A DNA stretch of 64,000 bases from Centruroides vittatus (lineage: Eukaryota): the NCBI RefSeq assembly GCF_030686945.1, contig NW_027122681.1, forward strand, positions 1,802,938-1,866,937, in the 5' to 3' direction. How positions within the stretch are numbered: the first letter of the stretch is position 1; each line of letters begins with the position of its first letter. The notes under the pieces were generated by a model. That model made no database searches. It saw nothing but the letters and a program-made list of their open reading frames with translations, and had not been told where the DNA came from. Shown in pieces: positions 1-64,000 of this stretch. A program made the position numbers and the translations under genes.

Positions 1-3000
1 ACCAATGTCACATGTTATAGTTTAAGATGAATTAAAAAAAAAATTATTATTAATATTAGAAAAGTTTAATCAGAGAATAAGTGAAAATTTAAATTCCAAT
101 ATTCAGCATAAGTATGAACTATTTTATGACAGGCCACATATATTACTGAAAACCCATAAGATTTAACGGAGCTGAAAAATTCATATCCACCAAAGTCTTT
201 TGTATTTTGATATATTTAGATACATAAATGCTAATCATTGTGTTATAACTGTGTTACATATAGCCATTAAGAATAGTAGAGTATACAGTAATAATTGTTT
301 AAGCACATTTATGATGTACTCTTAATGACATATTTCTCAAAAGCATCTCCAAAAGTTTTATTCCAGAGTTAAAACTTATTCTTTAAAAAATTGTTATGAA
401 TATTTGTTAACAATATTTATAATAAATGTACAGTACTTAAATGATAAGATAATTCTTGTATAACAAGATTTGATCTATAATATTTCTATTACTAATAAAA
501 TGAAACTGTAAATTTATCTTAGAATCATTAGATAATTAATTAATAATTATCATTATCATTAATAAGAATATAATTAATATAATATTTTAGTTCTTTTAAC
601 ATAAAAATTCTTATTAGAGATCTCAAGCAAAGTATACTGCATCTGTTCCATTAAAGTTAATGTACAGTAACAGTTATATATTACATTACAGTACAGTAAC
701 AGTTATATATTATGTGGGTACCGAGGAGGGACGACGAGGTCAGTCCTCTGTTTAATTTCGGCAACAAGTCAGAGTGACTTGCCCACGTGTCAGAGATGGC
801 TTATTTGCCGGTAGGGATCCCGTAGGGACGGGACTACGTTTTCATCCGGTCGAGTGTAGGAGGAAAGGTGGAGTCGTGGTAAGGCGATAAGCGAATATTC
901 GAGCAAACAAGACACCATTTAACAGGATAACAACGATTTAATGGAAACAAAATATACGTTACAAAAATCTGACATAAAAGGGGTGACATATAAAATAAGC
1001 TATATATCCCTTTCACGCGAGGGGAGAGAGAGAGAGTTCACATAAATGGGTTCCATACCTCTTGGACAATCAGTAATTCAAATATGCTGTTCGTCACGAT
1101 GATCGAATATTCCTTTCTAGGGAAGGTTCGATGGCACTTGAGCACAAAATAGTCAAATATATTCCGTAGGCACACAGGGTAAGATCGCGACTTGATCTTA
1201 ATTGATGATAGACTCCCCAGAGGAGGGGGAGGAAGCATCTTATATAGCTTTTTGCTGGGAAATTTGGTCACGTGCATGTGCTTAGGCCATAGGTGTTCCC
1301 GGGATTAGAAACAATACGACGAATTCGGGCGCTAACTATAAACTTAAGTTGCAAGATGATCTGTACTCAGCGTAAGAACAATGGATAGTTGACAGTTATA
1401 CGGTCGGGGACGCATATTTTCCCGTCCAAGACCGTTTTTAGGCAGGATGTTTATATCCAGGACAGTTTTTAGCAGGATGTTTATAATAGGAAAATTTTCG
1501 ATTCGATATGGGGAACAATTTTATTATAATTCGTTTTATATTCGGATTATATCCGGATATAAGAAAGGGGTAATTATTAATTCGGATATAATTTATTATA
1601 ATTTTGTGTCAAGGGGATTTCTAGATCTCACAATTACATTGTCAAATAAATATATTAATAAAATATAAAAGCTATTGTTATTGACCAAGACAAAAATCTA
1701 TGAAGCTTATATGTAATTATAAAAAGAAATTAATATTGTCATTTAAAGTATTCTCTCTCTCAACATATACCAGAAAAAATGAAGGAAATAATCATCAGAA
1801 AATTTCTATCTATGCTAATATTATAAAGAAGTAAAGTTTGTAAGTTTGGATATAGGAGGTAATCTCCGAAACTACTCATCCGAATTCAAAAATTCTTTCA
1901 CCAATATTTAGAATGGACCTTCAGGGTGGACATATGCTGTATATTATTCCGTTAAACATTCATATAAGTTAAAAGATATCATCTAGGTAAGCATTATATT
2001 TTTGGTGTCAGCAGGTAGTGAGGGGCAAGCCGCATACGTATACGAGATAGGTAACTGTGCGACGTAGTCATGTGGTCGGCGAGATACACAGAACAAAGAA
2101 GATTATATAGAAGATTACAAGTTTCCGAACTTGTAATCTTCTATATAAATAAAAATGTAAATGTTAGTTTGTTCCTAATCTCAAATCTCCGAAAGTTCTT
2201 CTCCGATTGCTTTGAAATTTTGACACGACACTGCATTCGAATACATGCGTGTTTTTATATAATATAGACGTCGAAATTCCTCCGCGGGGGAGAAGGACAA
2301 AATTAAAGCTTACTGCAAAGAACTCAGCTTCTATTATACTATTTTAGATGCATTTTTTTGCGTTTTAATATGGTACATCAAGAGAATGTACACTAAGAAG
2401 GGATTTTTCAAAATTCCCCCATGGGGGAAGTGTTATACATTTATAATAGATACATTTTGAGCCACAACAATGCGTGGCTGGGTCTGCTAGTTTAATATAA
2501 TATGCATTACATTTTCCACAAAAAGTCCTCTTCATTCTACAAATAATATTTTCTTATTAATGTTTCCCTATGAAATATTAATTATCAAATTTATTATATG
2601 AGGAGAAGTCAGTAATAAGATTACAAACACTTATCAAAAAGTAAGCAAGGAAATATCTCACGCAAAACATTAATTTTTCAACAAAATCACCACATTCAAA
2701 TGCTCGTCCCAAAATTCTGCTTGTCTTAATTGATCTGCAAAAGTCTTAATTGCTGTCACAGTCATACTGCAATGTATCTTCCTTTTATTATCTCTCTGCT
2801 TGAAAAAGATTCATCTACCAAGTGTTCTAAATGTCTACAAAAATGATAATCAGTTTCATATATGGGCTTCAAGATCTCTTTTCGAACCTTAGAAGGACAT
2901 TTAGATAGAGAATATTTTTCAAGTGATAGAGAGATTCAAGAACATGTACTACAGTGTTTCTGACAGCAATTAACAGACTTTTGTGTGTCAAAATTTCAAA

Positions 3001-4117
3001 AGCTGGTGAAATGCTGGGACAAGCATATTAATGTTTATAGATATTCTACTGAAAAATTGTGTGTGATGTGTCAGAAATTGTCTTGCTTATTTTTTCATAA
3101 GTAACCTAACTACTAAATTCTACTTTTGAAAAGTGTTCCAGTTACAATCCTCACAATCTTACTTTATACATATATATATTTTATCAAATTTTCATTTTAA
3201 AATTAAAAATTACTGCTAAAGAGATGTTTAGATTTATATTGTATTTAGATATTCATGTTTATAATACTACCATTCAAAACTGGATATATACTTGAATTAA
3301 AAACTCTAAAAACCTATTCCAGCAACTTTTTATATCTGCAAACATCTTGAGCAGGTGGAAATATATAAGGCCACCCATAATAACATCACTATTAATTTTC
3401 GCGATGTTGGCTCCTTCTCCACAGCATGAAAATCTTTCTTCAAACTATAAATCTTACTATTCTCCCCTCCTCTTTCTCTCATCTTACATCACCTCTCCTC
3501 TGCACATGTGTATGGCAATTCTATAGTGTTTCAGCAGCTGGGGATTAGTTTGGCTGATGATGCCTGTTCTTCACAGGCAAAAACGTTTGCACATATTATA
3601 AAAAATTGCTGGATTACAGGATTTTAGAGTTGTTAATATTCATGTTTAGTTTCAAAACTAACTTCTGGATTAGTTTTTCTTTTTAACTGTCTCTAAGAAG
3701 AGCATTTATCCATTTATATCAAAATTCTTGTTAATTACATTCAATATTTTACTTGTACAAATACTGTTTTAAAAAATTGATAACATTTCCTTCCAACACT
3801 TTTCCATCATTAGCAAAAATTAAAATATTGCATCAATCATTTTAATTATATTTCAGATTTATAATATGATGTTTATAAAACTATTTTTAAAAATATGCTT
3901 GATATTTACTCTTATAAACTTTATATTATAATTTATTTGAACATAAATCAATTCTTAACCAAACATCTTATAAATTACAAACTTATTAAATATCACAATT
4001 GGCATTTTCCAGTATCAAAAATAAGGAGCCAACATCTTATACTGACCTGTCTTTAATTCAAAACTATTTAAATATTAAATTAATGTCTAGTCTTTACATA
4101 TGGTATACTTAACTAAC

Positions 4118-4247
4118 CTTCAGATGCAAAAGCAGCCGCTATTTCCATTTCATCTTCAAAGCCCATATACGGTAGGTCATCAACATCAATCTCTTCCAAT
4201 AAATTATATTTTAGAACGGAACTGTCAAATTCCAAAAAATCTTCTTG
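4118..4247 (-). CDS. PARP4: PARP4-like C-terminal exon, acidic (QEDFLEFDSSVLKYNLLEEIDVDDLPYMGFEDEMEIAAAFASE)
   Basis: Acceptor tttttag; donor TGAAG|gttagtt, phase 1 out. The gene continues below 4118 toward the window start. Confidence 0.45.
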
Positions 4248-4319
4248 CTAAAAATAAATTAAAAATTAGGCCAATAAAAAATCTAAATTATAAGAAATTT
4301 TTATTTTAAATTCACTGAC

Positions 4320-4502
4320 TTCTGTTCTTTTCTCAACAGCAATAAAACTAGTAAGAGACGTAACCAAGTTAAATTGTTTACTAAATTCAATTATTTTCTC
4401 TCTATTGGATTTTTTTTCTAGCAATTGATCGACTCTGTCATCAGCAAGTAGACCATCTTCCCAATCTCGAATAATGGATCGAGCAGCCAATTTATGTAAC
4501 AT
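4320..4502 (-). CDS. PARP4: PARP4-like C-terminal exon (MLHKLAARSIIRDWEDGLLADDRVDQLLEKKSNREKIIEFSKQFNLVTSLTSFIAVEKRTE)
   Basis: Acceptor tattatag; putative weak donor GAA|gtcagt. Overlaps ORF 4266..4502. TSFIAVE resembles the conserved ITIH/PARP4 C-terminal motif. Confidence 0.45.
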
Positions 4503-4712
4503 CTATAATAAAAATTGTAAAGAATAAAAATACATACTTTAATTGAATATTTCTAATAAGATAATATCAGTAATCTTTCTTTTCTGTTTGTATGTTATTA
4601 ATTATGTTGAAATATATCAACATTTGAATCTAGAGTGTAAATTCACTCAGTTTAAGAATTAGCAAACAAACATTTTAAATTCACCCAATAATTGAAAAGT
4701 GTTTAGACTTAC

Positions 4713-4793
4713 AATTCCTTCAGTGGCATTTAATTCAGATGCATATAATACTGTTTCAAATTCTTGTCCTTCAATATCTGCCTTCAACTTTAC
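4713..4793 (-). CDS. PARP4: PARP4-like C-terminal exon (VKLKADIEGQEFETVLYASELNATEGI)
   Basis: Acceptor ttttctag; donor GGAATT|gtaagtcta; 27 codons. Confidence 0.4.
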
Positions 4794-6320
4794 CTAGAAA
4801 ATAAATTTTATAGTTTTTTTGCATTGTGAAAAAGTATATAATTACAAAAATAATAAATTTAAATATTTTAGTTCATCATATAAACTTGAATAGGTGCACA
4901 TTGTTAGTTCTAAAGATAATTACTATTATTATTGTGTTAGTGGAGTATACGATATATGTGTAAATATCAGTGCCTAGTGCTATACTAAATCAAAGTCAAG
5001 ACAACTACAGAAAACGAATGTTTTGTTTATATGCTGTTTATGTATGTATCTGTGTTAAGAATTTTCTGATTATATGACATACATTAAGTACAGCAGCTTT
5101 TTGTAGAATGATGTATGTCTGTTGTGAAGACACAGCATTTCAAGACATATAATGTATGTGATATGACACCTGTACAAGAAATTAAAGATAGAATTCATTT
5201 TATTTGTATCATCCTGCACTGACAAATATTTTATTCATTAAGTTACATTCATTTGTGCTTTCTGTGGGATCTAAACCTGTAATTTCATAAATATTCCTTA
5301 AAATAAAATTATGAGTATTTTAAATTAATTCCGTGTACATAGTTTCAGTAGTCACAATTGTTGTTTTTATGTTTTTATTGATGCATGTTGTGCAGTACCT
5401 GTATTCATGTGTAACTGTTGTTGAAGTAGTAAGTGTCTGATCTGATGATCTAGTGTTCTGTGCATTGATGTAACTGTTGTGCGACTTAATGTTTGAGATG
5501 TTCAAGCATTGTTTGTGAAATAAGGATGTTGTGTACAATTGTTCTTTTATGATCAACAACCCTTTGCTCTGTAACAATGAGGTAGAGTATCTTTGTCTGA
5601 ATTTGTTACATTTGTCTGTCTGTCTATGCTATCATGTCTGTTTTGAGTTTTGTAATAGTAGATATGAATGATGAATTCATTCATTTCTTGTGTCCATTTC
5701 ATCTGTTGGTATGCTTTGTTTTTCGGCCTTAGTGATCAGTGGCTGGATCGTCACTGAAACATGTTGGCTGATTTGGTGTGTTATTGTGTTTGAGTGAGCT
5801 AGTGAATGTGTTAATGTTAATACAGTAAGTCCTCTACTTATGAACTTAATCCGTTCGTAGTGGTCGTTTGCAAGTCGGAAAGTTCGTAACTCGAAAAGAC
5901 GATGTTTGGTGCAAAAACTCAAATACAACGTTGTTTTTACAATTACGTAATGTTTAGGCTACTTGAATAATGTTGAATTAAGATTGTTAAAGGGAAGTAT
6001 AAATTCAAATCAATCACATGTACAGTACATTATTTATTGAAATTACTCATTTAAAACAACTACAAATGTACATATCTATGTACTGTAAATGTTTTAACGT
6101 AAAACTTCAAAAATAAACTTGACTATACATAAAAAATAACCAACTGCACTTTAACCTGCCATCTGTCGGCTTTGTTCGTAACTTTGAAAGTTCATAAGTC
6201 GAATGTTCGTAAGTAGAGGACTGCCTGTATTATTATTATTTATTTATTATAAAAGTAATATTCTAGATAAACAAAACATAACATTTTAAAATCATGTATT
6301 TAATTCATAAATATACTTAC

Positions 6321-6494
6321 AAAACTAACACCTTCTGGACAAAATCCATAAATAATTTGCCTACATCCATTGAATATACTCATTATTTGCTTAGGTGTCT
6401 GGATCACTTCTTCACATCCATCATAAACGTTTTGCCATTCAATTCGTACATTTGTTAGAGATGCTTGAGTTGTTCTCATAATTTGTTTTTGTAC
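6321..6494 (-). CDS. PARP4: PARP4-like C-terminal region exon (VQKQIMRTTQASLTNVRIEWQNVYDGCEEVIQTPKQIMSIFNGCRQIIYGFCPEGVSF)
   Basis: Acceptor tttaag; donor AGTTTT|gtaagtatattt; 58 codons with an open frame. Confidence 0.45.
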
Positions 6495-7129
6495 CTTAAA
6501 ATTAATACATTTTTTTTATTAACGTTTAATTAATAAAATAATAATAATAATAATAAAACAAAGATAAAAACCAATATTCTAGAAGATTAGTAGAACAATC
6601 GTAGAGACCAAATAATCTCATGTATTATCAAAAAACATTCTTTAAATCTACAAAATCATATCTAGTTATAATTGCTATGTATTTTAATTTCACTCTTCAT
6701 ACTCCTTTTTTATCAATTATATGTCAAATAAATGTAATTTAATAAATAAAATATTTGTTAGTAGATGATTCAAGTAAGATGAATTTTATCTTTAACTTCA
6801 TTTTATCTTAATGACATCTTATAGAGTCATTAATATTTGAAAACAGTGGAGCCTTATACATTATTTAAAAAGTGTTTATATAAAAATTACTAGAATGCTA
6901 GCTACTCATACATCTGATAATCAAAAAGACATCATACATGACAAATAACAAAATTAGGTGTATTATATCAAGTTCCTTTGAGCCCATTTGACATGCTTTG
7001 AAATTGGTACTTGTATGCAGGAACTCCAAAATAGTACACATTCGGGAAACTTCATATTTTAAAACAATCACATAATCATTTGACAGTGAGTCTTTTCGAC
7101 CATTGGACCACTCTTATTAAAAACTTTTA

Positions 7130-7730
7130 AAGTAAATTGGGTTTGTATGTTTTGTGCTAGAGCTTTTTCCCAATGATGGACTTATTACACTGGATTAAAC
7201 ACAGAACAGAAAGATGTCGAGACATGTAATTTGCAGATTAATTCTATGTATTTTACAGATTTTTTTTGGACTTGTAGGCATATGTATACTCACTAGTAAT
7301 TTCATAATAAAAATCTTGCAACATATATAAAATGTAGATGTTCCAGATGGGTATTTTGTAAATTCTATTATATTTGTACTATAAATTCATTATGATTTCA
7401 TCAATTTTTCTGGAGGTTATATTGAATTGTACAAATTTTCATTCAAGTTTATGTTCTGTTTAAAATGATCTTGTTTGATGGAGTTTTGTCACGTGTGTAC
7501 ATGTGAGGTTTTTATTATGAAATTACTGGTATCTATACATATGTCTACAAATCCTAAAAAAAGGATCTATGTATTAAGACTGAAGATGAACCTGTCATGT
7601 TCAAAATGCAATTCGTAAAGTAAATACACAGAATTACTCTGCAAATTACATGTCTTGAGGTCATTCTGTTTGATGTTTAATCCAGTGTGATAAGTCCACC
7701 TTTGGGAAAAGTGAGCTAGCATGAAACATA
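7130..7730. mobile_element. Inverted-repeat element (~140-bp arms, ~85% identity, ~300-bp spacer)
   Basis: 7150-7265 (…tttcccaatgatggacttattacactggattaaacacagaacagaaagatgtcgagacatgtaatttgcagattaattctatgtatttt) is approximately the reverse complement of 7590-7730. Confidence 0.55.
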
Positions 7731-8968
7731 TAAAGCAAGACAACAGACAAAAAGTGATCAGAATAATAAATTTGGTTTGTTCACAATACAGCAAATATAA
7801 AATTTTATATACATATTCTTTATATTGTTTTAATTATTTTAAATTTTAAATTGTTATTCTAAATGCATGTTCCAAAAAAATCTAACATCTTTTGTATTTA
7901 CATTCCAATGCTCTTACTCCATTTTTGTTCTAATTGACTGAAGATGATAATTTAAATATTATCACTATAATTTTACAACTTTTCATGGTTTAAGTGTATT
8001 CAATAATTTTTATCATCATAAGACAGTTAAACATACTTTAAATAATATTTTGGAATGTGGTATTTCATATCATTCATATTATAATATTCCTTTTACAATT
8101 TAATACAATCAAACCTCTGAACAACAAGAAAACACAAAAAATGCCCATTATTGGACATTTGACTGTATTAAATTGATTTATAAATTAAAAATAAACATTA
8201 AATTCAGAATTAATTTTGAAAGTAACTTCAAAACATAAAAATTGTAAGATCAGTTAAAACATTAAAATACATTCATAGATTGTTATACAAAGAACCTTAA
8301 ATTTTATAATTATCAAATGTAGTTATAAATATTATATTAATTTTTTAATATATATTAAAAATTGTTTGTTTTAAAGTTCTACATAAATAATAAACATTTT
8401 TCATTAAAGTTATTTAAAGTTTCAATGAATCTAAAGATACAAGTGAATGTTGTCTCTAAATGAAAATGAATTATGAACAAGCAAAAAACATTTTATTATT
8501 AACTAGATTACTGCAAATAATTTTTTGAATCTGATTGAATGTAATTACTTCACACGATATAATATTACTTTTATATTCTTTAATGCTGCATAACAGAAAT
8601 AAATCAACTTTAAGTTAAAGAAACTTTAACTAACAATTCAAGATAAGCTGTGATTAAATTTAATTAATATTTAATAACCAATTGTTAATAATCATTATTT
8701 ACTTAATAACTAATCATAAGGCAACTCATTCAATTGGCTTTGACAAAAATTCATATCTTTATTGTAATTCATATCATATCTTATATACTTTAATTCATAG
8801 TAATCGAATAAACAAATACTATTCTGAACTAAAGTAAAATATCTGACCTTAATGATCAGAGTTAATAATTTAATTATTCTCTTCACAAAGTTTAAAAATA
8901 ACACAGTAAATAATAAATATTAAGATTAATAAATTCAGATTTTTCTTTATGCCAAATATTATATTTAC

Positions 8969-9074
8969 CATATTCTTCCAGTTTTCCAAATTTAAAGTAT
9001 CTAAACATTCGTACACACCTCCACTTTTATTAGCAATTTGTTGCAATGTATGTTTGTTGATATAAGTAGTTGAA
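8969..9074 (-). CDS. PARP4: PARP4-like exon: vWA C-part (SSTTYINKHTLQQIANKSGGVYECLDTLNLENWKNM)
   Basis: Acceptor ttttttttatag, phase 2 in; donor AATATG|gtaaatat. IAxxSGG is typical of the vWA C-terminus. Confidence 0.6.
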
Positions 9075-9165
9075 CTATAAAAAAAAAGCAAAAAGTTAGT
9101 AGTATAATAATGTAAGAAAAAGTCACATTACTTGCAATGATAATAAAATTTCGAATAGTTCCTAC

Positions 9166-9421
9166 CTTAAACCTATTGTAAATATCCTCACTTTGTTGCT
9201 ATAAGATTTGATACTTTTAAATATTATCCTTTCATTATTAATGTCACCATCACTCAAGAGAATTATATTCTTTATGCCTTTTCCAGTAGTTAATTGATAA
9301 TATTTTAAAACTCTTGAAAATTCTGTATTGCCTAATAATGTAACCTGTTTCAGGAAATTCATAGCCTTTTCCACATTTTTTGAATTACATATTTGACTTG
9401 ATGGAAATAACTCATGAAACA
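9166..9421 (-). CDS. PARP4: PARP4-like exon: vWA domain middle (VFHELFPSSQICNSKNVEKAMNFLKQVTLLGNTEFSRVLKYYQLTTGKGIKNIILLSDGDINNERIIFKSIKSYSNKVRIFTIGL)
   Basis: Acceptor ctttttgatag, phase 1 in; donor GGTTTAAG|gtaggaact, phase 2 out. LLSDGD is the vWA beta-strand/Asp motif. Confidence 0.6.
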
Positions 9422-9727
9422 CTATCAAAAAGAAAGAATATTTAAATATAAAAATAAAGAATAGAAAACTTTTGGTAAATCAAGTTTTAGTATTGTATTA
9501 TTCCTATTATTTAATTAAATAAAAATCCAGCAACAAATTGCTTAACTTTCCCAGCAAAATTTATAAGTTTGGTGGTGCCTCTGTTATATTTTATTTTAAA
9601 AACTTTTTATATTTTTCATTATTTTAAAATTGCAAAAAGCTTAATTTTAAGGGTCAAATGTTTATAAAGTATTATTGGCATGACTGGGATAAGACTGATG
9701 GAAAATTTATAGATTATGTACATAGAC

Positions 9728-10345
9728 TGTTTTTTTCAACCTCCGATGGTCCATAAAAAAAAAAAAATGACAAGAGTAAATAACAAAATGAATTTATTAC
9801 TAAAAGTTAGGTACAAACTTGGTTACTTTTCAACATAATCACCGTGAAGATTGAAGCATTTGTCATATGTGTGGATGAGCTTTTCCATCCCCTCTTCATA
9901 GAATGTTGCCACTAATGACTTGAGATGAGCCCTAATGTTGTTTTGAAGATCGTCATTAGTCTCAAATCTCTGCCCTCCTAACCACTTTTTCTGTTTAGGA
10001 AAGAGGTGGAAGTCGCTCAGTGCAAAATCAGGTGTTTAAAGATAGTAAATCCTTTCACCCAACTTGAAACTTTTTAATGTGTGAAAACTTCCACTTCTTT
10101 CCTGAACTGAAAATGTGGCTAGCAGGGCAGAGGTTTAAGACTAATGAACTAATGACAATCTTCAAAACAACATTATATGAAGAGGGATTTCAAAGCTCAT
10201 CTACAGATATGACAAATGCCTCAATCTTCACGGTGATTGCGGACGAAAAGTAATCATGTTTGTACCTAACTTTGGTAATAAATTCATTTTGTTATTTACA
10301 TTTGTCTTTGATTCATGGACCATCAGAGGTTGAAAAAACCGCTCT
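9728..10345. mobile_element. Palindromic head-to-head duplication of a mariner-like element 3' end (transposase C-terminus + terminal TTAGGTACAAAC…GTAATCAC repeat + ~80 bp flank)
   Basis: 9728-10020 matches the reverse complement of 10020-10345. For example, tttttcaacctccgatggtccat (9735) mirrors atggaccatcagaggttgaaaaa (10315). Both arms translate to …LKSLVATFYEEGMEKLIHTYDKCFNLHGDY / …TIFKTTLYEEGFQSSSTDMTNASIFTVIADEK, which is mariner transposase C-terminus-like. Confidence 0.55.
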
Positions 10346-10834
10346 CGTAATATATCTTTTTTTAAAATAATCATTAATAAACAATATGTCTGTACTTAAA
10401 GAATTAACATTAAATAGTCTTAAAATAATACTAAATAATACAGCATAAGGTATGAAAATTTATTCAAAAACAATTAAAACTATATTGTTAAATTCTGCTG
10501 TAAAAAAGTAGTTAAATACAGGTATGCACTGCTTAATTTAGGATCATATATAGAACAAAAGTCCCATAAGATTATAATGGAGCTGAAAAATTAGTAGCTG
10601 CATGTATCTTTACATTAAGTATTTATGTAGCTAAATATATCTAATCATTGTTACAGTTGTGTTACATATGGCCTATATGAGTAATAGACTAAACTAAATA
10701 AGGTTTCTTTATAAAGTTTGCTCGATGACATATTTAAGTGACACATACCTGTACTAATAAGAACAAAACAAAGTGTACAACAATGTTATTTAATAAAATA
10801 TATGTAGAATTATAATAATCATTTTCATTATTAC

Positions 10835-11021
10835 CTGATCCAAAAACTACTATATTAAAATAACAATTATGTGGAAGATTTTTGAGACATAGAATAGCTG
10901 TCTTCAAAGCATCTGCAAATAATTTCCCTTGCATAGAATTTGATGCATCTAATGCAATAATTATCTCAGGATGAGGATTTGTAACTGCTTCGAATTCTGG
11001 ATAAAATGTCAACATGCAAAC
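10835..11021 (-). CDS. PARP4: PARP4-like exon: vWA domain N-part with MIDAS motif (VCMLTFYPEFEAVTNPHPEIIIALDASNSMQGKLFADALKTAILCLKNLPHNCYFNIVVFGS)
   Basis: Acceptor tttaaacag; donor GGATCAG|gtaataatg. DASNSM is the DxSxS MIDAS. Overlaps ORF 10734..11015. Confidence 0.7.
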
Positions 11022-11249
11022 CTGTTTAAAAAAATCTATATTAATAATAAATTGATAAATATTTGTGTTACCTGAAATAAAATCATAAAAGTTAATTAAA
11101 ACAGGTTTCCACAGTCAAAAAATGATATTAAATTACACATAGAAAAGCAAATCCAAATTTAAAAAATCTAATATTGATATACGTATTACAAAAAGTGGTC
11201 TATTGTTACTTACTTCTATGAAAATACTCTTATAAAATGAATCATTTGA

Positions 11250-11420
11250 GATATAAAATATTTAGAATAAAATTATTGTGACATCATTACAATGTTGTGC
11301 TGCAATTCTAATCATATTCTTATCTTATTCAGTTTAAAATATATACTCTTGATTTTAGTAGTGTCTTCCTCCTGTAAATCATACTTTTCCTGATAACAAC
11401 AGTGTCATACCAATCATCGG
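11250..11420. repeat. Truncated copy (head only) of the same family
   Basis: Reads gtgctgcaattctaatcatattc…aaaatatatactcttgattttagtagtgtcttcctcctgtaaatcatacttttcctgataacaacagtgtcataccaatcatcggtctaactctg. Confidence 0.5.
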
Positions 11421-11835
11421 TCTAACTCTGTTGTGGAGAAAATTTATTTTGTTTATTTCATTAAATTTATAAGAAAAGTCTAGACAGACATTTGATTTCC
11501 ACCCCATACAAAAAATATATCATAAAATAAATAATACCTCTTAAAACAAAAACAAGCAAAACAACAAAGATAAATTAAATAAAATAAAAACAAATAACAG
11601 ATCTTAAGAGAGATACAATGCTTTTTACATTTCAATTTAAAATCAGGGAAATCGGGATGTAAAAATTCATCAAAATTATTAAGATTTTGCAATATACAGT
11701 AGAAGAAAGATCATTGAGATAGATTTAGAAGATAAAAAAAAGTAAAAACATAAGTAAATGAGCAAAGTTTTCTTGATGGAATTTGAAGTGAAAGCCAATA
11801 TTGATAAATAAGACCTTTAAAATTTGTAATATATT

Positions 11836-11999
11836 ACCCAATCAAAATATTCAGTTTTCTCAAAGAAAGATGGAAAGCCCAGGTGAATTCTAGCAATATT
11901 AGAGTCATCAGTGAAAGGCAGATTACACATTTTGTTAAACATAAGATATATCTTATTAATAGCAGAAGTAATCTTGTGTAAAAGAGAAAGTGCAGCCAT
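11836..11999 (-). CDS. PARP4: PARP4-like exon between VIT and vWA (…HKITSAINKIYLMFNKMCNLPFTDDSNIARIHLGFPSFFEKTEYFDW)
   Basis: Donor TTGATTGG|gtaatatatt at 11836. The 5' boundary is uncertain because the frame stays open to about 12060. Overlaps ORF 11817..11999. Confidence 0.4.
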
Positions 12000-12049
12000 T
12001 GACCGGATGGGCAGTCCATAATCAATGTGTAAGGGCCAGCCAATGGGAG

Positions 12050-13802
12050 AGAAAGAAAGTTACGGCGATCAAGCAGTCAGACTGACTTGTGGGAATGGAC
12101 TGACATCACTGAGACAGGTTACCATCTAAAACCGTTTAATAAACATAAAAATGGAGCTTACAAAAATGCTTTTAATTCGGCGTAACACCAATCCAACGGG
12201 CGGATCAGTCCGTGTAACAGTTCAATAGTCCCGTCGATCGTTTAAACTTCCGATGAAGGTGAGGAGGGTGGTGTCGGCCCCGGGGCACACTGCACGACTT
12301 GTTGTGACGCTTTCGGCGGCGGGATGTACCTGGTCGCAACTCGTCGGGAGCGGAGGTCGGAGACCAGGTCGAAGCGACGATCCAGACTTCGTTGTTAAAC
12401 TTTATCCGGAACCCAGTAGCGGAGCACCCTGCACCGAAGACCAAGAACTCCGAATGTCCTTGAAACGACGATTTTATAATCTTTCTCCCCCAAATCGCCT
12501 CTTCATTGGTCTCTCATTGTCACCTGGTGCCAATTCGAAACCCGATGGAGGGCGCGGGAGAGGTCATCGTCGCGACAGAACTTGATTCCTCTCTCGTCGC
12601 GTGTTTCTCGAATTCGTTCTTTTCCTTTGTTTTAAATACACAGAAAAAACTTCCATTAAACAATGGAAAGCTCCAATTTCGTCCCTTTTTAGTCGAACCC
12701 CGTTCGGGTCCTCACAGGGCACCCCCCTTTCGTTTAAAATGTCGCCACCGGATGCGACATTTTAACCACTGGCTTTTGGCCTCGCGAGCGGATACCGTTT
12801 TGAACTTCACTGGGCATCCGACATTGAACTGATAGCTCTCGCGTGGCTATCGAGTTGTAGGAGGTGTCGCGTAACATTGAATAAAAGTTCGGTTTCCTAT
12901 TGAAACAGCATTTTTTTTTCTAACCGGAACTCCCGATTTTTTTTTAATTGTTTTTAAACATTTCTGTTTTTCTCTGTAGATTGAGCGATTTATATAAATC
13001 TTAAAATCCGATTCTAAATCTCCTAAAAAGCCAAAAAGAGGCAAATACCGACTGCATTCGTGTTCCTGTCCAATTCTGCCGTTTAGGACCACGAACAGTG
13101 ATTCAATAGATGATTTGTCTCATCTGTCACAACAAGAAGCTGAGCGCAAAAGCTGTTACCTGTGCTTCCGGTATGCTTTCGTACCGGCGTACGTGCAAAC
13201 CATGTTCGGAAGTCACAAACATCTCTCTGCAGCTACGTCTCTAGCTCCCCCTTTTTTTTATGTCCGTCTTCTGATTTCGGCGACATTGTCCTGTCATCGA
13301 CTTTTTTTCGATGCAGAACATCACAATTCCAAATCACCGTCAGAGACAATTGTATTTTTCGTTGTTTCTGTCTAAAGGAGCTTTTGTAGATAACTATGAA
13401 GCAATGACGACAATTTCGGTTTTCCTCCTATTATCGTTCATCATCTCCCCTCGTTGTTTTCTGTGCGTCAGAATTTTTTTCTGGGGCAGATGTGATCATC
13501 AAGCACATGCATTTTGGGGGAAATTTTTTTTTCTTTAAATTGGATTATATGAACCACTCAATCTTTGACAAATTCATCAGTGTTCCGTTCGTGACAAATT
13601 TTTTTTTTTTTTTTGACAATTCTTGGTTTTCCGACAATTTGGAATTTGAAAAACGCGTTTCGTCATTGAACTTTCAGGATCTACAATGAGTATTTTACAC
13701 AGATGTAAATTCGTTCGCGACAATTCTGTTCACCAGGGCGATTGTTTTTCACATTTTTTTTTTTTTTGTTTTTGGTATGGTGGCCTCTTCCCTACGGAGA
13801 GC
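12050..13802. repeat. Left inverted arm flanking the gag-pol ORF; a diverged homolog of the reverse complement of about 20470-22850
   Basis: 12508-12552 (cattggtctctcattgtcacctggtgccaattcgaaaccc) matches the reverse complement of 22337-22385. 12100-12200 matches the reverse complement of 22700-22800 (cactgagacag…ggttac…aaaccgtttaat…gcttacaa). A conserved hairpin taaaatgtcgc…gcgacatttta sits at 12737-12768 versus 22065-22095. The sequence around the hairpin aligns only in inverted orientation (ctgtgagg…ccgaac). The arm carries poly-T tracts (13597-13616, 13752-13766). Confidence 0.6.
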
Positions 13803-16800
13803 TCACCATTTACATCGCGTAAATAGGCCGATAGGCGTAGGCGGCGGCAGGCGCTCGCGACCCTGAATTTGTGACGTTGACGCGCCCCCTTCTCCTTCGC
13901 TTCTGCGGAGAGGTTCCACCGTTTGCCCGTGCCTATGGGTTCGTGGCAACACCCAAGGATACTCGTCCGCGGGTCCTTGACTCCGCAAAGCGTATCGGTG
14001 TGTCGGTTGTGCCACGGTGGTTGGCTGACTACTCTCTATCGCTGCCGCGGGCTCTGCCTGATCTGGCTGTATTGACGTTAGGATAAATTCATCCCAGGGG
14101 TCTACTGTTTCGGAAGCTTGTGGTTCCGAAGCCGAAGTCTCGCCTTGAATCGTTTCTGACCTTTGTTCGCTGGTGCATAAAGACGCAAATTCCATTCTCG
14201 CGATAGCAGGTTTCAGACGATTTGCGTGAACGTGTAACTTCTTACCCGTTTGGATATGTTGGACAACAAAGTCCACAGGACTAGTCTCCGCTATAATCCT
14301 ATACGGTCCCTGCCATCTAGGTGCCAGTTTCTTTTTCAACCCAGTAGGGACTACTACTTCCGTCACAAAGACTCGGTCTCCAACTAAAAACTTATGGGGT
14401 TTATTTTTGCGCTGCTGGTATTCCTTCCTGTCCAGCGCGGCCTTTTCCGCGTGCTCTTGAGCTAATTGGTGAGCCAAAGCCAACCTCAACCTTAGCTCGC
14501 TCGCATAGTTCTCACTAACATCATAGCTTGGTCTGCTAGGTTCAGTGACCACGTCGAACGGATAAACCGGATCTCTCCCATATACTAAATAGAATGGGGT
14601 TTCATTCGTGCTGGAATGCACGGCGGTGTTGTATGCGAAAAGCGCAAACGGGACCATCTCGTCCCAGTTGCGTTGGTCTGTATCGGTGTAGTGTGTCAAT
14701 ATATCTACTAACGTTTTATTCAAACGCTCTACCATTCCATTGCATTGGGGGTGGTAGGCGGTAGTAAGCAATCTTTCTATTCGCAAAAGCTCACAAACCT
14801 CGCGCATCATTCTCGAGGTGAAATTTGCGCCTCTATCGGTTAGTAGCTGTTTCGGAACCGAATGTCTTAGGATTATGTGCGTAACAAACGCCTTAGCGAC
14901 TGTCCTGGCTGTGACGTCGGGCAACGGCACTGCCTCGGCCCAACGTGAGAAATGATCCACGAAAACCAGTAGATATCTATTGCCGTTATGGGTAGTGGGA
15001 AAGGGACCTTGAATATCAAGAGCCGTCCTCTCGAATACCTTAGTAATACGGGGAAAAATTTGCAAGGGTGCCTGATGCCCGTGCTGCGGTCTCTTTCGCA
15101 TACTACATTCCTGACATGATTGACAATAGTGAGCTATGTCCTTGTTCATGTCGGTCCAGTAGAATTGAGTGTGCAATTTTTTCTTTAGTTTCTTCGCCCC
15201 CAGGTGTCCTGAACTAGGGATGTCGTGGAACATCTTCAAGACATATTCGACCATGTTCCTGGGTATAACCAATCTGTCCCATATTTCATTTCTGTCAGGG
15301 TTAGACTTCCTATGATACAACGTCTGTTCCGTATCTAAGTAGAACTCACTACTCTCGGGACTCGGACTCTGTTCTGGTGACTGGGAACGGTCGGTTAATT
15401 TCCGTCTAATCTCTATGCAAAAGGGATCTTTTTGCTGTTGTTCTCTGATCTGGGCCTTGCTGAATATTGGGAGTAACTCGTCAATGGAGGAAATCGGCAC
15501 CCTACTCAATGCATCGGCATTGGTGTGCGCCTTTCCTGGACGATGAACTATTTCAAACTGGTACTCCTGCAGAGCCAGATTCCATCTGCTCAACCTTGAG
15601 CTCTCATCCTTCACGTTGATAAGCCATTTTAGAGGCCGGTGATCGGTTATAATTTTAAACTTCCGACCATACAAATATGGCCTAAAATACTTTATGGCCC
15701 AGATGACGGCTAGACATTCCTTCTCCGTCGTGCTGTAGTTTCGCTCGGCTTTCTTGAGCAAGCGGCTCGCGTAAGCCACTGGTAGGTCGCCGCTTTCGTC
15801 CTCCTGCGACAACACAGCGCCTATTGCTACATTGGATGCGTCTGTTGCTATAATGAAGGGTCGACTAAAGTCAGGCGATCGCAGAAGCGGAGCAGAGGTC
15901 AACGCTTTCTTCAATCTCTCAAAAGCTGACTCCTGTTCCTCTTGCCATTGGAATTTCGTTTCTTTCTTCAAAAGCTCGGAGAGAGGCCTTGACATTTTCG
16001 CGTATTGGGCTATATGTCTTCGATAGTATCCAGTCAATCCCAAAAATGCCCGGACATCTCGCTCATTTCTCGGCCGTGGGAAGTCTCGAACAGATTCTAT
16101 TTTTCCCGAATCCGGTCGGATTCCCGCTTCGGAGACCTCATGTCCCAAAAATTTTATCTGTCTCTTTAAAAAGTGACATTTCCTAGGCTTAAGTTTTAAT
16201 CCCGCTACGGCTAATCTTTGGAAGACTAGTTCTAACCTCTCTAGATGAGAGTGGAAGTCGGGACTAAACACAAGGATGTCATCCATATATACTAAGCATA
16301 TTTTGTTCTTCAGCCCACTTAATATCAAATCGGCGCACCTTTGGAATGTGGCCGCTGCGTTGCATAAACCCATCGCGAGGCGATTAAAGTGGTAATGCCC
16401 CGATGGAGTACTGAACCCCGTTTTCTCTTTTGAATCCGGGCTCAGCGGCAGTTGCCAATAGCCACTCAACGTGTCCATAGTAGAATAATATTTGGTCTTG
16501 CCCAATAAGCTCAATGATTCCTGAATCAATGGCAAGGGGTATGGATCTACCTTCGTCACTTTATTTAATTGCCTATAATCTACCACAAATCGATAGCTCG
16601 AATCAGCTTTCTTGACTAATAAAGCTGGCGATGACCATGGGGAGCTGGAGGGTTCAACTACCCCACTCTCCATCATGTCTTCAATTAATTTGTCCATAAC
16701 TTCTCGCTGCGCATAGGGAATGCGATATGGAGCCCGATAGAGTGGAGGACTATCGCCCGTATCTATCTTATGCTCGGCAAAATTGCAATAGCCCAAGTCA

Positions 16801-19325
16801 AAATCATCCCTCGCAAATACCTGTCTGTATTTATACAATAGGTCCAGCAGAGGGGTCAGTTTGTCCTTCCCTATTTCGCTTAAATCGAATAAATTTGCTA
16901 CTTGAGCTCTAGTTAACTCCTTTCCCTTAGGACGTAATGCATTATTTCGTTCGCCCATTTCCTTTGTTTCTTCCTCCGCCTTAAAAAAGGTGCCTACTTT
17001 ACTTCCTCTATTTAATTTAATAGGTTGAGTTGCAACATTCATAATTCTAATCGGTATTTTACCGCGGTGTTGTGTTTTCACTAAGATCCCTGCTATAAAC
17101 GTTTCTTCTCGGTCTAAGGTGCAAGGTTCTACTACTCCTACCTGGTTAACGACTTCTCCTCTCACATTTCCTTCCACAATGACTTCCGATCGCGGAGGAA
17201 TTACGCAATCGTTTAACAACACGACGTCTTTCGGAGCGTCATCTTCCCTTTTGTTTTTTCTAACCGCTGAACTTTGGTTTAGAGTTTCTAAATTGTTTCT
17301 CTGTTTGCTTATCCGCACGCGGCTACCTTTTCTTTGTCTTTTATATTTGTTACATTTATTAAACTTGTTCCTAACTTCGCCAACATAGTCTAATCGTGTC
17401 ACATTTTCCTCGACCCTAACATGTGGCTTCTTCTCTTTCTGTCTATTATCCCTTGTTTCTAATCTTCGCGGATTACTAACTTTGTTGTGAAAACTCGCTA
17501 ATCCCCAAAAGGTTATCTCATCTCCCGTTGGGAATATTAGCTTCGCATTTTTAATGGATATGGTTATATCATATTTCTCAATTATATCCCTTCCTAAAAT
17601 TCCCTCATTTGGCTCGGTTATTTTAGGGTCTACCACGTAACAGTCGTGCGAAAACGCTAGGTTGCCAATTTTAAATTTTATGTTATATTTTCCCATTGTT
17701 TCTATTTCATGCCCTGTTACGCTTATTAACTCTACCGCGCTCGTTTCCGCTTTCTGCACTTTGCTCAAATCAGGAAAGAGAGTTTTAGATACTAATGTAA
17801 CGGCTGCGCCCGTATCTATCGTTAGTCGCGTTCTTTTACTTTCTATTTCGCAGACCAAGGTACACGGCGGTAATTCCAGCGGAGAATCCTCACTCTTTGA
17901 TCTCCCGACTCCCGCTAATGGGATTGTATTGCGCGCTTCCTCCTGTAACCGTTCCCAGTCGCGTGGTTGATCTCTAACTTTAACCGTGATAACTCTATCG
18001 CCGCGATTCCCTTTTGAACTATCTCGCCTTCCTTCCCTCTGATAATCGGCTTGTTCGCCGCTTCCTTCTGAACTTGGCAAGGCTAGGCATTTGCTGGCGG
18101 TCGCCCCAAACGGTGTTCGCGGCGTCGCGTAACTCCCTTCCGGCCAATCCTGATCGTACCGCGCCGGAAAATAAGGCGTTTGTTCCCAATTTTGCCCTTC
18201 ATTTTGCCCAAACTGCCTATAATGGGCCTGATAAAAAGGAGCACGACCCGTATATTGTAAATACAATGGGTTTGGAAAGGGTGCTATCGGGGTTTGTTTC
18301 CTAGACACCGACTGATCGCACTGGTTAAATTCCGGCCATACCTGATATGAATGGACAAAAGGCAAGGGTTTTTCCCGGTCTACTTGTCCCGTTAGTGGAA
18401 AAGGGTTCGGTCCGCGGTATTGCCACAACGGCCTTGGATAGAAATTCGCGGGAGAGGGCCTAAATGATCGCCCACCCGGGGGTCTAGAAAAGTTCGGAGG
18501 CCGTGGTTGGCGTTGCCCGCTCGAATAATTCTGCGCTTTTCCCCTTCCAAAATTGGGTGTAGTAGCGGATTGGGGTGTTTGCCTAAATTGCGTGTACGCC
18601 TCCTTACGAGGATTATTTATTGGTTCTTTTGAAATGCGCTTCTCAAATTTTTTTCCTAAATCTTCGAGTTGCCTCGAAATTTGCTCGATTTTCGCATCCA
18701 GCGCGGGTTCTTGGGTTACGTTTTTGTTCTCCCTTTCTAGTGCGTGATCGTCCTGCGTTTCCTCTACGCCCGCAACCAAATTCCTATTTTTCCCCGTTAG
18801 CTGTTCGATCGTTTCCTCCCTAATCGCTATCCTTAATGCTTCTGCGAATGTGGGAGGGTCTTGTGCCATAACATTTCTTTTATGCTTCTCGTTTAGTCCG
18901 TACAAAAATTGGACGTGAAGCTTTTCATCTAGCTCCCGCTGCAGACATTGTCTTATGGTGGCGTGCTCCTGCTCTGTCGTTCCCGTGTGTTGGATGGTCG
19001 TCGCGCTGGCTAGAGTTTGCAACCTAACCGCAAATTCTTGCACCTTTTCTTCCCGTCTCTGGACGCAAGCGTGAAATTTTTGCACGCGAATCGAATACGG
19101 TTCTTGGTTAAACCTCTGCACCATTAATCGTCGAAACTCGTCGTACGCGATAACGCTTTTCATCTGCATGTCCCTCCATGCAAAATCTCTGGCTACGCCC
19201 GCTAGTTTGCATTTCGCGATACCTAATTTCTGTCTCGCGGTCCATCCCGCTAAGCTGGCTACCTCGTCCAACGTATCAAAAAAGTCGGAGATGCGCCCGC
19301 TTTCCCCGGAAAAGGTTGGGATCAT
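13803..19325 (-). CDS. Intact 1840-aa gag-pol polyprotein of an LTR-retrotransposon type (capsid-like Gag; aspartic protease DTGA; RT with YMDD; RNase H; HHCC + DDE integrase)
   Basis: A single uninterrupted ORF. Motifs seen: LTIDTGAAVTLVS (protease); YYSTMDTLSGYWQ and CLVYMDDILVFS (RT); IIATDASNVAIGAVLSQ (RNase H); HYCQSCQECSMRKRP (HHCC zinc finger); LVFVDHFSRWAEAVP…LLTDRGANFTS (DDE core); GDRVFV…KLAPRWQGPYRI (integrase C-terminus). The PR-RT-RH-IN order fits Ty3/gypsy or BEL-Pao. GC content is about 48% versus about 25% in the host. Confidence 0.9.
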   Translation of the reverse strand: MIPTFSGESGRISDFFDTLDEVASLAGWTARQKLGIAKCKLAGVARDFAWRDMQMKSVIAYDEFRRLMVQRFNQEPYSIRVQKFHACVQRREEKVQEFAVRLQTLASATTIQHTGTTEQEHATIRQCLQRELDEKLHVQFLYGLNEKHKRNVMAQDPPTFAEALRIAIREETIEQLTGKNRNLVAGVEETQDDHALERENKNVTQEPALDAKIEQISRQLEDLGKKFEKRISKEPINNPRKEAYTQFRQTPQSATTPNFGRGKAQNYSSGQRQPRPPNFSRPPGGRSFRPSPANFYPRPLWQYRGPNPFPLTGQVDREKPLPFVHSYQVWPEFNQCDQSVSRKQTPIAPFPNPLYLQYTGRAPFYQAHYRQFGQNEGQNWEQTPYFPARYDQDWPEGSYATPRTPFGATASKCLALPSSEGSGEQADYQREGRRDSSKGNRGDRVITVKVRDQPRDWERLQEEARNTIPLAGVGRSKSEDSPLELPPCTLVCEIESKRTRLTIDTGAAVTLVSKTLFPDLSKVQKAETSAVELISVTGHEIETMGKYNIKFKIGNLAFSHDCYVVDPKITEPNEGILGRDIIEKYDITISIKNAKLIFPTGDEITFWGLASFHNKVSNPRRLETRDNRQKEKKPHVRVEENVTRLDYVGEVRNKFNKCNKYKRQRKGSRVRISKQRNNLETLNQSSAVRKNKREDDAPKDVVLLNDCVIPPRSEVIVEGNVRGEVVNQVGVVEPCTLDREETFIAGILVKTQHRGKIPIRIMNVATQPIKLNRGSKVGTFFKAEEETKEMGERNNALRPKGKELTRAQVANLFDLSEIGKDKLTPLLDLLYKYRQVFARDDFDLGYCNFAEHKIDTGDSPPLYRAPYRIPYAQREVMDKLIEDMMESGVVEPSSSPWSSPALLVKKADSSYRFVVDYRQLNKVTKVDPYPLPLIQESLSLLGKTKYYSTMDTLSGYWQLPLSPDSKEKTGFSTPSGHYHFNRLAMGLCNAAATFQRCADLILSGLKNKICLVYMDDILVFSPDFHSHLERLELVFQRLAVAGLKLKPRKCHFLKRQIKFLGHEVSEAGIRPDSGKIESVRDFPRPRNERDVRAFLGLTGYYRRHIAQYAKMSRPLSELLKKETKFQWQEEQESAFERLKKALTSAPLLRSPDFSRPFIIATDASNVAIGAVLSQEDESGDLPVAYASRLLKKAERNYSTTEKECLAVIWAIKYFRPYLYGRKFKIITDHRPLKWLINVKDESSRLSRWNLALQEYQFEIVHRPGKAHTNADALSRVPISSIDELLPIFSKAQIREQQQKDPFCIEIRRKLTDRSQSPEQSPSPESSEFYLDTEQTLYHRKSNPDRNEIWDRLVIPRNMVEYVLKMFHDIPSSGHLGAKKLKKKLHTQFYWTDMNKDIAHYCQSCQECSMRKRPQHGHQAPLQIFPRITKVFERTALDIQGPFPTTHNGNRYLLVFVDHFSRWAEAVPLPDVTARTVAKAFVTHIILRHSVPKQLLTDRGANFTSRMMREVCELLRIERLLTTAYHPQCNGMVERLNKTLVDILTHYTDTDQRNWDEMVPFALFAYNTAVHSSTNETPFYLVYGRDPVYPFDVVTEPSRPSYDVSENYASELRLRLALAHQLAQEHAEKAALDRKEYQQRKNKPHKFLVGDRVFVTEVVVPTGLKKKLAPRWQGPYRIIAETSPVDFVVQHIQTGKKLHVHANRLKPAIARMEFASLCTSEQRSETIQGETSASEPQASETVDPWDEFILTSIQPDQAEPAAAIESSQPTTVAQPTHRYALRSQGPADEYPWVLPRTHRHGQTVEPLRRSEGEGGASTSQIQGRERLPPPTPIGLFTRCKW

Positions 19326-19992
19326 CCCACCACACTGGTGTCAGAGAAGTGGGATTTTAAATGCAGAATTTGCACAAATTCAGCGGGCCCACACTATAGT
19401 TGAGGATGCCGACATCAAAATTTCGCCCCGAAATTGAGTTAAAGGTGGGTCGGAACGATAGATGCTGAGACAGACACTTCGGCGCGAACTCGCGAGTTAG
19501 TTAGCAGTTCTCTTTCATTGGCCTTGGGAGGAATGATACCTGCTTTATTCGGTGAAAGTAAGCGTATTATGACTTCTTCGATCCCTTAAAAAAATATCGA
19601 GCTTAGCTGGATGATCCCGCAGAAATGCTTTAGTTAACCAAGCGCAAGCTCGCAGGTGCGACAATGATAGAATAAATAGGCTTGACCGAGCAACAAAACG
19701 CCACTATAAAATAGTGCCAGCAGCGGAAGTAGGCAAGATGTTCCGAGGTCAGTTTTTCAAAATATAAGTAAAAACATTAAACTGAGCGTCAGGATGCTTG
19801 GCACTGCTTCATTCACAAAAGCTCTAAAGGTAGCCATTAGGGAAGAAACGAGTGACTAGCAGAATGCATAGTTTTGTCAGGCGCGAAGCTGAAACGACGG
19901 AGAATAACCTAATGGATTCGGGAAGAGTGAAACTCCATAAGAAATCTGCGTTCGGTGCAAAGATGGGTCAAAATTTTAAACAGTTTAAAACT

Positions 19993-20427
19993 TTAGGAAA
20001 AATTGTTAGATAATCGAACATTGTCAGTACCGCTAACTGGTGCGCAAAGATAATATTCAGAATAAACAAACAGGACAACCCATGGAACGAGGGAATAGCG
20101 AAGTAGGAAACGCACACCCCTATCCGAATTCGCTGCAATGCTTTTCGCAACCTCATAACATGCAACCACTGTCGCCCGATTGGTATGGAGAAAAGGACGT
20201 CCCTCTGCCATCTCTAGTCGAGTGGAAATCGAGGCCAATGCGTTGCAGGTTCCGATTATAAATCCATCGTATTCATTGCGATATAGGCTAATTATTTCAG
20301 TAGATACTCTTTCATCAATCGCAGAATAGGCAAATCGAATCCGAAGTCGATTGAAATTTAGAACAGGCACTTTATGTAGAGGATTTTCTGACAGTATTAG
20401 CCCGGAAACAGGCCAATGCGACCGCAA
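19993..20427 (-). other. 144-aa ORF in the unique leader between the right arm and gag, same strand as gag-pol (possible accessory ORF)
   Basis: Six-frame ORF MRSHWPVSGL… of 144 aa with no recognisable domain. It lies 670 nt upstream of the gag ATG. Confidence 0.15.
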
Positions 20428-20469
20428 CTAGATGCTTAGCTTTTCTCAGTCCCAAGGTAGACGCAAAGC

Positions 20470-22850
20470 AAGCAGATTGTCAATTGCGAAAAAAAATATA
20501 GCAACTTTAACCTAAGGTTAAGATTACAAGCAATTACGGTATCCTACTCTCTTTTTTCTATCGGTCCGGTTTTGCGAACTGTGAATGATGAACTTTCATT
20601 CTGGAGAGGAGAGATCATCATAAAAACAAAAGCGAATGTTAATTTTAATTGAATTCACGTTTTCTGAAAATAAAAATTGTCGCTGAAAAAAAATGTATGC
20701 AAAAAACGTGCTTAAATGTTAAAATTGTCGCGAATCGGAATTCAAGTCAATGTGAGCGTGGTGCATTTCGAAAGGGAGCCATAGTATTGTTTTTGTTTCG
20801 TGTAAACTGTTCTGTCCATCCCTTACGAAGCGCTCACGATTGAGCCTACACTGGTCAAGGGAAGAGAGTCATGTCGGGGAAGCGACTTATCTCCTTGGTC
20901 AACGCCTTTCCAAAATTTTCTCACACTTAGGATAGATGACAGAAAATTGTCACTTTGTCTGTCCTAGAGAGAATGAGGATTTGATCACTCTCGAGAAAAC
21001 TTAACGATGATCTTCTATTTGATTCGCGCTCATCGGAAAACAATTTTGTCGTGATCAAAACATTGATGAAAACTTCTGTTATAGATTGAGTAATTTATAT
21101 AGTCAAAATGTCAGAAAATTTTTTCCTTTTTTGCGTACATGATGATTGATCATACCTGTCACAGTCGAGACTGCGAATAGACTCTGACCAGATCAAACGG
21201 AAGTTACGGAATAACACTCTGAACTGTGTGACCTTGATTAGCGGTAATCTGCGTCGGAAAACCGATGATAGAGAACTGTCACTGGTTCAAGAGACTGACA
21301 TCCGGAAGTTATGGCCGTAAAGACATTGGCAAGATCACAACTGCACACCGTCAATGCAGAAGCTCCATGATCCTCTTTCGGTCCAGTACAAAAAAAAAAA
21401 AAAAAAAAAAAAAAAATGGAAAAGATTTGACCCCCATGGTAAAGACGAAGTTTTTCAGAAAACTTGGAACGGAACTAGATGCATAGCTTCGAAAAGCACG
21501 TGTCTTCAACTTAGATCCAGAGAACTCCGCGCTACACGTGCACCTGAATGGCTATGAAGTTCCCAAGTTCCAATTCTGATTGAAACAGGCGAATTAAACT
21601 AAACGTTGAACCTGTTATCAGATTTCTGAATCAGATGTTCCGAAAAATTAGGAAGGGAACACGAATACATTCCATTCCTCCCCCCTCCGTTTCAGACCAT
21701 TTTCTGAAAATTTTGAGATTGTGTGAATTGCTCAGTCTGAAAACGAAAAACGAAAAAAAAACTCACATGTTTTAGAAAATAGTTTGTCGATCATTTATGT
21801 TGTTAAAATATTATTCGATGACCGTGATTGTTATTTGATTATTTGTAACCAATCTTATAAACAGACATGTGATGTTACACAAACATTTCGATGAATTGTA
21901 AACGATATTCTATACCATTCAATAATGTATCGAAAAAAAAAACTTTGGTGTAACTCGAAACCGAACGCGCGCCAGAGAAGGCTGGATTCTCAGACAAGTA
22001 TCGCTGTTACGTCACTTGGCAAACAAAGGGAGAAAGGACTGTCAGCTTCCAGAGCTGCCAGCTAAAATGTCGTTATTCCGTTACGACATTTTAAATTGGC
22101 GGGAAGCTCTGTGAGGCTCTGGATAGGTCCGAACCTCACTGAAATTCGCGTTAAAATCATTTATTTTTAGAAAAAAATTATTTTTTTTTAGAGAAAAAAA
22201 AAATAGAAGTTAGAAATAGTTTTTCTTAAGGAAAACGACGCGAACTGTTAAACAATAGAACAATGGGGAAACGTAGATCGTCTATCTCCGAGTGGGAATC
22301 GAATTAAACTTCGATTTTGACCTCTCCTGCGCCCCCGAAAGGTTTCGAATTGTCACCAGGTGACGAGAAGAGACCAATCGGAAAGCGGAATCGGAGGAAA
22401 ACAGATAAAACCTGAGAATTCAAGGACGCGAGGGCTTCTTCTCCCGAAAGTTCCAAGTGACGGATCTATTGTTGTGTGTGTGTCTGGTGCCCATCTTCGT
22501 CTCCGTCTCCCGACCTCGGATCGACATCTTTCCATCAACGGAAGTCGACCGCATCGTCCTGGAGTCGCGGAGTCGTCGAGGGAACTGGCCATTCGCGACC
22601 TAGGGACACTCCTTCAAAATGAGACTATATTCGAAAGGAGAGGAAGACCCAGAGACTGCTGCCGACCTAGAACTTCCAAGATCGCGGAAATCTTGTAAGC
22701 TTCTTTCGTGTCAAATAAACGGTTTCTTGTAACCGTAGAGTCTGTCTCAGTGCCGGTCGCCCACATACGACCCTTCGCGACCGCTCGACCCTCTTGACAT
22801 AGTCGGCACCCTGTCGGCAAACTCACAAATGCAAGGTTGAAAATTAACAT
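20470..22850. repeat. Right inverted arm (reverse-complement homolog of 12050-13802)
   Basis: See the left arm. It holds a poly(A)27 tract at 21380-21406 and repeated aaattgtcgc motifs. These appear on the opposite strand in the left arm (gcgacaatt), consistent with inversion. The inner boundary is uncertain; 19326-20470 looks unique. Confidence 0.5.
21380..21406 (+). repeat. Poly(A)27 homopolymer inside the right arm
   Basis: cagtac(a)27tggaaaag. The mirror poly-T tracts are at 13597-13616 and 13752-13766 in the left arm. Confidence 0.8.
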
Positions 22851-22929
22851 AAAAAATGGTCCTCGATGCTCTTTTATTAAAGATGGGCTTACAAAATTGC
22901 CATAAAATAGCCAATCTGATAGCCAGGGA

Positions 22930-23135
22930 TTTAACTAGTTTATCAATATGATTCTTGAAAGTTATTTTTAATTGAAATCATGTAACTTCCAGTCCAGACT
23001 GGAAGTTCATACATATTTAACCAGGGCCCTTAACTTTCCATATCTGGTTTCGATTTTCATCTATCTCTGTTCTCATGATTAATAAAAGATGGACAGAGAG
23101 ACAATAGAGGGAATGTATGGGGCTGAAATTTGAAA
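22930..23135. repeat. Copy of the same family (middle + tail), abutting the right arm of the gag-pol unit
   Basis: Reads ccagactggaagttcatacatatttaaccagggcccttaactttccatatctggtttcgattttcatctatctc…gacagagagacaatagagggaatgtatggggctgaaatttgaaaaatttcagacc. Confidence 0.5.
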
Positions 23136-23813
23136 AATTTCAGACCAATTACTTTAACTTCATAACTGTAGATACTACAAAGTTAAATATGATACAGTTT
23201 ACTAATATATGATTACAATACAAAAGTAAAACAAATAATAATATTAGAACATTCAAAATTTTATGATTAAACTATTATGAACTTGAAATGGCCATGTATG
23301 TGGCTGAGATAGTTAAAGTATCATCTTATTGCTCTTGGAGATCAGGGTATCAAATCAAGGCAATCAAAAAACCCCAGGAATTTTTCACAGACTCTCTTGT
23401 ATTTGTTGGTCATGAACCTCACCACCTCCCTTCCCTCATTGTGACCAAATCCAAAATGGTTATGAAAAAGGCAGTTCTACTGCTCACAAAAATAAACAAA
23501 CCTTAAACTGAAATCAATTTAGAGATATTCCTTTACTTCTACTCTATCTTTGTATTATAAATAAATTGACTTTATCTGATACCAAAAAATAGACTGATCA
23601 TTTTACTATTATAATTTGGAAAAAATAGTTTTGGATTTATATTATCAAGACTAATTATAAACAGTTCAATATTCTTCACTTAGATTACAAAATCAAAAAT
23701 AATTTCTGATATTTATTTAACTAAAATACATGTTTCCATCATTTCAAATTGCACTAATATTTACCAAAACAGATATATTTATAACACGATTTATTACATA
23801 TTATTTAACATAC

Positions 23814-23945
23814 CTGTGAGTCTTCTTCAGAAGTATTTTCAATCCACATTCTTGGAACATGAACTTCTTTCAAACTTATACATAATGTGAATCCATTACC
23901 TAATATTGAATTTTCAAGTTTCACTACAGCTTTTGTTTCTGTTCT
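23814..23945 (-). CDS. PARP4: PARP4-like exon (RTETKAVVKLENSILGNGFTLCISLKEVHVPRMWIENTSEEDSQ)
   Basis: Acceptor ttctag; donor CTCACAG|gtatgttaaat; 44 codons, phase 0. Confidence 0.4.
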
Positions 23946-24047
23946 CTAGAAGTGCAAAGAAACATAATTCATAAATTTTGTATAAATTATATAATAGTCT
24001 TAATTTTAAACTTAATAATTTAAGTAATAAGTACATAAAGAATTTAC

Positions 24048-24167
24048 CTTTGTCATAATTTTGTGTGTTGGAGAAGAAATAATATGAATGGGAAAAGGCA
24101 TGTCTACAGATATTTTTAGTGAAAATGAACCTTTCATATCCATTAGATTTACAGATGACATTACATC
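24048..24167 (-). CDS. PARP4: PARP4-like exon, VIT C-terminal region (DVMSSVNLMDMKGSFSLKISVDMPFPIHIISSPTHKIMTK)
   Basis: Acceptor taaatag; donor ACAAAG|gtaaattc; 40 codons in phase with the neighbouring exons. Confidence 0.4.
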
Positions 24168-24812
24168 CTATTTAAAAACAAAACTTAATAATAAAATAAA
24201 TGTTTTATTAAAAATTCATTCAAAAATTTAAAATCATCTTAATAAACTAACTACCAAAAATTTTTTTGAAAACTAATTTTATAACTTACATTATTATTTT
24301 TTGAAGTATTAATTGGCATTAAATCTAAAATACAAATATATTGTGCAGCATCGTGTTTATAATTATTACCACAGTTTCTTTGTTTCTATTTACTCATGTT
24401 AACGATTAATTTATATTTTATCACAGCAGCACAGATGAGCAGCATTAATAAAAATTGTGCAGCTATATTAATTAGCCATTGCTGTTAAAGATATAAGTAT
24501 CATCTAAACTAACAATGTTTTATAAAATCTACACCCTTGCAATATATTCTTGGTCTTTCAGTATCAAAGCAATGCATATTACTGTAAAACATTTTATACA
24601 ACTGACTACAGAATGAATCATTCTGTTTTTTAACATTTAAAATATTGAATAAGTTGAAAGTATTTACTCAATTTTATATCTTTTAATGCCATGTAAGTTT
24701 GGATAAACTGCATCAAATTAAGATATTTCCATATAGTTTTAAAATATAGTTTATGTAAAATTCTTATTAGTTAAATTAAATTTAATCATTTTATATTGAA
24801 TTATTAACTTAC

Positions 24813-24971
24813 CTGAGTTTCAGTAATCAATTGTGAATGCCAAGGTGCAACAGTACCAGGTATATTAAAATTTATCACCTCATCGATTACAGGCAATTCT
24901 ATTATGTACGTAATTTTAATGATCACTGTAGTTTTAGGGGGAATATTACCAACACTTACAGTAAATACATT
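24813..24971 (-). CDS. PARP4: PARP4-like exon: VIT domain core (NVFTVSVGNIPPKTTVIIKITYIIELPVIDEVINFNIPGTVAPWHSQLITETQ)
   Basis: Acceptor tttttcag; donor ACTCAG|gtaagttaat. VFTxSVGNIPP is the VIT hallmark. Overlaps ORF 24804..25022. Confidence 0.7.
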
Positions 24972-25040
24972 CTGAAAAATAACATAATAATGATATTTTT
25001 GTATGAGCATTAATGTTTCCAATTAGAATACTGTACTTAC

Positions 25041-25259
25041 TGGTTGTTCTTCATCCATAAGATATGCCCCATGCCCTTCCTTAATGGCCTCTTTATATTC
25101 TTTATGAGCAGTTTCTTTCTCTTTTATCTCACCAACAATATGTTTATCATTTATGAATGCTTCAAAGCCACAAACAGCTGCTCCTACTTCTAAAGGAAAA
25201 ATATATTTGGCTTCCACAGAGCTATCATTGTTGTTTTCATACACTTGCAGAACAATTAC
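25041..25259 (-). CDS. PARP4: PARP4-like exon: VIT domain N-part (VIVLQVYENNNDSSVEAKYIFPLEVGAAVCGFEAFINDKHIVGEIKEKETAHKEYKEAIKEGHGAYLMDEEQP)
   Basis: Acceptor ctatacag; donor CAACCA|gtaagtacag. Canonical VIT motifs are present (YxFPLxxxAAVxxFxAxIxxxxIxGxIKEKExA…Y). Overlaps ORF 25023..25244. Confidence 0.7.
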
Positions 25260-25338
25260 CTGTATAGAAATTAATATATTAATTTTGTAGATTAATAAAT
25301 TACATAAATAAATTTTTTATATAGTTTATCTGTAATAC

Positions 25339-25481
25339 TTCAGACACTAAATCGATTATTTTTGCTTGAACATCAACTGATTTTAAGGGAACATCAATAT
25401 TTTCTACATTATTTATTAATTTCAAGCCAGCTTCTATTTTTTTATTACTTTCCACACTTAAATTCTCTTCAGTTTCAAAAT
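25339..25481 (-). CDS. PARP4: PARP4-like exon, linker (DFETEENLSVESNKKIEAGLKLINNVENIDVPLKSVDVQAKIIDLVSE)
   Basis: Acceptor ttatttacag, phase 1 in; donor TCTGAA|gtattacag, phase 0 out. Confidence 0.5.
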
Positions 25482-25799
25482 CTGTAAATAATAAAATAAT
25501 ATTTTATTTAATGAAAGTTAAAGTAAACAATCAGCTGAAAACAAAAATATTTTAGTATTTTTAAAGATGCAAATTTGTATCTAATTTATTTTACAATTTT
25601 AATATTAAATTTTATAAATTCTACTTGAATTTGCTGATATACAGCATAAATTAATATATTTAAAATTTGCCATATGATATAGATATTATATTTCATTCAG
25701 TTTTATAGACTTTCAAAACAAATTACTTTCTTTGGAAATTGTTTGTCAACTTAATCTACTTAATTTTATAGATTCAACATATCTGTAAATACATTTTAC

Positions 25800-25956
25800 C
25801 TAAATTAATATGATTTTTATCAAATTTAAGAGAAGGTTCTTCTACTAAAAGCTCTGTGAAATCTGGAAAAGGTTTCACATCATCCTCTGGCAATGAAAAT
25901 TCAATCAAATATTTTAATTGTTGTTGACAAGGATCATATATAACAAATTCGTTATC
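25800..25956 (-). CDS. PARP4: PARP4-like exon: catalytic Glu (DNEFVIYDPCQQQLKYLIEF…) and linker
   Basis: Acceptor tgttacaacag; donor AATTTAG|gtaaaatg. NEFVIYD…LKYLIEF matches PARP1 [22 protein letters not shown]. Confidence 0.65.
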
Positions 25957-26031
25957 CTGTTGTAACACAAAATAACAATAAGATTTAATGAAATAATTCT
26001 TAATAATTAAAGGCAATAACTATAATTTCAC

Positions 26032-26215
26032 CTGAAAATCAGATACTTCAGAATCAGATGTTTTAATTCCATGAACACTTTCAAATCCTTCTGGAGGCTT
26101 AACCAGAGAAATCTGAAACTTATTTGTATGGTATACTTTTCCTAATGCAACTTCACAAACCAGGATAAATCTGGTATTCCTCATTTTATTTACAGCAGAA
26201 TATTTAATGCAAGAA
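26032..26215 (-). CDS. PARP4: PARP4-like exon: PARP catalytic domain continued (SSCIKYSAVNKMRNTRFILVCEVALGKVYHTNKFQISLVKPPEGFESVHGIKTSDSEVSDFQ)
   Basis: Acceptor ttaattttag joins in phase 2 (AG+T). Donor TTTCAG|gtgaaatt. FILVCEVALGK matches PARP1 LILLGEVALGN. Confidence 0.65.
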
Positions 26216-26651
26216 CTAAAATTAAGTTAAAATATACATTTCAATATTATAATACTAATAATATTAGATTAACAGATTTTCATTTACTATAATTATTACA
26301 AACTGTATAAATAATTGCCAAGCCCCATATTAATATATAAATACATAACTGCCATATTTTTCAGACTATATTGTGATTGCTAATTCATTACATAAACTAA
26401 ATAGTTTAGTTTAAAGGCAGACACTTAAAATTCATCTTCTATTAAATTTATTAACCAGAAATTAATTTAGATTAAAATTAATAATTTAGAATTTTATGGA
26501 AGAAAAGAATGACTCAGAATGGACTTGATTTTGCATCTTTAATACATCATGCAGATGCTTTACCAGTTATACTGCATGTAACTCCATCTGATCTTTTCTT
26601 CCAGACATGTGTTATTCAAAGTCATATAGTCAAACATGTTAATTATGTGAG

Positions 26652-27356
26652 TGTAAAGGTCGCCTTTGGTGGCCTGTGTCAAAGAAACCGCCCGACTGAG
26701 GTAATTGCTCCCACCTGGGGTCGGGGCCATAAACGGCCGGAAGGATCAAAGGTGGAGCGTCTCCACTTAAGGGACAATGTGTTGGCCACGTGCCGGCCAG
26801 CTTGAGAAAACAAGAATAAATAAAGCACGGACGCAAATGTGAGCTACGTCGGCGGGAGATAGGGCGGACGTCTTGGAAGGCTCTAAGAAGGGAAAGGAAG
26901 TGATTGGTCGCAGGAGGCAGTGCCAGAATCCCTTAAATTGGAAGGGTGGCAAAAAAGCGAGGAGAAAGGGCGAGGGACCTGGTACGTGGCGGTCTCTAAC
27001 AACAGGCAGACCTTTGAGGCGGATAGAGAGAGTGTTCTCCTCTTGGAAAGTCCTCTGGAGAAAGGTTGTTGTAGAGACGGACGGCCACGAGGTTAAGCCA
27101 TCTCCGGAAGAGTGACTCGTGTTCCCAGGCCAGCTAAGTCGACGTGCTGCATCACAGCTTCGATACTGTAGTGTACGTAATGCTATTACATAGTGTATAT
27201 CTTTGTAAATATTTGTAAATAAACTGTATATAACTAATTATCGAGTGTGGAGGTGTGACTTTCAACGGACCATCAAACGGACAATCTCGAGGCGTAAAGA
27301 ACGACTCGGGACGGAACATTTGTAAAGATCACGAGACGAGTAAGAAGGATCTTCAC
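26652..27356 (+). repeat. 5' LTR (705 bp) of a young non-autonomous LTR retrotransposon
   Basis: Near-identical to 29688-30392, with one visible mismatch (gggaaagg versus ggggaagg). Starts TGTAAAGG and ends …CTTCAC. It is followed by a TGG-type PBS, TGGCGCAGTCTTCGAC, at 27357. Confidence 0.85.
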
Positions 27357-27826
27357 TGGCGCAGTCTTCGACAGGATATTCTTGCAAATCTTCAGGAGAT
27401 TCTCGCAAGACGACAGGAAAGTACTGAGCCCACATTCGAGATTTGGATACTTACGGAAGGAAGAGTAGCCGGAAATCAAGGCGGAACAGAACTCAACATT
27501 GGTAAGTTGTTCTTGATTATTTGTATTCAGAATGCCGGGACGCGGAAGGACTCAAGGGTCAAAAAGGGGTATGCCATGTTCTGAGGATCAGGGAGGTCGG
27601 GCTGATCTTAGTCAATCCCAGGAAATGGATACGGAGCCAGAAAGGGAAATTTTGGACCCCGAGGTCGAGGTTACAGACAACCAGAATGAAATAGAGGGGA
27701 CGTGAGTCTGACGAGTTAGAGAAGTTACGCTTGCAGATTAGACTAGCCGAAATAGACTACTAAAAACAAAGAAATAGAAATTAAAAACAGGAAATTGAAA
27801 GGGACATTAGAAAAAGCGAAATCGAA

Positions 27827-29500
27827 ATGGAAATTAGAAAAAGCGAAATAGAGTTAGAGAGAGATCGTCTACGAAGTGAATCTAGGACTAGTAATAACTC
27901 TGAGCTGGGAGGTAACTTGGATAGCCTAGCTAGAAAAATCAGATGGGCTTTACCTAAAATGCCAGACAAGGAGGCGGAAGTACCGTCGTGGTTTCGGGCC
28001 GTAGAGGTAGTGTTACAAACGTACGATGTGCCGGAAGAACTTCAGGGGCAGCTAGTTTTAACGGTGCTATCGGAGAAATGTAAAACGGCGTTAAATAGGC
28101 TTACGGCAGACGAGATCAGGGATTACCAAACCTTAAAACAATTCCTACTAGACGAGCTGAGACTGTCTGCCGCTGAGTACCTCAAAGAGTTCACTTCCGC
28201 TGAAAAGGGAAGCAAAGAAACGTGGCCCCAATTTGCAGCTAGAATGGAGGATCTGTATCGGTATTATCTGAATAGTAGAGGCGTAGATTCTTTTGGGCAG
28301 CTAACAAAATTAGTGGTCTCGGATCACCTTAAGACTAAGTTAGATGCCGACACTAAGCGTTACGTTTTGTTGCAAGAAGGTAAAGGCTGGTTCCCACCGG
28401 AAGAGTTAGCCAGATACGCAGATAAGCATGCGGAGGCTGTGGGAAAGGGTGACGTTAGACTTATACCTGAACGCGAAAGGGATAGAACAGTCACTAGAAC
28501 TGGAGGCATGAGCGCGAACAATGGAGGATCAAGAATGAGATGCTATGTCTGTGACCAAATGGGTCATCTCAGAAGGGATTGTCCTCGGAGACATATTAAA
28601 GAGGAAGGACCGAAGTCTAAAGCAACGCGAGCGGTTAAAATAGACGAAACGGTAGAATCGGACGAGCAGCTAGTAGCTAGGGTAAAGGTGAACAGGGAAA
28701 CGATCAGCGGAAACGTACCCGTTAGTGTAAACAAAAATCTCCTGCTCGCTTGTAAAGATAATAAATTTTCTGCAATAGTGGACACGGGGGTAGATATGAC
28801 GGTTATTAGGAAGTCTGTAGTGCCTGTTTACGTGTCGCGGGCAGCGAGAAAGGTTAAGTTGATCAGCGCATTTGGGCAGCAGGTATCAGCAGTGTTAGCG
28901 ACAATACCTGTAAGACTAGAAGGGAGGTCGAATAAAAAGAAAAATGATTACGCTCCAGCCTTGATAACTTGCGCATTAACTGACGAACTTAGCTGCGGTA
29001 CAGATGCATTACTTTCGGCAGCCGATTATTGCGTTTTGAGGAGAGTCGAACGGACGAAAACGAATAGGCGACGGAAACCAGTCGCGAGGGTTACGGTTGC
29101 GAAAGAAAGCGGGGAAAATAGGACGAGCCCCACGACAAATAAAAAGAGCGATGCTAGAAAATATTGTAAGGCGGGTCATGGTCGGCAGGCAAGCGTTCCC
29201 CTTCGGCTAGTTGACCGCACGCCTCTTAAGGAACAATCGGTCCCTAGGGCATTGGTAGCGCGGGATAATAAGGCAAAAATCGCGCACAGAAGAGGGAAAA
29301 ATCGTAATGAGATCGACGTACTATCCAGACGGGAAATCAGGAGCAATCCGGAACCCCCAGATCGTACAGACAAGGCAGTTATGTCGGTATTAAGTCCTTC
29401 GGATAGATGTAATCAGTATCTACCAGGCGATTCTGAATGCAATGTGACGGGACAATTTGCCGAAGATGTTATTGACTGTGTAAAATATCTTTTTCTGTAA
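27827..29500 (+). CDS. Gag-protease ORF (557 aa) of the truncated LTR element: capsid-like domain, CCHC zinc knuckle (CYVCDQMGHLRRDCP), aspartic protease (IVDTGVDMTVI); no RT or integrase
   Basis: ORF 27827..29500. The ORF ends 187 nt before the 3' LTR. A polypurine tract ggtgggagg lies immediately before the 3' LTR. Confidence 0.8.
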   Translation: MEIRKSEIELERDRLRSESRTSNNSELGGNLDSLARKIRWALPKMPDKEAEVPSWFRAVEVVLQTYDVPEELQGQLVLTVLSEKCKTALNRLTADEIRDYQTLKQFLLDELRLSAAEYLKEFTSAEKGSKETWPQFAARMEDLYRYYLNSRGVDSFGQLTKLVVSDHLKTKLDADTKRYVLLQEGKGWFPPEELARYADKHAEAVGKGDVRLIPERERDRTVTRTGGMSANNGGSRMRCYVCDQMGHLRRDCPRRHIKEEGPKSKATRAVKIDETVESDEQLVARVKVNRETISGNVPVSVNKNLLLACKDNKFSAIVDTGVDMTVIRKSVVPVYVSRAARKVKLISAFGQQVSAVLATIPVRLEGRSNKKKNDYAPALITCALTDELSCGTDALLSAADYCVLRRVERTKTNRRRKPVARVTVAKESGENRTSPTTNKKSDARKYCKAGHGRQASVPLRLVDRTPLKEQSVPRALVARDNKAKIAHRRGKNRNEIDVLSRREIRSNPEPPDRTDKAVMSVLSPSDRCNQYLPGDSECNVTGQFAEDVIDCVKYLFL

Positions 29501-29687
29501 AATATTAAATACTGTATATTGTTAGTATAGTTTATTATTTGTAGTAACTTGATCCTTGTAATAAGAAAGGAGGAAGTGTAGTGTAACAAAATAATTTGTA
29601 CGGTAAAGATTGCTGTGTGTCGCGGTAGTATTGTTTATGTCAAACAGGCTTTTGTTGAAGCGCAGTTTGAACCTTGTCGGTGGGAGG

Positions 29688-30392
29688 TGTAAAGGTCGCC
29701 TTTGGTGGCCTGTGTCAAAGAAACCGCCCGACTGAGGTAATTGCTCCCACCTGGGGTCGGGGCCATAAACGGCCGGAAGGATCAAAGGTGGAGCGTCTCC
29801 ACTTAAGGGACAATGTGTTGGCCACGTGCCGGCCAGCTTGAGAAAACAAGAATAAATAAAGCACGGACGCAAATGTGAGCTACGTCGGCGGGAGATAGGG
29901 CGGACGTCTTGGAAGGCTCTAAGAAGGGGAAGGAAGTGATTGGTCGCAGGAGGCAGTGCCAGAATCCCTTAAATTGGAAGGGTGGCAAAAAAGCGAGGAG
30001 AAAGGGCGAGGGACCTGGTACGTGGCGGTCTCTAACAACAGGCAGACCTTTGAGGCGGATAGAGAGAGTGTTCTCCTCTTGGAAAGTCCTCTGGAGAAAG
30101 GTTGTTGTAGAGACGGACGGCCACGAGGTTAAGCCATCTCCGGAAGAGTGACTCGTGTTCCCAGGCCAGCTAAGTCGACGTGCTGCATCACAGCTTCGAT
30201 ACTGTAGTGTACGTAATGCTATTACATAGTGTATATCTTTGTAAATATTTGTAAATAAACTGTATATAACTAATTATCGAGTGTGGAGGTGTGACTTTCA
30301 ACGGACCATCAAACGGACAATCTCGAGGCGTAAAGAACGACTCGGGACGGAACATTTGTAAAGATCACGAGACGAGTAAGAAGGATCTTCAC
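29688..30392 (+). repeat. 3' LTR (705 bp) of the same element
   Basis: Direct repeat of 26652-27356. A TGTGAG target-site duplication is present (26646-26651 and 30393-30398). Confidence 0.85.
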
Positions 30393-30394
30393 TG

Positions 30395-31640
30395 TGAGTA
30401 CTGGGATGACATATGTGTTTATTGCTTTAACTGTGTTCTGAGTATAGGATTTAACTTAATTTGGTATTCATTAATTAATCTTTGCTTTATTTATGTATGT
30501 TCTGTTAGTTTGGCCTGTTGGAATCCTAAATACTTGTAGAACTCACCTTCTTCCATGGATTCAATAACGTCTCCATCTCCAAGTGGAAAATCTTCTTTCT
30601 TCAGGATTTCTTTTTCTATGTGAAGTGGGCATTTATTTAGGCCAAACTCCATTTGTATGTCCTTGGTGTATGAATGTGTGATTTGTAGGAGTTGATGAAG
30701 TTGTTTTTGTGTAGATGCATAAAGTTTTATGTCATCCATGTACATGAGATGTGACAGTATAAACTGTGTTGTTTTTTCATGTCTGATATTGTAGCCATAT
30801 TGTGGGTTGTTTAACATGTTGGATAATGGGTTCAAGGCTAGGCAGAACCAGAGAGGACTCAAGGAATCTCCTTGAAAAATTCCTCATCTAATAAATATTT
30901 GGTCTGTTTGTATAAAAGTGTTATGAACCCTGAGATGTATTGTTGTTCTCCAATGCTGCATGGTGTTTTGGAAGAATGCAATGAGTGATGGATGTATTTT
31001 GTACATATGTAGAATATGTATTAGCCAACTGTGTGGAACACTGTTGAATGCTTTTCTGTAGTCTGTATATGCCATGTGTATGTTTGTGTTGTTTGTGTGC
31101 TTGCTGTAGAATGACTGAATCTATGAGTAACTGTTCTTTGCATCCCCTGTGATTTCTATCCTTTTTGTTGTTCCTTTTTGTTGTTCTGTTAGAATGTCGT
31201 GTTCTTCAACATGTTTGTATACTTTGTTTGTGATACAGGATTCAATAATTTGAAGAGTGTTGGAAGACATGTAATTGGTCTGTACTGTGGTATTGTTGTT
31301 TTTAGGTTTCATGTAGGCGATGCCCTGAGTAAGAAATTTTGGCATGTCTTGTGGATTGATGATGATGTGTGTTAGGTGTTTAGCTAGTTCCTGGTGCAGT
31401 GATGTAAATTTTTTGTACCAGAAATTGTGAATGTTGTCTACACCAGTTGTGTGTTCTGTTAACAGAGTAGTGGATGTTGTGTACGTTTATTTCAACATAG
31501 GGCATAGTTGGTATGTTATGCAAGTTTTTGTTCTCCTCCTCAATCCAGCCAGCATCAGCATTGTGTGTAACAGCACTGGACCAAAGAGAAGACCAGTAAG
31601 TTAAGAGTTCTTCTTCTGTTGATGTGCCACTGTGCTGTGT
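30395..31640 (-). mobile_element. Non-LTR (LINE) retrotransposon RT pseudogene, frameshifted, interrupted by the LTR-element insertion
   Basis: Three consecutive minus-strand ORFs in different frames carry RT motifs: 31121..31345; 30884..31075 (DYRKAFNSVPHSWL); 30491..30862 (FILSHLMYMDDIKLYAS…EFGLNKCPL, the YxDD motif). The sequence likely continues at about 26220-26651 on the other side of the insertion. Confidence 0.7.
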
Positions 31641-31801
31641 ATCAGTGTTTGTTTTGGTACTGATGTGTCTGTAGAAGAGTTTTTATTGTTTGTGAATAAT
31701 TTTGTTGTTTTTGTAGTGAACATGTTTTTATTATTATTATTATTAAAGTAATTAAATTAGTAATAATTAAATTTTTCATTAGAAATATAAACAAAACCAA
31801 C

Positions 31802-32038
31802 CTTGCAGAATCTGTAAAATAAATTCCACTGCCAAGCATTCCAACATCAGTTCTTTCAACTCCAGATTCTGCTACAATAACTTTTGGCAACTTCAAACCA
31901 CGTGAAAGAATACCAACAATGTTAGAAGATACAGTAGAGTGAAATAATAATTGTTTGTTTGTTATTTGGCTTGCAAATTCTGCATATTCTATATCACGAT
32001 GAATAGCATAAATATTATGAACTTTAATACATGTTTCC
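31802..32038 (-). CDS. PARP4: PARP4-like exon: PARP catalytic domain, H and Y of the triad (…LLFHSTVSSNIVGILSRGLKLPKVIVAESGVERTDVGMLGSGIYFTDSA)
   Basis: Acceptor ttttgtag; donor CTGCAAG|gttggtttt. It closely matches the PARP signature LLWHGSRxxNxxGILSxGLRIAPPEAPxTGYMFGKGIYFAD. Overlaps ORF 31642..32082. Confidence 0.7.
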
Positions 32039-33649
32039 CTACAAAAGAAAAAATGATAACATATTAATTTGCACACATACATTCACAGTTTTGTGTGTAG
32101 TGTGTATATACTCATACATGATAAAAGGGACATATACCTTCATGAAACAAAAAATATGCTAAAACTGATTTTAATTAGGCATATCCTATTCAATAGATAT
32201 ATTATTTTAAAACAAGTATAAACTTACTGATGTGGCCAACTTCAGAATATACAATTTCTGAACACACAAGTGAGGTGGTCACTTAGGTGGGATGTTTCTT
32301 TAACTCTGTCTTGTGGACACTAAGTGGACGTTACTAGCAAATCTATAATGATTTGCCAGTTACATAGTTACATTTTTTACAAAATACAATCAGGATTCAA
32401 AAAGGATCTAAGTAAACTTTCCAAAAACTATAGTAATGAAAGCTCAATTCATTTAAAATGCTTTTGTGGGTGTCTGCCATTTTGTTGTTTGTAAATACTA
32501 TATATAGAATTAGAACTCTTTCTTCTTTCCTTAATTCTTCTCCCTTCCGCTTTTAACCCTTCCCATCACCTGACAGGAACGACATTTTTTGTGGGTCCTG
32601 ACTGGTGGTTTTAACAAAAGGGACAGGAGGGGGTCCTGCCCGAATCAACCATGAGTCACAAGGGTAAGGATAATGGACACTTTTTGGTTTGACACCAAGG
32701 AGAGAAGTCTGGCGAGAGTGACCCAGAGACAAGGCTTAGAACGAAAGAGAGAGAGGGCCAGTACAGACCACGTGGGGACTAGGACCCGAAAATAATTGAA
32801 CCAGCCGTTCCGCAAAGGTCCGACAATTTGCCCCAGCACCCTTTTATGAGTGAATATTTTTTATTTTTTTGGATGCTGATGGATTGGAGATTCACCATCT
32901 GCAAGGCACCCATTGTCGACATCACCTTAGGATCAGGACCCACAAATCTAAACTACCGGTAGATTCTTCATCCTCTATCCTACTTTTCCCTTTTTTAGTT
33001 TTTAAGTAGCAATACTATTAGTTTTAAGTTTAATTGTAATTTTTGTTTAATCAGGATTGTATATATTTGCCAAACTCCTCGGAAGTCTGAACAAGAGGAG
33101 ACACGGTAAAAGATCTGTGTAATATCGTCTCCATGTTAATTGTTTCAGTTAATAAAGCGACTTGTTCGTTATTTCTTGTTTATTATTATGTGTTTACTTC
33201 ATAACATTTCACACTTTAAACAATACACTGCTTTTACAAATGCACATTCTGTTGGCCACATAAAAAGGAATAAATCCCTTTTGAATACTGCTATCTTAGC
33301 CACAAAAATGGAGTTTGATTTATATTAAAACTTATACAGTTTTACAGAAGAATTTCAGGGATGACCACATAAGTAAGATGGTCATCCCCGAAAGGTGGCA
33401 ACAAAGCAAAGATTTTACTACTTTGTATTATACATATATATATTTTCTGTTTGACCTTACAAACAGAAAAAAACCAAAAATACTCCTATAGCTTAGGAAC
33501 CAAGAGCAAGAGGAAAGAGAGACTGTTCTAGCCTGTCACAAGACAAGGCTCAACTCCATTGTTTTACACAGTACAAGTGGATATATGTTCAAATATCCTC
33601 AATAGGAAAATACTGGAGTGCAGGAGTGAACAACAAATTAATCTCAAGT

Positions 33650-34215
33650 TCCTAGTAAAAACAAAGAATTCTGATTGAACCTTTCAATTATTGACTGAGT
33701 TTTACAATGAAGAGTGCATGTCTTATGCATACATTTTTGAATGGCACAAACAATTTTTGGAAGGAGAGAAAACCTAGGCCATATTGATTATTTTCTTCAA
33801 TATCCAGGATATTGTAATGGCAAAGTGGATTCTTGGACTAGACAGCTATATTACCTTGAAGACTTGATAAAATTGCACATGAGAAAGTAATGACCAGAAT
33901 TATGGAGAAATGATTGGATTTTGCACCAAGACCACATCAGCCCTCACAACACTGTCTGTGAAGCAGTTTTCATCTAATCACATCATCATTGTGCTTGAGC
34001 ACCCACCCTAATTTGCCACTTGGCTCCCTGCAACTTCTATCTCTTCCCAAGAATCAAGTCTGTGCTCAAAGGAACCCATTTTTTGTCATAGGAGATATGA
34101 AAGTAAAAACAACAGAGATTCTCAAGTCTTTCAGAAAATGGTCTAAAGAACAACCTTGAATGTCGCCAGAATCATGTGCAGCTGTGTGTCAACTGGAACT
34201 ATTTTGAAGATCGTA
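33650..34215 (+). pseudogene. Tc1/mariner-like transposase pseudogene fragment (…DWILHQD…ISPH…HPP-LICHLAPCNFYLFPRIKSVLKGTHF…with stops)
   Basis: Translation shows the DDE/D transposase C-terminal consensus (WILHQDNAxxH…HPPYSPDLAPxDFFLFPKLK…LKG..F), interrupted by stop codons. Confidence 0.55.
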
Positions 34216-35774
34216 GTTGATTTTCTCAATTTGTTAAATAAAAAGAGGATATAAGCACAGTCTTGTTTTCTATGTATCACATATTGTATATAACATCTAA
34301 CAATTGTTATATGACTTTGGTTATCATCAATTTTTTCCGCAAAAAATTTGTCTCTATTTTTGTTGGTTGCCTTGAATTTTGTCAGCAGCCCACATGACCT
34401 CGCTGCTAATTTTGCAAAAACAAAGGGTGAACAACACCTTTTCCTGCTCAGTGTGACATTGTTTCTCATTGTGTGAGAATTACCCTATGAATTTAGCCAA
34501 ACAATTCCATTGCTTTCCCTTTCAGCTCCATCATGGGACAAAAGAAAGTTTTCGGAGCCAGCAGCCCTTCAAATGCAATGTTACATGTTCATTTATTCTT
34601 TACATTAGTCTTTTATATTCATTTTATATTAATTTCATATTGTTTTTAGTATTAAACACTATATTTATTCTCTATAAAATGTGCTTTTGGTATGTATTTT
34701 GGAGAGTCTACAACAAATTAATCAGATTTACATTGATTCATATGGAAATAAGGCCTCGGTTTTCATCAGTTTTGAATTTTACCAATTGTTTTCAGACAGA
34801 TTATTGACGAAAACTGAGATATTACTGTATCTAACAATTCTTAGATATTATCATAAATCTCACCCATAAAAATTAATTCATAGAATTCTATATTTTCTGT
34901 TTACTTTGTTAATAACTTTCTTTGCATTAGCAGCACATCTTTTTCATTATTTAAATTGTTTTATTTTGCAAAGCATAAAATTATACAATAACATCTCGTT
35001 AAAAAAAGCAAGTTTAATAATCAATTTATATAAAATTTTAATTTATGCTTTTTCAAGAAAATTATTACTGTTTTTATTTGAACTACAGAATATCTTATAT
35101 GCAGGACTTGACTTTGAAGAACTTTTTGAAAAAAAACAAGGGCAAAAATAAGAATATTAAGGATTCTTAATTATTTTCTAAATGCTTTTAAAATTTAAGG
35201 ATTTTTAAGGCATGTACAAACTGTATTTTGGAAATGACAATATTTTTATAAATACAAAGTAGTTTTGAAATGCCAGTATTGGAAGTTCTCAATTTTGAAA
35301 AAATCTATTATTGCAACTATCTTATACTGAATAACTTAATATAAATAATTTATAATTAGTATAAATACTTCACAGGAAATTAACTAAGCCAGCTATTAAT
35401 GATAGTTAAATGGTAAATAAATGGAAAAATATCTTACACAAGTGCTCATTCACCATAGGATCTCCAAGTAAAAACACAAATAAGGTAAAAAGTGCTTTGT
35501 TTGCACCACAATTTTTACATCTTTTATATATATATATATAAGCTATTGATTCCACTGTTTATAAATCTGTAATCTGTCATGGAATGCCTAGAATGCCCAC
35601 TAGAGGCATCTGTAGTGATTTTCAGCTCTTATTTTTATTTGTAATAGGAATTTATTATTGATATGAATTTATTATTTATATCATGGAATGACACTGCTGC
35701 TGCTAGAATGCCCACTAGGGAACGTCCCGTGCTATCTTGTGTAACAGAAGCAGCAAAGTCAGAAGAGCATCAAC

Positions 35775-36020
35775 ACAGAATATTAAAACACAATGAAACA
35801 AACAATTATTTATTGTGACATTGTCACAATGCCATGCAGCAATTTTTAATCATCTTTTAATTTTAAAAAATCATGGAACTTCCAGAAGTTAATCAGGGTC
35901 TCAAGCCCTAAGCTTTCCATATCTGGTCTTGATTTTCATTTATCTAATTCCATTCTCAAAATTAATAAATGAGAGAGAGAGACAGACAGACAACATGGAA
36001 ATGTATATATCTGCAATTTG
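35775..36020. repeat. Copy of the same family (head truncated, middle + tail present)
   Basis: Reads tgtcacaatgccatgcagcaatttttaatcat…ccagaagttaatcagggtctcaagccctaagctttccatatctggtcttgattttcat…gacagacagacaacatggaaatgtatatatctgcaatttgaaaattatagg. Confidence 0.55.
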
Positions 36021-36630
36021 AAAATTATAGGATAAAAAAAGAAACAAAAATAGATTTTTTGCAGGCACAGATAACTGTGGATTAGAATTGATAACATCAT
36101 TTATTAACAAGACTTTGATATTACTTCAATTAAATATAACTTCATCATTCACTGTTTGATCCATCCGTTGACCACACCCAAAATATTTAATAATAGCAAG
36201 CTGCAACTTTTGTATGCCTTTTCGAGTGTCCACGATTCCTGAAGAGATGTTAAAAAGGCATTGACTGGATTAACAGTTCCATAATATAAAATTTCTTGGT
36301 ATGTTCATTTTCATTGAACTTACTGAAATTTTTCTCATTTAAGGAATAATGAAAATGTTCAGACCACTACATAAATGCTTGCTTTATGAATTGTTTATCA
36401 TGTTAATACAGTAAGACCTGCATGCATCAAAAATCCTGCAACATTCAATTAATGTTCATCAACTTAACAATAAACTTAACTTAAATGACTATCATTAAAG
36501 TAAAAATACTGTATTAAATTTTACTTCATTATCAGGAAGTTTTTCTTCTAATAATGGATGAGATAAGTATATTTTACAAGTCATGTACGCGTGTGTTTAA
36601 GAAACAAAATACATATATTAAAAACAATAC

Positions 36631-36791
36631 CGAAATTGTGAATTAATCACAAAATTATTCATTTTGTTAAATTCTTCACTATCAGAAGACAAAAATTGAA
36701 TATGACATCGAAGTGCTTTATATTTGGCATGGAGACAACCTTTCGGTGACCAACCAGTGGCTTCACTGACAGAAACCATGTCTCGTAAAAC
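36631..36791 (-). CDS. PARP4: PARP4-like exon, end of regulatory domain (VLRDMVSVSEATGWSPKGCLHAKYKALRCHIQFLSSDSEEFNKMNNFVINSQF-R)
   Basis: Acceptor aattttag; donor TTTCG|gtattg (phase 2). It joins the catalytic exon at 32038 in frame. It resembles PARP1 [28 protein letters not shown]. Confidence 0.55.
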
Positions 36792-36863
36792 CTAAAATTT
36801 TAAATCGCTTTAATAAGTACAGGTAAAATTATTAAATTAAAATTCAATTTTTTATATCCTCAC

Positions 36864-37040
36864 TTGACATAGGTCTTTTTTCTGTGCAACTAATTGTTTA
36901 GACTTGATAGTTTGACTGTATTCTGACACATGAGGTAAAATTGAATAAAATTCCTTACTAAGTTTCTCTAGTAATTCTTCTGAATCAAATTCATTTAACA
37001 TTGAGTGAATTTGGAGTAAAATACTTTCTGCTTCATCAAT
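36864..37040 (-). CDS. PARP4: PARP4-like exon, PARP regulatory domain (IDEAESILLQIHSMLNEFDSEELLEKLSKEFYSILPHVSEYSQTIKSKQLVAQKKDLCQ)
   Basis: Acceptor tgtatag; donor TGTCAA|gtgagg. SKEFYSILPHVS resembles the PARP1 segment LSNRFYTLIPHDFG of the helical domain. Confidence 0.55.
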
Positions 37041-37133
37041 CTATACATTTGATAAAATTTTATAAAAATTAACAAGTTTTATCATTATAATAAAATTTTT
37101 AAAAATTTATAATATTCAAAGAAAGTTACAAAC

Positions 37134-37268
37134 CTTCCACAAAGGTATAAATTCAGGATGACTTAGATATTTCTTTAAATGTCCAATTGCTTCTGTCCAT
37201 ACTAATTCTACAATATTTAGAACATTTTTATCTATGTGTGAAGATAATGAACTTAATTCCAACTGCAA
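37134..37268 (-). CDS. PARP4: PARP4-like exon, PARP alpha-helical regulatory region (LQLELSSLSSHIDKNVLNIVELVWTEAIGHLKKYLSHPEFIPLWK)
   Basis: Acceptor atttcag; donor TGGAAG|gtttgtaac; 45 codons. Confidence 0.5.
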
Positions 37269-38599
37269 CTGAAATTATACAAACTTAGTTAACAATAAAC
37301 TTTTCTTACAAAAGTTCACAAATTATATAAATTGTAATCTGGTTTTAAAAAACAATGTAGATAAAAATATTTTATTTAAATTCATGTTTTAAAAAAAATT
37401 CATAAATTTATATTCTATAAAATGAATATTACTAATCTATTTACAAAATATTAATATTTATTGAATAAAATTCAACAATTTTGTATGTTTCTTACTTTTA
37501 AGATAATGCTAGATGCATTATTTTTCAAATGATAAATGTTTTCCTGCAGATGCAAACTGTTTGTCAAGTAATAAACTCACATATACATATATGCATCTAT
37601 TTTCTGAAACTCATGTTTGAAAATAGTGTAAAAGAAATGTAGTTTGATGGCCAAGATAAATGTTTCTTCTTCTTCAATGTGAGTAAAAAGACTGATTCCA
37701 ATGAAAATAGCAAACATTCAGGTATATTTGGCAAATCTCAAATATTTACCACAAATTACCCATCTGTAGCACTTTGTATTTGTCAAATGGCAAACATTTG
37801 TCACTCAAGATTTAACAAAAACTGAACAACAACACTATTAAAAATTTGCGGCATAACCACGTGAATGCAACTGAATATCTGGCTTATTCTGACTACTAAT
37901 TTAGGAATTTGCCACAATGTATTACTGTTTTTGTTCAGTTTTCCAAGTATCCTACTTTCTTTATTATAAACTATACAAACAAAAATTTGTGAAAATTTAT
38001 TCTACCTGATGCTTTTTAATATTTAAAAACAAATAGTTTTTTTTATCATTTATAATTAACTGCATTTCATATTCATTACAAAGAGCACTCAAATATTTTA
38101 ATATACATTATTTAAAAAAAAAAAGCAGATAAGCAACTCACATAACTGGATTCAGTTCAAATAAACACTAACACATCCAGCAAGGATAAGGATGCTTTAA
38201 TAAGTAAAATAAACATTTTCATTTGTTTTAAAATCATGATCAGATTTAAATGAGTAAATTCAAATGAGATTGCAAATGGAATACAAAATTTTAAAAAAAG
38301 GAACAACAATTTTTATTGGATGCAACAAAATGTGTAAGAGATGATATATGCCTTTAAGTTCAAATAAATTATAGTCTCTACTTTTACAGAGATGGAAAAG
38401 CATCCAAATTTGGACATTATTCCATCCCTGTAAAAGCACTGAGCATCCTGTTTTGCTTATTAAAGTATTCTTTTCCTTGCTGAACTTTGATCTTAGTAGT
38501 GTTTATTTGAAAAAAAAACAGCCTTTTTAACCAAATTTGTTAAAATTTGGTTGCAAAAATAATTATTCTAATTTTATATTATATGTCAAATTTATATAG

Positions 38600-38990
38600 T
38601 AACAAGTAATTATTTATTGTGATATCATCACAATGCCAGACTGCAATTTTAATCATATTTTCAATTTATTTAATTTAAAATATATGCTCTCCACCTCAAA
38701 TTAGTAGTGGCTTGCCCCTATACATCATACTCTTCCTTTAATAACAGAGTCATGTTGGTCATCTACCTAACTAACACCTTTCAGGAGAGACATTTTGAAT
38801 TGAAATAATGTACCTTCTGGTTTGCATCAAAAGTTCATAATCAAATATGAAAACTTTGGAGCAGGAGGCCCCAAAGTTTCCATATTTGATTATGAAAATT
38901 GAAATTAAGAAAAGACAGATGAACAGACAAACGACAGTGGAAATTTATGTCTACAATTTTTTCAAATTGCAGCCCAATTATATAAATATA
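38600..38990. repeat. Copy of the same family with an internal hairpin (caaaagttcataatcaaatatgaaaactttgg / ccaaagtttccatatttgattatgaaaattg)
   Basis: Head …cacaatgccagactgcaattttaatcat…tagtagtggcttgcccctatacatcatactcttcc…; tail …gacaaacgacagtggaaatttatgtctacaattttttcaaattgcagccc. Confidence 0.6.
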
Positions 38991-39290
38991 AAATATAATT
39001 ACTAATTATCATATCTAATATAATGTTTATCTTTGTTATAAATTATTATAAGTTAAATTATTTATTTATTCACTAACAAATGAAACAACGACGAGCTTAG
39101 TAACAAAACTGACAAAACTAAAGAAGTTATTAAAAAAATATTTCCATATAGACTTGTGTAATAAATTTTTATTTATAGTTTATGGGTTACCATTTATAAT
39201 TTTACCTTATTATTATTAATTATAATTTGATTTTTATCTATTATTTTTAATAAAATGAAAAATTTAAACATTTATACTTGAAATGCATAC

Positions 39291-39458
39291 TTTTTGAAAT
39301 GCAAGAGATCCAACTTCAGGATGTAGAATTTCCATAACTTCAATCATGTAATGAGGAGGTCCACATTTTGCAAAATAAATCTGACTAAATACTGACAAAG
39401 CTCTTTCAGCTGTTTCGAGAAAATAACAAACTTTTTTACTTTCAACAGTATTTTCATC
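39291..39458 (-). CDS. PARP4: PARP4-like exon (DENTVESKKVCYFLETAERALSVFSQIYFAKCGPPHYMIEVMEILHPEVGSLAFQK)
   Basis: Acceptor tttttcag; donor CAAAAA|gtatgcattt; 56 codons with an open frame. Confidence 0.5.
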
Positions 39459-39529
39459 CTGAAAAATATCATTATTATTTTAATTTCAAATAATAATGGC
39501 ATTTTATATTCTAATAAATTCATCATTAC

Positions 39530-39673
39530 TTGTTGACTTATGTATCCTTCTTCTACAAACACACAAAACTCTTTATCTGCTTCAACATTTCTTTCACTAG
39601 AAGCAACATGAAGTTCAACAATACAAAAATTATAATGTAATGTACCTCTTGAAGATGCTTTTTGTGCTTTTCC
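39530..39673 (-). CDS. PARP4: PARP4-like exon (GKAQKASSRGTLHYNFCIVELHVASSERNVEADKEFCVFVEEGYISQQ)
   Basis: Acceptor ttttttaag; donor CAACAA|gtaatgatg; 48 codons, phase 0 to 0. Confidence 0.5.
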
Positions 39674-39819
39674 CTTAAAAAAAATTAAATTTAAAGTAAT
39701 TAAAATGTAAATAAAAATAATAATCCATTTAATATATAAAGCAAAAGTAGAATTTTATTAAATATATTAAAAAAACAACAATTAAACAATATTGCTCTGT
39801 ACAGATTTCTGATATTCAC

Positions 39820-39935
39820 CTTCAAAACCACAGGTTTAACAAGTTCATATCTGTGTAACTCTTCATATGGATATGTTGGAAGTGAATTCAAAAATACTTG
39901 AACAGTTGTGGGCTGTTTTTGCACATCCGAAGACA
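39820..39935 (-). CDS. PARP4: PARP4-like exon (…SSDVQKQPTTVQVFLNSLPTYPYEELHRYELVKPVVLK)
   Basis: Acceptor ttttcag; donor TTGAAG|gtgaatatc. Phase 1 in and phase 0 out match the flanking exons. Overlaps six-frame ORF 39700..39936. Confidence 0.5.
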
Positions 39936-42381
39936 CTGAAAACCAACAGATAAGAATAAAAATATTTCCTGTATGATATCAAATTTTAAATATTTGACAT
40001 AATTAATAATAAATGTGTGTTGTCAATTAAAATGTTTATATATAATCACACTACCTGTAATTAAAAAAGTGCATATTACCTCAAACGAGCTAATAAAAAT
40101 ACAATTATATTAAGAATTTTTTTTACTACTTTAATACAATCCTGTTAAACAACAAATGCAATAAAATAAATAATAAAATTCAATGTATTGTGATAATAAA
40201 TATCTAGTAATACACTGTATATACTGTATTTTATAATGTGCCAAATTAATATTTAAAATCTGTAACTATATAGGTATGTGCTGCTTAACAAATGTAATTG
40301 TCAAATGTCAACATAGAATATAAGCATATGAAAAAACAGTTCTGAATACCTAGTGTCTGTATATGGACAAAACTTGTGTTTATTGCATTTATGAACACTT
40401 TACAACACAATTATTGATGTAAATTTTACTGTAAATGAATAAAAGATTAAAACATGATTTACACATTGTTAGTGTATAGTGCTACAATTATTACATGTAA
40501 AAACAAGAGACACACAAAACTGAGAAGATATGTTAAGTACAGAATTTTCTAACAAGCTCTACTTATATCATGATGTTATTCTTTAGATTATAGAAACATC
40601 TGATAAAAATATTTCTGCAATTACATTTATCATATATGATACATCAGACATATAAGTATGCTGATAAATGCATATCATCGTAAGAAATAAATTCTTAAAT
40701 TCCTTTGCAATATAACTTAGATGCTAAGCAAATCTGAAGGTTTCCTCAACCATACTTTATCTAGCAAAAAAATTATTCAATGCTATTTTTATTACATTTC
40801 AGATGAATTTAAAAGAACAAATTGAAATATTACATAACAATAATGTATTAATTCATTTTTAAATTTATTTAGCTATATTGTATTTCATCCAAATAATAAT
40901 TAATTTAATGTATTTATAACAAAACTAATAAGAAATTCAAACAACAATTATCAATTTCATTTGTATCGCTTAATTCCACGATTACTGATAACTCCATTAA
41001 TTTGAATAAGATAAAGATATCTGAAAACAAATAACTGACTAACAATAAAAATAATCTTACTTTAAGAGTTACACAAATATTTCATTTTCTTTTGAAAAAT
41101 GAAAATGAAAATATAAAATTGAATTACCAATTTCAATATATAGAATAAATATTTAAATATTTTAGATTTTAATCTACTTTTCATATATAGTTAAATCTGT
41201 ATATCAAATATGTTTACTTGAAAACCTACTTGAAAACCTCTTTCATCTTGAAATTTATTTTTCCTCCTTTATTTTCAGTCTAAATTCAATATATTTTCCA
41301 TGTTTATTACAAATAATTTTCTCACAAAACCTCTATCTCAAATTATGGACTGAATTGTCAATTACTATCTCAAATCTCAGTGACTACATTATCATATTAT
41401 AAACTGTAGTTGAGAAACATCTCTTGCAATATAACACTGCTTTTCTTTGATTGGCTATGACTTTGATTTAGTTTATTTGTTTATGGCCTCATGATACATG
41501 AGCAATACCTCCAGGGAAAACTTTAAATAGGAAACTGGTCCCTATTTAGGTGAAGAAAACCTGGAAAACATGCTGGCCACATGGAAGAAAACCATGTGGC
41601 CAGTCTGTTGGTGAAGTGCAAACTCAAGACCAGTGTTCAGTAGTTTTATCCACTCAGCCATTGGTGGGCTAAGGCTACAAGTTTGGCTTGAGTCTTATTG
41701 GTTGAAGAAAATCAGACATTAAAAATGATTGACAAACTATTTCTGTTAAGGTATATCAAAAATGTTTTATCTATACCTAATACAGGTATGTACTGTACTT
41801 GCTATTGTGTTAATAAAATACCATATCTCCAACCAAACCTATTAATGTTTACTGTGCAGGAACCTCTATATCTCAAAATCTGACTAGCTCGAATTTTTTT
41901 CTCATTCCTGCGAGATTCGAGACAGCTTCATCTGTATTATTTTTTTTTTTTAAATAATAATTATTTAAAAGATCTAAAGATATAGCTTTGTATATTTAAT
42001 AAAAACATTTTTAAATTGATCAGATTAAGATATTACAGCCATGAGAAAAATGGAAAAGAAGTTACGATTAGAAAGATATGAAAATAAAAAGTTGTACAGA
42101 AGAAACAGAAACGCTATAAAAATTTCAATACACAAAACAAAAAATAATAATATGAAAGGATAAGGCAATGCTAGTTTGCTGCGGCATACTAGAAGGCTAG
42201 AATGACACTTTAGGGGTGATGCAAAATAGTACCGAGAAACACAAGGATTCTTACATGTATTACTGAAAGTACAAAATATGCACTCTATACTGACAAAAAA
42301 GTATGATTACACAAGAAAAAAATTACCAAGTTTGGGTGGCACTATTGAAAAAAATGTTGGAAAACACTGGAATAAAGAACT

Positions 42382-42522
42382 ACACTCATGACACCTTATA
42401 AATTTGCAGCCGTGTTTATTTCTGGATATTTCCTGAAGAAGGTCGTTAAACACGACCGAAAACGTTCGTTTGTACCAAATAAACACGGCTGCAAATTTAT
42501 AAGGTGTCATGAGTGTAGTGTT
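42382..42522. repeat. Perfect 42-bp inverted repeat (actacactcatgacaccttataaatttgcagccgtgtttatt) separated by a 57-bp loop
   Basis: 42382-42423 is the exact reverse complement of 42481-42522. Confidence 0.85.
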
Positions 42523-43323
42523 TTAATAAGATATGCAGTCTACGATGAGTTACTGGAATAAAGATAGAGAAATTTGAAAGAAAAGTAATAAAAACAAAGA
42601 AATTTTTAAATTTATATTAATACAATATTATATTTACTGTATTCATTACTACTACTATTATATCAAGTACACACTCACAAATCTCAATTCTGAATATTAT
42701 ATTATGAACAAATATTGTTCATTTTTCAGTTAAATATTCCAGCCAAAAATAAAATAAAATCCTAGATTTTTTTAAAAAATATGACAAACTTGAGAAATTA
42801 ACACTATGTACATACTTTTTGAACATAAATGTGTGTACCAAATACAATACAGAAATTTATAAATGTATGTGTGTTCGTTTCTTGTCATTTTGACTTCCAT
42901 TTCTTTATGCATCATGCTGCTAATCTGAACAACTTCATACTGCAGTTCAAATCACTAACAGTACACTGTAATCAGTTTAATGTATGTGACATTGACTAAT
43001 TTTTATAAAATAAATCAGAATGGAAACAAATTTCATTTTTTATTTTACATTCTTCCAGATTTTGTTTCACAAATTACTCAAAAATTACCTCAAATTTAAG
43101 AAAGTTTATTTAAACTATCATCAAATTAATTTAAGAATTATATACTGCATTATTATTTTTTTAATCTTATTGCTATCATTAAAAGCTATTAACACTAAAC
43201 TAAGAAAGCAGCATTTAAAATTTTACGTTTATTTTTTATAAAATATAATGTAAAATATTCTTCCGAAATATATCCTTAGCACTTAACAGGTTTACTAAAA
43301 TTTCAATTATAAATTTAACTTAC

Positions 43324-43516
43324 CAAAAATTTTTCCTTTACGAAAGCCATTCATTTGAGTTTCATTTGAAATCAGGAAAGATTTGGTATCAATTAGTTTC
43401 TTGTTTTCTAAACATGCATTAATATAATCTTCTTTTACTATAGGAATTCCATATTTCTTTGCTGTCTTTTGTTTTATTGATGAAGTATTTGATTCTAAAC
43501 AAATTACAAATTTAGT
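43324..43516 (-). CDS. PARP4: PARP4-like exon: second half of BRCT (TKFVICLESNTSSIKQKTAKKYGIPIVKEDYINACLENKKLIDTKSF…)
   Basis: Acceptor ttttttccag; donor TTTTTG|gtaagttaaa. The reading frame is continuous with the phase-0 end of the previous exon. The sequence is a BRCT-like hydrophobic core. Confidence 0.6.
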
Positions 43517-43639
43517 CTGGAAAAAAAATAATAGTGAGTAAATTATATATTCCGTGTATAATGTAAATATACTGCTGAAATTTTTAGATAAGTAATTACT
43601 CGTTGCAACATCTTCACAATACCGAGCTGTAATTTTTAA

Positions 43640-43860
43640 ATTACGAAAAGCTTATGGTCTAGACCAGAAGTTTGTATATGGTTAATTGGGGTTTCTGGCC
43701 CTTAAGCTTTTTGTGTTTTGCCCCTGTACATCATACTTCTCCTGATAACAATCAAGTCATACCTGTCATCTATCTAACTCTGGTTCTCAAGATTAATGAA
43801 GGACAGACAACAGATGCCAGTGGGAATTTACAGGTCTGCAATTTGAAAATTGTAGCCTAA
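43640..43860. repeat. Copy of the same SINE/foldback family (full head + tail)
   Basis: Reads gcccctgtacatcatacttctcctgataacaatcaagtcatacctgtcatctatctaactc…gacagacaacagatgccagtgggaatttacaggtctgcaatttgaaaattgtagcc. Confidence 0.6.
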
Positions 43861-44824
43861 TAATAATCAATCAATACCCTTTACAATTGAAAAATAAGAT
43901 TTCAAAAATACAAAAATCATTCATTTACATGAAAATTGAGGATTTCAAATTGAGTGTTTCATTATTAATATTGTCAGGATTTTACATTAATGAATCAAAT
44001 GAGTAATAATGATTTATGAATATGTATGTAGCACTATAAAATACACAGATAAGAGGATGAAAATAGCTATTGTCTCTAATTGCTGCTTACTGTTACTATT
44101 TGCTAATATAAAATTCTAATTTATTGCAATTAAGTTTTCAAATCTAAAGGAACATTAAGCAGTTTTAATTACACATGCAACAGACACAGATCTGTAATTG
44201 AACCTTCACATACCAACTGATTGTAATTAAAAATATGTCTATTCAATGCTGACTAGAGAAATATTTAGCAGTTTAAATTCAATCAAATTTGATACGGTAA
44301 CATTTCAAGATGTTTCACATGTCTTGAAATGTCACTATACGAATAAAATAAAAAATTTGTACCAAAATTCACCACTATGGTATTTTTGACACTGCAAACA
44401 AGCATTTTATTTCTACAAGGCATTCATGCTATACAAAGAAACCCTAGCAATGCAGGAAATACTACTCAATGTGGTCCCCTTTGAAGGTGTATAACCTGAA
44501 GGCAACGAGCAGCGCATTTGACAACTGACAGTAATTGATCCACTATGATGCTTCTCACAAGCAATGTGATACTGTCTTTCAAGGCTGCCAAATTTGTAAC
44601 ATGTCCTTAATAAATCACACTTTTTAAGTATCTAAACAAACAAAACTTTATTGCTCGCAGCACGAAAAGTTCCATAGAGGTAAGTTTCGATACAAACTGT
44701 TTTTTCATGGAAATATCGTCTGCAAGTCTTGAAATGTTACCTTATCAGACTGCTGAATGTCTTGTTAAAAAGCATTGAAACTTTAATTACAATCTAATAC
44801 ACATCTCAAAGCCTGATGAGTTAA

Positions 44825-45146
44825 TATAATAATCCAACAATCACCTAAATATTCAGGCTATAATATGGTTATAATCAAATGATTAATACAAATAAATTTG
44901 GTACTAGAGGTAAGTGTTAGGCACCATCTCTTATCTAAATTAATAATTATAATTTAATAAATAATTTAAAACCTTCTGGAAGAAAATAACTGACCCAGGG
45001 TGGGACTTGAACCCGCAACCTCCGCTTGCCATGCGGTGTGCTACCAATTGTGCCACCTGGACCCCAAGCCAGCCTTTGCTTCCATTAATTATTTAATTAT
45101 AGCCATATTATAGCCCGAATATTTAGGCGATCGTTGGATTATTTAA
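44825..45146. mobile_element. Inverted-repeat (~60 bp arms, ~88% identity) element whose ~200-bp loop contains the tRNA-like unit
   Basis: 44827-44886 (aataatccaacaatcacctaaatattcaggctataatatggttataatcaaatgattaat) is approximately the reverse complement of 45084-45146 (attaattatttaattatagccatattatagcccgaatatttaggcgatcgttggattattta). Confidence 0.6.
44992..45063 (-). tRNA. tRNA-like sequence (anticodon-loop reading GGC / Ala-like) with Pol III A box (TGGCACAATTGG) and B box (GGTTCAAGTCC); probably a pseudo-tRNA or SINE head
   Basis: Minus strand reads GGTCCAGGTGGCACAATTGGTAGCACACCGCATGGCAAGCGGAGGTTGCGGGTTCAAGTCCCACCCTGGGTC. The acceptor pairs (two G-U wobbles) and the T-arm and anticodon stem-loop form. 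The D-stem is not complementary (GCAC/GCAC), so it is unlikely to be a functional tRNA. Confidence 0.4.
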
Positions 45147-47679
45147 TTACAATCAACTAATACACAAAAAAATTAGAAATTGAAACTGAATCATAGCTCA
45201 GTAATCTTGTACAGTTCTCAATTACACTAAATACAATATTGTCAAATAAATGGCAATGAAAATTAATACAATCAAAACAAGATGAATGATCAGGATAAAT
45301 GAAATGTACTTTGTATGTTAACCTTTCTGCTTTTTCTATCAAATATAAAAATGATAAAATGTTAAGGAGTCTTTGAATATTTTAATCAAGATTAAACATC
45401 TTTCAAAACATTTTCCTCATAATCAGATCATAAAACAACTAATTCAAATAAGGAACAGTTTTTATTTTTAAAATATTCTCATGGCACTATTTGTTTGAAA
45501 TATATTACATTACTGAAACTTATGTTTTAAGTTTAAAATAAAATCTCTTGTGAACTAACCTATTGCAATATATAATATACAGTAGAGAGTCGTTTATCCA
45601 AATCAATTGGGGACTGGGGTTGTTCGGATAACCGATTATGTATGAAAAAATATTTTAACCTATCCGATGTTGAAATTTTTCTCCGTTGCATGTCGCTTCT
45701 TGTTGAATTTTCGTCGATTTTAAGTCTAACGAAAATTTTTATTATAATAATCGAGGCTATTGTATCGTTAAAAATTATTTCTTTATTTTGTACAAACAAA
45801 ATAAATATATTGAAAAATATAAAAACATAAAAATTATACTTTAGAAGTAAATCTAGTATCAAAAAAGTTCGATTCAGCACGACACAGTCCGACTGGAAAG
45901 CATTCGGATAACTGACAATTCGGATAAACGACTCTCTACTGTATAAACAGCTATTATATAAAATTAACAACTTGTAAATCATTAGTTTTTAAAGTAGTAA
46001 TAAAGTAAAGTACAGTTATCCTTCATACAACACAGTTTTGCTCTAATATGGTTGGAAAATTGGTGATATCCCCCATACAACACAACTGGTTTTGCTTTAA
46101 CAGTTTTGAAAATCCTCTGTACAAAATTTCGCAATTTTTAAGTGTAAATTTTGTTATTCAAGTAAGCTTGCATGTTGTCTCAAATTTGCCCATGAATTTT
46201 AGAATATTGAAACTTTCAATTTGTTTTGTGCCTTTTATCAAGTTCATTATAATGAAGACTGATAATGTAATTTTTTTATGTACTGTACACTGAGACCATG
46301 TCTTTTATTCATTTTTATTATATAATATTATATATTATATATAATAAAAATGTAATTTTTTTCTTCCTTGTCCTAACTTTCCTATCACTCAGATGTCATT
46401 GTCATCGCTTTCAGACTTTAGCCCTTAAAACTGTCACTGTGTTTTCTTTTTATAGATTAATCTTTGTATTTAGTAGTTTATTTAAACAATTTTAGATAAG
46501 TGATGTTAAACATTTTATTAACTGTAGGTAAGCAATCATTCAAAAATGACAAATGAAATATGGTGATATCTCCGTACTTGAACAATTCAGTATTCAAACA
46601 CAAATTTTGGAAAAAAGATGCTCGGTACTCGACCAAATAAATGCAACCTGCAAGAACAAATTTTCTATTAACAACATATTTTTATTTCATCATCCATGAA
46701 AATTCTTTTTATAATAAAAATAAAAAGCATAAAAATGTTGCAGATACTTCTGATCAAGATCAACAAAAAAGCTGAGACGACGACAATACTCTGTAAAAAG
46801 AAAGCACCCTCGTTTAACTAAAATTAATATTAACATGTCATACAGTATTTTTAATTGTGATTGTTAGCAAATTATTGATTGCTTTAATAAACAATTACAT
46901 TATTTACATTACTTAATTACAAAAAAAATAGTATACTTTTGCTAACTTCTGGAATGCAACTTTGTGTTTTGCATTAGTTCTTTGTTTCATACAGCACAGA
47001 TTCACATAACAAGACAATTTTTCGGAACTTATCTACTATGTTAAACAAGGGATACTTGTAATTTATTTTCTACAGAAACGTATTTATGTTAATTTTTCTA
47101 TGTATTATGATAATTACTGACATTTATCATTTAACAAACACAATATTCAGCACACAATAACAATTTAACAATGTTAGAAGATATTGAAAAACTTTTATTT
47201 TATGATGAACTAGCATCAATGTTCAAGTAAGAGACTTGAACAAGTAAGAGTTGTGGAGAAAATACTGTGCAATGAAAATAGTAATTGCATTTTTATGTAT
47301 CTTGTATAGAGTAGTTCCATCATATTTTACAGAAATATCCATAAAGATTAAAAAGTTTCTCTCAAATAACGAAGAAAGTAATTCTTAATAGAGCAATCTG
47401 TAACAAAACATTATCAACAGAGACAGTTCATTATTTTCAGCATTATGAAATTCTCAGGTTTATTATTAATAAGATCACATTTTTACAGAAAATTCTCTTT
47501 TATACATGTATTCATGTATACTATACTTTTATACATTTATAATATAAATAATGTATGAAAATTCTCTTTTATATATGCAATAAGTTTATTTATTTATTTG
47601 AACTTATATTAATTAGAACATTTATCATCACTCTAAACACTCGATTAATAACAATCTAATTACTAAGTTATAAACTTAC

Positions 47680-48034
47680 CTTTTTAGTAACCATATACGA
47701 TACAATTCCCCCGTTATCAATGATTTTTCTCCTCAATCCTTGTTTCTCTTTCATTTTCATTGAGAGAGGCATATCTAAAACTATTTCATAGTCATTAAAT
47801 AATTTTCTTTCTATGTGTTTACATAAAATTTCTTCTTGACTTGGCGAATCTTCCACAATATTTTCCAAAACTTCTGCAATTTCCTTATTAAATGAACTTC
47901 TGTCTAGAATGTTCTTGGTTAATTTATCATTAAAAACTTCAGTTTTGTAATTTGAATCTCTCTGTAGTTTTCCAGAAAGACCCAAGAAAGGAGTCAAATT
48001 TCCAATAAATGTTTCAAGTAGTGCCATGTTTAAT
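47680..48034 (-). CDS. PARP4: PARP4-like exon: N-terminus and first half of the BRCT domain (…MALLETFIGNL…QGLRRKIIDNGGIVSYMVTKK)
   Basis: ORF 47668..48099 (minus) has an internal ATG at 48027 in Kozak context aaacATGG. The donor is AAAAAG|gtaagttt at 47680. The BRCT-like GG motif is present (RRKIIDNGGIVSY). Confidence 0.6.
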
Positions 48035-48189
48035 CTATAAAAACACAAAGAATTATAAATTATTATAATTAAAAGAAGCAGAATATTGATTACAAGCATT
48101 GTAACAAATTTTTATTATTAAATTAGAGTCAATAAATTAATTAAATCAATTATTTTATTCTAATAAATTTGATATTTACTTTATGTAAA

Positions 48190-48735
48190 ATATTTCCAAA
48201 CGAGCAATTATACATTGTGACAATACCACAATAAATAATGCACTTAAGTTTAGTAGTGTCTTACCCATGTGTACTGTACATCATACTTCTCCTGTTAACA
48301 AAGAAGTCATGCCAATTATCTATCTAACTCCGTTCAGGAAAAATTTTTGAATTGAAATAACATTACTTCAGACCCAAAACAGAAGTTTGTATATAGTATA
48401 CTGGCACAATGAAGTGACGCTTAGTCAACACTGGGCGAGTTTTTCCATCTTTATTTAGTTAGATAAACAAAAGACTAACTAAATAAAGATGGAAAACTTG
48501 CCCAGTGTTGATTAAGCATCACTTCATTGTGCCAGTATACCAAATACAAATAACAACACGGTTTCGACAGTACCAAAGTTTGTATATAGTTAATCAGAGC
48601 CTCCTGCCTCTAGGCTTTTTATATCTGATCTTGACTTTCATCTAATATTGTTCTTGATATTAAGGAAAGACAGACAGACAGTCGACAGTGGGAATTTATA
48701 GGTCATTTTTTCATATTGCAGACCAATAAACTGAC
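48190..48735. repeat. Copy of a recurrent composite SINE/foldback repeat, with its internal hairpin expanded to a ~150-bp near-perfect palindrome (48388-48545)
   Basis: Family motifs seen: the head tagtagtg(t/g)cttgcccct-tacatcatacttctcctgataacaa…tcatctatctaactc; the middle cagaagtttgtatatag / aagctttccatatctg; the tail gacagacagacaacagtgggaatttataggtctgcaatttgaaaattgtagcc. The palindrome reads tatactggcacaatgaagtgacgcttagtcaacactgggcgagtttttccatctttatttagtta|…|taactaaataaagatggaaaacttgcccagtgttgattaagcatcacttcattgtgccagtata. Confidence 0.6.
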
Positions 48736-50337
48736 CAAGCCTTTTTACTTATCATTAAAGAAGTTATCTTGCTTTATCAATGAAGTTAAATATATAAATG
48801 TTCTTTAAACTGTATCAAATATTTTTTTTCCACATATTTTTCAGAAATAAAATAAAATCCAAACAAATATAATTATCATGATATAGCAGCTCAACTTCCT
48901 ACCTGTAGACAAATTACTTCATATTTAATTATTAACTTAGGCTAATTGTAACCCAATAATTTAGCATACGGTTCAGCTCTAGTCAAAAATTGGGTTTGTT
49001 GAGTTATCGTTTATATATAAAACTGTCACTAACATTTCATATAAACAAGTTCATTTCAAAATGGATTCTTTTTCATTTTTCTTCAATACCTTCCTGTACA
49101 CCAATTATTTATTGTTAAATTTAATATTTAAGATAGCCAATATCTGACCAATCAAAAATAACAACTAGGCATCAGCCTACTGCTCTGAGGGCCATGGAGT
49201 CAAATCCAGATGGATAAAAACCCCCAAAAATTATGGATGATCTGTCCCAGAAGTGTCAAGTTTCATTCCTCACCATCCAGCAGCCCCATTTAAATCTAGA
49301 AAAATGGTCCTGCTAGTGATCACAGGACATAAAGAACAGGAAAAAACCAAATTTTTTAAAATTAGAATTTCGTAATAACAAATATATTTAAAATAGTTAC
49401 ATAACTATTTTTATACAAATATTATCATCTTGTATATTTCTATATATTGATAAAGTGATACATTTGTTTGTATTTAATTTGATGTTATTGTTTCCCACTT
49501 TATAATGATGATAAATAACATGTCATCATTAAACAATTATTACACATCTTTATATGTTTTGCAATTCATCCTAAATCTGACAAATTATCTAGAATCACAG
49601 ATTTGCAATAACTTTATAATAATTGCAATTTTTATAATTGATAATTAAATTATGAAATCATAAATATAAATTCATATAATTTTTAAACAATTTTTATTTT
49701 GGCTTTTTCCATCATTAAGAGAGACTTTTCCCAAACCCATCATGTAGAGCTGGAATTAGACTTGTTGTGGCCCTAAGCTATATAACCTGTAATTAGGCAC
49801 TTCTCCTCCACTAAATAATGATACACGAAATAATGTGAAGCCCTAAACCAGTGTTCCATGAACTTTTTGCAAGTGTTCTGCAAAATTATGAAAATGGCAT
49901 ACTAGCCGAAACTACGATTGAGGTTTAGCGTAAATTCGCAGCTTACAACCCAGACAAGGTGCAACATGCATTTTGCAGTGAACTATCTTTGTTACCTTTG
50001 CAAAGACAAGGAACTCATACTATATTCAAGCAATGTTCTTTGTATAGAGAATCCCTACTAGCAACATTAAAATCTACAATAGACAAAGTTGTAAATATGC
50101 TAAATTACATCAACCCAAGATTATTAAAAACATGACTTTTTAAAAAATTTGAATACCTATGGAACTCAGTATGTATCTTTACTTTTGCACATAGAAGTAA
50201 TATGGTTCTTCAGGGGTAAAATAATATGTCCATTTTTAGAACTTCAGAATTTTTTTTCTAAAATGAAGATACAAATTTGTCCTAAAAATAATATTTGGTT
50301 TAAAATCAATATTTGGTTTTCTAAAATGGCATATTTA

Positions 50338-50893
50338 TCTGATATGAACAGTCACAAACAAAACCTTTTTTTTACCAGTATTGAACTTAAACTAAAACTA
50401 AACTTCCGAATGTTTTCAGCCTTCACCAAGGCCTGCTTCAGATGCTGAACTAAATTGGCTTCCTACTTGGACTGTTAGAACAATGCTGTTCGATTTAACA
50501 TTGCATATATCAAATTTTATCCTTCTACCTGACTCCGCTCGAATTCCTAAAACAGGTAGCTCCACACATGCGCAATAGTCTCACTGTCTTTAAAGTTAAT
50601 ACAGTTGCCTCTTAAGTTGGCTTTATAAATCTCCAAGGCCTCCAGGTGGCGAATATGATCTATTTGAATTATTTGAATATGATCATCGAATTAATCTGGT
50701 GTTCTGGAAGTCCACACTAACTTCTGGGTTGGTGGCGTACATAGACAAGGCAGTGGTGTGTCTGTTGTTTGTAAGGTCGGATTGACGTTCACATATCATA
50801 TTGCGAGTTGAACGTATGGTTGAGCCAATATAAATTAAGTCCCTATAAATTAAGTTCAATACTGGTAAAAAAAGGTTTTGTTTGTGACTGTTC
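50338..50893. mobile_element. MITE-like element with ~50-bp terminal inverted repeats (tgaacagtcacaaacaaaaccttttttttaccagtattgaacttaa)
   Basis: 50341-50392 is approximately the reverse complement of 50840-50893. Confidence 0.55.
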
Positions 50894-51893
50894 ATTTCTC
50901 ACTCCAGTATTTATAAGAAGACTGTTATTTTATCTGATATTTTTAATTACTCAAATTGCATTAATACAAATGTGCTGAGAAAAAATGAAAATATTTTGAC
51001 ACCTAGTGACAAATGTCAGCATTTCAGGAAAAGTATTTCTTTGGAAATATCACATATTAGAAAAAATATAATACTTTTTTTCTTATTTATTTTTGTTATA
51101 ACAAAATATTTAACACTATTGAAAGTTATTTTCCTTCCTTAAATATAGAAAATTATGATTGGTTATGAAAGCCGTCTGGCAGGGTTAATACATCAAGTTG
51201 GGAATTTTCGATACAACAAGAACAATTGATCACCTCGTCAACAGATTGTATGTACATTAAAAACGAAATTCTCCTAACTCAAAAGTTTTGGATTTTTGCC
51301 CACGCAAATAACATTTTGTTCAGTTTTTATTAATGTTTGTATATTTGTTTTAGCTCAGATCTCACATTCACCAATATAAAAACTAAAAAACAAGAAAGAT
51401 TTACTAATATAAACGAAGAAATGAAAATAGCCGTGTCACATATTAGACTCGATATTGATATAATCTTCAAAATCCAAAAACTCATGTATTTATAATTAAT
51501 TTAAAGAAGTCCCATTTTCATAAAATGTTATTCTCATTACAGTTTTTACAAATGTAATATTTTAAATTAATGTCATTTTACTTTTACTTATTCCTTGACG
51601 TGATCTAACTCACGTGTATTGGGTTGATAATCGGTTCAGATAGCCTTTACCCATTTGGGTAATCCTATTTCACACTGAGTACGATTATATGTCGGTGGCC
51701 GACTCGTAAGGACCAATCGTAACGGGTGTTAGAAATCGTTTGGTAGAAGTTTATTTTATCGACACCAACGTTTTTCTTCTTAATTATATTTATAATAGAG
51801 ACATACATGCTAGACATGTCCAAAACACATCGAATATATGAAGGGCAACTCATTTAAAAAACGCTATAAACAAAAAATCATAGGACTACTTAC

Positions 51894-51910
51894 CGACTGT
51901 GCACCGCCAT
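51894..51910 (-). CDS. Putative first coding exon of the PARP4-like gene (M-A-V-H-S-R..., 17 nt, then GTAAGT donor)
   Basis: Minus strand reads caagctaaagcgATGGCGGTGCACAGTCG|gtaagtag. It lies in a CpG-rich region with three CACGTG E-boxes. Its phase-2 end joins in frame to a tttttatag acceptor 7 nt upstream of the exon-A ATG (CG+A = Arg, then L-N-M-A-L-L-E-T-F). It could instead be 5' UTR with an in-frame upstream ATG. Confidence 0.35.
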
Positions 51911-51959
51911 CGCTTTAGCTTGTTTTGGTCGTGGAGCTACACATTGGAGGGCGGACGCG

Positions 51960-52100
51960 CACACAGCGTGTCACGTGACCTGGATTCGACGTCAGTCGCT
52001 CACGTGACTACAGCTCTGACGCGTTTCCGGACAACTTTTTCTTGTGGCGGAAGAATTCGTTCTGTTTGCACTATACCTCGCAGGCGTCACGTGATAGAGT
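51960..52100 (-). promoter_or_regulatory. CpG-rich core promoter with three palindromic E-boxes (CACGTG at 51972, 52001, 52088) and a CRE-like TGACGTCA half-site (51988), upstream of putative exon 1
   Basis: The sequence reads gtgtcacgtgacctggattcgacgtcagtcgctcacgtgactac…gcgtcacgtgatag. It is GC-rich in an otherwise roughly 25% GC region and lies immediately 5' of the ATG…GTAAGT first exon. An identical copy lies in inverted orientation at 58575-58715. Confidence 0.45.
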
Positions 52101-54751
52101 AAAGACACCCTACGGTGCCCACATTAATAGCGGTGCTTCGCTGGGCTGCTGTTTGTAGACATTTGCGAACGACGGTGAAAAAAAAGAGACGCCCGTAATA
52201 TCGTGATCTATAATTTTAAAATATGCGTTTTTAGAGAGAAAATTTAAAAGATGGGTTCCAATAGCATCCAAAGTAGCTGCGAAAAAAACTCGAGACGACA
52301 CTTATATATATTGACGCGCGTTTTCACAACTTGTAAATTTTCATTCATAAAACTACATAATGGACACAAAAACCCGCGTGGACAGCCCGCGGACCAGTTT
52401 GACGAACTTTGCTTAGTTACGCTTCCGTAACACCGTAACATTCTATAACGAAATTCACAAGCTAAGGTTTGACAACGACGATTTATTTTTCGAGATTAAC
52501 TTGTTAAAAAGAGAACAATCAAATTACTTTAAAATTCAGATTAAATGTTTATAACTATAAATTTATAAACACGTATGTTTTACATAGCCTAACTAATCCT
52601 TTAAATTTAAAAATGTAAAGTTATATAACAATAATTTATATGTAAGATGTGGATCAATAGGCTACTACATAAAGACTTTTCTGTTTGGTAATGTTTTACT
52701 TAAAAACAACAGATGCAACACGCGTCAGAGCGAAGTTCTCACACCCAGTTTTTTTTTCATTCCAATACCTCGCGGACAAATACTTTTGTGAATTAAAATA
52801 AAAGTAATGATACGGCGGATCACAGTTTGAGTACGTCCGGTTAGACCGCCAGCGACTTTCTTTTAATTTCTTTTATGAATCGCACAAATTTTATTTTTTA
52901 TCAGACTTTTCAATTAAATACGCAAATATCTGCAGCTTTTAACACCAAAAGGTATACAAAAATGATTCCATATTGAAAGAAATCGGAAGTAACGTAGTTG
53001 ACAGAAAATTGCCAACCCGGATGTATTTAAAGAACGAATAACGTAACCTTTCTAGATATTTGGTGAATTCTTAATGCCTAAATGTAACGAAAGCGTTTGC
53101 CTGGTAAAAGTTGTGCTCGATATCTAAAAAGGTTTGGTTATTCATTTTTTAGTAACGCCGGCTTAAAAACAAATCTTTAAACTTGGAAATTTTTCCTACT
53201 GCTTCGAGTCGAATAAAGTCGGATAAATGAAAGACTTCTGAACGCGTTAAGCGACAATCAATCCTAAAAAACAGTAAAATCTTATAATTTACTTGTGGTT
53301 GTAGCACCCTTAAATCTTTTCTAGAAAATTACTCTTTTAAAAGAGATTTTGTAGAAAAAGTAGTGTATATTTTTAATATTACTGTTAACGGTTAAACGTT
53401 TAAGAAAGGAATACAAACACAGCATGAAGTAACGTAAAACATGTATTATGTTACATAATTCATTTTTACATAAATATTTACATATACAAGCACCATAATG
53501 CGAGTCCATTTCGAAAACTGCGCAGATAAAGTTTTCTTGTACTGTGTAGACTCAGGAAATAACAAAAATGACACATTTTCACGAATTGCTCGTAAGCAAA
53601 ACATAGAGAATACATTGAGGGAAAAATAGTTTTTTTTAATGATGTTAGTAAACTTGTAGGCCTTATACTAAATGAACAAGGAACAATATCGTCTGCTTGG
53701 ATTAATTAAAGTATTTTCTTCAACTATCACTATTCTAGCTGTACAGTACATATGACACACATGACAGTAATTCTCTCTTTAGGTAGGAGTAGCTGACCAT
53801 TTACAGTCCAGCAGGGGATCCATTTCAGAATGAGTGTAAATGGAGTATAAAGTAATGAAATTTAAGTTCTATTTTCTTTAAGGTGACCAGATTTTAACAT
53901 TTGTGAAGCGGGACAAAATTGACGGGGGAGTAGGAAGTTGTTGTCTTCTTGAAAAAAATTGTTCTAGATCAAAATTTTATTATCAAAGAACGCAAAAATT
54001 GTATTGTTATATTTTTTTAAATTTCAATGTATGTAAAATTTACAAATATAATAAATTTAGATACTATTATAAATCTTTAAAAACTCTTCTTTTTTCGCAT
54101 ATTTCTCAGTCGAGTGAATTTTTTAGTAGATTGCTGTCGTTTAAAATGTCATTAAATTTTTCGCAAGAGTTTAAATTATATTTCACACATAATATGGCTT
54201 TCAAAGTCTCAACACTTAATTGTGATTAATCAGATATCCACGAAAGCGCCCTTATTAAACTTGTAAATAAAACAGTGTTAATCTAAAATTTTACATAGTT
54301 GTATCGAAGAATATTTACAGTATTATATTATGAAATGAAATTTTACTAGTAACGTCTAAAACTGTTTTAAAATGTATTTATTTGATGTTTCAATAAATTT
54401 TCTTAACTATTTTCTATCTGAAATAAGATTTCTCCTTCTGCAGTAAATGTAATATTTTCTAAATGAATGAAATAAAATAAAACTAAGTTCGTACTTTAAT
54501 ACGTTTATACGCGCTTCAGCGCTTCTTATACTTAATCATTTAGTATAATCAGGGATGGGCAACCTTTTTCTATGTAACGGCCGTATTTAAAAACTTTTGA
54601 ACTAACGCGGGCTCCAAACGAGAGAAAAGAGAAAAAAGAAATGCCAGTAAATCGCAATTATTTATTAATATGTAATCATAAATTAGCATAGCTGCTTTTT
54701 AATATTTATATAAACGATATTATAGAAACCATTCCCGAAAATAATAATATA

Positions 54752-55237
54752 TTGTTGGCAGAAGATATTGTTATAACCTATGCGGGTTGGAATCTTCAAT
54801 TAATTAAAAATAACATGAATTTATTGTTGGCTAAATTAATTAAATATATGGTGAATAATAACTTTAGAATACATGAGAATAAAACAAAATATGTTTATTT
54901 ATCAAATAAGAACAAAAAAGTCAACTTAGATGATATACAAGTAAGAATTAATAATAAACGTATTCAAAGAGTTAATACCGTAAAACATTTCGGTATTGAA
55001 ATTGATGATAAATTACGATGGAACAATCATATAAATAATCTAACATTGTCTTTATCTAGATTTATTGGAATATTAAAAAGAATACTGAGTTTCATAAATT
55101 TTGAGACTGTTTTGCGTTTATATCACGCTTGTATGGAACCAAACTTCGATATGGTATTTCCATATGGGATACAGCTTCTGGCTGGCAGGAAAAAATCTTA
55201 TATATATTCATATTTCAAACATTTTTTTGAAGTTTAA
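54752..55237 (+). mobile_element. LINE RT C-terminal fragment (…AEDIVITYAG…VKHFGIEIDDKLRWNNHINNL…LYHACMEPNFD)
   Basis: ORF 54752..55237 shows the conserved post-YxDD LINE RT motifs (ADDIVI; KYLG-I-D-KL-W; LY-x-P). Confidence 0.6.
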
Positions 55238-57779
55238 ATAAATGTTTGGCTTATATTATAGTTCAGAAGCTTAGTTATTAGTAATTATTCTTAATCTTAA
55301 GCTTAGTATAAGATTCTAGCTAATATTATTCTTAATCTTAACTCATCACTTATATAATAAGTGATAAGTTAAATAAACACCTTAGGACCTCTAACTATAA
55401 CTGTCAATGAAAAAAAAAAATTTGATTCTACCAAGAGTTTAGCACTGTTTTGGCGAGATGCACCGATCTACCGACTGATGTATAACTGGAATTCTTTAAA
55501 AGCATATAAAGATCTGAGAACTTATGGGCAATTTAAACAAGTTGTTAAAAAATTGAACGATGTCTAATTTTGTGTATTATTTATTTTTGTTGTTCTTTTT
55601 TTGTTTGTTGATTGTTTATTTTCTGTATATGTATTTTTGTCGACACTTGGAAAAAGCCAATGGCCATAATGTCGTTTAGTCAAATAAACAAATAAATAAA
55701 CATATACTGTACTTAATTTAGCTTCTAGAAATGATGTAAACGTTATATATCAGAAATGTTTGGTTAAATATTAGTCACTGCTAGTTTTAAATTATTTTCG
55801 ATGTGTCTGCTAGCCGGTTTCTTGTTTTAATTCTTACTAAATTCATTACGAAAAACTATTCACATGAAAAAGTTGTAGAAAATAATCTAATTCACAAAAC
55901 AACACATTTACTTATAGCTGAGACAATTTTATTGAGAAAACTAACGTTTTCGGCTTACTCAAGAAGCCATCTTCAGGTTTTAACTTTCGAAAAAAGGAAC
56001 ATTATCATTCCATTAAAAGAATACAATTATTTGAAAAAATTCAAACCATTAGTAACGGACAAAAATAAAAAATAAAAACAAAAAGAAAGAACATGGTAAT
56101 ATAAATAAATAAATATACAATAAAATCGTTATAGTGGGAATAAGAAGTAAAAAAAACGAAAATAAAAATGATTCCACTGGTGATACTTTTTTAAAAAAGT
56201 GGCAGGTGTTGTTTTGTGAATTAGACTAATTATTGGCTGAGCTAGTATCTGCTTTATGTAGAAAATAACGTTGGAATTTTTGCTGCATACTTCCTTAAGC
56301 TGGGAAATTGATGTATTTATTCAAATATTTTACACATTTTAGGCGTCTAATTAGTCGAGTTCAAATTCCCAAAACTTGTAAAACTGTCAGTGGACCTTCA
56401 AAGGATTCCACTCAAACGTTATAAAGAGTCTGTAATGAAGATTGACAGGTAGCTATGGGGTGTAAGAAAACAAATTATTTTTCCAAATAATTTCAAAAGA
56501 AAATATTTTAATTAATCCAAGCAGACGATATTATTATTACGAGTTACACCCGCAATATTCTGATACCAATTTCATCAAAGAATTAACTGACAACAAATAC
56601 TGTATACGTAACGATCGAAGATAAATTACAATATAACGTTCACATTAAACACTTCCCATATGGTCAAATTTTATAAAAATAATTTTATTTACAAGCTTAG
56701 GAATGCGATTAGGCAAGACCTCGAATGGGATTTTAGTTAACCTCTGAATAACAGAAAAACGTAATTCTCGTGCGCATGTTTGTTCTTGTAAATCATTAAC
56801 ATTTTAACTATTGCGATAGCAAATACCTATAAATTAATAATTATCATCTGTATTTTATCAATCGTCACCATTTCTGTGCTTCTCATAACCATGTAAGTTA
56901 AAAAATTTTACAAATTTTGTAACAGTGCAACTAAACAGTTACATGACAGAGTTGATAAGGGACTCGAAGTTCGAAAAATGCATACTCTAGGGGAAAAAAT
57001 GTGATTTTCTAAAGCTTGTCCTGTTTCTAATTGATGGTATAATAAGTCTAGCGAGAAAGATCTACATTGCGCATTTTAAATAACTAAACTTTATAAAATA
57101 ACGTGTTTTTAAAAAGACGCTCTTTTAAAAATAATTCTGTGTTGACGAGTCATTTCTCTTCGTCATTGTCATCCTTTGAAATAAAAAAGTATCATATACG
57201 TATTTTGATTTTGAACTAATAGGAAAGGCATCTTGATTTGGCTTTCTTGGTTTGACGGCACGATTATAACAAACAGTATCGTGTAACTTCTTACGTTCGA
57301 GTCGTGTATTGTCTGCCACTTAATACATGTTTGAATCAGTTTTTAATTACTTTGCCTATTTACGATATTTAAATAAAAATGTGAGTTTTACTCCTTCCAC
57401 CTTTTCCTAGCCAAAATTGTAATTTTTTCGATCACCGATATGAAATTTCGTTACGCATTGTTCCCGTGAGTGAAGTTGTATCTTACCAAACTAAGATATT
57501 AATTACAATATTCATTGGGCTAGTCCATGTTTAGATTTTTTAATTCCTATTACTTTTATCTTTTTTAGGTGAAATATAAACGTGTACTGTTTAGTAACGA
57601 AATAGTTTTATTGTCGGCATATTCTTATCCACGTTCTAAACTAGATTTATTATATCAGTCGAATAGGAATTACACGATATTCAGGAAGTCGTCATTTTTT
57701 ATTTCATTTATACATCTTTAATTTTAACATTATCAATCATAAATTGATTTGTCTATGATAACTATAACTTATTTTATAA

Positions 57780-58935
57780 TATGCGATTCATAAAAGAAAT
57801 TAAAAGAAAGTCGCTGGCGGTCTAACCGGACGTACTCAAACTGTGATCCGCCGTATCATTACTTTTATTTTAATTCACAAAAGTATTTGTCCGCGAGGTA
57901 TTGGAATGAAAAAAAAACTGGGTGTGAGAACTTCGCTCTGACGCGTGTTGCGTCTGTTGTTTTTAAGTAAAACATTACCAAACAGAAAAGTCTTTATGTA
58001 GTAGCCTATTGATCCACATCTTACATATAAATTATTGTTATATAACTTTACATTTTTAAATTTAAAGGATTAGTTAGGCTATGTAAAACATACGTGTTTA
58101 TAAATTTATAGTTATAAACATTTAATCTGAATTTTAAAGTAATTTGATTGTTCTCTTTTTAACAAGTTAATCTCGAAAAATAAATCGTCGTTGTCAAACC
58201 TTAGCTTGTGAATTTCGTTATAGAATGTTACGGTGTTACGGAAGCGTAACTAAGCAAAGTTCGTCAAACTGGTCCGCGGGCTGTCCGCGCGGGTTTTTGT
58301 GTCCATTATGTAGTTTTATGAATGAAAATTTACAAGTTGTGAAAACGCGCGTCAATATATATAAGTGTCGTCTCGAGTTTTTTTCGCAGCTACTTTGGAT
58401 GCTATTGGAACCCATCTTTTAAATTTTCTCTCTAAAAACGCATATTTTAAAATTATAGATCACGATATTACGGGCGTCTCTTTTTTTTCACCGTCGTTCG
58501 CAAATGTCTACAAACAGCAGCCCAGCGAAGCACCGCTATTAATGTGGGCACCGTAGGGTGTCTTTACTCTATCACGTGACGCCTGCGAGGTATAGTGCAA
58601 ACAGAACGAATTCTTCCGCCACAAGAAAAAGTTGTCCGGAAACGCGTCAGAGCTGTAGTCACGTGAGCGACTGACGTCGAATCCAGGTCACGTGACACGC
58701 TGTGTGCGCGTCCGCCCTCCAATGTGTAGCTCCACGACCAAAACAAGCTAAAGCGATGGCGGTGCACAGTCGGTAAGTAGTCCTATGATTTTTTGTTTAT
58801 AGCGTTTTTTAAATGAGTTGCCCTTCATATATTCGATGTGTTTTGGACATGTCTAGCATGTATGTCTCTATTATAAATATAATTAAGAAGAAAAACGTTG
58901 GTGTCGATAAAATAAACTTCTACCAATCGTTTTAA
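57780..58935. repeat. Right arm of the inverted duplication (reverse complement of 51725-52880); spacer 52881-57779 (4.9 kb)
   Basis: See the left arm. The spacer contains a LINE RT fragment (54752-55237). Confidence 0.85.
58756..58772 (+). CDS. Duplicate copy of the putative first coding exon (ATGGCGGTGCACAGTCG|gtaagtag), plus-strand, in the right arm of the inverted duplication
   Basis: Identical to the minus-strand copy at 51894-51910, with the same E-box promoter immediately upstream (58575-58715). The downstream acceptor exon was not identified. Confidence 0.25.
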
Positions 58936-59029
58936 TATGATCTTATTTCGTTTATAAATTCTTACGAAAAGTCTAAATAATACCATCTTTTCTCGTTACG
59001 TCGATAATGTTTTTTAATATAAGGAAATG

Positions 59030-59160
59030 GTTAGTAAGTTTACAAGCGGTTACAGTGGCAGTCGCGCGCGATATCCTAGCAAAGCGACGGGAGCCGCGAC
59101 CTCACGCGCGATACTCTTAGCAGAGCGACGCGCGCCGCAATCTCGCGCGACCCGATTTTG
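59030..59160. repeat. CpG-dense tandem duplication (cgcgcgata(t/c)c-tagca(a/g)agcgacg…gccgc(g/a)a(c/t)ctc(a/g)cgcg)
   Basis: Two tandem units of about 60 bp, strongly CpG-rich, in an AT-rich context. Confidence 0.4.
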
Positions 59161-59539
59161 CGGGTAAATAAAAATGCGTATTATTTTCGTTAAAGTTATT
59201 TATTAATAATTATCTACGTTATTGAAATATTAATATAGCCATAAAAATGGTTGGAATTCGAAACCAACGAATAAATTATTGCTTTAAGTAATCTTTATAA
59301 CAGAAACTAAAAATAGTATCGATATTTTAATTTATTTTATTATATACTATAATTAATATTAATAATCGAAGACTTAGAAATCGTTTAATTCTATTAAATT
59401 GTCCTTTCTTTTAAACTGCTCGAATTGCCCTTTCTTTTTCCTTTACTCGGATCGAGTCGATTAAGCCTAAAGCTGTATTAAAAGCGGTATTAAAGGTGGT
59501 CGCTCTCGCTCGTTTACCTCGCTTTCGTTTCGAAGAATA

Positions 59540-59795
59540 ATTGGTAAGGAGGGGGGACCCCCCAAATTATAGACCCCCCTGTGCGAAAACAAAGGGAAAA
59601 ACAAAATTTTGGTATATTACGTAGGTGTCACGTGACCGGGATGACGTAGGTATAGTCCTCCCGATTCGATGGCGCGGCCCGATTTTGGGGGGGCTATATC
59701 TCGTGAGGGGTCGCCCGTAGGGGTGTGGTTCATTAGACATTTTTTGATCGCACAGGGGGGGGTCTATCGTTTGGGGGGTTAACCCCCCCCTTCCC
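59540..59795. repeat. Short inverted-repeat element built from G/C homopolymer runs (gggggaccccccaaattatagacccccctgtgcg … cgcacaggggggggtctat…gggggttaaccccccccc), enclosing an E-box + CRE-like site (gtgtcacgtgaccgggatgacgtagg)
   Basis: atagacccccctgtgcg (59567-59583) matches the reverse complement of cgcacaggggggggtctat (59748-59766). There are multiple G6-8/C6-9 runs. Confidence 0.45.
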
Positions 59796-60354
59796 CCTCC
59801 TAGAATGTTATATTTATCTATATTTAGTTTATTTACAAAGCGATTAATGATGTTTAAACGTAACTTTTTGTAGTTTATAATAATAGTTAATTAATATTAT
59901 AGAAAGAAACTCTTACCTTTCTTATGCCGTGTCACTTCTCTCGAATTCAACAGTAAGTACAGACGATTACACCACTAATTGAAACCAACCAAAACATCGC
60001 TTAGCGCCATCTTGCGTAAAAAATACTACAATTTAAAAAATGTTTTTTTTTTTTTAATTTAAAAATTACATAGAATAATTTATCAATTCTAAGCAAATTT
60101 AAATCGTTCTTGAAATAATTTATTAAATCGAGCATATAACTGTCGAAAATGTCTTAATTTTTGAGTGATATTGGTTGGTTTATTTGTATACGGCAACGTG
60201 ACACGTGAGCGATCTGTCAAAGTTGGTACTACCTCTCGAGAGGATTTTCTATGGCATACCGAACCCTATATAGCAGTTGGCGTGCCGTGACATTTGATGA
60301 CAGGGAAGCTGTGTTTCTGTAAGAAGCCGACTTCCAGGGGCAATCAGTTAATTG

Positions 60355-61090
60355 TGCGTCAGTGATGGTCTAGGGCAGTGGTTCTTAACCTTTTTATATT
60401 CGGGGCCCACCAAATATTTCATAATTTTTTTGTGACCCCCATTTTTTAATAATAATTTATATTTGATAATTTGATAATTTATCTATAATAAATTGATTTT
60501 TTATTATTGCTTTATTTTTTATATAATAAATGTAAATCATAACTTTATTATTTCATTATCTATTTAAATAACATTCAAACTTCACAATTAAACATGAAAA
60601 CTCATTAATTTTTAACAGAAAATAAAATAAGAAACATGTCGATAAATCGATCCAATGTCGATGCTAAAACTAAACTAAAACTAAAACGCCCACTTGTCGT
60701 AAGGATTTTGCATAACTTTTGCAAAAATATTTAAATTTTCAAAGCCTACTATTTTTCCTAATTATTTTAAAATTCCAAGCATTAATAGTTTCTTAAAATT
60801 GCTTTGGAATAAAAGAAGTAAATACTGCGGTGTAAGTAGCATATTTACATTTATTTCTTCTGTACTAACAAAGTTGTATGTAGGAAGAAATACAAAATAA
60901 ATAAATAAAAACTAAATAGGAAAAGTTTATCTTTCTTATTTCACTTTTCAATACGATATTCGGATTATACATCAATTTTCTTTTTATTATATTCCGAAGG
61001 AAATTTTGCATAATTTGGCGGCCCCCGGCAAACTTCTTATGGACCCCCAGGGGCCGCGGCCCCCTGTTAAGAATCACTGGTCTAGGGTCC
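60355..61090. mobile_element. MITE-like non-autonomous DNA transposon (~735 bp) with ~70-bp terminal inverted repeats (ggtctagggcagtggttcttaacctttttatattcggggcccacc…)
   Basis: The left end at 60363-60430 is approximately the reverse complement of the right end at 61000-61086 (…ggcggcccccggcaaacttcttatggacccccaggggccgcggccccctgttaagaatcactggtctaggg). Confidence 0.55.
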
Positions 61091-62242
61091 ATTCGTATTC
61101 ATTTGTTCGATAAGCCAGTAAAAACTGTAGACTTCTCTAAATGTATTTTTAATATCACAATTACATTCTGAATCGCTAGCCACGATATAAGGGCTAAAAT
61201 TAAAAATAAATTATAAAAACTTACTCGGTGAAATAAAATGTGCGGTGGATATACATACCTGGTACAATGTATTGTTCGATTGTATTAATATACTTTTAAA
61301 GAAAATTATAATTAAAATATAGCTTTGTAAAGAAACGTACATAAAAATAACATAAAATAGTCTTTACTTTTTAAATCTTAAAACAATCCACTTAGTCAAA
61401 TATCTTGATACGAGTAGCTAATGGATGGAACTAGTGACGGTCCAGGTAGGTGTGTAGTGAGTGTGTGCGTGCCAAATCCCGAGGGTGCCGATACCGGTCA
61501 ATGTCAAATGCCTCTTTTGTCGCATCACTAGTATATCTCAAAGGACGCCACAGGGCTGTTGTAAATTTTAAACGTTTCTCACCGTAGCTGTAAAAATCTA
61601 ACTATGTTAAACTTAATAGTCATTCGTTTTCTAACTAATTCGTTTTAATACCAGGTGTACACAGAAATCAGTTTCCCACTGTACTGAGCGAGTGATTGGT
61701 TCTGTTAAGCTTTTGTTGAAGTAAAATTCTGGCTCTTTCAACAGGGTTTTATTTATGTCCCCATTCCCTAATCTCTTAATTATTTAGTCACTTCTTAAGT
61801 AGAAATAAGTCGAAACCAGTTACTTTGTACCTGAATATCTGTAGTCTTGGGAAAACAGTGGAAAGACAAATTTTTATGACAACGGATATATAAATCGTAA
61901 ATTTAAGGAAAATAAATTCTAGAGCTTTTTTTTGTACCATTGTATGTACTGTACGTCTCATTCATTAAATTTGGTTGTAAATGATGCTGCCAAAGTAACA
62001 GTTAATTTTTAACACTGTACTAGAATTGTACACGTTTTTTCTGCATCCCCTTACAGATGGGACATACTAAATCGTAATATCACCGGTTTAACATCGAAAT
62101 CCGTAAGTAATATAAGATGGGAGAGCGGAATAAACGCAGAATAAATATATCAAATATTTTAATGGAGTTTTTTTAAACTCCTGTCAACTATACAGAACTA
62201 TCATAAAAACGTGCCAGTAAACTCCTATCGGTTGGGTTGTTA

Positions 62243-62562
62243 TAAATCTAGTCTAGGGTGGGCAACCCTTTTTATAACATGGGCCAGAATAAATTTTACG
62301 TTTTTTTCCGCGCCGTAGTAGTTAATTGACGCCTTCTTGTGACTCGTAATTTTTTTAGTCTGCAAATATGAAATAAATAAATAAAAAGTTAATTACTACA
62401 TTTATTTCTCTTATCGTTTTCGAAAATTACAAAGAATTGGAAAAATAACTAATTAATAGTTATTTTTCCAATTTAATAATCTATTAAAGATCTCGCGGGC
62501 CGGATAGAAACTTTTCGCCAGCCGTAGCTGGCCCGCGGGTTGCCCGCCGTTGATCTAGTCTG
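62243..62562. mobile_element. Related MITE (~320 bp) with GGGCAACCC-type terminal inverted repeats (tctagtctagggtgggcaaccc … gggttgcccgccgttgatctagtctg)
   Basis: Terminal inverted repeats at 62243-62265 and 62537-62562. A third, solo end of the same type lies at 54543-54600 (cagggatgggcaacctttttctatgtaacggcc). Confidence 0.45.
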
Positions 62563-64000
62563 CTCATGATTCACATAATCGGGCGAGGGTGGCCGAATAT
62601 CTAGCAGGCGGCTAACAGCCCACAACCGCTCCGGGATATAAAGTCGCGTACTCTTTACGAGTGTGTCGCTTCTACCAGCTAAACCGGGTGAGGTTGGTGC
62701 ACTGTAAACCGCATGTGCTAATGCCTATATAATCTGGCTGATTGGAGACTGACCCGGTTTCGACATTCCTTCCGCCACCGAATTATTCGAATATACAATA
62801 GCAATCTTATCGTTTTTTTTCACATGTAGTATAGAAATTTGTAAAAGATACATAATGCAGTTATAATAAAATATTAATTTTAATTAATTCAAAGTACGTT
62901 AAAATATGAAAATTTATATTTTATAAAATTCAAGGGAAGGTCATTGGAAGGTGGAATCGGCGCTTCCATCGCTTCCAATGACGGCACGCCACTGCTATAT
63001 AGGTGTTACAAACCTGTGAATAAAACCTGGAAAACTCCAAGCGGTTTAGCCAATTGGCGAGGCACGAACACAGGACCAGTGTTCGGTGGTTTAATCCACT
63101 GTTGGGCACTCCACATAGATGTTTTCTCCCTCTTTTTATTCCTTAATAATCACTGGAAATGGATGAAAAACATTTCTGTAAAAATTAATTTTATATTCAG
63201 TGATTTAACAGGAAATTAAGTTTTGGTAGGGCTAACAAAAATTACAGAAATACTATTCTATTCTTTTAGAAGTAATAAGCCCCATAAGATGAATCTAAAA
63301 TAATGTTTTCAGTCTTTCTAACAAATAATAATTTGCTCTAGTAGAATATTTAATACTTTATTAAAATTTATGCCTATAATGTGCTATATGAAATATTAAT
63401 CGTATCACCATGATCGTTCTCAAATTAGAACAATACATTTTATGTTTCTGTTTTTACCTGAATAAAGCAATAGATTCAACACATTTATTGCTTCGTGTTT
63501 CAGTGTAATTGACAAAAAACTGCTTGAAAAAAATTGTACTTAAAAACATATGAAATTTCTGTCGGGTGTTCTTAGTCTGTGGAAAACATTATCTTTAGAA
63601 CTTGGATAAAATTTTCACACGTTAAGCCACAAAGCCACGTCAAGGCGACACCCATTTTGTGGTAGTTTTTTGATTTCCAGAAACTGACCCCGATTGCTCG
63701 ACAGAAAACAATCGGGGAAAAAAACTGGATATTCGTTGCTATTTGATTTATTCCGTAAACCAAAATAAACTACTAAAATTTAATTTTTATGTCATTTTCT
63801 TTAAACTTTCCGATTGAAAAATGCAAATTTTCAATACAAATCTTTAATTTAAAAATAAACATAGCAACGAATAATAGATTATCTTTAAAACATAAATAAC
63901 TATAAATTATAAATATAGAGAGGTTTCAAGGTCGCATGTCACGTGATAAAACACCGTTTGCTCCGCCCATTCGCCATTTTTGTGGTAGTTTTCGCTCGCT

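Follow-up and report, generated by a model that had tools for sequence, protein, structure and literature searches.

Human PARP4 (vPARP), a 193-kDa vault protein, belongs to PARP clade 5A, the domain make-up of which was described in 2010 (PMC2964712). The human enzyme carries the H-Y-E triad, yet it is classed as a mono-ADP-ribosyltransferase (PMC10711553). Its MINT, the MVP-interaction domain at residues 1562-1724, docks PARP4 to MVP inside the vault (PMC12280208), and the MVP residues in contact with PARP4 have been observed to be conserved in vertebrates only. MVP itself is kept in non-acarine arachnids, and the supplement of the same study gives an MVP orthologue, CSCU017193-PA, for the bark scorpion gene set (PMC11219742).

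Here, we analysed a window of 64,000 nucleotides from the striped bark scorpion, Centruroides vittatus (contig NW_027122681.1). Very probably, the window holds the single-copy PARP4 orthologue of this species on its minus strand, a gene that encodes a BRCT-to-vWA protein, has an annotated product without MINT, and is intact despite lineage-specific transposons in its introns. The spliced protein aligned with full-length human PARP4 (PDB 11jf_P) in one collinear stretch (query 93-1297, chain 21-1218, E = 1.1e-222); the same comparison gave about 1e-20 for PARP1/2/3 and 1e-10 for ITIH4.

The gene is already known, as NCBI annotates exactly the same protein in C. vittatus and RefSeq has entries for two scorpion species. 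Our model of isoform X2 was 100% identical to XP_067141074.1 (RefSeq "PARP4-like isoform X2"), an identity that shows agreement with the NCBI pipeline rather than expression, and our model of isoform X1 was identical to XP_067141073.1. The RefSeq scorpion protein was retrieved by searching with a shark fragment (P0004). Together, the match to human PARP4 and the RefSeq identity indicate that the gene is real, single and already known; dN/dS against C. sculpturatus (0.30) shows that it is under purifying selection. Annotated PARP4 homologues range from sponges to vertebrates, and the identification of the gene as such adds nothing new; its modest value is that of a worked example, in which a 1304-aa, 23-exon gene was correctly recovered from raw AT-rich sequence. 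The suggestion in the original prediction that the gene may be taxonomically informative carries little weight, given the two scorpion genes in RefSeq, an annotated PARP4 in a millipede (another arthropod), and the published retention of MVP in arachnids (PMC11219742).

Gene structure and isoforms

On the minus strand, 23 coding exons spliced with GT-AG introns (all 22 in the isoform X2 chain) gave one ORF of 3915 nt, encoding 1304 aa with zero internal stops. At the level of the predicted splicing, this agrees with the continuous ORF that had been expected. The original prediction had not given a strand. Coding sequence extends over about 44 kb, from 48284 down to 4113, and comprises 24 coding exons if the alternative first exon is counted. 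The gene had been placed at 4118-51910; the 3′ limit held, being at most 5 bases off the stop codon, but the 5′ limit did not, as the first coding exon starts at 48284. Position 51910 falls in a 1156-bp inverted-repeat arm (51729-52884), part of an insertion not found in C. sculpturatus. A conservation scan upstream of 48284 gave no clear 5′ UTR exon. Exons were located with a human PARP4 sequence as a lead, and its matches at residues 254-584 were re-derived against PARP4 in the PDB.

Isoform X1 (1313 aa) uses an additional first coding exon (MMYSTHG-, 48265-48284), followed by the donor GTAAGA, and the model with this exon reproduced XP_067141073.1 exactly. All exons are encoded on the minus strand. 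In isoform X2, exon 1 (47680-48034; acceptor AG at 48036-48035, X2 ATG at 48027-48025) supplies an N-terminal extension and then enters the BRCT domain detected by Pfam, of which it covers the first half and exon 2 (43324-43516) the second. A WGR-like region begins in exon 3 (39820-39935), where the junction residues match the C. sculpturatus orthologue, and continues through exons 4 (39530-39673) and 5 (39291-39458), both supported by that orthologue. The helical (PARP_reg) domain occupies exons 6 (37134-37268) and 7 (36864-37040, supported by Pfam), and exon 8 (36631-36791) holds its end together with the start of the ART fold. The catalytic domain extends over exon 9 (31802-32038), with the H and Y motifs, exon 10 (26032-26215), and exon 11 (25800-25956), with the E motif. 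Exon 12 (25339-25481) encodes a linker and the start of VIT, which continues in exons 13 (25041-25259) and 14 (24813-24971), all three with Pfam support. The interval between VIT and vWA is encoded by exons 15 (24048-24167) and 16 (23814-23945). Pfam also supported exons 17 (10835-11021) and 18 (9166-9421), which carry the vWA MIDAS motif DASNS and the MIDAS Thr (GNTEF) and Asp (LSDGD), respectively, and the vWA ends in exon 19 (8969-9074). Exons 20 (6321-6494), 21 (4713-4793) and 22 (4320-4502, MLHKLAARSIIRDWEDG...) lead to the last coding exon (4113-4247), which encodes the acidic tail and the conserved DVDDLPYM. Its stop codon, TAG at 4115-4113, overlaps a donor-like AAG/GTTAGT, from which the exon end would be 4118; C. 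sculpturatus has the same sequence here.

Domain architecture and predicted activity

Five Pfam domains were detected in the spliced product, each above its own curated cutoff, namely BRCT (residues 74-152, E = 5.5e-11), PARP_reg (368-436, E = 9.6e-9), PARP (465-642, E = 3.3e-28), VIT (706-816, E = 1.8e-38), and VWA_3 (950-1102, E = 1.4e-21). This is the domain set of PARP clade 5A (PARP4/vPARP). From N to C terminus, the order is BRCT, WGR-like, helical PARP_reg, ART with H-Y-E, VIT, vWA, and a short acidic tail. The original prediction of a single PARP4-type gene with these five domains, in PARP4 order, was thereby confirmed, as were an intact catalytic triad, a vWA MIDAS motif and an acidic C-terminus. 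All motifs named in it lie on the minus strand: LLFHST at 31950-31933, GIYFTD at 31827-31810, DNEFVIYD at 25956-25933, VFTVSVGNIPP at 24968-24936, and DASNSM at 10949-10932. LLFHST, GIYFTD and DNEFVIY align with LLHGS, GIYFSD and DDEFVVY of human structures (catalytic domain 8sx1), so that H, Y and E correspond to the human residues. The vWA MIDAS (DxSxS...T...D) is complete, with DASNS, GNTEF and LSDGD aligned with human DCSSS, GNTDF and VSDGH. In the last exon, 14 of the 44 residues are D or E.

By homology with human PARP4, the scorpion product would attach ADP-ribose to proteins using NAD+, with the BRCT domain acting as a putative RNA-binding module and VIT-vWA as a putative, metal-dependent protein-binding module. 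The H-Y-E triad should not be taken to imply poly-ADP-ribosylation; since the human enzyme is classed as MARylating despite H-Y-E, mono-ADP-ribosylation is the most likely activity.

Transposons in the introns

Intron 16 contains a GC-rich insertion of 10.9 kb (11945-22827, minus strand), within which an intact gypsy-type ORF of 1840 aa (13803-19325; protease, reverse transcriptase, RNaseH and integrase) is oriented like the PARP4 gene. Repeat search, self-BLAST, and word-7 BLAST of the flanks detected no LTRs for this element. The description of an intact retroelement therefore applies to the ORF and not to the element as a whole. In intron 9, a young LTR element lies antisense to the gene (26651-30394, plus strand). 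As predicted, it is recent in appearance: its 708-bp LTRs (26651-27358 and 29687-30394) are identical at 707 of 708 bases, with 1 difference. The interior encodes gag and a partial protease only (ORF 27827-29500), and no clean target-site duplication was readable. The same intron holds a degenerate non-LTR (LINE-type) reverse-transcriptase remnant (30494-31682, minus strand), with RVT_1 on two fragments and 11 stops. About 120 bp separate it from exon 9, and the LINE that had been noted between the catalytic exons is this debris.

All three, that is, the gypsy-type block, the young LTR element and the LINE-type remnant, are missing at the orthologous C. sculpturatus locus. The lineage-specific insertions in large introns left the reading frame undisrupted, and the three of them are datable relative to the sister species.

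Absence of MINT from the annotated product

The annotated scorpion product terminates right after the conserved DVDDLPYM, is about 500-900 aa shorter than other PARP4s, and has no counterpart of MINT. We searched for this domain with an HMM built for the analysis, which was vertebrate-trained and whose seed set drew on a putative human MINT segment. (Pfam has its own family for the domain, PF26156, PARP4_MVP-ID.) The HMM was positive in mussel, nemertean, chiton, tunicate, Nematostella, Hydra and transcript P0095. With the vertebrate-trained HMM, the long invertebrate PARP4s scored between 1e-9 and 1e-26. Over all MINT HMMs, E-values for invertebrate PARP4s other than those of scorpions lay between 1e-9 and 1e-40, whereas the scorpion proteins gave E = 1.6-1.7, that is, no detection. 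Six-frame searches found no MINT in the ORFs of the window, which reaches only 4.1 kb past the stop, or in those of the C. sculpturatus locus, where the search took in a further 14 kb downstream, though short divergent split exons could escape in both.

On the other hand, the sequence of CSCU017193-PA, which comes from the bark scorpion gene set and not from the C. vittatus genome, matches MVPs with E of about 1e-200. With neither the product nor the locus containing the MVP-interaction domain, an association with the vault, and with it the vault label of the original prediction, was not demonstrated, although an MVP orthologue is listed for the genus; the assignment to the PARP4 type stood. 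The scorpion enzyme may act outside vaults, may get there by another route, or may have an unannotated long isoform.

Alternative explanations

The original prediction had itself allowed that the ORF might be broken or that the domains might belong to two adjacent genes. Neither was borne out at the sequence level, and we considered both a merger of two genes and decay of one. That a PARP1/2/3-type gene is followed by, and merged with, an ITIH-like VIT-vWA gene is extremely improbable. VIT-vWA proteins without PARP do exist, VIT-vWA stands alone in several database fragments, and ITIH4 and ITIH1 weakly match the C-terminal half. However, the alignment with human PARP4 crosses the PARP/VIT boundary as a single stretch and its score beats that of ITIH by 200 orders of magnitude; between exon 11, which ends the catalytic series, and the VIT exons, the introns are as short as 318 and 79 bp, have canonical splice sites and agree in phase; and the two parts are joined in the RefSeq models of two scorpion species. 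Similarly, the gene is very unlikely to be a decaying, transposon-riddled pseudogene, even though recent transposons take up about 16 kb in two introns, one insertion has a full sense-oriented polyprotein ORF, and the distance between another and a catalytic exon is 120 bp. Against decay stand 3915 nt without frameshift or stop, 22 of 22 X2 introns with GT-AG, and intact catalytic and MIDAS residues. Furthermore, conservation between C. vittatus and C. sculpturatus is clearly higher in exons (94-99% identical) than in introns (85-92%), and dN/dS between the two species is 0.30 (dS 0.089), as in a gene under purifying selection. The orthologue in C. sculpturatus (XP_023233095.1, XP_023233094.1) shows 94% identity and shares the exon junctions.

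It is also conceivable, but rather unlikely, that the stop at 4113 marks a short isoform only, and that a long isoform splices from 4118 to exons past the window encoding a C-terminus with MINT, as in a normal vault PARP. The donor-like site over the stop is conserved in both Centruroides species, and the NCBI models of C. sculpturatus use it to reach exons further downstream, which leaves room for a longer isoform. Nematostella has MINT in isoform X1 only and not in X2, and P0095 and the millipede PARP4 are 540-890 aa longer with a MINT-like segment at the end. Nevertheless, each of the two isoforms that RefSeq gives for C. vittatus terminates at 4113, and the C. sculpturatus exons past the donor encode a nuclear-receptor zinc-finger domain and not PARP4 sequence; those models continue for 85 residues more, into a nuclear-receptor DNA-binding domain. 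These exons adjoin a duplicated PARP4 exon, which suggests fusion or misassembly in C. sculpturatus, and the extension is probably a gene-model fusion. In the same species, the 14 kb downstream contain no MINT-like ORF, and another gene on the same strand begins 1.7 kb past the model end.

True loss of MINT from PARP4 in scorpions that retain MVP is quite possible, if somewhat short of probable; the BRCT-ART-VIT-vWA core would then be vault-independent or enter the vault through another contact. Such a loss would fit the vertebrate-only conservation of the MVP residues that contact PARP4. A PARP4 without MINT in a lineage that retains MVP bears on whether the association of PARP4 with the vault is ancestral or facultative.

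Comparison with known PARP4 systems

Human PARP4 (PDB 11jf, 9bw6, 9bw7, 8sx1) has the identical domain order and is collinear with the scorpion protein over about 1200 residues, and both have LAAR...IRD and DVDxLPYM segments after the vWA. The scorpion protein has about 75 additional N-terminal residues, and its C-terminal end corresponds to human residue ~1218, so that the last ~500 residues, MINT among them, have no equivalent. ITIH1 and ITIH4 have the VIT-vWA module in common with it, at far weaker similarity (E of 1e-10 to 1e-5). ITIH proteins have neither BRCT nor PARP domains, both of which the scorpion ORF holds together with VIT-vWA; membership of the ITIH family was accordingly ruled out.

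Short PARP4-like models with the same core and without MINT occur in the crinoid Antedon (1267 aa), in the scallop Ylistrum (1243 aa), and as Nematostella isoforms X2-X5. The crinoid and scallop models, which are predicted and come from other phyla, end 40-65 residues or less past the end of the scorpion alignment. Long, MINT-bearing PARP4s are those of the mussel Potamilus, the nemertean Tubulanus, the chiton Liolophura, Nematostella (isoform X1), Hydra, and transcript P0095 (SRR3401116), the last being the closest non-scorpion relative. These long invertebrate proteins comprise 1900-2400 aa and carry a C-terminal MINT-like domain that the scorpion protein does not have, while their BRCT-to-vWA core is 35-46% identical to that of the scorpion.

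Gene model and identity

All five peptide motifs named in the original prediction of a vault-PARP gene were present, every one on the minus strand: LLFHST (31950-31933), GIYFTD (31827-31810), DNEFVIYD (25956-25933), VFTVSVGNIPP (24968-24936) and DASNSM (10949-10932). To assemble the gene, open segments with homology were taken as exon anchors, frame-compatible GT/AG pairs between adjacent anchors were listed, and ambiguous exon borders were settled by visual inspection. The resulting model has 23 coding exons (3915 nt, 1304 aa) without internal stops, and its introns, all GT-AG, span 69 to 12,792 bp. It starts at an ATG (48027-48025) directly 3' of an acceptor, implying at least one 5' exon upstream, and stops at a TAG (4115-4113). 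The sequence is AT-rich, with 33% G+C over the window as a whole; most introns have 23-30%, and transposons stand out as blocks of 40-50%.

The rough exon peptides alone exceeded the Pfam cutoffs for BRCT, PARP_reg, PARP, VIT and VWA_3, and all five were found in the full spliced product (residues 74-152, 368-436, 465-642, 706-816 and 950-1102, respectively). The order BRCT-PARP-VIT-vWA defines PARP clade 5, reported from animals and Amoebozoa only (PMC2964712). Searched against all PDB sequences, the product matched human PARP4 (11jf_P, 1724 aa) in a single stretch (query 93-1297, chain 21-1218, E=1.1e-222) and the PARP4 catalytic fragment 8sx1 at 2.8e-75, while PARP3, PARP1 and PARP2 scored 1e-20 to 1e-16 and ITIH4 3.5e-10. 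At the residue level, the catalytic H, Y and E lie opposite human LLHGS, GIYFSD and DDEFVVY. Two adjacent genes read as one, a weakness anticipated along with a broken reading frame, can therefore be rejected: the frame is uninterrupted, and the single-stretch match to human PARP4 is far stronger than those to ITIH4 or PARP1-3. The predicted intact triad was thus recovered, but its meaning needs correction. Human PARP4 has H-Y-E, yet is considered mono-ADP-ribosylating (PMC10711553), so that an intact triad does not predict polymer synthesis.

Furthermore, a fragment of shark PARP4, used as the seed for an HMMER search of the whole library, led to a 1390-aa protein with 94% identity to the model across all 1304 residues, reproducing all exon junctions. 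The same protein cluster contains XP_023233095.1 and XP_023233094.1 ('PARP4-like', Centruroides sculpturatus) and two entries named 'protein mono-ADP-ribosyltransferase PARP4-like' from Centruroides vittatus, the striped bark scorpion (Arachnida, Scorpiones, Buthidae): isoform X2 (XP_067141074.1, 1304 aa) and isoform X1 (XP_067141073.1, 1313 aa). Our model equals X2 in every letter, and when a further first coding exon of 20 nt (48284-48265, donor GTAAGA) is joined to 48034 it becomes exactly X1, which places the window in C. vittatus. The gene is already in RefSeq and hence not new; we found no paper naming PARP4 together with Centruroides. As predicted, this is a genuine, intact orthologue of PARP4 whose introns are laden with transposons; the strand is corrected to minus and the proposed 5' limit abandoned.

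Conservation between scorpions and the 5' region

The orthologous C. sculpturatus locus (L001) is collinear with the window, with 85-92% identity in introns and 94-99% in most exons. Over the whole CDS, dS was 0.089, dN 0.027 and dN/dS 0.30 (Nei-Gojobori). Together with an intact frame, canonical splice sites and conserved catalytic and MIDAS residues, these values indicate a gene under purifying selection that is predicted to be functional; on the same grounds, a pseudogene was rejected. In the C. sculpturatus assembly (GCA_000671375.2), vWA exon 17 occurs twice (L001 31652-31840 and 41484-41672), with 100% protein identity between the copies; the one at 41484-41672 lies downstream of PARP4, and the pair reflects either duplication or misassembly.

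The proposed gene limit at 51910 was unsupported. This position belongs to an inverted repeat of 1156 bp, in the first of its two 99.6% identical arms (51729-52884 and 57782-58935). The arms flank about 4.9 kb with a reverse-transcriptase fragment (54692-55234, plus strand), and the 51.6-59.8 kb stretch is missing entirely from C. sculpturatus; candidate explanations are a foldback-type insertion, recent inverted duplication and an artefact of assembly. A conservation scan of 48.3-51.6 kb against C. sculpturatus revealed no clear exon. At 49050-49800, conservation was somewhat above the surroundings (92-100% per 60-bp window), and this segment may contain a 5'UTR exon or promoter.

Insertions in the introns

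Three insertions in the window, two in intron 9 and one in intron 16, are absent from the C. sculpturatus locus. Within intron 9, which separates the exon carrying H and Y from those leading to E, lies an LTR element (26651-30394, plus strand) whose two 708-bp LTRs differ by one base, bearing out the predicted young element; the LTR divergence of 0.14% compares with roughly 9-12% between the two species and makes the insertion far younger than the species split. In this element the 5' LTR is followed by a TGGCGC primer-binding-like site and the 3' LTR is preceded by a purine tract; no clean target-site duplication was readable at its borders. Its sole coding content is a 557-aa gag/zinc-knuckle/partial-protease ORF, and it is therefore non-autonomous. 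Adjoining it, the anticipated LINE-type sequence was found as degenerate non-LTR-type reverse-transcriptase debris (30494-31682, minus strand) with many stops, ending about 120 bp from exon 9.

Intron 16 contains a 10.9-kb block (11945-22827, 45-50% G+C) with an uninterrupted 1840-aa ORF (13803-19325, minus strand, sense to the host gene) encoding protease, RT, RNase H and integrase in gypsy/Ty3 order. A search for LTRs around it gave only a 62-bp inverted match (12505-12566 / 22318-22378), and the block may lie inside another element or possess atypical ends. The gene does tolerate intron insertions, including between catalytic exons, although 'intact retroelement' holds for the ORF and not for an element with detected LTRs.

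Elsewhere, intron 1 carries a tRNA-Ala(GGC)-like sequence (44991-45063, minus strand) just past the Rfam threshold (29.5 against 29 bits), enclosed by 60-bp inverted arms (44828-44887 / 45143-45084) and possibly a tRNA-derived SINE or MITE. Intron 17 has an 84% identical inverted pair (9731-9908 and 10168-10338) and an open frame (9826-10035, minus strand) that looks transposase-like by eye and gave no Pfam match.

Absence of the vault-docking domain

In the alignment with human PARP4, the product terminates opposite residue ~1218, directly past a conserved DVDDLPYM (human DVDFLPYM). It is the MINT domain (residues 1562-1724) that docks human PARP4 into the vault (PMC12280208). With the human C-terminal segment as query, a corresponding domain was found in many homologues, including invertebrates. 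We relied on two purpose-built HMMs rather than Pfam PF26156 (PARP4_MVP-ID), one built on 29 C-terminal domains and the other without seven sequences treated as invertebrate (four of which were afterwards confirmed by name). Each recovers MINT in several animal groups; with the second, scores were 1e-18 in mussel, 4.5e-18 in nemertean, 3e-17 in chiton, 5e-9 in tunicate, 1.5e-26 in Nematostella isoform X1, 1e-11 in Hydra and 5e-10 in P0095, a transcript-derived PARP4 that is the closest non-scorpion relative. The millipede PARP4 has a weak C-terminal match. Scorpion PARP4 proteins gave no match (E=1.6-1.7), nor did six-frame ORFs of the whole window, including 4.1 kb downstream of the stop, or of the C. 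sculpturatus locus, including 14 kb downstream, within which another same-strand gene begins. The MINT docking domain is absent from product and locus, leaving the 'vault' label unproven for what is nonetheless a PARP4 orthologue.

A long isoform missed by annotation is the alternative, and we consider it unlikely. The stop TAG overlaps a strong donor-like AAG|GTTAGT kept in both scorpions (window 4113-4121, L001 39709-39720), from which NCBI C. sculpturatus models do splice, and isoform-specific MINT has a precedent in Nematostella, where X1 has the domain and X2 lacks it; short MINT-less PARP4 models also occur in a crinoid and a scallop. However, the exons reached (L001 42297-42383 and 43983-44153) encode a nuclear-receptor DNA-binding domain (zinc finger) and adjoin the duplicated PARP4 exon, so the join looks like a model fusion or misassembly; the homologous position in C. 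vittatus lies ~230 bp past the left window edge. Past the vWA region, the amphioxus model (P0065) carries a 14-3-3 domain (residues 1240-1334) and the Hydra model (P0093) an actin fragment (1258-1322), both probably gene-model fusions.

The missing MINT is the sole lead deserving follow-up. In human PARP4, the BRCT domain binds vault RNA (PMC10711553), and conservation of the MVP residues contacting PARP4 is reported in vertebrates only (PMC12280208). [quoted passage not shown] Its sequence matches MVPs at ~1e-200.

Follow-up and report, generated by a model that had tools for sequence, protein, structure and literature searches.

Inverted LTRs around an intact Ty3/gypsy polyprotein in Centruroides vittatus: two related elements arranged head to head

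The window analyzed here is a 64,000-nucleotide stretch of the Centruroides vittatus assembly (NW_027122681.1, positions 1,802,938 to 1,866,937), and carries on its minus strand a single, uninterrupted open reading frame (ORF) of 1840 amino acids (13803..19325), as the initial annotation had stated. The encoded polyprotein, assigned here to an element designated E1, follows the order gag, protease (PR), reverse transcriptase (RT), RNase H (RH) and integrase (IN). Gag is a weak match; the remaining Pfam matches are Asp_protease_2 (residues 492-580), RVT_1 (904-1064), RT_RNaseH (1152-1255), Integrase_H2C2 (1354-1412), rve (1439-1526) and Integrase_p58_C (1673-1706), as well as SH3_Tf2-1. The DTG, YMDD, HHCC and D,D,E motifs are all found. 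E1 shares with Ty3/gypsy elements (Metaviridae) the order gag-PR-RT-RH-IN and, like them, has its DDE integrase on the C-terminal side of RT. The Pfam matches are confined to retropepsin-type and gypsy-type domains, with no Peptidase_A17, and assignment to BEL-Pao was rejected on this basis. An exact-protein look-up found no identical protein for the 1840-aa ORF or for a neighboring 557-aa ORF, and a search with the C-terminal part of IN matched only more distant arachnid relatives.

Downstream of its stop codon, E1 has a 3′ untranslated region (UTR) of 1086 bp (12717..13802, minus strand), which closes with a hairpin and a polypurine tract (PPT) at 12717..12763 (minus strand; stem arms 12763-12754 and 12745-12736). 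The tract, GAAAGGGGGG, lies between the hairpin and the long terminal repeat (LTR) and adjoins the latter. This 3′ LTR spans 689 bp (12028..12716, minus strand), as placed by a five-way alignment with scorpion LTRs and by BLAST. Its tips in sense are TGTGAGG...CCTTACA, and it carries a CCAAT box (GAGACCAAT), TATAAAA and an ATTAAA poly(A) signal. A conserved U3 block (12505..12566, minus strand; TTTCGAATTG) combines the palindrome GTCACC(A/T)GGTGAC with the CCAAT box, and BLAST matches 12301-12069 in sense orientation to the 3′ part of three of three scorpion LTRs. At its other end E1 begins about 5 nt upstream of its ATG, with neither a 5′ LTR nor a primer binding site (PBS). No direct repeat around the ORF was found by repeat search or by BLAST at word sizes 7 and 11, which bears out the earlier remark that no direct LTR pair lies beside the frame. 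E1 is an autonomous Ty3/gypsy element, and the left arm of the locus is its own 3′ LTR.

The relative used for comparison is LOC111624612 of Centruroides sculpturatus (P0001, locus L001), with 74% amino acid identity over the integrase part. L001 has the layout LTR-int-LTR-int-LTR with direct LTRs of ~806 bp, and the array ends read TACT-TGTGAGG...CTCGCA-TACT; the gypsy family therefore makes 4-bp target site duplications (TSDs). The scorpion LTRs are homologous to those in the window, with TGTGAGG...CA tips and CCAAT, TATA and AATAAA islands, and are preceded at the 3′ end by a hairpin and PPT, as at the window locus. The family further shares a tRNA-Leu(CAA)-type PBS, a 3′ UTR of ~1.1-1.4 kb and the 4-bp TSD. 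The comparison is confined to this locus: in L002, another Centruroides locus, fragmentation and 4.3 kb of N leave no LTR information, and two others (L003 and L004) are short Logan contigs that were left out. Unlike the C. sculpturatus copies with their direct LTRs, the window locus lacks any 5′ LTR and ends in two outward-facing 3′ LTRs, from two lineages. Because the scorpion relative has direct LTRs and the window copy does not, the latter is a defective derivative of a gypsy family that has direct LTRs. This is in essence the canonical-copy arrangement that the initial annotation had associated with a rearranged locus, found here in a scorpion family member whose direct LTRs are homologous to the arms.

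Opposite E1, on the plus strand, lies a gutted relative, E2, whose parts follow those of the scorpion element collinearly and in sense, from LTR-end/PBS through leader, gag, 3′ UTR and LTR. Its PBS (19336..19356; TGGTGTCAGAGAAGTGGGATT), aligned to the scorpion post-LTR sequence, is complementary to the 3′ end of tRNA-Leu(CAA), taken from a published probe (PMC7997516), save for a 2-nt insertion. A leader (19357..19532) that aligns to scorpion leader 9984-10081 is followed by a gag remnant (19533..20483; residues ~1-430) detected by tblastn, which has its own start, ATGATACCT, and many stops and frameshifts. An internal deletion, placed approximately at 20484..20557, removes PR-RT-RH-IN, or ~4.2 kb relative to E1. 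Upstream of it 20418-20482 matches E1 18104-18040; downstream, the match of 20558-20631 to E1 13834-13764 is marginal and equals the shuffle maximum. The 3′ UTR (20558..22109) includes a hairpin (22063-22073 / 22083-22093) and a PPT (22098-22106; GGCGGGAAG). The 3′ LTR (22110..22827, 718 bp) reads TGTGAGG...CGGCAAACTCACA, compared with CGGCAAACCTCGCA at the scorpion LTR end, and contains the conserved U3 palindrome/CCAAT block at 22318..22378. All these features of E2 are on the plus strand. A PPT precedes both 3′ LTRs of the locus, but the only PBS is that of E2, and it stands without its 5′ LTR. E2 has no pol but retains PBS, PPT, hairpin and LTR motifs. The CpG observed/expected ratio is 1.20-1.34 in the non-coding parts of E2 and 1.22-1.25 in E1, against 0.38-0.57 in host DNA. 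On the premise that inserted elements undergo the CpG decay of the host, an E1-like ratio so unlike that of the host suggests that E2 is not an old resident.

The flanks had been described as reverse complements of each other, 75-85% identical over kilobases. Inverted homology is far above chance (gapped local score 310, where the direct orientation scores 72 and dinucleotide-shuffled sequence 109 +/- 14), but it is only patchy, and the identity had been overstated. The sole BLAST HSP between the arms joins 12505-12566 to 22378-22318 (84% over 62 nt, E=5e-11), and the two LTRs are 51% identical in global alignment, with only islands at 72-84%. That shared block, the hairpin in both arms and the mirrored poly-T/poly-A tracts (13746-13773 / 21397-21423) were all correctly recognized. 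A repeat search with seed 12 and minimum length 40 detected neither arm, and stringent local alignment recovered only ~110 nt, so that lenient gapped alignment and segment-wise chaining were needed; the best matches then line up collinearly along an anti-diagonal that runs from 12107/22752 to 13529/21118. The conserved islands are cis elements, namely the termini, CCAAT, TATA, poly(A) signal, PPT and hairpin, a pattern that would be expected for an autonomous element and a trans-mobilized partner.

Both arms have the same architecture (3′ UTR, hairpin, PPT and 3′ LTR), and each aligns over its full length, in sense, to the scorpion direct LTRs and their upstream hairpin/PPT. The arms therefore belong to two elements facing each other, as the right block also indicates, for inward it passes into a gag remnant, leader and PBS on the plus strand. 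The anatomy of two elements, E1 on the minus and E2 on the plus strand, can be read directly from these alignments; because both 5′ LTRs are absent, the two 3′ LTRs come to stand as inverted "terminal repeats." The claim that the arms are not the LTRs of the insertion thus fails for the left arm, which is E1's own 3′ LTR, and holds for the right arm, which is that of the second element. LTR identity is 59% between E1 and scorpion, 53% between E2 and scorpion, and 51% between E1 and E2, while three-way informative sites number 146 for E1=scorpion, 109 for E2=scorpion and 96 for E1=E2. Since both measures put E1 nearer the scorpion LTR, the two are best regarded as separate lineages and not sister copies. 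We infer that E2 is a member of a propagating non-autonomous family, a reading of one locus only, since no further same-genome copy of E1 or E2 was retrieved.

The two halves meet at 19326..19335, where the minus strand reads ...CTGACACCAG-TGTG-GTGGGATG, within a 13-nt near-palindrome (CACCA-GTG-TGGTG). Homology of E1 to the scorpion element begins at 19330, and E2 retains no more U5 than CACA, along with the spacer C. The TGTG itself could be E2 U5, E1 leader or filler. The junction lies no more than ~4 nt from the U5/PBS boundary of E2, where a minus-strand cDNA naturally terminates at its 3′ end. The outer limits of the 10.8-kb block are 12028 and 22827, correcting the earlier 12050 and 22850, and its ends read AATG-TGTAAGG...CTCACA-AATG, with TSD copies at 12024..12027 and 22828..22831. 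The TG...CA termini and the 4-6 bp TSD of Ty3/gypsy elements are accordingly present. In a +/-15-nt scan, AATG is the sole TSD that fits TG...CA ends (P=0.008 at fixed boundaries). A 4-bp duplication of this kind, which chance would supply in ~1% of cases, is suggestive, not proof. Copies of the flanking host repeats gave no clean reconstruction of the empty site, the flanks being separate SINE-like family members. Elsewhere in the window, an inverted repeat at 51.7-58.9 kb was considered as a second example and rejected, having no pol similarity and no Pfam match.

Taken together, 12028-22827 is a head-to-head chimera of two related but distinct Ty3/gypsy elements that probably integrated as one aberrant cDNA. 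The shared 4-bp TSD and the undecayed CpG content of E2 suggest that both halves arrived together, contrary to the proposal that gag-pol sits inside an older foldback. E1 RNA and E2 RNA would have been co-packaged in one virus-like particle, and E2 minus-strand cDNA would have been completed, its 3′ end stopping at the PBS/U5 boundary. That end may then have annealed to the E1 minus-strand cDNA close to where gag begins, over a microhomology of a few nucleotides, allowing the strands to extend on each other; alternatively, two one-LTR linear cDNAs may have been end-joined. Both a template switch and end-joining would be consistent with the sequence. The resulting duplex would have a U5 end at each terminus, and integrase could insert this U5/U5 duplex normally, giving the 4-bp AATG duplication, because the U3 and U5 tips are near-identical (TGTGAGG versus TGTAAGG/TGTGAGT). 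The E1 ORF would be intact because the insertion is young. The composite is nevertheless dead on arrival: with the 5′ LTR promoter absent and no usable PBS for E1, replication is impossible.

There is precedent for such an event in the complex heterodimer LTR insertions attributed to abnormal template switching, which were recognized through flanking TSDs (Sabot and Schulman, 2007; PMC1950507). Those complexes and the window locus both comprise two internal regions inserted as one unit with a single flanking TSD, and the origin proposed for the former also involves two co-packaged RNAs and one round of reverse transcription. However, the published complexes are head-to-tail, with a shared central LTR and near-identical outer LTRs, whereas the window locus is head-to-head, has no central LTR, and has outer LTRs that face U5-out and are ~51% identical. 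The scorpion L001 array, with its three LTRs and TACT TSD, is a textbook complex of the Sabot and Schulman type.

Rather unlikely, though deserving consideration, is a rearrangement after integration, in which two complete head-to-head elements underwent a central deletion. The elements would have been neighboring insertions or a double insertion into the same AATG target. The deletion, which a quasi-palindrome of opposed 5′ LTRs may have favored, would have removed the E1 5′ LTR and leader, the spacer and the E2 5′ LTR. Palindrome-centered deletions are common, and the observed anatomy fits this history equally well. Drosophila offers documented inverted tandems that arose by double insertion (McGurk and Barbash, 2018; PMC5932611) and that, like the window locus, place two inverted LTR elements at one site. 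Double insertion into one target would also give identical outer TSDs. However, in the Drosophila tandems the elements are complete, no LTR is lost and a copy of the TSD marks the junction, whereas in the window both inner LTRs and the E1 leader are missing and the junction is at the PBS. Furthermore, three events are needed, and one deletion end must land by chance no more than ~4 nt from the U5/PBS boundary, an outcome of roughly 1% if endpoints are random in ~1 kb. Were the insertions merely adjacent, the TSD match (P=0.008) would be coincidence. With only ~50% identity, the two 5′ LTRs facing each other would have been poor material for cruciform formation or recombination, and E2 lacks compositional aging relative to E1.

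It is very improbable that the assembly itself linked two unrelated element copies through a short stretch that is palindromic or common to both. Although the junction falls within a near-palindrome and repeats are classic sites of mis-assembly, a chimeric join would not give a matching TSD at the exact LTR tips, and there is no long repeat to collapse since the arms are only ~51% identical. An inverted duplication of a single element, through snap-back cDNA or a genomic palindrome and with one arm then undergoing decay and deletion while the other remained whole, has slighter chances still. Head-to-head geometry centered at the PBS would be the outcome of self-primed (snap-back) minus-strand DNA, and the TSD fits a single integration, but twin arms should share derived states, and sites common to E1 and E2 only are the smallest class. 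The E1 LTR is also nearer to the scorpion LTR than to the E2 LTR, ~50% divergence in one arm beside a 5.5-kb intact ORF is incompatible under neutrality, and the CpG content of E2 is still high.

Just as remote is the idea that a Ty3/gypsy lineage with a DDE integrase multiplies in this inverted-LTR form and that the E2 half serves a function within the unit. Such a composite lineage would transpose via two outward-facing U5 LTR ends; in a weaker version, heterodimer cDNAs joined head-to-head at the PBS would arise repeatedly in this family as integrase-competent by-products. It would account for proper TG...CA termini with a TSD, an intact ORF and cis-motif islands kept in both arms. However, the closest relative has canonical direct LTRs with a TSD, and the separate PBS, leader, ATG and dead gag of the E2 half mark it as a second, decayed copy. 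Canonical strand transfers in the retroviral replication model rest on a direct R repeat and a PBS; they are impossible here because there is no direct R repeat and the PBS is on the wrong strand for E1. Moreover, any mechanism that regenerates copies would homogenize the arms, whose similarity to each other does not exceed their similarity to the element of another species.

The initial annotation had also drawn an analogy to DIRS/tyrosine-recombinase elements, in which an ORF with RT lies between inverted long terminal repeats (PMC3950715; PMC7192593). The window "ITRs" are instead ordinary U3-R-U5 LTRs of two elements, and a TSD, which DIRS elements lack, is present. A DIRS-like element was rejected, as Pfam identifies a DDE integrase (rve and H2C2) and no tyrosine recombinase match, and self-BLAST finds no internal region complementary to the termini, a DIRS trait. 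Of the two explanations originally offered, rearrangement or capture and unusual architecture, rearrangement is supported and a new architecture is not. The locus is a rearranged copy, neither DIRS-like nor a new kind of element, and should not be cataloged as a new retroelement class.

The locus would instead preserve a clean natural trace of reverse transcription gone astray, whose product still entered host DNA by its two U5 ends and left an ordinary TSD. Were this confirmed, it would provide in vivo evidence that autonomous and non-autonomous LTR elements are co-packaged in an arachnid and that a gypsy integrase tolerates U5/U5 substrates, and it would represent an inverted counterpart to the head-to-tail "complex elements" of cereals. 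Were a propagating lineage to prove true, inverted-LTR architecture, known so far only from tyrosine-recombinase elements, would extend to DDE-integrase elements. Programs that search for LTR pairs, and dating methods that rely on such pairs, will overlook copies of this kind or assign them wrong ages, and an intact gag-pol ORF with no LTR pair need not represent a domesticated gene.

The single long ORF in the window (13803..19325, minus strand, 1840 aa) belongs to E1, a Ty3/gypsy element that retains its gag-pol frame and its own 3′ LTR. Its Pfam domains follow the Ty3/gypsy order, with a weak Retrotrans_gag preceding retropepsin, RVT_1, RT_RNaseH, Integrase_H2C2, rve, and Integrase_p58_C/SH3, and the polyprotein carries the DTG, YMDD, HHCC, and D,D,E motifs. 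The closest public protein is a gene product of the bark scorpion Centruroides sculpturatus, with 74% identity over the integrase part. E1 adds a new member to a Ty3/gypsy family of arachnids. A BEL-Pao identity was rejected for the locus, and so was a DIRS-like one, since the tyrosine recombinase of DIRS elements, the only elements for which inverted LTRs appear in the literature searched, is absent from this element. The ORF lies in a GC-rich island (0.39-0.48) surrounded by host DNA of 0.25-0.30 GC, and neither a repeat finder nor word-7 and word-11 self-BLAST found a direct repeat bracketing it. Homology of E1 to the scorpion element begins only at 19330, 5 nt ahead of the E1 ATG; the leader, PBS, and 5′ LTR of E1 are lost.

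The C. sculpturatus locus (KZ494166.1; L001) is a tandem LTR-int-LTR-int-LTR array, in which direct LTRs of ~806 bp (9032-9835, 15390-16192, and 21715-22518) share 96-97.5% mutual identity. Read in ORF sense, window 12301->12069 at the 3′ end aligns in sense with the 3′ portion of each of the three scorpion LTRs, and the block 22187-21046, 5′ of the ORF, matches the scorpion 3′UTR and LTR start in reverse. A five-way alignment shows that each arm, followed outward, runs collinear with the scorpion sequence and shares with it, in order, a hairpin (AAAATGTCG...CGACATTTT), a polypurine tract (PPT), the LTR start TGTGAGG, a U3 block with the palindrome GTCACC(A/T)GGTGAC and GAGACCAAT, TATAAAA, AATAAA or ATTAAA, CCTGTCTCAGT, and lastly a ...CA terminus (E2 end CGGCAAACTCACA; scorpion LTR end CGGCAAACCTCGCA). 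The arms are thus two 3′ LTRs with their 3′UTRs, the LTR of E1 spanning 12716->12028 (minus strand, 689 bp) and that of a second element, E2, 22110->22827 (plus strand, 718 bp).

The inverted homology of the arms is real but patchy. It was not detected by the repeat finder, and a single BLAST HSP connects the arms (12505-12566 vs 22378-22318; 62 nt, 84%). Lenient gapped alignment scored 310 with the arms inverted; the direct orientation scored 72 and dinucleotide shuffles 109 +/- 14. The best hits by segment line up collinearly along an anti-diagonal that runs from 12107/22752 to 13529/21118. The intact ORF, the inverted flank homology, and the lack of a direct LTR pair described in the initial annotation all hold, but the 75-85% arm identity it reported applies to islands and not beyond them.

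E2 is a pol-deleted relative of E1 on the opposite strand. Apart from the pol gap, segment-wise alignment shows that plus strand 19333-22827 follows the entire scorpion element in sense and in the same order: an LTR-end/PBS (19333-19375, matching L001 9834-9876), a leader (19441-19541, matching L001 9984-10090), its own start ATGATACCT at 19533, and a gag interrupted throughout by stops and frameshifts, which extends to ~aa 430 and then passes to the ORF end and 3′UTR, with PR-RT-RH-IN (~4.2 kb) missing, before the hairpin, PPT, and LTR. Searched against the window by tblastn, the polyprotein gave weak matches to gag remnants on the plus strand, at 19649-19729, 19764-19850, and 20310-20483. 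At 19336, TGGTGTCAG(AG)AAGTGGGATT corresponds to a published probe, TGGTGTCAGAAGTGGGATTCGAACCC (PMC7997516), that is complementary to the tRNA-Leu(CAA) 3′ end, which identifies this site as the bona fide PBS of E2. On the minus strand the head-to-head junction reads ...CTCTGACACCAG-TGTG-GTGGGATG..., so that four bases of U5 at most remain in E2, and a near-palindrome, CACCA-GTG-TGGTG, holds the E1/E2 junction.

The composite of E1 and E2 starts on the plus strand with TGTAAGGGCC at 12028, ends with ...CTCACA at 22827, and is flanked on both sides by AATG (12024-12027 and 22828-22831). A +/-15 nt scan of each end turned up no further TSD that fits TG...CA ends; with fixed boundaries and host composition, a 4-mer match is expected by chance at 0.008. 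The scorpion array served as a control: its flanks, TACT/TGTGAGG...CTCGCA/TACT, indicate that this family makes 4-bp TSDs at exactly such boundaries. CpG o/e for LTR and 3′UTR is 1.34 and 1.20 in E2, 1.22 and 1.25 in E1, and 1.35 and 1.28 in the scorpion element, against a depleted 0.38-0.57 in local host DNA. E2, with values as high as those of the other two, thus does not appear to have resided here for much longer.

In the standard retroviral/LTR-element model, full-length minus-strand cDNA has the U5 tip at its 5′ end and the PBS/U5 boundary at its 3′ end. The E2 half has exactly this extent, from the reverse complement of the U5 tip at 22827 to that of the PBS plus a few bases at 19333, and runs straight into E1 sense sequence and on to the E1 U5 tip. 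The simplest origin that we infer for this single locus is aberrant reverse transcription joining E1 and E2 cDNAs. E1 and E2 RNAs would have been packaged together, and the 3′ end of E2 minus-strand cDNA would have paired over a few bases with minus-strand cDNA of E1 close to the start of gag. The strands may then have been extended on each other or, alternatively, two one-LTR linear cDNAs end-joined, giving a duplex with a U5 tip at both ends. Integrase would accept this duplex and generate the TSD, because the U3 and U5 tips share nearly the same 6-7 bp in this family. The composite is dead on arrival because it has neither a 5′ promoter LTR nor a usable PBS for E1, and the intact E1 ORF would then simply reflect the youth of the insertion. 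A head-to-tail analogue has been proposed, with flanking TSDs as the signature of single integration (Sabot and Schulman, PMC1950507); the window locus would be a defective, inverted variant of this known class of complex/heterodimer LTR insertions, a fossil that is instructive about aberrant reverse transcription.

The anatomy also fits two insertions, either adjacent or double into one target (PMC5932611), followed by a central deletion. However, this requires three events, one deletion endpoint must fall at the U5/PBS boundary, and if the insertions were only adjacent, the TSD match must be due to chance. The TSD and the low identity between the arms make mis-assembly unlikely. The initial annotation had weighed a rearranged copy against an unusual architecture; the former is supported by arms that are 3′ LTRs of two separate elements with a canonical direct-LTR relative. 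A truly propagating inverted-LTR architecture is contradicted by that same relative, by a second copy that is recognisable and dead, by the lack of direct R repeats, and by arms that are not homogenised.

LTR identity is 59% for E1-scorpion, 53% for E2-scorpion, and 51% for E1-E2, and E2 gag aligns more closely to scorpion DNA than to E1. Snap-back duplication of one element is contradicted by the three-way informative LTR sites (E1=scorpion 146, E2=scorpion 109, E1=E2 only 96), and one duplicated element decayed on a single side was likewise rejected, E1=E2 sites being fewest and E1-E2 identity lowest. Judged by their sequences, E1 and E2 are separate lineages of one family. The islands common to their arms fall on cis-acting signals. 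Directly upstream of the PPT, the stem-loop (window 12736-12763, minus, and 22063-22093, plus; L001 15343-15372) folds in all three lineages, with z = -1.7 (E1), -4.3 (E2), and -5.4 (scorpion) in 59-60-nt contexts. The tenth pair of the stem is C-G in E1 but U-A in E2, a change that preserves pairing, and in E2 and the scorpion element an outer stem base-pairs with part of the PPT. This conserved stem-loop may act in cis in packaging or in priming of the plus strand.

L001 9032-22518 is itself a three-LTR tandem complex with a single flanking TSD, and fits the "complex element" class, whose origin is ascribed to unequal recombination or to reverse transcription of a heterodimer. The same segment (~aa 693-1264; RT and RNase H) is missing from both internal copies. 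In copy 1, a 59-nt duplication (9829-9905) creates two tandem LTR-end/PBS-like sequences, with CCTCGCACTGGTGTC... occurring twice; copy 2 has one. Aberrant events at the PBS, in priming or in strand transfer, could have left this duplication in a member of the family to which E1 and E2 belong.

Elsewhere in the window, 26651-30394 holds a small LTR element with no sequence relation to E1 or E2. Its 708-bp direct repeats (26651-27358 and 29687-30394) are 99.86% identical, and its 557-aa ORF (27827-29500, plus) has only a zf-CCHC knuckle and retropepsin, which marks it as a young gag-PR-only non-autonomous LTR retrotransposon; TGTGAG/TGTGAG-type duplicated bases occur at the LTR tips. A 1152-bp inverted repeat of 99.65% identity (51733-52884 and 57782-58933, ~4.9 kb between arms) could be a long-TIR DNA element, foldback, or inverted duplication; the short ORFs inside it (<=161 aa) neither hit Pfam significantly nor resemble the E1 polyprotein. 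SINE-like host repeats of one dispersed family, with copies ~70-81% identical, occur at 11273-11445, 23026-23149, 35810-36024, 38614-38753, 43713-43849, 48233-48346, and 48615-48727, members sitting a few hundred bases beyond both composite ends. A tRNA-Ala (GGC) was called at 44991-45063 (minus), and a 146-aa ORF at 31642-32082 (minus) matching the PARP catalytic domain (E=2e-11) probably belongs to a host gene of the PARP family, as an exon or a fragment. Nested short inverted repeats in the AT-rich flank at 9724-10345, with outer arms 9724-9767/10302-10345 (44 nt, 80% complementary) and inner arms 9837-9891/10184-10238 (55 nt, 89% complementary), suggest a MITE-like or foldback element.

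Follow-up and report, generated by a model that had tools for sequence, protein, structure and literature searches.

How a tRNA-like Pol III unit comes to lie between the arms of an inverted repeat is the question raised by a short locus in the genome of the scorpion Centruroides vittatus. A preliminary description had left three origins side by side: capture of a tRNA-derived fragment by a MITE, insertion of a tRNA-derived SINE into a palindrome as its target, or membership of a family giving rise to structured small RNAs. The locus was analysed here within a stretch of 64,000 nucleotides (contig NW_027122681.1, positions 1,802,938 to 1,866,937 of the forward strand; hereafter the window, to which all coordinates refer), which is AT-rich, with 24-30% G+C outside its retroelements. 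The features are collected in Table 1.

The inverted repeat, previously given as 60 bp, proved to be real, while its length had to be revised, since each arm measures 75 nt (arm sequence, AATAATCCAACGATCGCCTAAATATTCGGGCTATAATATGGCTATAAT). The two arms are 84% complementary with 178 nt in between, giving a whole unit of 328 bp with a terminal inverted repeat at each end. A 26-mer and a 32-mer from the core of the arms were found at two sites only in the 64-kb window, with none expected from shuffles. When folded as a whole, the unit formed a hairpin of -132.9 kcal/mol, against -73.9 +/- 5.3 kcal/mol in shuffles (z = -11.1), an energy equalled by none of 100 shuffles. This AT-rich, non-coding unit of ~330 bp contained no open reading frame of at least 120 aa. 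The arms are mismatched at 12 positions, nine of them by transitions; at each of the three sites where the right arm has CpG, the left arm reads CpA. These differences are those of ordinary transition and CpG decay, and a compensatory pattern was absent.

Table 1. Coordinates of the inverted-repeat unit, its second copy and neighbouring features of the window.
Feature	Position	Strand	Remarks
Left flanking direct repeat, TTTAATTACAAT-CTAATACACA	44782-44803	plus	18 nt outside left arm
8-mer CTGATGAG	44813-44820		Outside every hammerhead match (Rfam, permissive threshold)
Left inverted-repeat arm	44822-44896		75 nt; 63/75 positions complementary to 45075-45149
Spacer	44897-44990		AT-rich; left arm to tRNA-like 3' end
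TTTT, terminator-like	44986-44983	minus	5 nt beyond tRNA-like 3' end
tRNA-like core, now a pseudogene	44991-45063	minus	73 nt; anticodon GGC; ARAGORN and Rfam
B box, GGTTCAAGTCC	45013-45003	minus	Sole GGTTCRANNCC match in 64 kb
A-box-like, TGGCACAATTGG	45055-45044	minus	Read from sequence; fits TRGCNNA...GG
Leader	45064-45074	minus	11 nt; right arm to tRNA-like 5' end
Right inverted-repeat arm	45075-45149		75 nt; less decayed arm, CpGs kept
Right flanking direct repeat, TTTAATTACAATCAACTAATACACA	45142-45166	plus	First 8 nt overlap right-arm end
Copy 2 of whole unit, heavily decayed	about 26318-26651	plus	Orientation as copy 1; blastn, nhmmer, segment tests
Copy 2 tRNA-like core	~26510-26587	minus	
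Probable rest of copy 2 right arm	30399-30420	plus	TACTGGGATGA... vs GTTGGATTA...; weak, nhmmer E = 0.1
LTR retroelement, young	26651-30394		Inserted into copy 2 right arm
LTRs of this element	~26651-27358 and ~29687-30394		~707 nt
PARP-like gene exons	31789-32037, 36639-37238	minus	Catalytic and regulatory domains
Possible further PARP-like exon	26134-26214	minus	
Ty3/Gypsy polyprotein ORF	13803-19325	minus	Intact, 1840 aa; best match Centruroides sculpturatus, 74% identity
Inverted-repeat-bounded unit	5211-6769		45-nt arms, 84%
Inverted-repeat-bounded unit	7165-7710		Nested pair, 89-nt and 57-nt arms
Inverted-repeat-bounded unit	9837-10238		55-nt arms, 89%
Inverted-repeat-bounded unit	42373-42525		49-nt arms, 96%
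Tight hairpin	48386-48550		58-nt arms, 91% complementary, 49-nt loop
Inverted duplication	51733-52884 and 57782-58933		1152 nt, 100% complementary, 4.9-kb spacer
Direct-repeat family	35797-35863, 38601-38667, 43587-43653		
Direct-repeat family	11372-11428, 43724-43780, 48274-48330		
Direct-repeat family	23026-23066, 35905-35945, 48607-48647		

Between the arms, ARAGORN called a tRNA-Ala (GGC), the only tRNA call of the window, in agreement with the GGC anticodon loop described before. Rfam matched the same segment to RF00005 over the full model (1-71) with a score of 29.5 bits, the gathering score being 29 (E = 0.044); at a permissive threshold it found nothing at the locus besides the tRNA. 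As the Rfam score is thus borderline, the core is judged from its sequence to be tRNA-like and not the canonical high-scoring tRNA that had been named as counter-evidence to the preliminary description. The D stem, GCAC/GCAC, carries two mismatches and is degenerate, as had been noted; the T stem, with CCCAC as its 3' half, carries one, and the anticodon stem of 4 bp has an A:A mismatch at its top. G3:U70 is the identity pair of alanine tRNAs; at position 3:70 of the core, U:G or C:G is found according to the register chosen, and never G3:U70. In its D and T arms and its variable region the core may be nearer to eukaryotic tRNA-Trp than to tRNA-Ala, which we take only as a lead.

The intact A and B boxes claimed for the core were both located, and the core was placed on the minus strand. 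The consensus of the A box in type-2 Pol III promoters is TRGCNNA...GG, and a TTTT run is the typical look of a terminator in such genes. On the minus strand the sequence past the tRNA-like 3' end reads GTTATTTTCTTCC and includes such a TTTT run. The right arm, when read on this strand, also provides an AT-rich, TATA-like stretch ~20-40 nt upstream of where the tRNA-like sequence begins. This sequence is internal to the unit, its start being 86 nt from the nearer unit end, behind the right arm and the leader. With its A box, B box and terminator, the label of a Pol III unit is a fair one for the ancestor of this locus, whereas the present copy bears three mutations that break its stems.

These three mutations have a common signature. 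The three D- and T-stem mismatches are CpA where CpG would pair, and reversion of the three CpA to CpG (GGTCCAGGTGGCGCAATTGGTAGCGCACCGCATGGCAAGCGGAGGTTGCGGGTTCAAGTCCCGCCCTGGGTCA) gave a perfect cloverleaf as the minimum-free-energy structure, for which ARAGORN likewise drew D and T stems free of mismatches. In the AT-rich background of the window the CpG observed/expected ratio is 0.38-0.54, with TpG/CpA at 1.2-1.28; between 32100 and 51000 the ratio is 0.38, with an excess of TpG/CpA that is not seen in the young Gypsy element. This depletion is consistent with germline CpG methylation. The core is thereby shown to have been a well-formed cloverleaf at one time, which was broken by CpG deamination in a CpG-depleted and presumably methylated genome. 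Mutations of the CpG type against such a background therefore mark an old, decaying sequence and not a working tRNA gene.

It is accordingly highly improbable that the core represents a working tRNA-Ala(GGC) gene in conventional flanks, with the inverted repeat as an incidental feature. The ARAGORN call and an Rfam score just over the gathering threshold would favour such a gene, as would the presence of A box, B box and TTTT together; however, the score of 29.5 bits stands at the threshold of 29 and not well above it, the mismatches fall in the D stem (two), the T stem (one) and the anticodon stem (A:A), the alanine identity pair is missing, and the sequences on either side of the core recur in a second copy in which the core is fully decayed.

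This second copy emerged from a self-search of the window by blastn, in which the stretch at about 26295-26650 was colinear with positions 7-329 of the query at 61% identity (71 bits, E = 9e-15); elsewhere in the window the unit gave blastn scores of 34 bits or less. The order of parts is that of copy 1, from the left arm through spacer, terminator region and tRNA-like core to the beginning of the right arm. The terminator TTTT is kept (TTCTTTTCTTCC) and again lies 5 nt past the tRNA-like 3' end, where the two copies align as GGAAGAAAATAA / GGAAGAAAAGAA; the terminator region common to both reads GGAAGAAAA(T/G)AA. Each segment of copy 1 was compared with copy 2 by local alignment against 300 shuffles per segment. 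The observed score was reached by 1/300 shuffles for the left arm, 0/300 for the spacer (score 27.5 against a shuffle maximum of 21.5), 1/300 for the tRNA-like core and 5/300 for the right arm, while the left flank (67/300) and the right flank (199/300) were not significant. Decay of the copy 2 core has been almost purely by transitions. An alignment coded in purines and pyrimidines, covering the core and the first few bases of the leader (76 nt of an 84-nt query), scored 45 against 17.9 +/- 3.1 in shuffles, a value matched by 0/1000 shuffles and by 0/1734 tiles of the window.

Since the unit, core included, thus occurs twice with unrelated flanks, the comparison of the two copies shows that arms and core form a single repeat and did not come to be nested by chance. 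Arms lacking the tRNA-like core, the other outcome named as contrary evidence, were not encountered within the 64-kb window. The ends of the homology could be placed only within ~10-20 nt, because just two copies are available, the second at 61% identity. A third copy was not found in the window by an nhmmer profile of the two. Both copies are shown to be old, as far as divergence of sequence can tell, because the arms are 84% alike and the copies 61% alike. The stem of copy 2 is largely decayed, and at 26651 its right arm is broken by an LTR retroelement, beyond which a probable remainder of the arm was found (Table 1). The locus is a dead repeat copy and presumably inert at present.

The retroelement in copy 2 is itself of recent appearance. 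In the stretch of its LTRs that was compared base by base there was one mismatch; TGTGAG stands on both sides of the element, and the 5' LTR is followed by TGGCGCAG, which resembles a primer-binding site. Its only open reading frame encodes a gag-protease of 557 aa with a zinc knuckle and an aspartyl protease. The exons of a PARP-like gene, the nearest database proteins of which are 58-60% identical, are arranged such that copy 2 and the LTR insertion would lie in an intron of this gene. Copy 1 also appears to sit in or near the PARP-like gene, which runs on the minus strand.

Several further repeats were observed in the window. The Ty3/Gypsy element is young, because its CpG observed/expected ratio is 1.12, and other retroelement fragments are present; homologue searches gave reverse transcriptase (RT) matches of 39-60%. 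The four other inverted-repeat-bounded units of Table 1 showed no sequence kinship to the tRNA-like element. The tight hairpin is probably a MITE; on both strands it gave sub-threshold Rfam matches to miRNA precursors, with 51.5 bits for mir-3688, the gathering score of which is 84. The perfectly complementary inverted duplication represents a duplication of very recent date, the two long inverted termini of some large element, or an artefact of assembly. Short dispersed direct repeats fall into three families (41-67 nt, 61-88% identity to the reference copy, members often near each other), which are probably pieces of a further interspersed repeat. The genome appears to be rich in MITE or foldback elements.

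What lies immediately outside the unit is less uniform between the copies. A direct repeat of 22 nt surrounds copy 1, with a score reached by 0/500 dinucleotide shuffles and 0/179 equally spaced pairs of the window, and no comparable direct repeat was present in the flanks of copy 2. Target-site duplications typical of the superfamilies of DNA transposons include TA, TTA/TAA, TTAA and 8 bp. The repeat around copy 1 greatly exceeds any cut-and-paste target duplication in length and does not coincide with the unit ends; possible origins are a long target duplication of a retroposition-like event, a duplication associated with repair, or what is left of the end of a neighbouring copy. The unit ends are AT-rich and permit readings as TA or TTAA target duplications, which are possible and at the same time trivial, copy 2 being too decayed to judge. 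Neither unit end carried an A-rich or simple-repeat tail on either strand, and an autonomous partner sharing the ends of the unit was not found within the window.

Searches were also made beyond the window. The arm core had no match in viral contigs; a generic D-arm pattern matched five times in these contigs, three times where an unrelated phage tRNA begins (Trp, Pro, Lys) and twice at no called tRNA. Metagenome scans for the arm core, or for the tRNA-like core with its trailer, gave no match, nor did contigs of prokaryotic genomes searched with the arm and core patterns. No copy of the unit was found in 24 kb of C. sculpturatus or in two metagenomic contigs. Two retroelement ORFs of the window, looked up for exact matches, gave none.

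From this evidence we lean towards reading the unit as a dead MITE-like non-autonomous DNA element with a tRNA-gene-like Pol III unit as its cargo. The capture of a tRNA-derived fragment by a MITE thus becomes the best supported of the earlier readings, in view of the colinear copy 2 with its unrelated flanks. A SINE inserted into a palindromic target is disfavoured because the inverted-repeat-bounded unit itself recurs in copy 2; copy 2 has the arms, the tRNA part is internal, TTTT follows within 5 nt and a tail is lacking. A related proposal would place the inverted repeat within a retroposed element, be it a SINE of atypical form or a read-through transcript that was copied back into DNA, moved by LINE machinery and leaving the 22-nt repeat as its target-site duplication. 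The length of such a duplication suits target-primed reverse transcription better than any DNA transposase, the flanking repeat TTTAATTACAAT[CAA]CTAATACACA is significant by both comparisons given above, the core holds Pol III promoter boxes, and RT-bearing retroelements exist in the window. We nevertheless consider retroposition quite unlikely. Instead of being 5'-terminal, the tRNA-like part is set 86 nt into the unit, and it is followed directly by TTTT, so that a Pol III transcript would stop short of the remaining sequence; A-rich or simple-repeat tails are absent from both ends on both strands, copy 2 is without a flanking direct repeat, and around copy 1 the right repeat overlaps the last 8 nt of its arm while the left repeat stands 18 nt off.

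The two copies could also have arisen by local (segmental) duplication of a composite locus, for instance a tRNA gene or pseudogene along with the sequence that flanked it, or a SINE that had entered a palindrome, in which case the unit would not be mobile. Just two copies are known; they lie 18.5 kb apart on one strand and in one orientation, both in or near one PARP-like gene, and the boundaries of their homology are blurred at 61% identity. Because of this spacing and shared orientation local duplication stays a live, if weaker, rival, which we hold to be unlikely: flanks of 130-140 nt do not rise above shuffles whereas internal segments of 75-95 nt do, breakpoints just outside both arms would need chance, and many other short inverted-repeat-bounded repeats are present in the window. 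Improbable, too, is a hairpin-RNA locus, the stem of which would be processed into small RNAs (endo-siRNA or miRNA-like), whether with a host function or as a by-product of read-through of a MITE. The very stable fold (-132.9 kcal/mol, z = -11), the probable position of the unit in or near a transcribed PARP-like gene, and the resemblance of other hairpins of the window, below threshold, to MITE-derived miRNA families are in its favour; however, the arms differ by decay transitions without compensatory changes, the structure is not conserved, as the largely decayed stem of copy 2 indicates, and Rfam matched the locus to tRNA only. An arrangement of the Pol III tRNA-miRNA type, in which a tRNA drives a downstream hairpin, was considered separately and ruled out by the TTTT between the tRNA-like part and the downstream arm.

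A MITE-like element with a tRNA-like cargo can be set against several known systems. MITEs are short, non-coding and non-autonomous DNA transposons of less than ~800 bp, for example those of the Stowaway/Tourist type and the arthropod MITE families. The unit resembles them in being short, non-coding and AT-rich, in its terminal inverted repeats and strong hairpin potential, and in its two copies with unrelated flanks and with homology ending near the arms, in a genome rich in similar units. It differs from them in the length of its inverted repeats, 75 nt being long for a MITE, in an internal region that is a whole tRNA-gene-like Pol III unit, and in the 22-nt direct repeat that flanks copy 1. 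With tRNA-derived SINEs, such as the Twin SINE of Culex and the Ruka SINE of ticks, it shares a short, repeated, tRNA-related sequence with A and B boxes. In contrast to these, its tRNA-like part is internal and not a 5'-terminal head, a terminator follows that part directly in both copies, there is neither a LINE-derived body nor an A-rich tail, and the whole is bounded by inverted repeats. Dispersed tRNA pseudogenes or families are likewise comparable in their decayed cloverleaf, promoter boxes, terminator and flanks conserved between copies; here, however, what the copies share as flanks is an inverted repeat of 75 nt, at the ends of which the homology stops.

Dada elements provide a further comparison (Kojima and Jurka 2013, PMC3706591). 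They are described there as DNA transposons of 4.7-11 kb that encode a DDE transposase and target tRNA and snRNA genes; the families Dada-U6 and Dada-U1 are without terminal inverted repeats, and insertion takes place inside the small-RNA gene, so that the halves of the gene flank the element with a duplication of 6-7 bp (PMC3706591). Common to Dada and to the present case is a DNA transposon physically associated with a tRNA gene. Unlike Dada, the unit holds an uninterrupted tRNA-like sequence in the middle of an inverted-repeat element of 330 bp. As the tRNA-like sequence is both uninterrupted and internal, a Dada-type insertion in the sense of this description (PMC3706591) was ruled out. 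In the literature, of which our coverage was incomplete and therefore yields weak evidence, we found no MITE with a tRNA-gene-like core and no scorpion repeat of such a kind.

The favoured reading of a MITE-like element suggests the following course of events. The tRNA-like cargo would have been acquired from a host tRNA gene, and consists of a short leader, the 73-nt cloverleaf with A and B boxes, and the TTTT 5 nt downstream. The unit may then have moved as DNA through a transposase recognising its inverted ends. Young copies would have been transcribable by Pol III, their product being a short tRNA-like RNA that starts from the internal promoter and ends at TTTT. Inverted-repeat-bounded architecture is common in this genome, because the window holds several other such MITE-like units. 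It is a tentative proposition, and one we consider possible only, that a cut-and-paste family has by way of its inverted ends spread a complete Pol III-transcribable tRNA-like gene through an arachnid genome.

If so, it would have been a DNA transposon, in place of retroposition, that scattered tRNA-like genes or TFIIIC-binding B boxes. A family of this kind, if confirmed genome-wide, would be an example of a DNA-transposon-type element with a tRNA-gene-like Pol III unit. For annotation, standard pipelines call such copies tRNA-Ala(GGC) genes, pseudogenes or 'SINE/tRNA', and arthropod tRNA counts are inflated in this way. The finding would also have a modest bearing on how Pol III promoters and TFIIIC sites are scattered through genomes, and would offer a non-SINE route to the expansion of tRNA genes and pseudogenes and to the seeding of Pol III or insulator sites.

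Follow-up and report, generated by a model that had tools for sequence, protein, structure and literature searches.

The window (the whole 64-kb stretch of Centruroides vittatus DNA that was analysed) carries a PARP4-like gene on the minus strand and, upstream of its second exon, two long arms in inverted orientation around a spacer. Concatenated, the exons of the gene match PARP4 proteins that carry the PF00644, PF13757, PF08487 and vWA families (E 1e-86), the closest PARP4 relative being 48% identical. This agrees with the domain plan of PARP4 (vault PARP), in which an N-terminal BRCT is combined with a PARP catalytic domain and, after it, VIT and vWA; the BRCT-like and vWA-like exons were read by eye. 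The exon-2 peptide found no match in a homologue search, and a metagenome scan was likewise empty. The repeat unit is composed as follows.

51735-51740, unstranded: left copy of ATCGTT, candidate target-site duplication, read from the sequence
51740-52884, minus strand: left arm, promoter-like module directed leftward, to PARP4 exon 2 (repeat search, base comparison, blastn)
52885-57781, unstranded: unique spacer of 4,897 bp, AT-rich, non-coding, CpG o/e 1.23
53682-56535, unstranded: stretch with a 39-bp inverted repeat at its ends (53682-53720 / 56497-56535, 95%), interpretable as a nested element or else as a pair of fragments from a single repeat family
54692-55706, plus strand: 5'-truncated non-LTR (LINE) fragment with an RT C-terminal ORF (54692-55234), a second piece of ORF (55373-55564) and a tail of AAAT type (55682-55706)
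57782-58926, plus strand: right arm, promoter-like module directed rightward, into 58.9-64 kb (repeat search, base comparison, blastn)
58926-58931, unstranded: right copy of ATCGTT, candidate target-site duplication, read from the sequence

Base-by-base comparison establishes the arms as reverse complements of 1,145 bp each, lying on opposite strands as the sequence-only reading had proposed, with only two mismatches (52379/58287 and 52714/57952), both of which are CpG in the right arm and TpG in the left. The extent of the duplication was correctly seen in that reading except for its outer limits, 51725 and 58935, which are a few bases too wide, the homology running from 51740 to 58926. The repeat search and blastn returned a single inverted pair, called as 51733-52884 / 57782-58933; the seven extra bases of this call, five of which match, are left out of the true homology. 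Past both arm ends the match drops to random, and neither the base comparison nor blastn found weaker homology outside these sharp ends, which points to a single discrete event. No third copy of the arms or of their termini was found in the 64-kb window (blastn, word size 7-9; terminal 21-mer with 3 mismatches), and the only tandem repeats reported by TRF in the arms are two trivial ones of 8-10 bp and two copies. The whole 7.19-kb unit of arms and spacer is flanked by the 6-bp direct repeat ATCGTT and has TG...CA termini, features that do not appear in the sequence-only reading. At 0.17%, the divergence between the arms is similar to what separates the two LTRs of a young pair elsewhere in the window (1/708). 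It would be very improbable that the structure is an assembly artefact, in which a 1.1-kb segment was misplaced in inverted orientation, for example by a chimeric read. Such an error would agree with the near-perfect identity of the arms and the single occurrence of the pair, and miscalled bases at methylated sites could account for the two CpG/TpG differences, but foldback chimeras give little or no spacer and mirrored flanks, whereas here the spacer is unique and the outer flanks are unrelated; moreover, the boundaries are clean and the two substitutions tell the copies apart.

Each arm contains three TCACGTGA-type E-boxes within 120 bp, a CRE-like site, a CCAAT box and the unit ATGGCGGTGCACAGTCG|GTAAGT with its consensus donor, all facing outwards and present at mirrored positions in both copies, so that the promoter-like content and the orientation of the two ATG...GTAAGT units (left on minus, right on plus) agree with what had been read initially. 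The corresponding features, with the exon that the left copy faces, are listed below.

47680-48034, minus strand: PARP4-like exon 2 (..MALLETF...VTKK), with acceptor AG at 48036-48035, an internal ATG at 48027-48025 and the donor after 47680
48035-51893, minus strand: proposed intron 1, 3,859 nt, CpG-depleted like the gene body to ~51.25 kb, with a MITE inside at 50341-50898
51888-51910, minus strand: candidate exon 1 of the PARP4-like gene, ATGGCGGTGCACAGTCG at 51910-51894, then the GTAAGT donor at 51893-51888
51943-52093, unstranded: left-arm motif cluster from a motif search (ATTGG 51943; CACGTG E-boxes 51972, 52001 and 52088; GACGTCA 51988)
58573-58723, unstranded: right-arm motif cluster from a motif search (CACGTG E-boxes 58573, 58660 and 58689; TGACGT 58672; CCAAT 58719)
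58756-58778, plus strand: orphan copy, ATGGCGGTGCACAGTCG at 58756-58772, then the GTAAGT donor at 58773-58778

CACGTG is enriched in the 64-kb window as a whole (20 observed against 4.5 expected), and the ATGGCGG of the arms is also similar to a core-promoter motif of the YY1 type. Motifs of the same vocabulary are found again in nearby non-repeated intergenic DNA (51596-51622, 59629, 60202 and 63940), including a second promoter-like cluster at 51596-51717, just beyond the left arm, with TGACGTGA, CACGTG, ATTGG and CCAAT, which could be the ancestral PARP4 promoter.

That the left copy is the 5' end of the PARP4-like gene is independently supported by the CpG profile. The CpG o/e ratio is 0.33-0.54 across the PARP4 body and proposed intron 1 (48.1-51.25 kb) and rises to 1.2-1.7 from 51.25 kb rightward; transcription would therefore be expected to start to the right of ~51.25 kb, where the left arm lies, and the repeat sits at the boundary of this methylation footprint. 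As had been suggested, splicing in frame from the left copy to the MALLETF exon is feasible: the acceptor ...ttttatag| is present, exon 2 begins at 48034, and the joined exons read M A V H S R L N M A L L E T F, a fit in phase that has a prior of 1/3. GTAAGT is rare in the window (0.27 per kb per strand), and an open phase-2 ATG precedes ~30% of the GTAAGT sites present in this AT-rich DNA. The description of the left unit as a first exon is upheld in respect of the in-frame join, but its coding status is unproven because exon 2 carries its own ATG, 7 nt past the acceptor. It is credible that the left copy is the PARP4 5' end, and from the CpG boundary together with the motif cluster we infer its promoter activity and exon use.

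The right copy faces DNA in which no partner exon was found, as had been noted initially: there is no PARP4-like exon in 52885-64000, and no PARP4-like or other recognisable exon in 58.9-64 kb, the 5 kb visible to its right. From the right copy to the window end the CpG o/e is at least 1, which indicates that there is no gene-body footprint there, and a further promoter-like cluster lies at 63.93-63.99 kb. All of these observations speak against a head-to-head gene pair with first exons that are paralogues of each other, in which the right copy would be a true promoter and exon 1 with its next exon beyond 64 kb, the two 5' ends having been homogenised by gene conversion. Arm-to-arm conversion keeps palindrome arms near-identical, the promoter, ATG and donor are identical in the right copy, and introns at this locus can exceed 5 kb, as do the retroelement-filled PARP4 introns; however, had an old duplication been homogenised along a conversion tract, diverged homology would be expected beyond the arms, and none is seen. 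We therefore regard such a pair as improbable.

The spacer looks like ordinary intergenic DNA containing a decayed LINE fragment and other repeat debris. A six-frame scan of 52885-57781 gave no Pfam family at E<=0.05 and no transposase-like domain; the ORF at 54692-55234, on the plus strand, is a LINE ORF2 fragment (RVT_1 match, E 9e-4) with 13,476 homologues, the long ones being proteins with an APE endonuclease and RVT_1, which bears out the LINE fragment recognised earlier. Elements with terminal inverted repeats (TIRs) are plentiful nearby, with MITEs at 50341-50898 and 60370-61085. In addition, there is an E-box/ACGT module in a 250-bp element bounded by inverted repeats (59548-59788); this module agrees with the arm module (GTGTCACGTGACC.GGAT..GACGT) at ~22/26 positions in a hand alignment, the same pair being non-significant by blastn (88% over 25 bp, E 0.047).

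We propose, at somewhat less than even confidence, that the PARP4-like gene had its native 5' end duplicated in situ and in inverted orientation, either recently or in an older event after which arm-to-arm gene conversion kept the copies identical. Both the recent event and the gene conversion to which the near-identity had been attributed are retained in this proposal; an insertion, missing from the sequence-only reading, has been added as its rival. The duplicated piece would comprise ~975 bp of CpG-rich upstream DNA with USF/TFE-type E-boxes, the CRE-like site and the CCAAT box, the transcription start region, the 17-nt first exon with its ATG and, from intron 1, the initial 153 nt. Still joined to intron 1 and exon 2, the left copy would act as the PARP4 promoter, and the right copy would be a by-product facing non-coding intergenic DNA, giving rise at most to an unproductive or still unidentified transcript. 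For the mechanism, we infer that the likeliest route would be for the upstream block to undergo a small inversion in which one break is staggered, as has been put forward for inversions in Drosophila; fill-in of the staggered stretch on each fragment would leave an inverted duplication at both ends of the inverted segment. The proposal is favoured by the discrete, sharp-ended repeat, by the host-promoter motifs of the arms and the vocabulary that these share with neighbouring non-repeated DNA, by the CpG boundary and by the in-frame join at a rare donor, as well as by a spacer of intergenic debris that is free of transposase-like domains and by the single occurrence of the arm pair in the window.

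Inverted duplications that arise alongside inversions through staggered breaks have copies of 46 bp-1.9 kb (Ranz et al. 2007, PLoS Biol, PMC1885836), a range into which the 1,145-bp arm falls. They resemble the present case in that ancestrally unique sequence, often the 5' part of a gene, is found inverted at the segment ends with no need of a transposon (PMC1885836), and the arm sequence is otherwise unique in the 64-kb window. In the Drosophila cases the copies flank large inversions and have a mean identity of ~88%, whereas here the segment is 4.9 kb and the identity 99.8%. The junctions, with 0-1 nt of microhomology, are compatible with end joining and offer no positive signature of a replicative template switch. 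Neither the staggered-break nor the template-switch model predicts the flanking ATCGTT (p ~1e-3), and the cluster at 51596-51717 and the ATG of exon 2 likewise count against an in-situ duplication.

The direct repeat, together with the TG...CA termini of the unit, is an insertion signature. It raises the alternative that the unit was inserted whole, as an element with long TIRs; the arms would then not necessarily be the ancestral PARP4 promoter. The inserted unit would span 7,185 bp (51741-58925), with 1,144-bp TIRs and a 6-bp target-site duplication (TSD), and would be a foldback-like DNA transposon, non-autonomous and of unclassified family, or else some other palindromic segment that was mobilised. 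It would have landed in CpG-rich promoter DNA, ~200 bp upstream of where the PARP4 core promoter lay ancestrally, a role for which the cluster just outside the left arm is available. On this view the promoter-like modules are parts of the element, the left of them having perhaps been co-opted as the PARP4 5' exon or being irrelevant, and the empty site would read ...GAAATCGTT|TTAATATG... with a single ATCGTT. We consider this origin nearly as probable as the in-situ duplication, although it too falls short of even confidence. It is favoured by the exact repeat directly outside termini that are perfectly complementary up to TGGTAG...CTACCA (the chance of a flanking direct repeat of at least 6 bp at a fixed junction pair is 1.3e-3, or ~3e-3 with 1-nt boundary ambiguity), and by the abundance of TIR elements in this genome, among them the two MITEs and the element with the arm-like module; many DNA transposons favour gene 5' ends. 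Conversely, the interior is ordinary repeat debris with no transposase or other Pfam domain in six frames, although non-autonomous copies lack transposase anyway, and no second copy or terminal match occurs in the 64 kb. Furthermore, the promoter and ATG-donor unit faces outwards at 150 bp from either tip. There is no element gene that it serves, and it resembles a host first exon; the chance that it would be so placed and in phase with exon 2 is ~0.01-0.03.

The features of the unit fit none of the transposon superfamilies checked. TIRs of more than 1 kb are known, as in Galileo (P superfamily), where they measure ~1.1-1.25 kb, are longest in the non-autonomous, transposase-less copies and are accompanied by a short flanking duplication (PMC3573991). 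The present unit resembles Galileo in having TIRs that reach the very ends and a flanking duplication; it differs in the length of the latter (6 bp against 7), in the lack of the tandem TIR repeats found in several Galileo subfamilies, in showing no THAP or transposase remnant and in a TIR interior that resembles an outward-facing host promoter. The duplication is 7-8 bp in Galileo/P, 8 bp in P or hAT and 4 bp in Ginger, the last of which has TGTNR termini and TIRs of 40-270 bp (PMC2836005) and was rejected on all three counts, the present termini being TGGTA. LTR retrotransposons were rejected since the repeats are inverted, not direct, and the interior lacks element RT, RNase H and integrase, and DIRS elements, which have inverted repeats, RT and a tyrosine recombinase but no TSD, since element RT and recombinase are absent and a flanking direct repeat is present. 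Polinton/Maverick elements, which reportedly have 6-bp TSDs and TIRs of hundreds of bp to >1 kb, are alike in these two respects. They are 15-20 kb long, carry protein-primed polymerase, integrase and capsid genes and have AG...CT termini; the present unit, 7.2 kb long, non-coding, free of Pfam domains and ending in TG...CA, was not assigned to them.

Overall, the structural change would be of an ordinary kind, whether the two arms arose by a recent duplication of local sequence or came in as the ends of a mobile element. The structure shares with hairpin RNA (hpRNA) loci and gene-converted palindromes the long, near-identical inverted arms, the unique loop and the derivation of one arm from the gene's own sequence, but only ~17-60 nt of the arms would enter mature PARP4 mRNA. 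It can also be envisaged, although we consider it unlikely, that the palindromic unit is a mobile or recent module that donated a promoter and first exon, giving rise to the PARP4 5' exon and an orphan start, and/or that it is a source of hairpin RNA. If so, the locus would hold two outward-firing, host-type CpG/E-box promoters with a ready-made ATG-plus-donor exon and, if transcription from upstream ran through it, the arms would fold into a 1.1-kb RNA duplex, a hairpin that could be processed into small RNAs directed at the 5' exon and promoter of PARP4.

The duplication at the centre of this locus is geometrically sharp. A repeat search of 50-61 kb returned one inverted pair only (51733-52884 and 57782-58933), and blastn against the whole 64-kb window detected no further copy of the arms. 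Base-by-base comparison places the uninterrupted homology at 51740-52884 (minus strand) and 57782-58926 (plus strand); of the seven outermost bases added by the repeat search five match, and beyond the outer and inner ends the arm-to-arm match drops to random at once. The inverted duplication proposed in a sequence-only reading of this DNA is thus borne out, with arms of 1,145 bp that differ at two positions and enclose a spacer of 4,897 nt. More sensitive searches of the spacer, and of the outer flanks against each other, revealed no diverged homology apart from an unrelated 39-bp inverted repeat within the spacer. A larger and older palindrome carrying a conversion tract was rejected, as no diverged homology extends past the arm ends or joins the outer flanks. 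It is very improbable that the pair is an assembly artefact, since the spacer is unique, the flanks are unrelated and two substitutions separate the arms. A head-to-head paralogue kept alike by conversion is also improbable, as the arms end sharply and no downstream exons were seen. Both mismatches (52379/58287 and 52714/57952) oppose a left TpG to a right CpG. If there has been no conversion, the arm divergence of 2/1,145 (0.17%) is comparable to the 0.14% between the two LTRs of the window's young element, with both changes being CpG-to-TpG in the left arm; should the arms exchange by conversion, divergence does not fix their age.

The motif content attributed to the arms was recovered in both copies. 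Each holds three CACGTG sites, all of the form TCACGTGA (3/3 per arm), together with a GACGTCA/TGACGT site, a CCAAT box and an ATG unit that runs into GTAAGT. The window contains 20 CACGTG sites against 4.5 expected, a count that no shuffle reached. The exon-like units are as follows.

58756-58778, plus strand: ATGGCGGTGCACAGTCG then GTAAGT, right arm
51888-51910, minus strand: ATGGCGGTGCACAGTCG then GTAAGT, left arm

A structured-RNA reading of the arms and spacer was rejected, Rfam giving no match at E<=1 in either; hammerhead-bearing Penelope-like repeats were rejected on the same result and for lack of RT/GIY-YIG.

The neighbouring PARP4-like gene is large and lies on the minus strand, running from ~48 kb to some point below 4.3 kb. 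Its concatenated catalytic and VIT exons match PARP4 proteins with E 1e-86 and at most 48% identity, the value of the closest relative. The exon-2 peptide had no homologue in the search, exact look-ups of the ORFs of the arms, the PARP4 exons and the retroelements gave no match, and metagenome contigs did not contain an exact 24-mer of the arm core. We propose that PARP4 transcripts would start in the left copy, from a USF/TFE-type E-box, CRE and CCAAT promoter, and would be spliced from 51894 to 48034. Exon 2 starts at 48034, is preceded by a ttttatag acceptor and has its own ATG 7 nt downstream of this acceptor. The splice put forward in the sequence-only reading does read in frame, as MAVHSRLNMALLETF, but it is weak evidence, because the prior is 1/3, exon 2 has an ATG of its own, and for ~30% of the GTAAGT sites of this AT-rich window an open phase-2 ATG lies within 90 nt. 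GTAAGT is nevertheless rare (0.27 per kb per strand in the window), so that one situated ~50 bp past a CCAAT/E-box cluster is still notable, the chance of this being roughly 0.01-0.03.

A sharp switch in CpG content divides the window, with 1-51250 depleted (o/e 0.33-0.54) and 51251-64000 replete (1.2-1.7). The ratio is 0.38-0.54 in the PARP4 gene body and 0.33 at 48100-50340, with a TpG/CpA excess of 1.2-1.27; it is 1.39 at 51251-51739, 1.62-1.66 in the arms, 1.23 in the spacer and 1.2-1.55 at 58.9-64 kb. Methylation in chelicerates is described in PMC6409797 as lying mostly in gene bodies, which, together with the CpG depletion at 48.1-51.25 kb, points to long-standing transcription there and to a start right of 51.25 kb. 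We infer that the switch is the footprint expected where gene-body methylation would end at the 5' end of PARP4. The left arm sits where the transcription start is thereby placed, which would indirectly support a promoter role. A promoter-like cluster adjoins the left arm on its outside at 51596-51721 (TGACGTGA at 51596, CACGTG at 51611, ATTGG at 51618 and GACCAATCG at 51712), and its ACCAATCGT is seen again at the right junction, at 58922-58930.

The hexamer ATCGTT, missed in the sequence-only reading, is present at both 51735-51740 and 58926-58931, directly outside the complementary termini TGGTAG...CTACCA. A direct repeat around an element with inverted ends is a classical mark of insertion. 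Among two million random junction pairs drawn from the window, the probability of a direct repeat of at least 6 bp was 1.3e-3, or ~3e-3 once a one-base ambiguity of the boundary is allowed for. Insertion of a 7,185-bp non-autonomous element with long terminal inverted repeats (TIRs) would account for the hexamer and for the TG...CA ends, and in that case the ancestral PARP4 promoter could be the separate cluster of promoter-like motifs that adjoins the left arm. TIRs of 1.1-1.25 kb have a precedent in Galileo, in which non-autonomous copies have the longest TIRs (PMC3573991). However, a six-frame Pfam scan of the spacer with stops masked found no domain and hence no transposase remnant, the TIRs are devoid of sub-repeats, no second copy lies within the 64-kb window, the promoter-exon unit points out of the element, and there is no match to Galileo/P (7-8 bp), Ginger (TGTNR, 4 bp) or Polinton (15-20 kb, coding). 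Such an insertion is a real possibility and is placed second. First place is given, tentatively and short of an even chance, to a native promoter that was inverted and duplicated in situ, an outcome best documented for inversions in which one break is staggered; such breaks in Drosophila produced inverted duplications of unique sequence of 46 bp-1.9 kb at both ends of the inverted segments (PMC1885836). Duplication in situ accounts for the host-promoter look of the arms and their outward-facing, host-type first exon, for the same motif vocabulary in adjacent single-copy DNA (51596-51622, 59629, 60202 and 63940) and for a spacer made of ordinary repeat debris. It leaves the ATCGTT repeat unexplained, however, and the two candidate junctions have just 0-1 nt of microhomology, which also weakens a replicative template switch with microhomology. 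An inverted LTR pair was rejected despite the TG...CA of the arms, which show no likeness to the LTRs of the window, no PBS by their ends and no duplications around each arm. Rough likelihood estimates for insertion and duplication in situ cancel within uncertainty. The sequence-only reading described the locus correctly and with care; the structural variant is of an ordinary class, and the functional reading of the duplicated promoter is a plausible hypothesis.

A tblastn search of 52885-64000 turned up no PARP4-like exon, in agreement with the claim that the right copy lacks a downstream exon. Over the 5 kb that can be seen, this copy is an orphan, and it could fire only into non-coding DNA. 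The ORFs of the right flank had no Pfam match, and CpG o/e remains at least 1 from the right arm through to the window end. A CpG-dense 41-bp tandem repeat at 59065-59149 (2.1 copies, CGCGCGATATCCTAGCAAAGCGACG..., local CpG o/e ~2.5) lies 140 bp beyond the right arm and is possibly a further regulatory element. A promoter-like cluster at the window edge (63930-64000, TGTCACGTGAT ... GCTCCGCCCATTCGCCATTTTTGTGG, with a YY1-like GCCAT motif) suggests a neighbouring gene start near or past 64 kb. The LINE fragment reported in the spacer also stands: the 181-codon ORF at 54692-55234 has an RVT_1 match that is weak alone (E 9e-4), and an exhaustive representative search returned 13,476 homologues (944 with E<=1e-10), the long ones being APE-endonuclease and RVT_1 ORF2 proteins aligned at about residues 670-835. 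Judged by these homologues the ORF is a genuine LINE piece; neither the window's other RT fragment nor PDB chains resemble it.

Several retroelements (Gypsy, a young LTR element and LINE fragments) occupy the PARP4 introns, and small elements occur on both sides of the arms.

13803-19325, minus strand: intact Gypsy gag-pol ORF, 1,840 aa, inside the PARP4 gene; best match of the polyprotein Centruroides sculpturatus LOC111624612, 74% identity, a hint that the host is a scorpion or other arachnid
26651-30394: young LTR element in a PARP4 intron, 708-bp LTRs one base apart (99.86%)
27827-29500: gag-like ORF of the young LTR element, 557 aa, no pol
30494-31486: LINE RT fragment after the young LTR element
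44991-45063, minus strand: tRNA-Ala-like sequence, anticodon GGC, PARP4 intron, barely over the Rfam threshold (29.5 vs 29 bits); may be a tRNA-derived SINE or pseudogene
50341-50898: MITE of ~560 bp with ~50-bp terminal inverted repeats (GATATGAACAGTCACAAACAAAACC...), in the proposed PARP4 intron 1
59548-59788: element of ~250 bp bounded by inverted repeats with G/C-run termini (GGAGGGGGGACCCCCCAAATTATAGACCCCCC...)
60370-61085, 62240-62560 and 54543-54620: MITE-like elements, or their ends, all of a single type (CTAGGGCAGTGGTTCTTAACC / CTAGGGTGGGCAACCC / CAGGGATGGGCAACC...), with a solitary end within the spacer

The element at 59548-59788 has a core, GTGTCACGTGACCGGGATGACGT, that is very similar to GTGTCACGTGACCTGGATTCGACGT, the E-box/CRE module of the arms. 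Small mobile elements may carry E-box modules in this genome.

Neither origin would surprise a specialist. If the long-TIR insertion is true, a mobile unit landed in a housekeeping-type promoter, possibly donating a 5' exon, and the empty site would read ...GAAATCGTT|TTAATATG... Either way, annotation is affected at the first exon of PARP4, at a spurious gene start on the right and in the handling of the arms by repeat maskers. A perfect 1.1-kb inverted repeat is predicted to be able to flip the 4.9-kb block, and read-through transcripts of the arms are predicted to fold into a long hairpin. Should the left copy prove to be the PARP4 promoter in use, the locus would capture the outcome of a very recent rearrangement in which a complete promoter and first exon were copied, with the right copy aimed at naive DNA as raw material for a new transcript.
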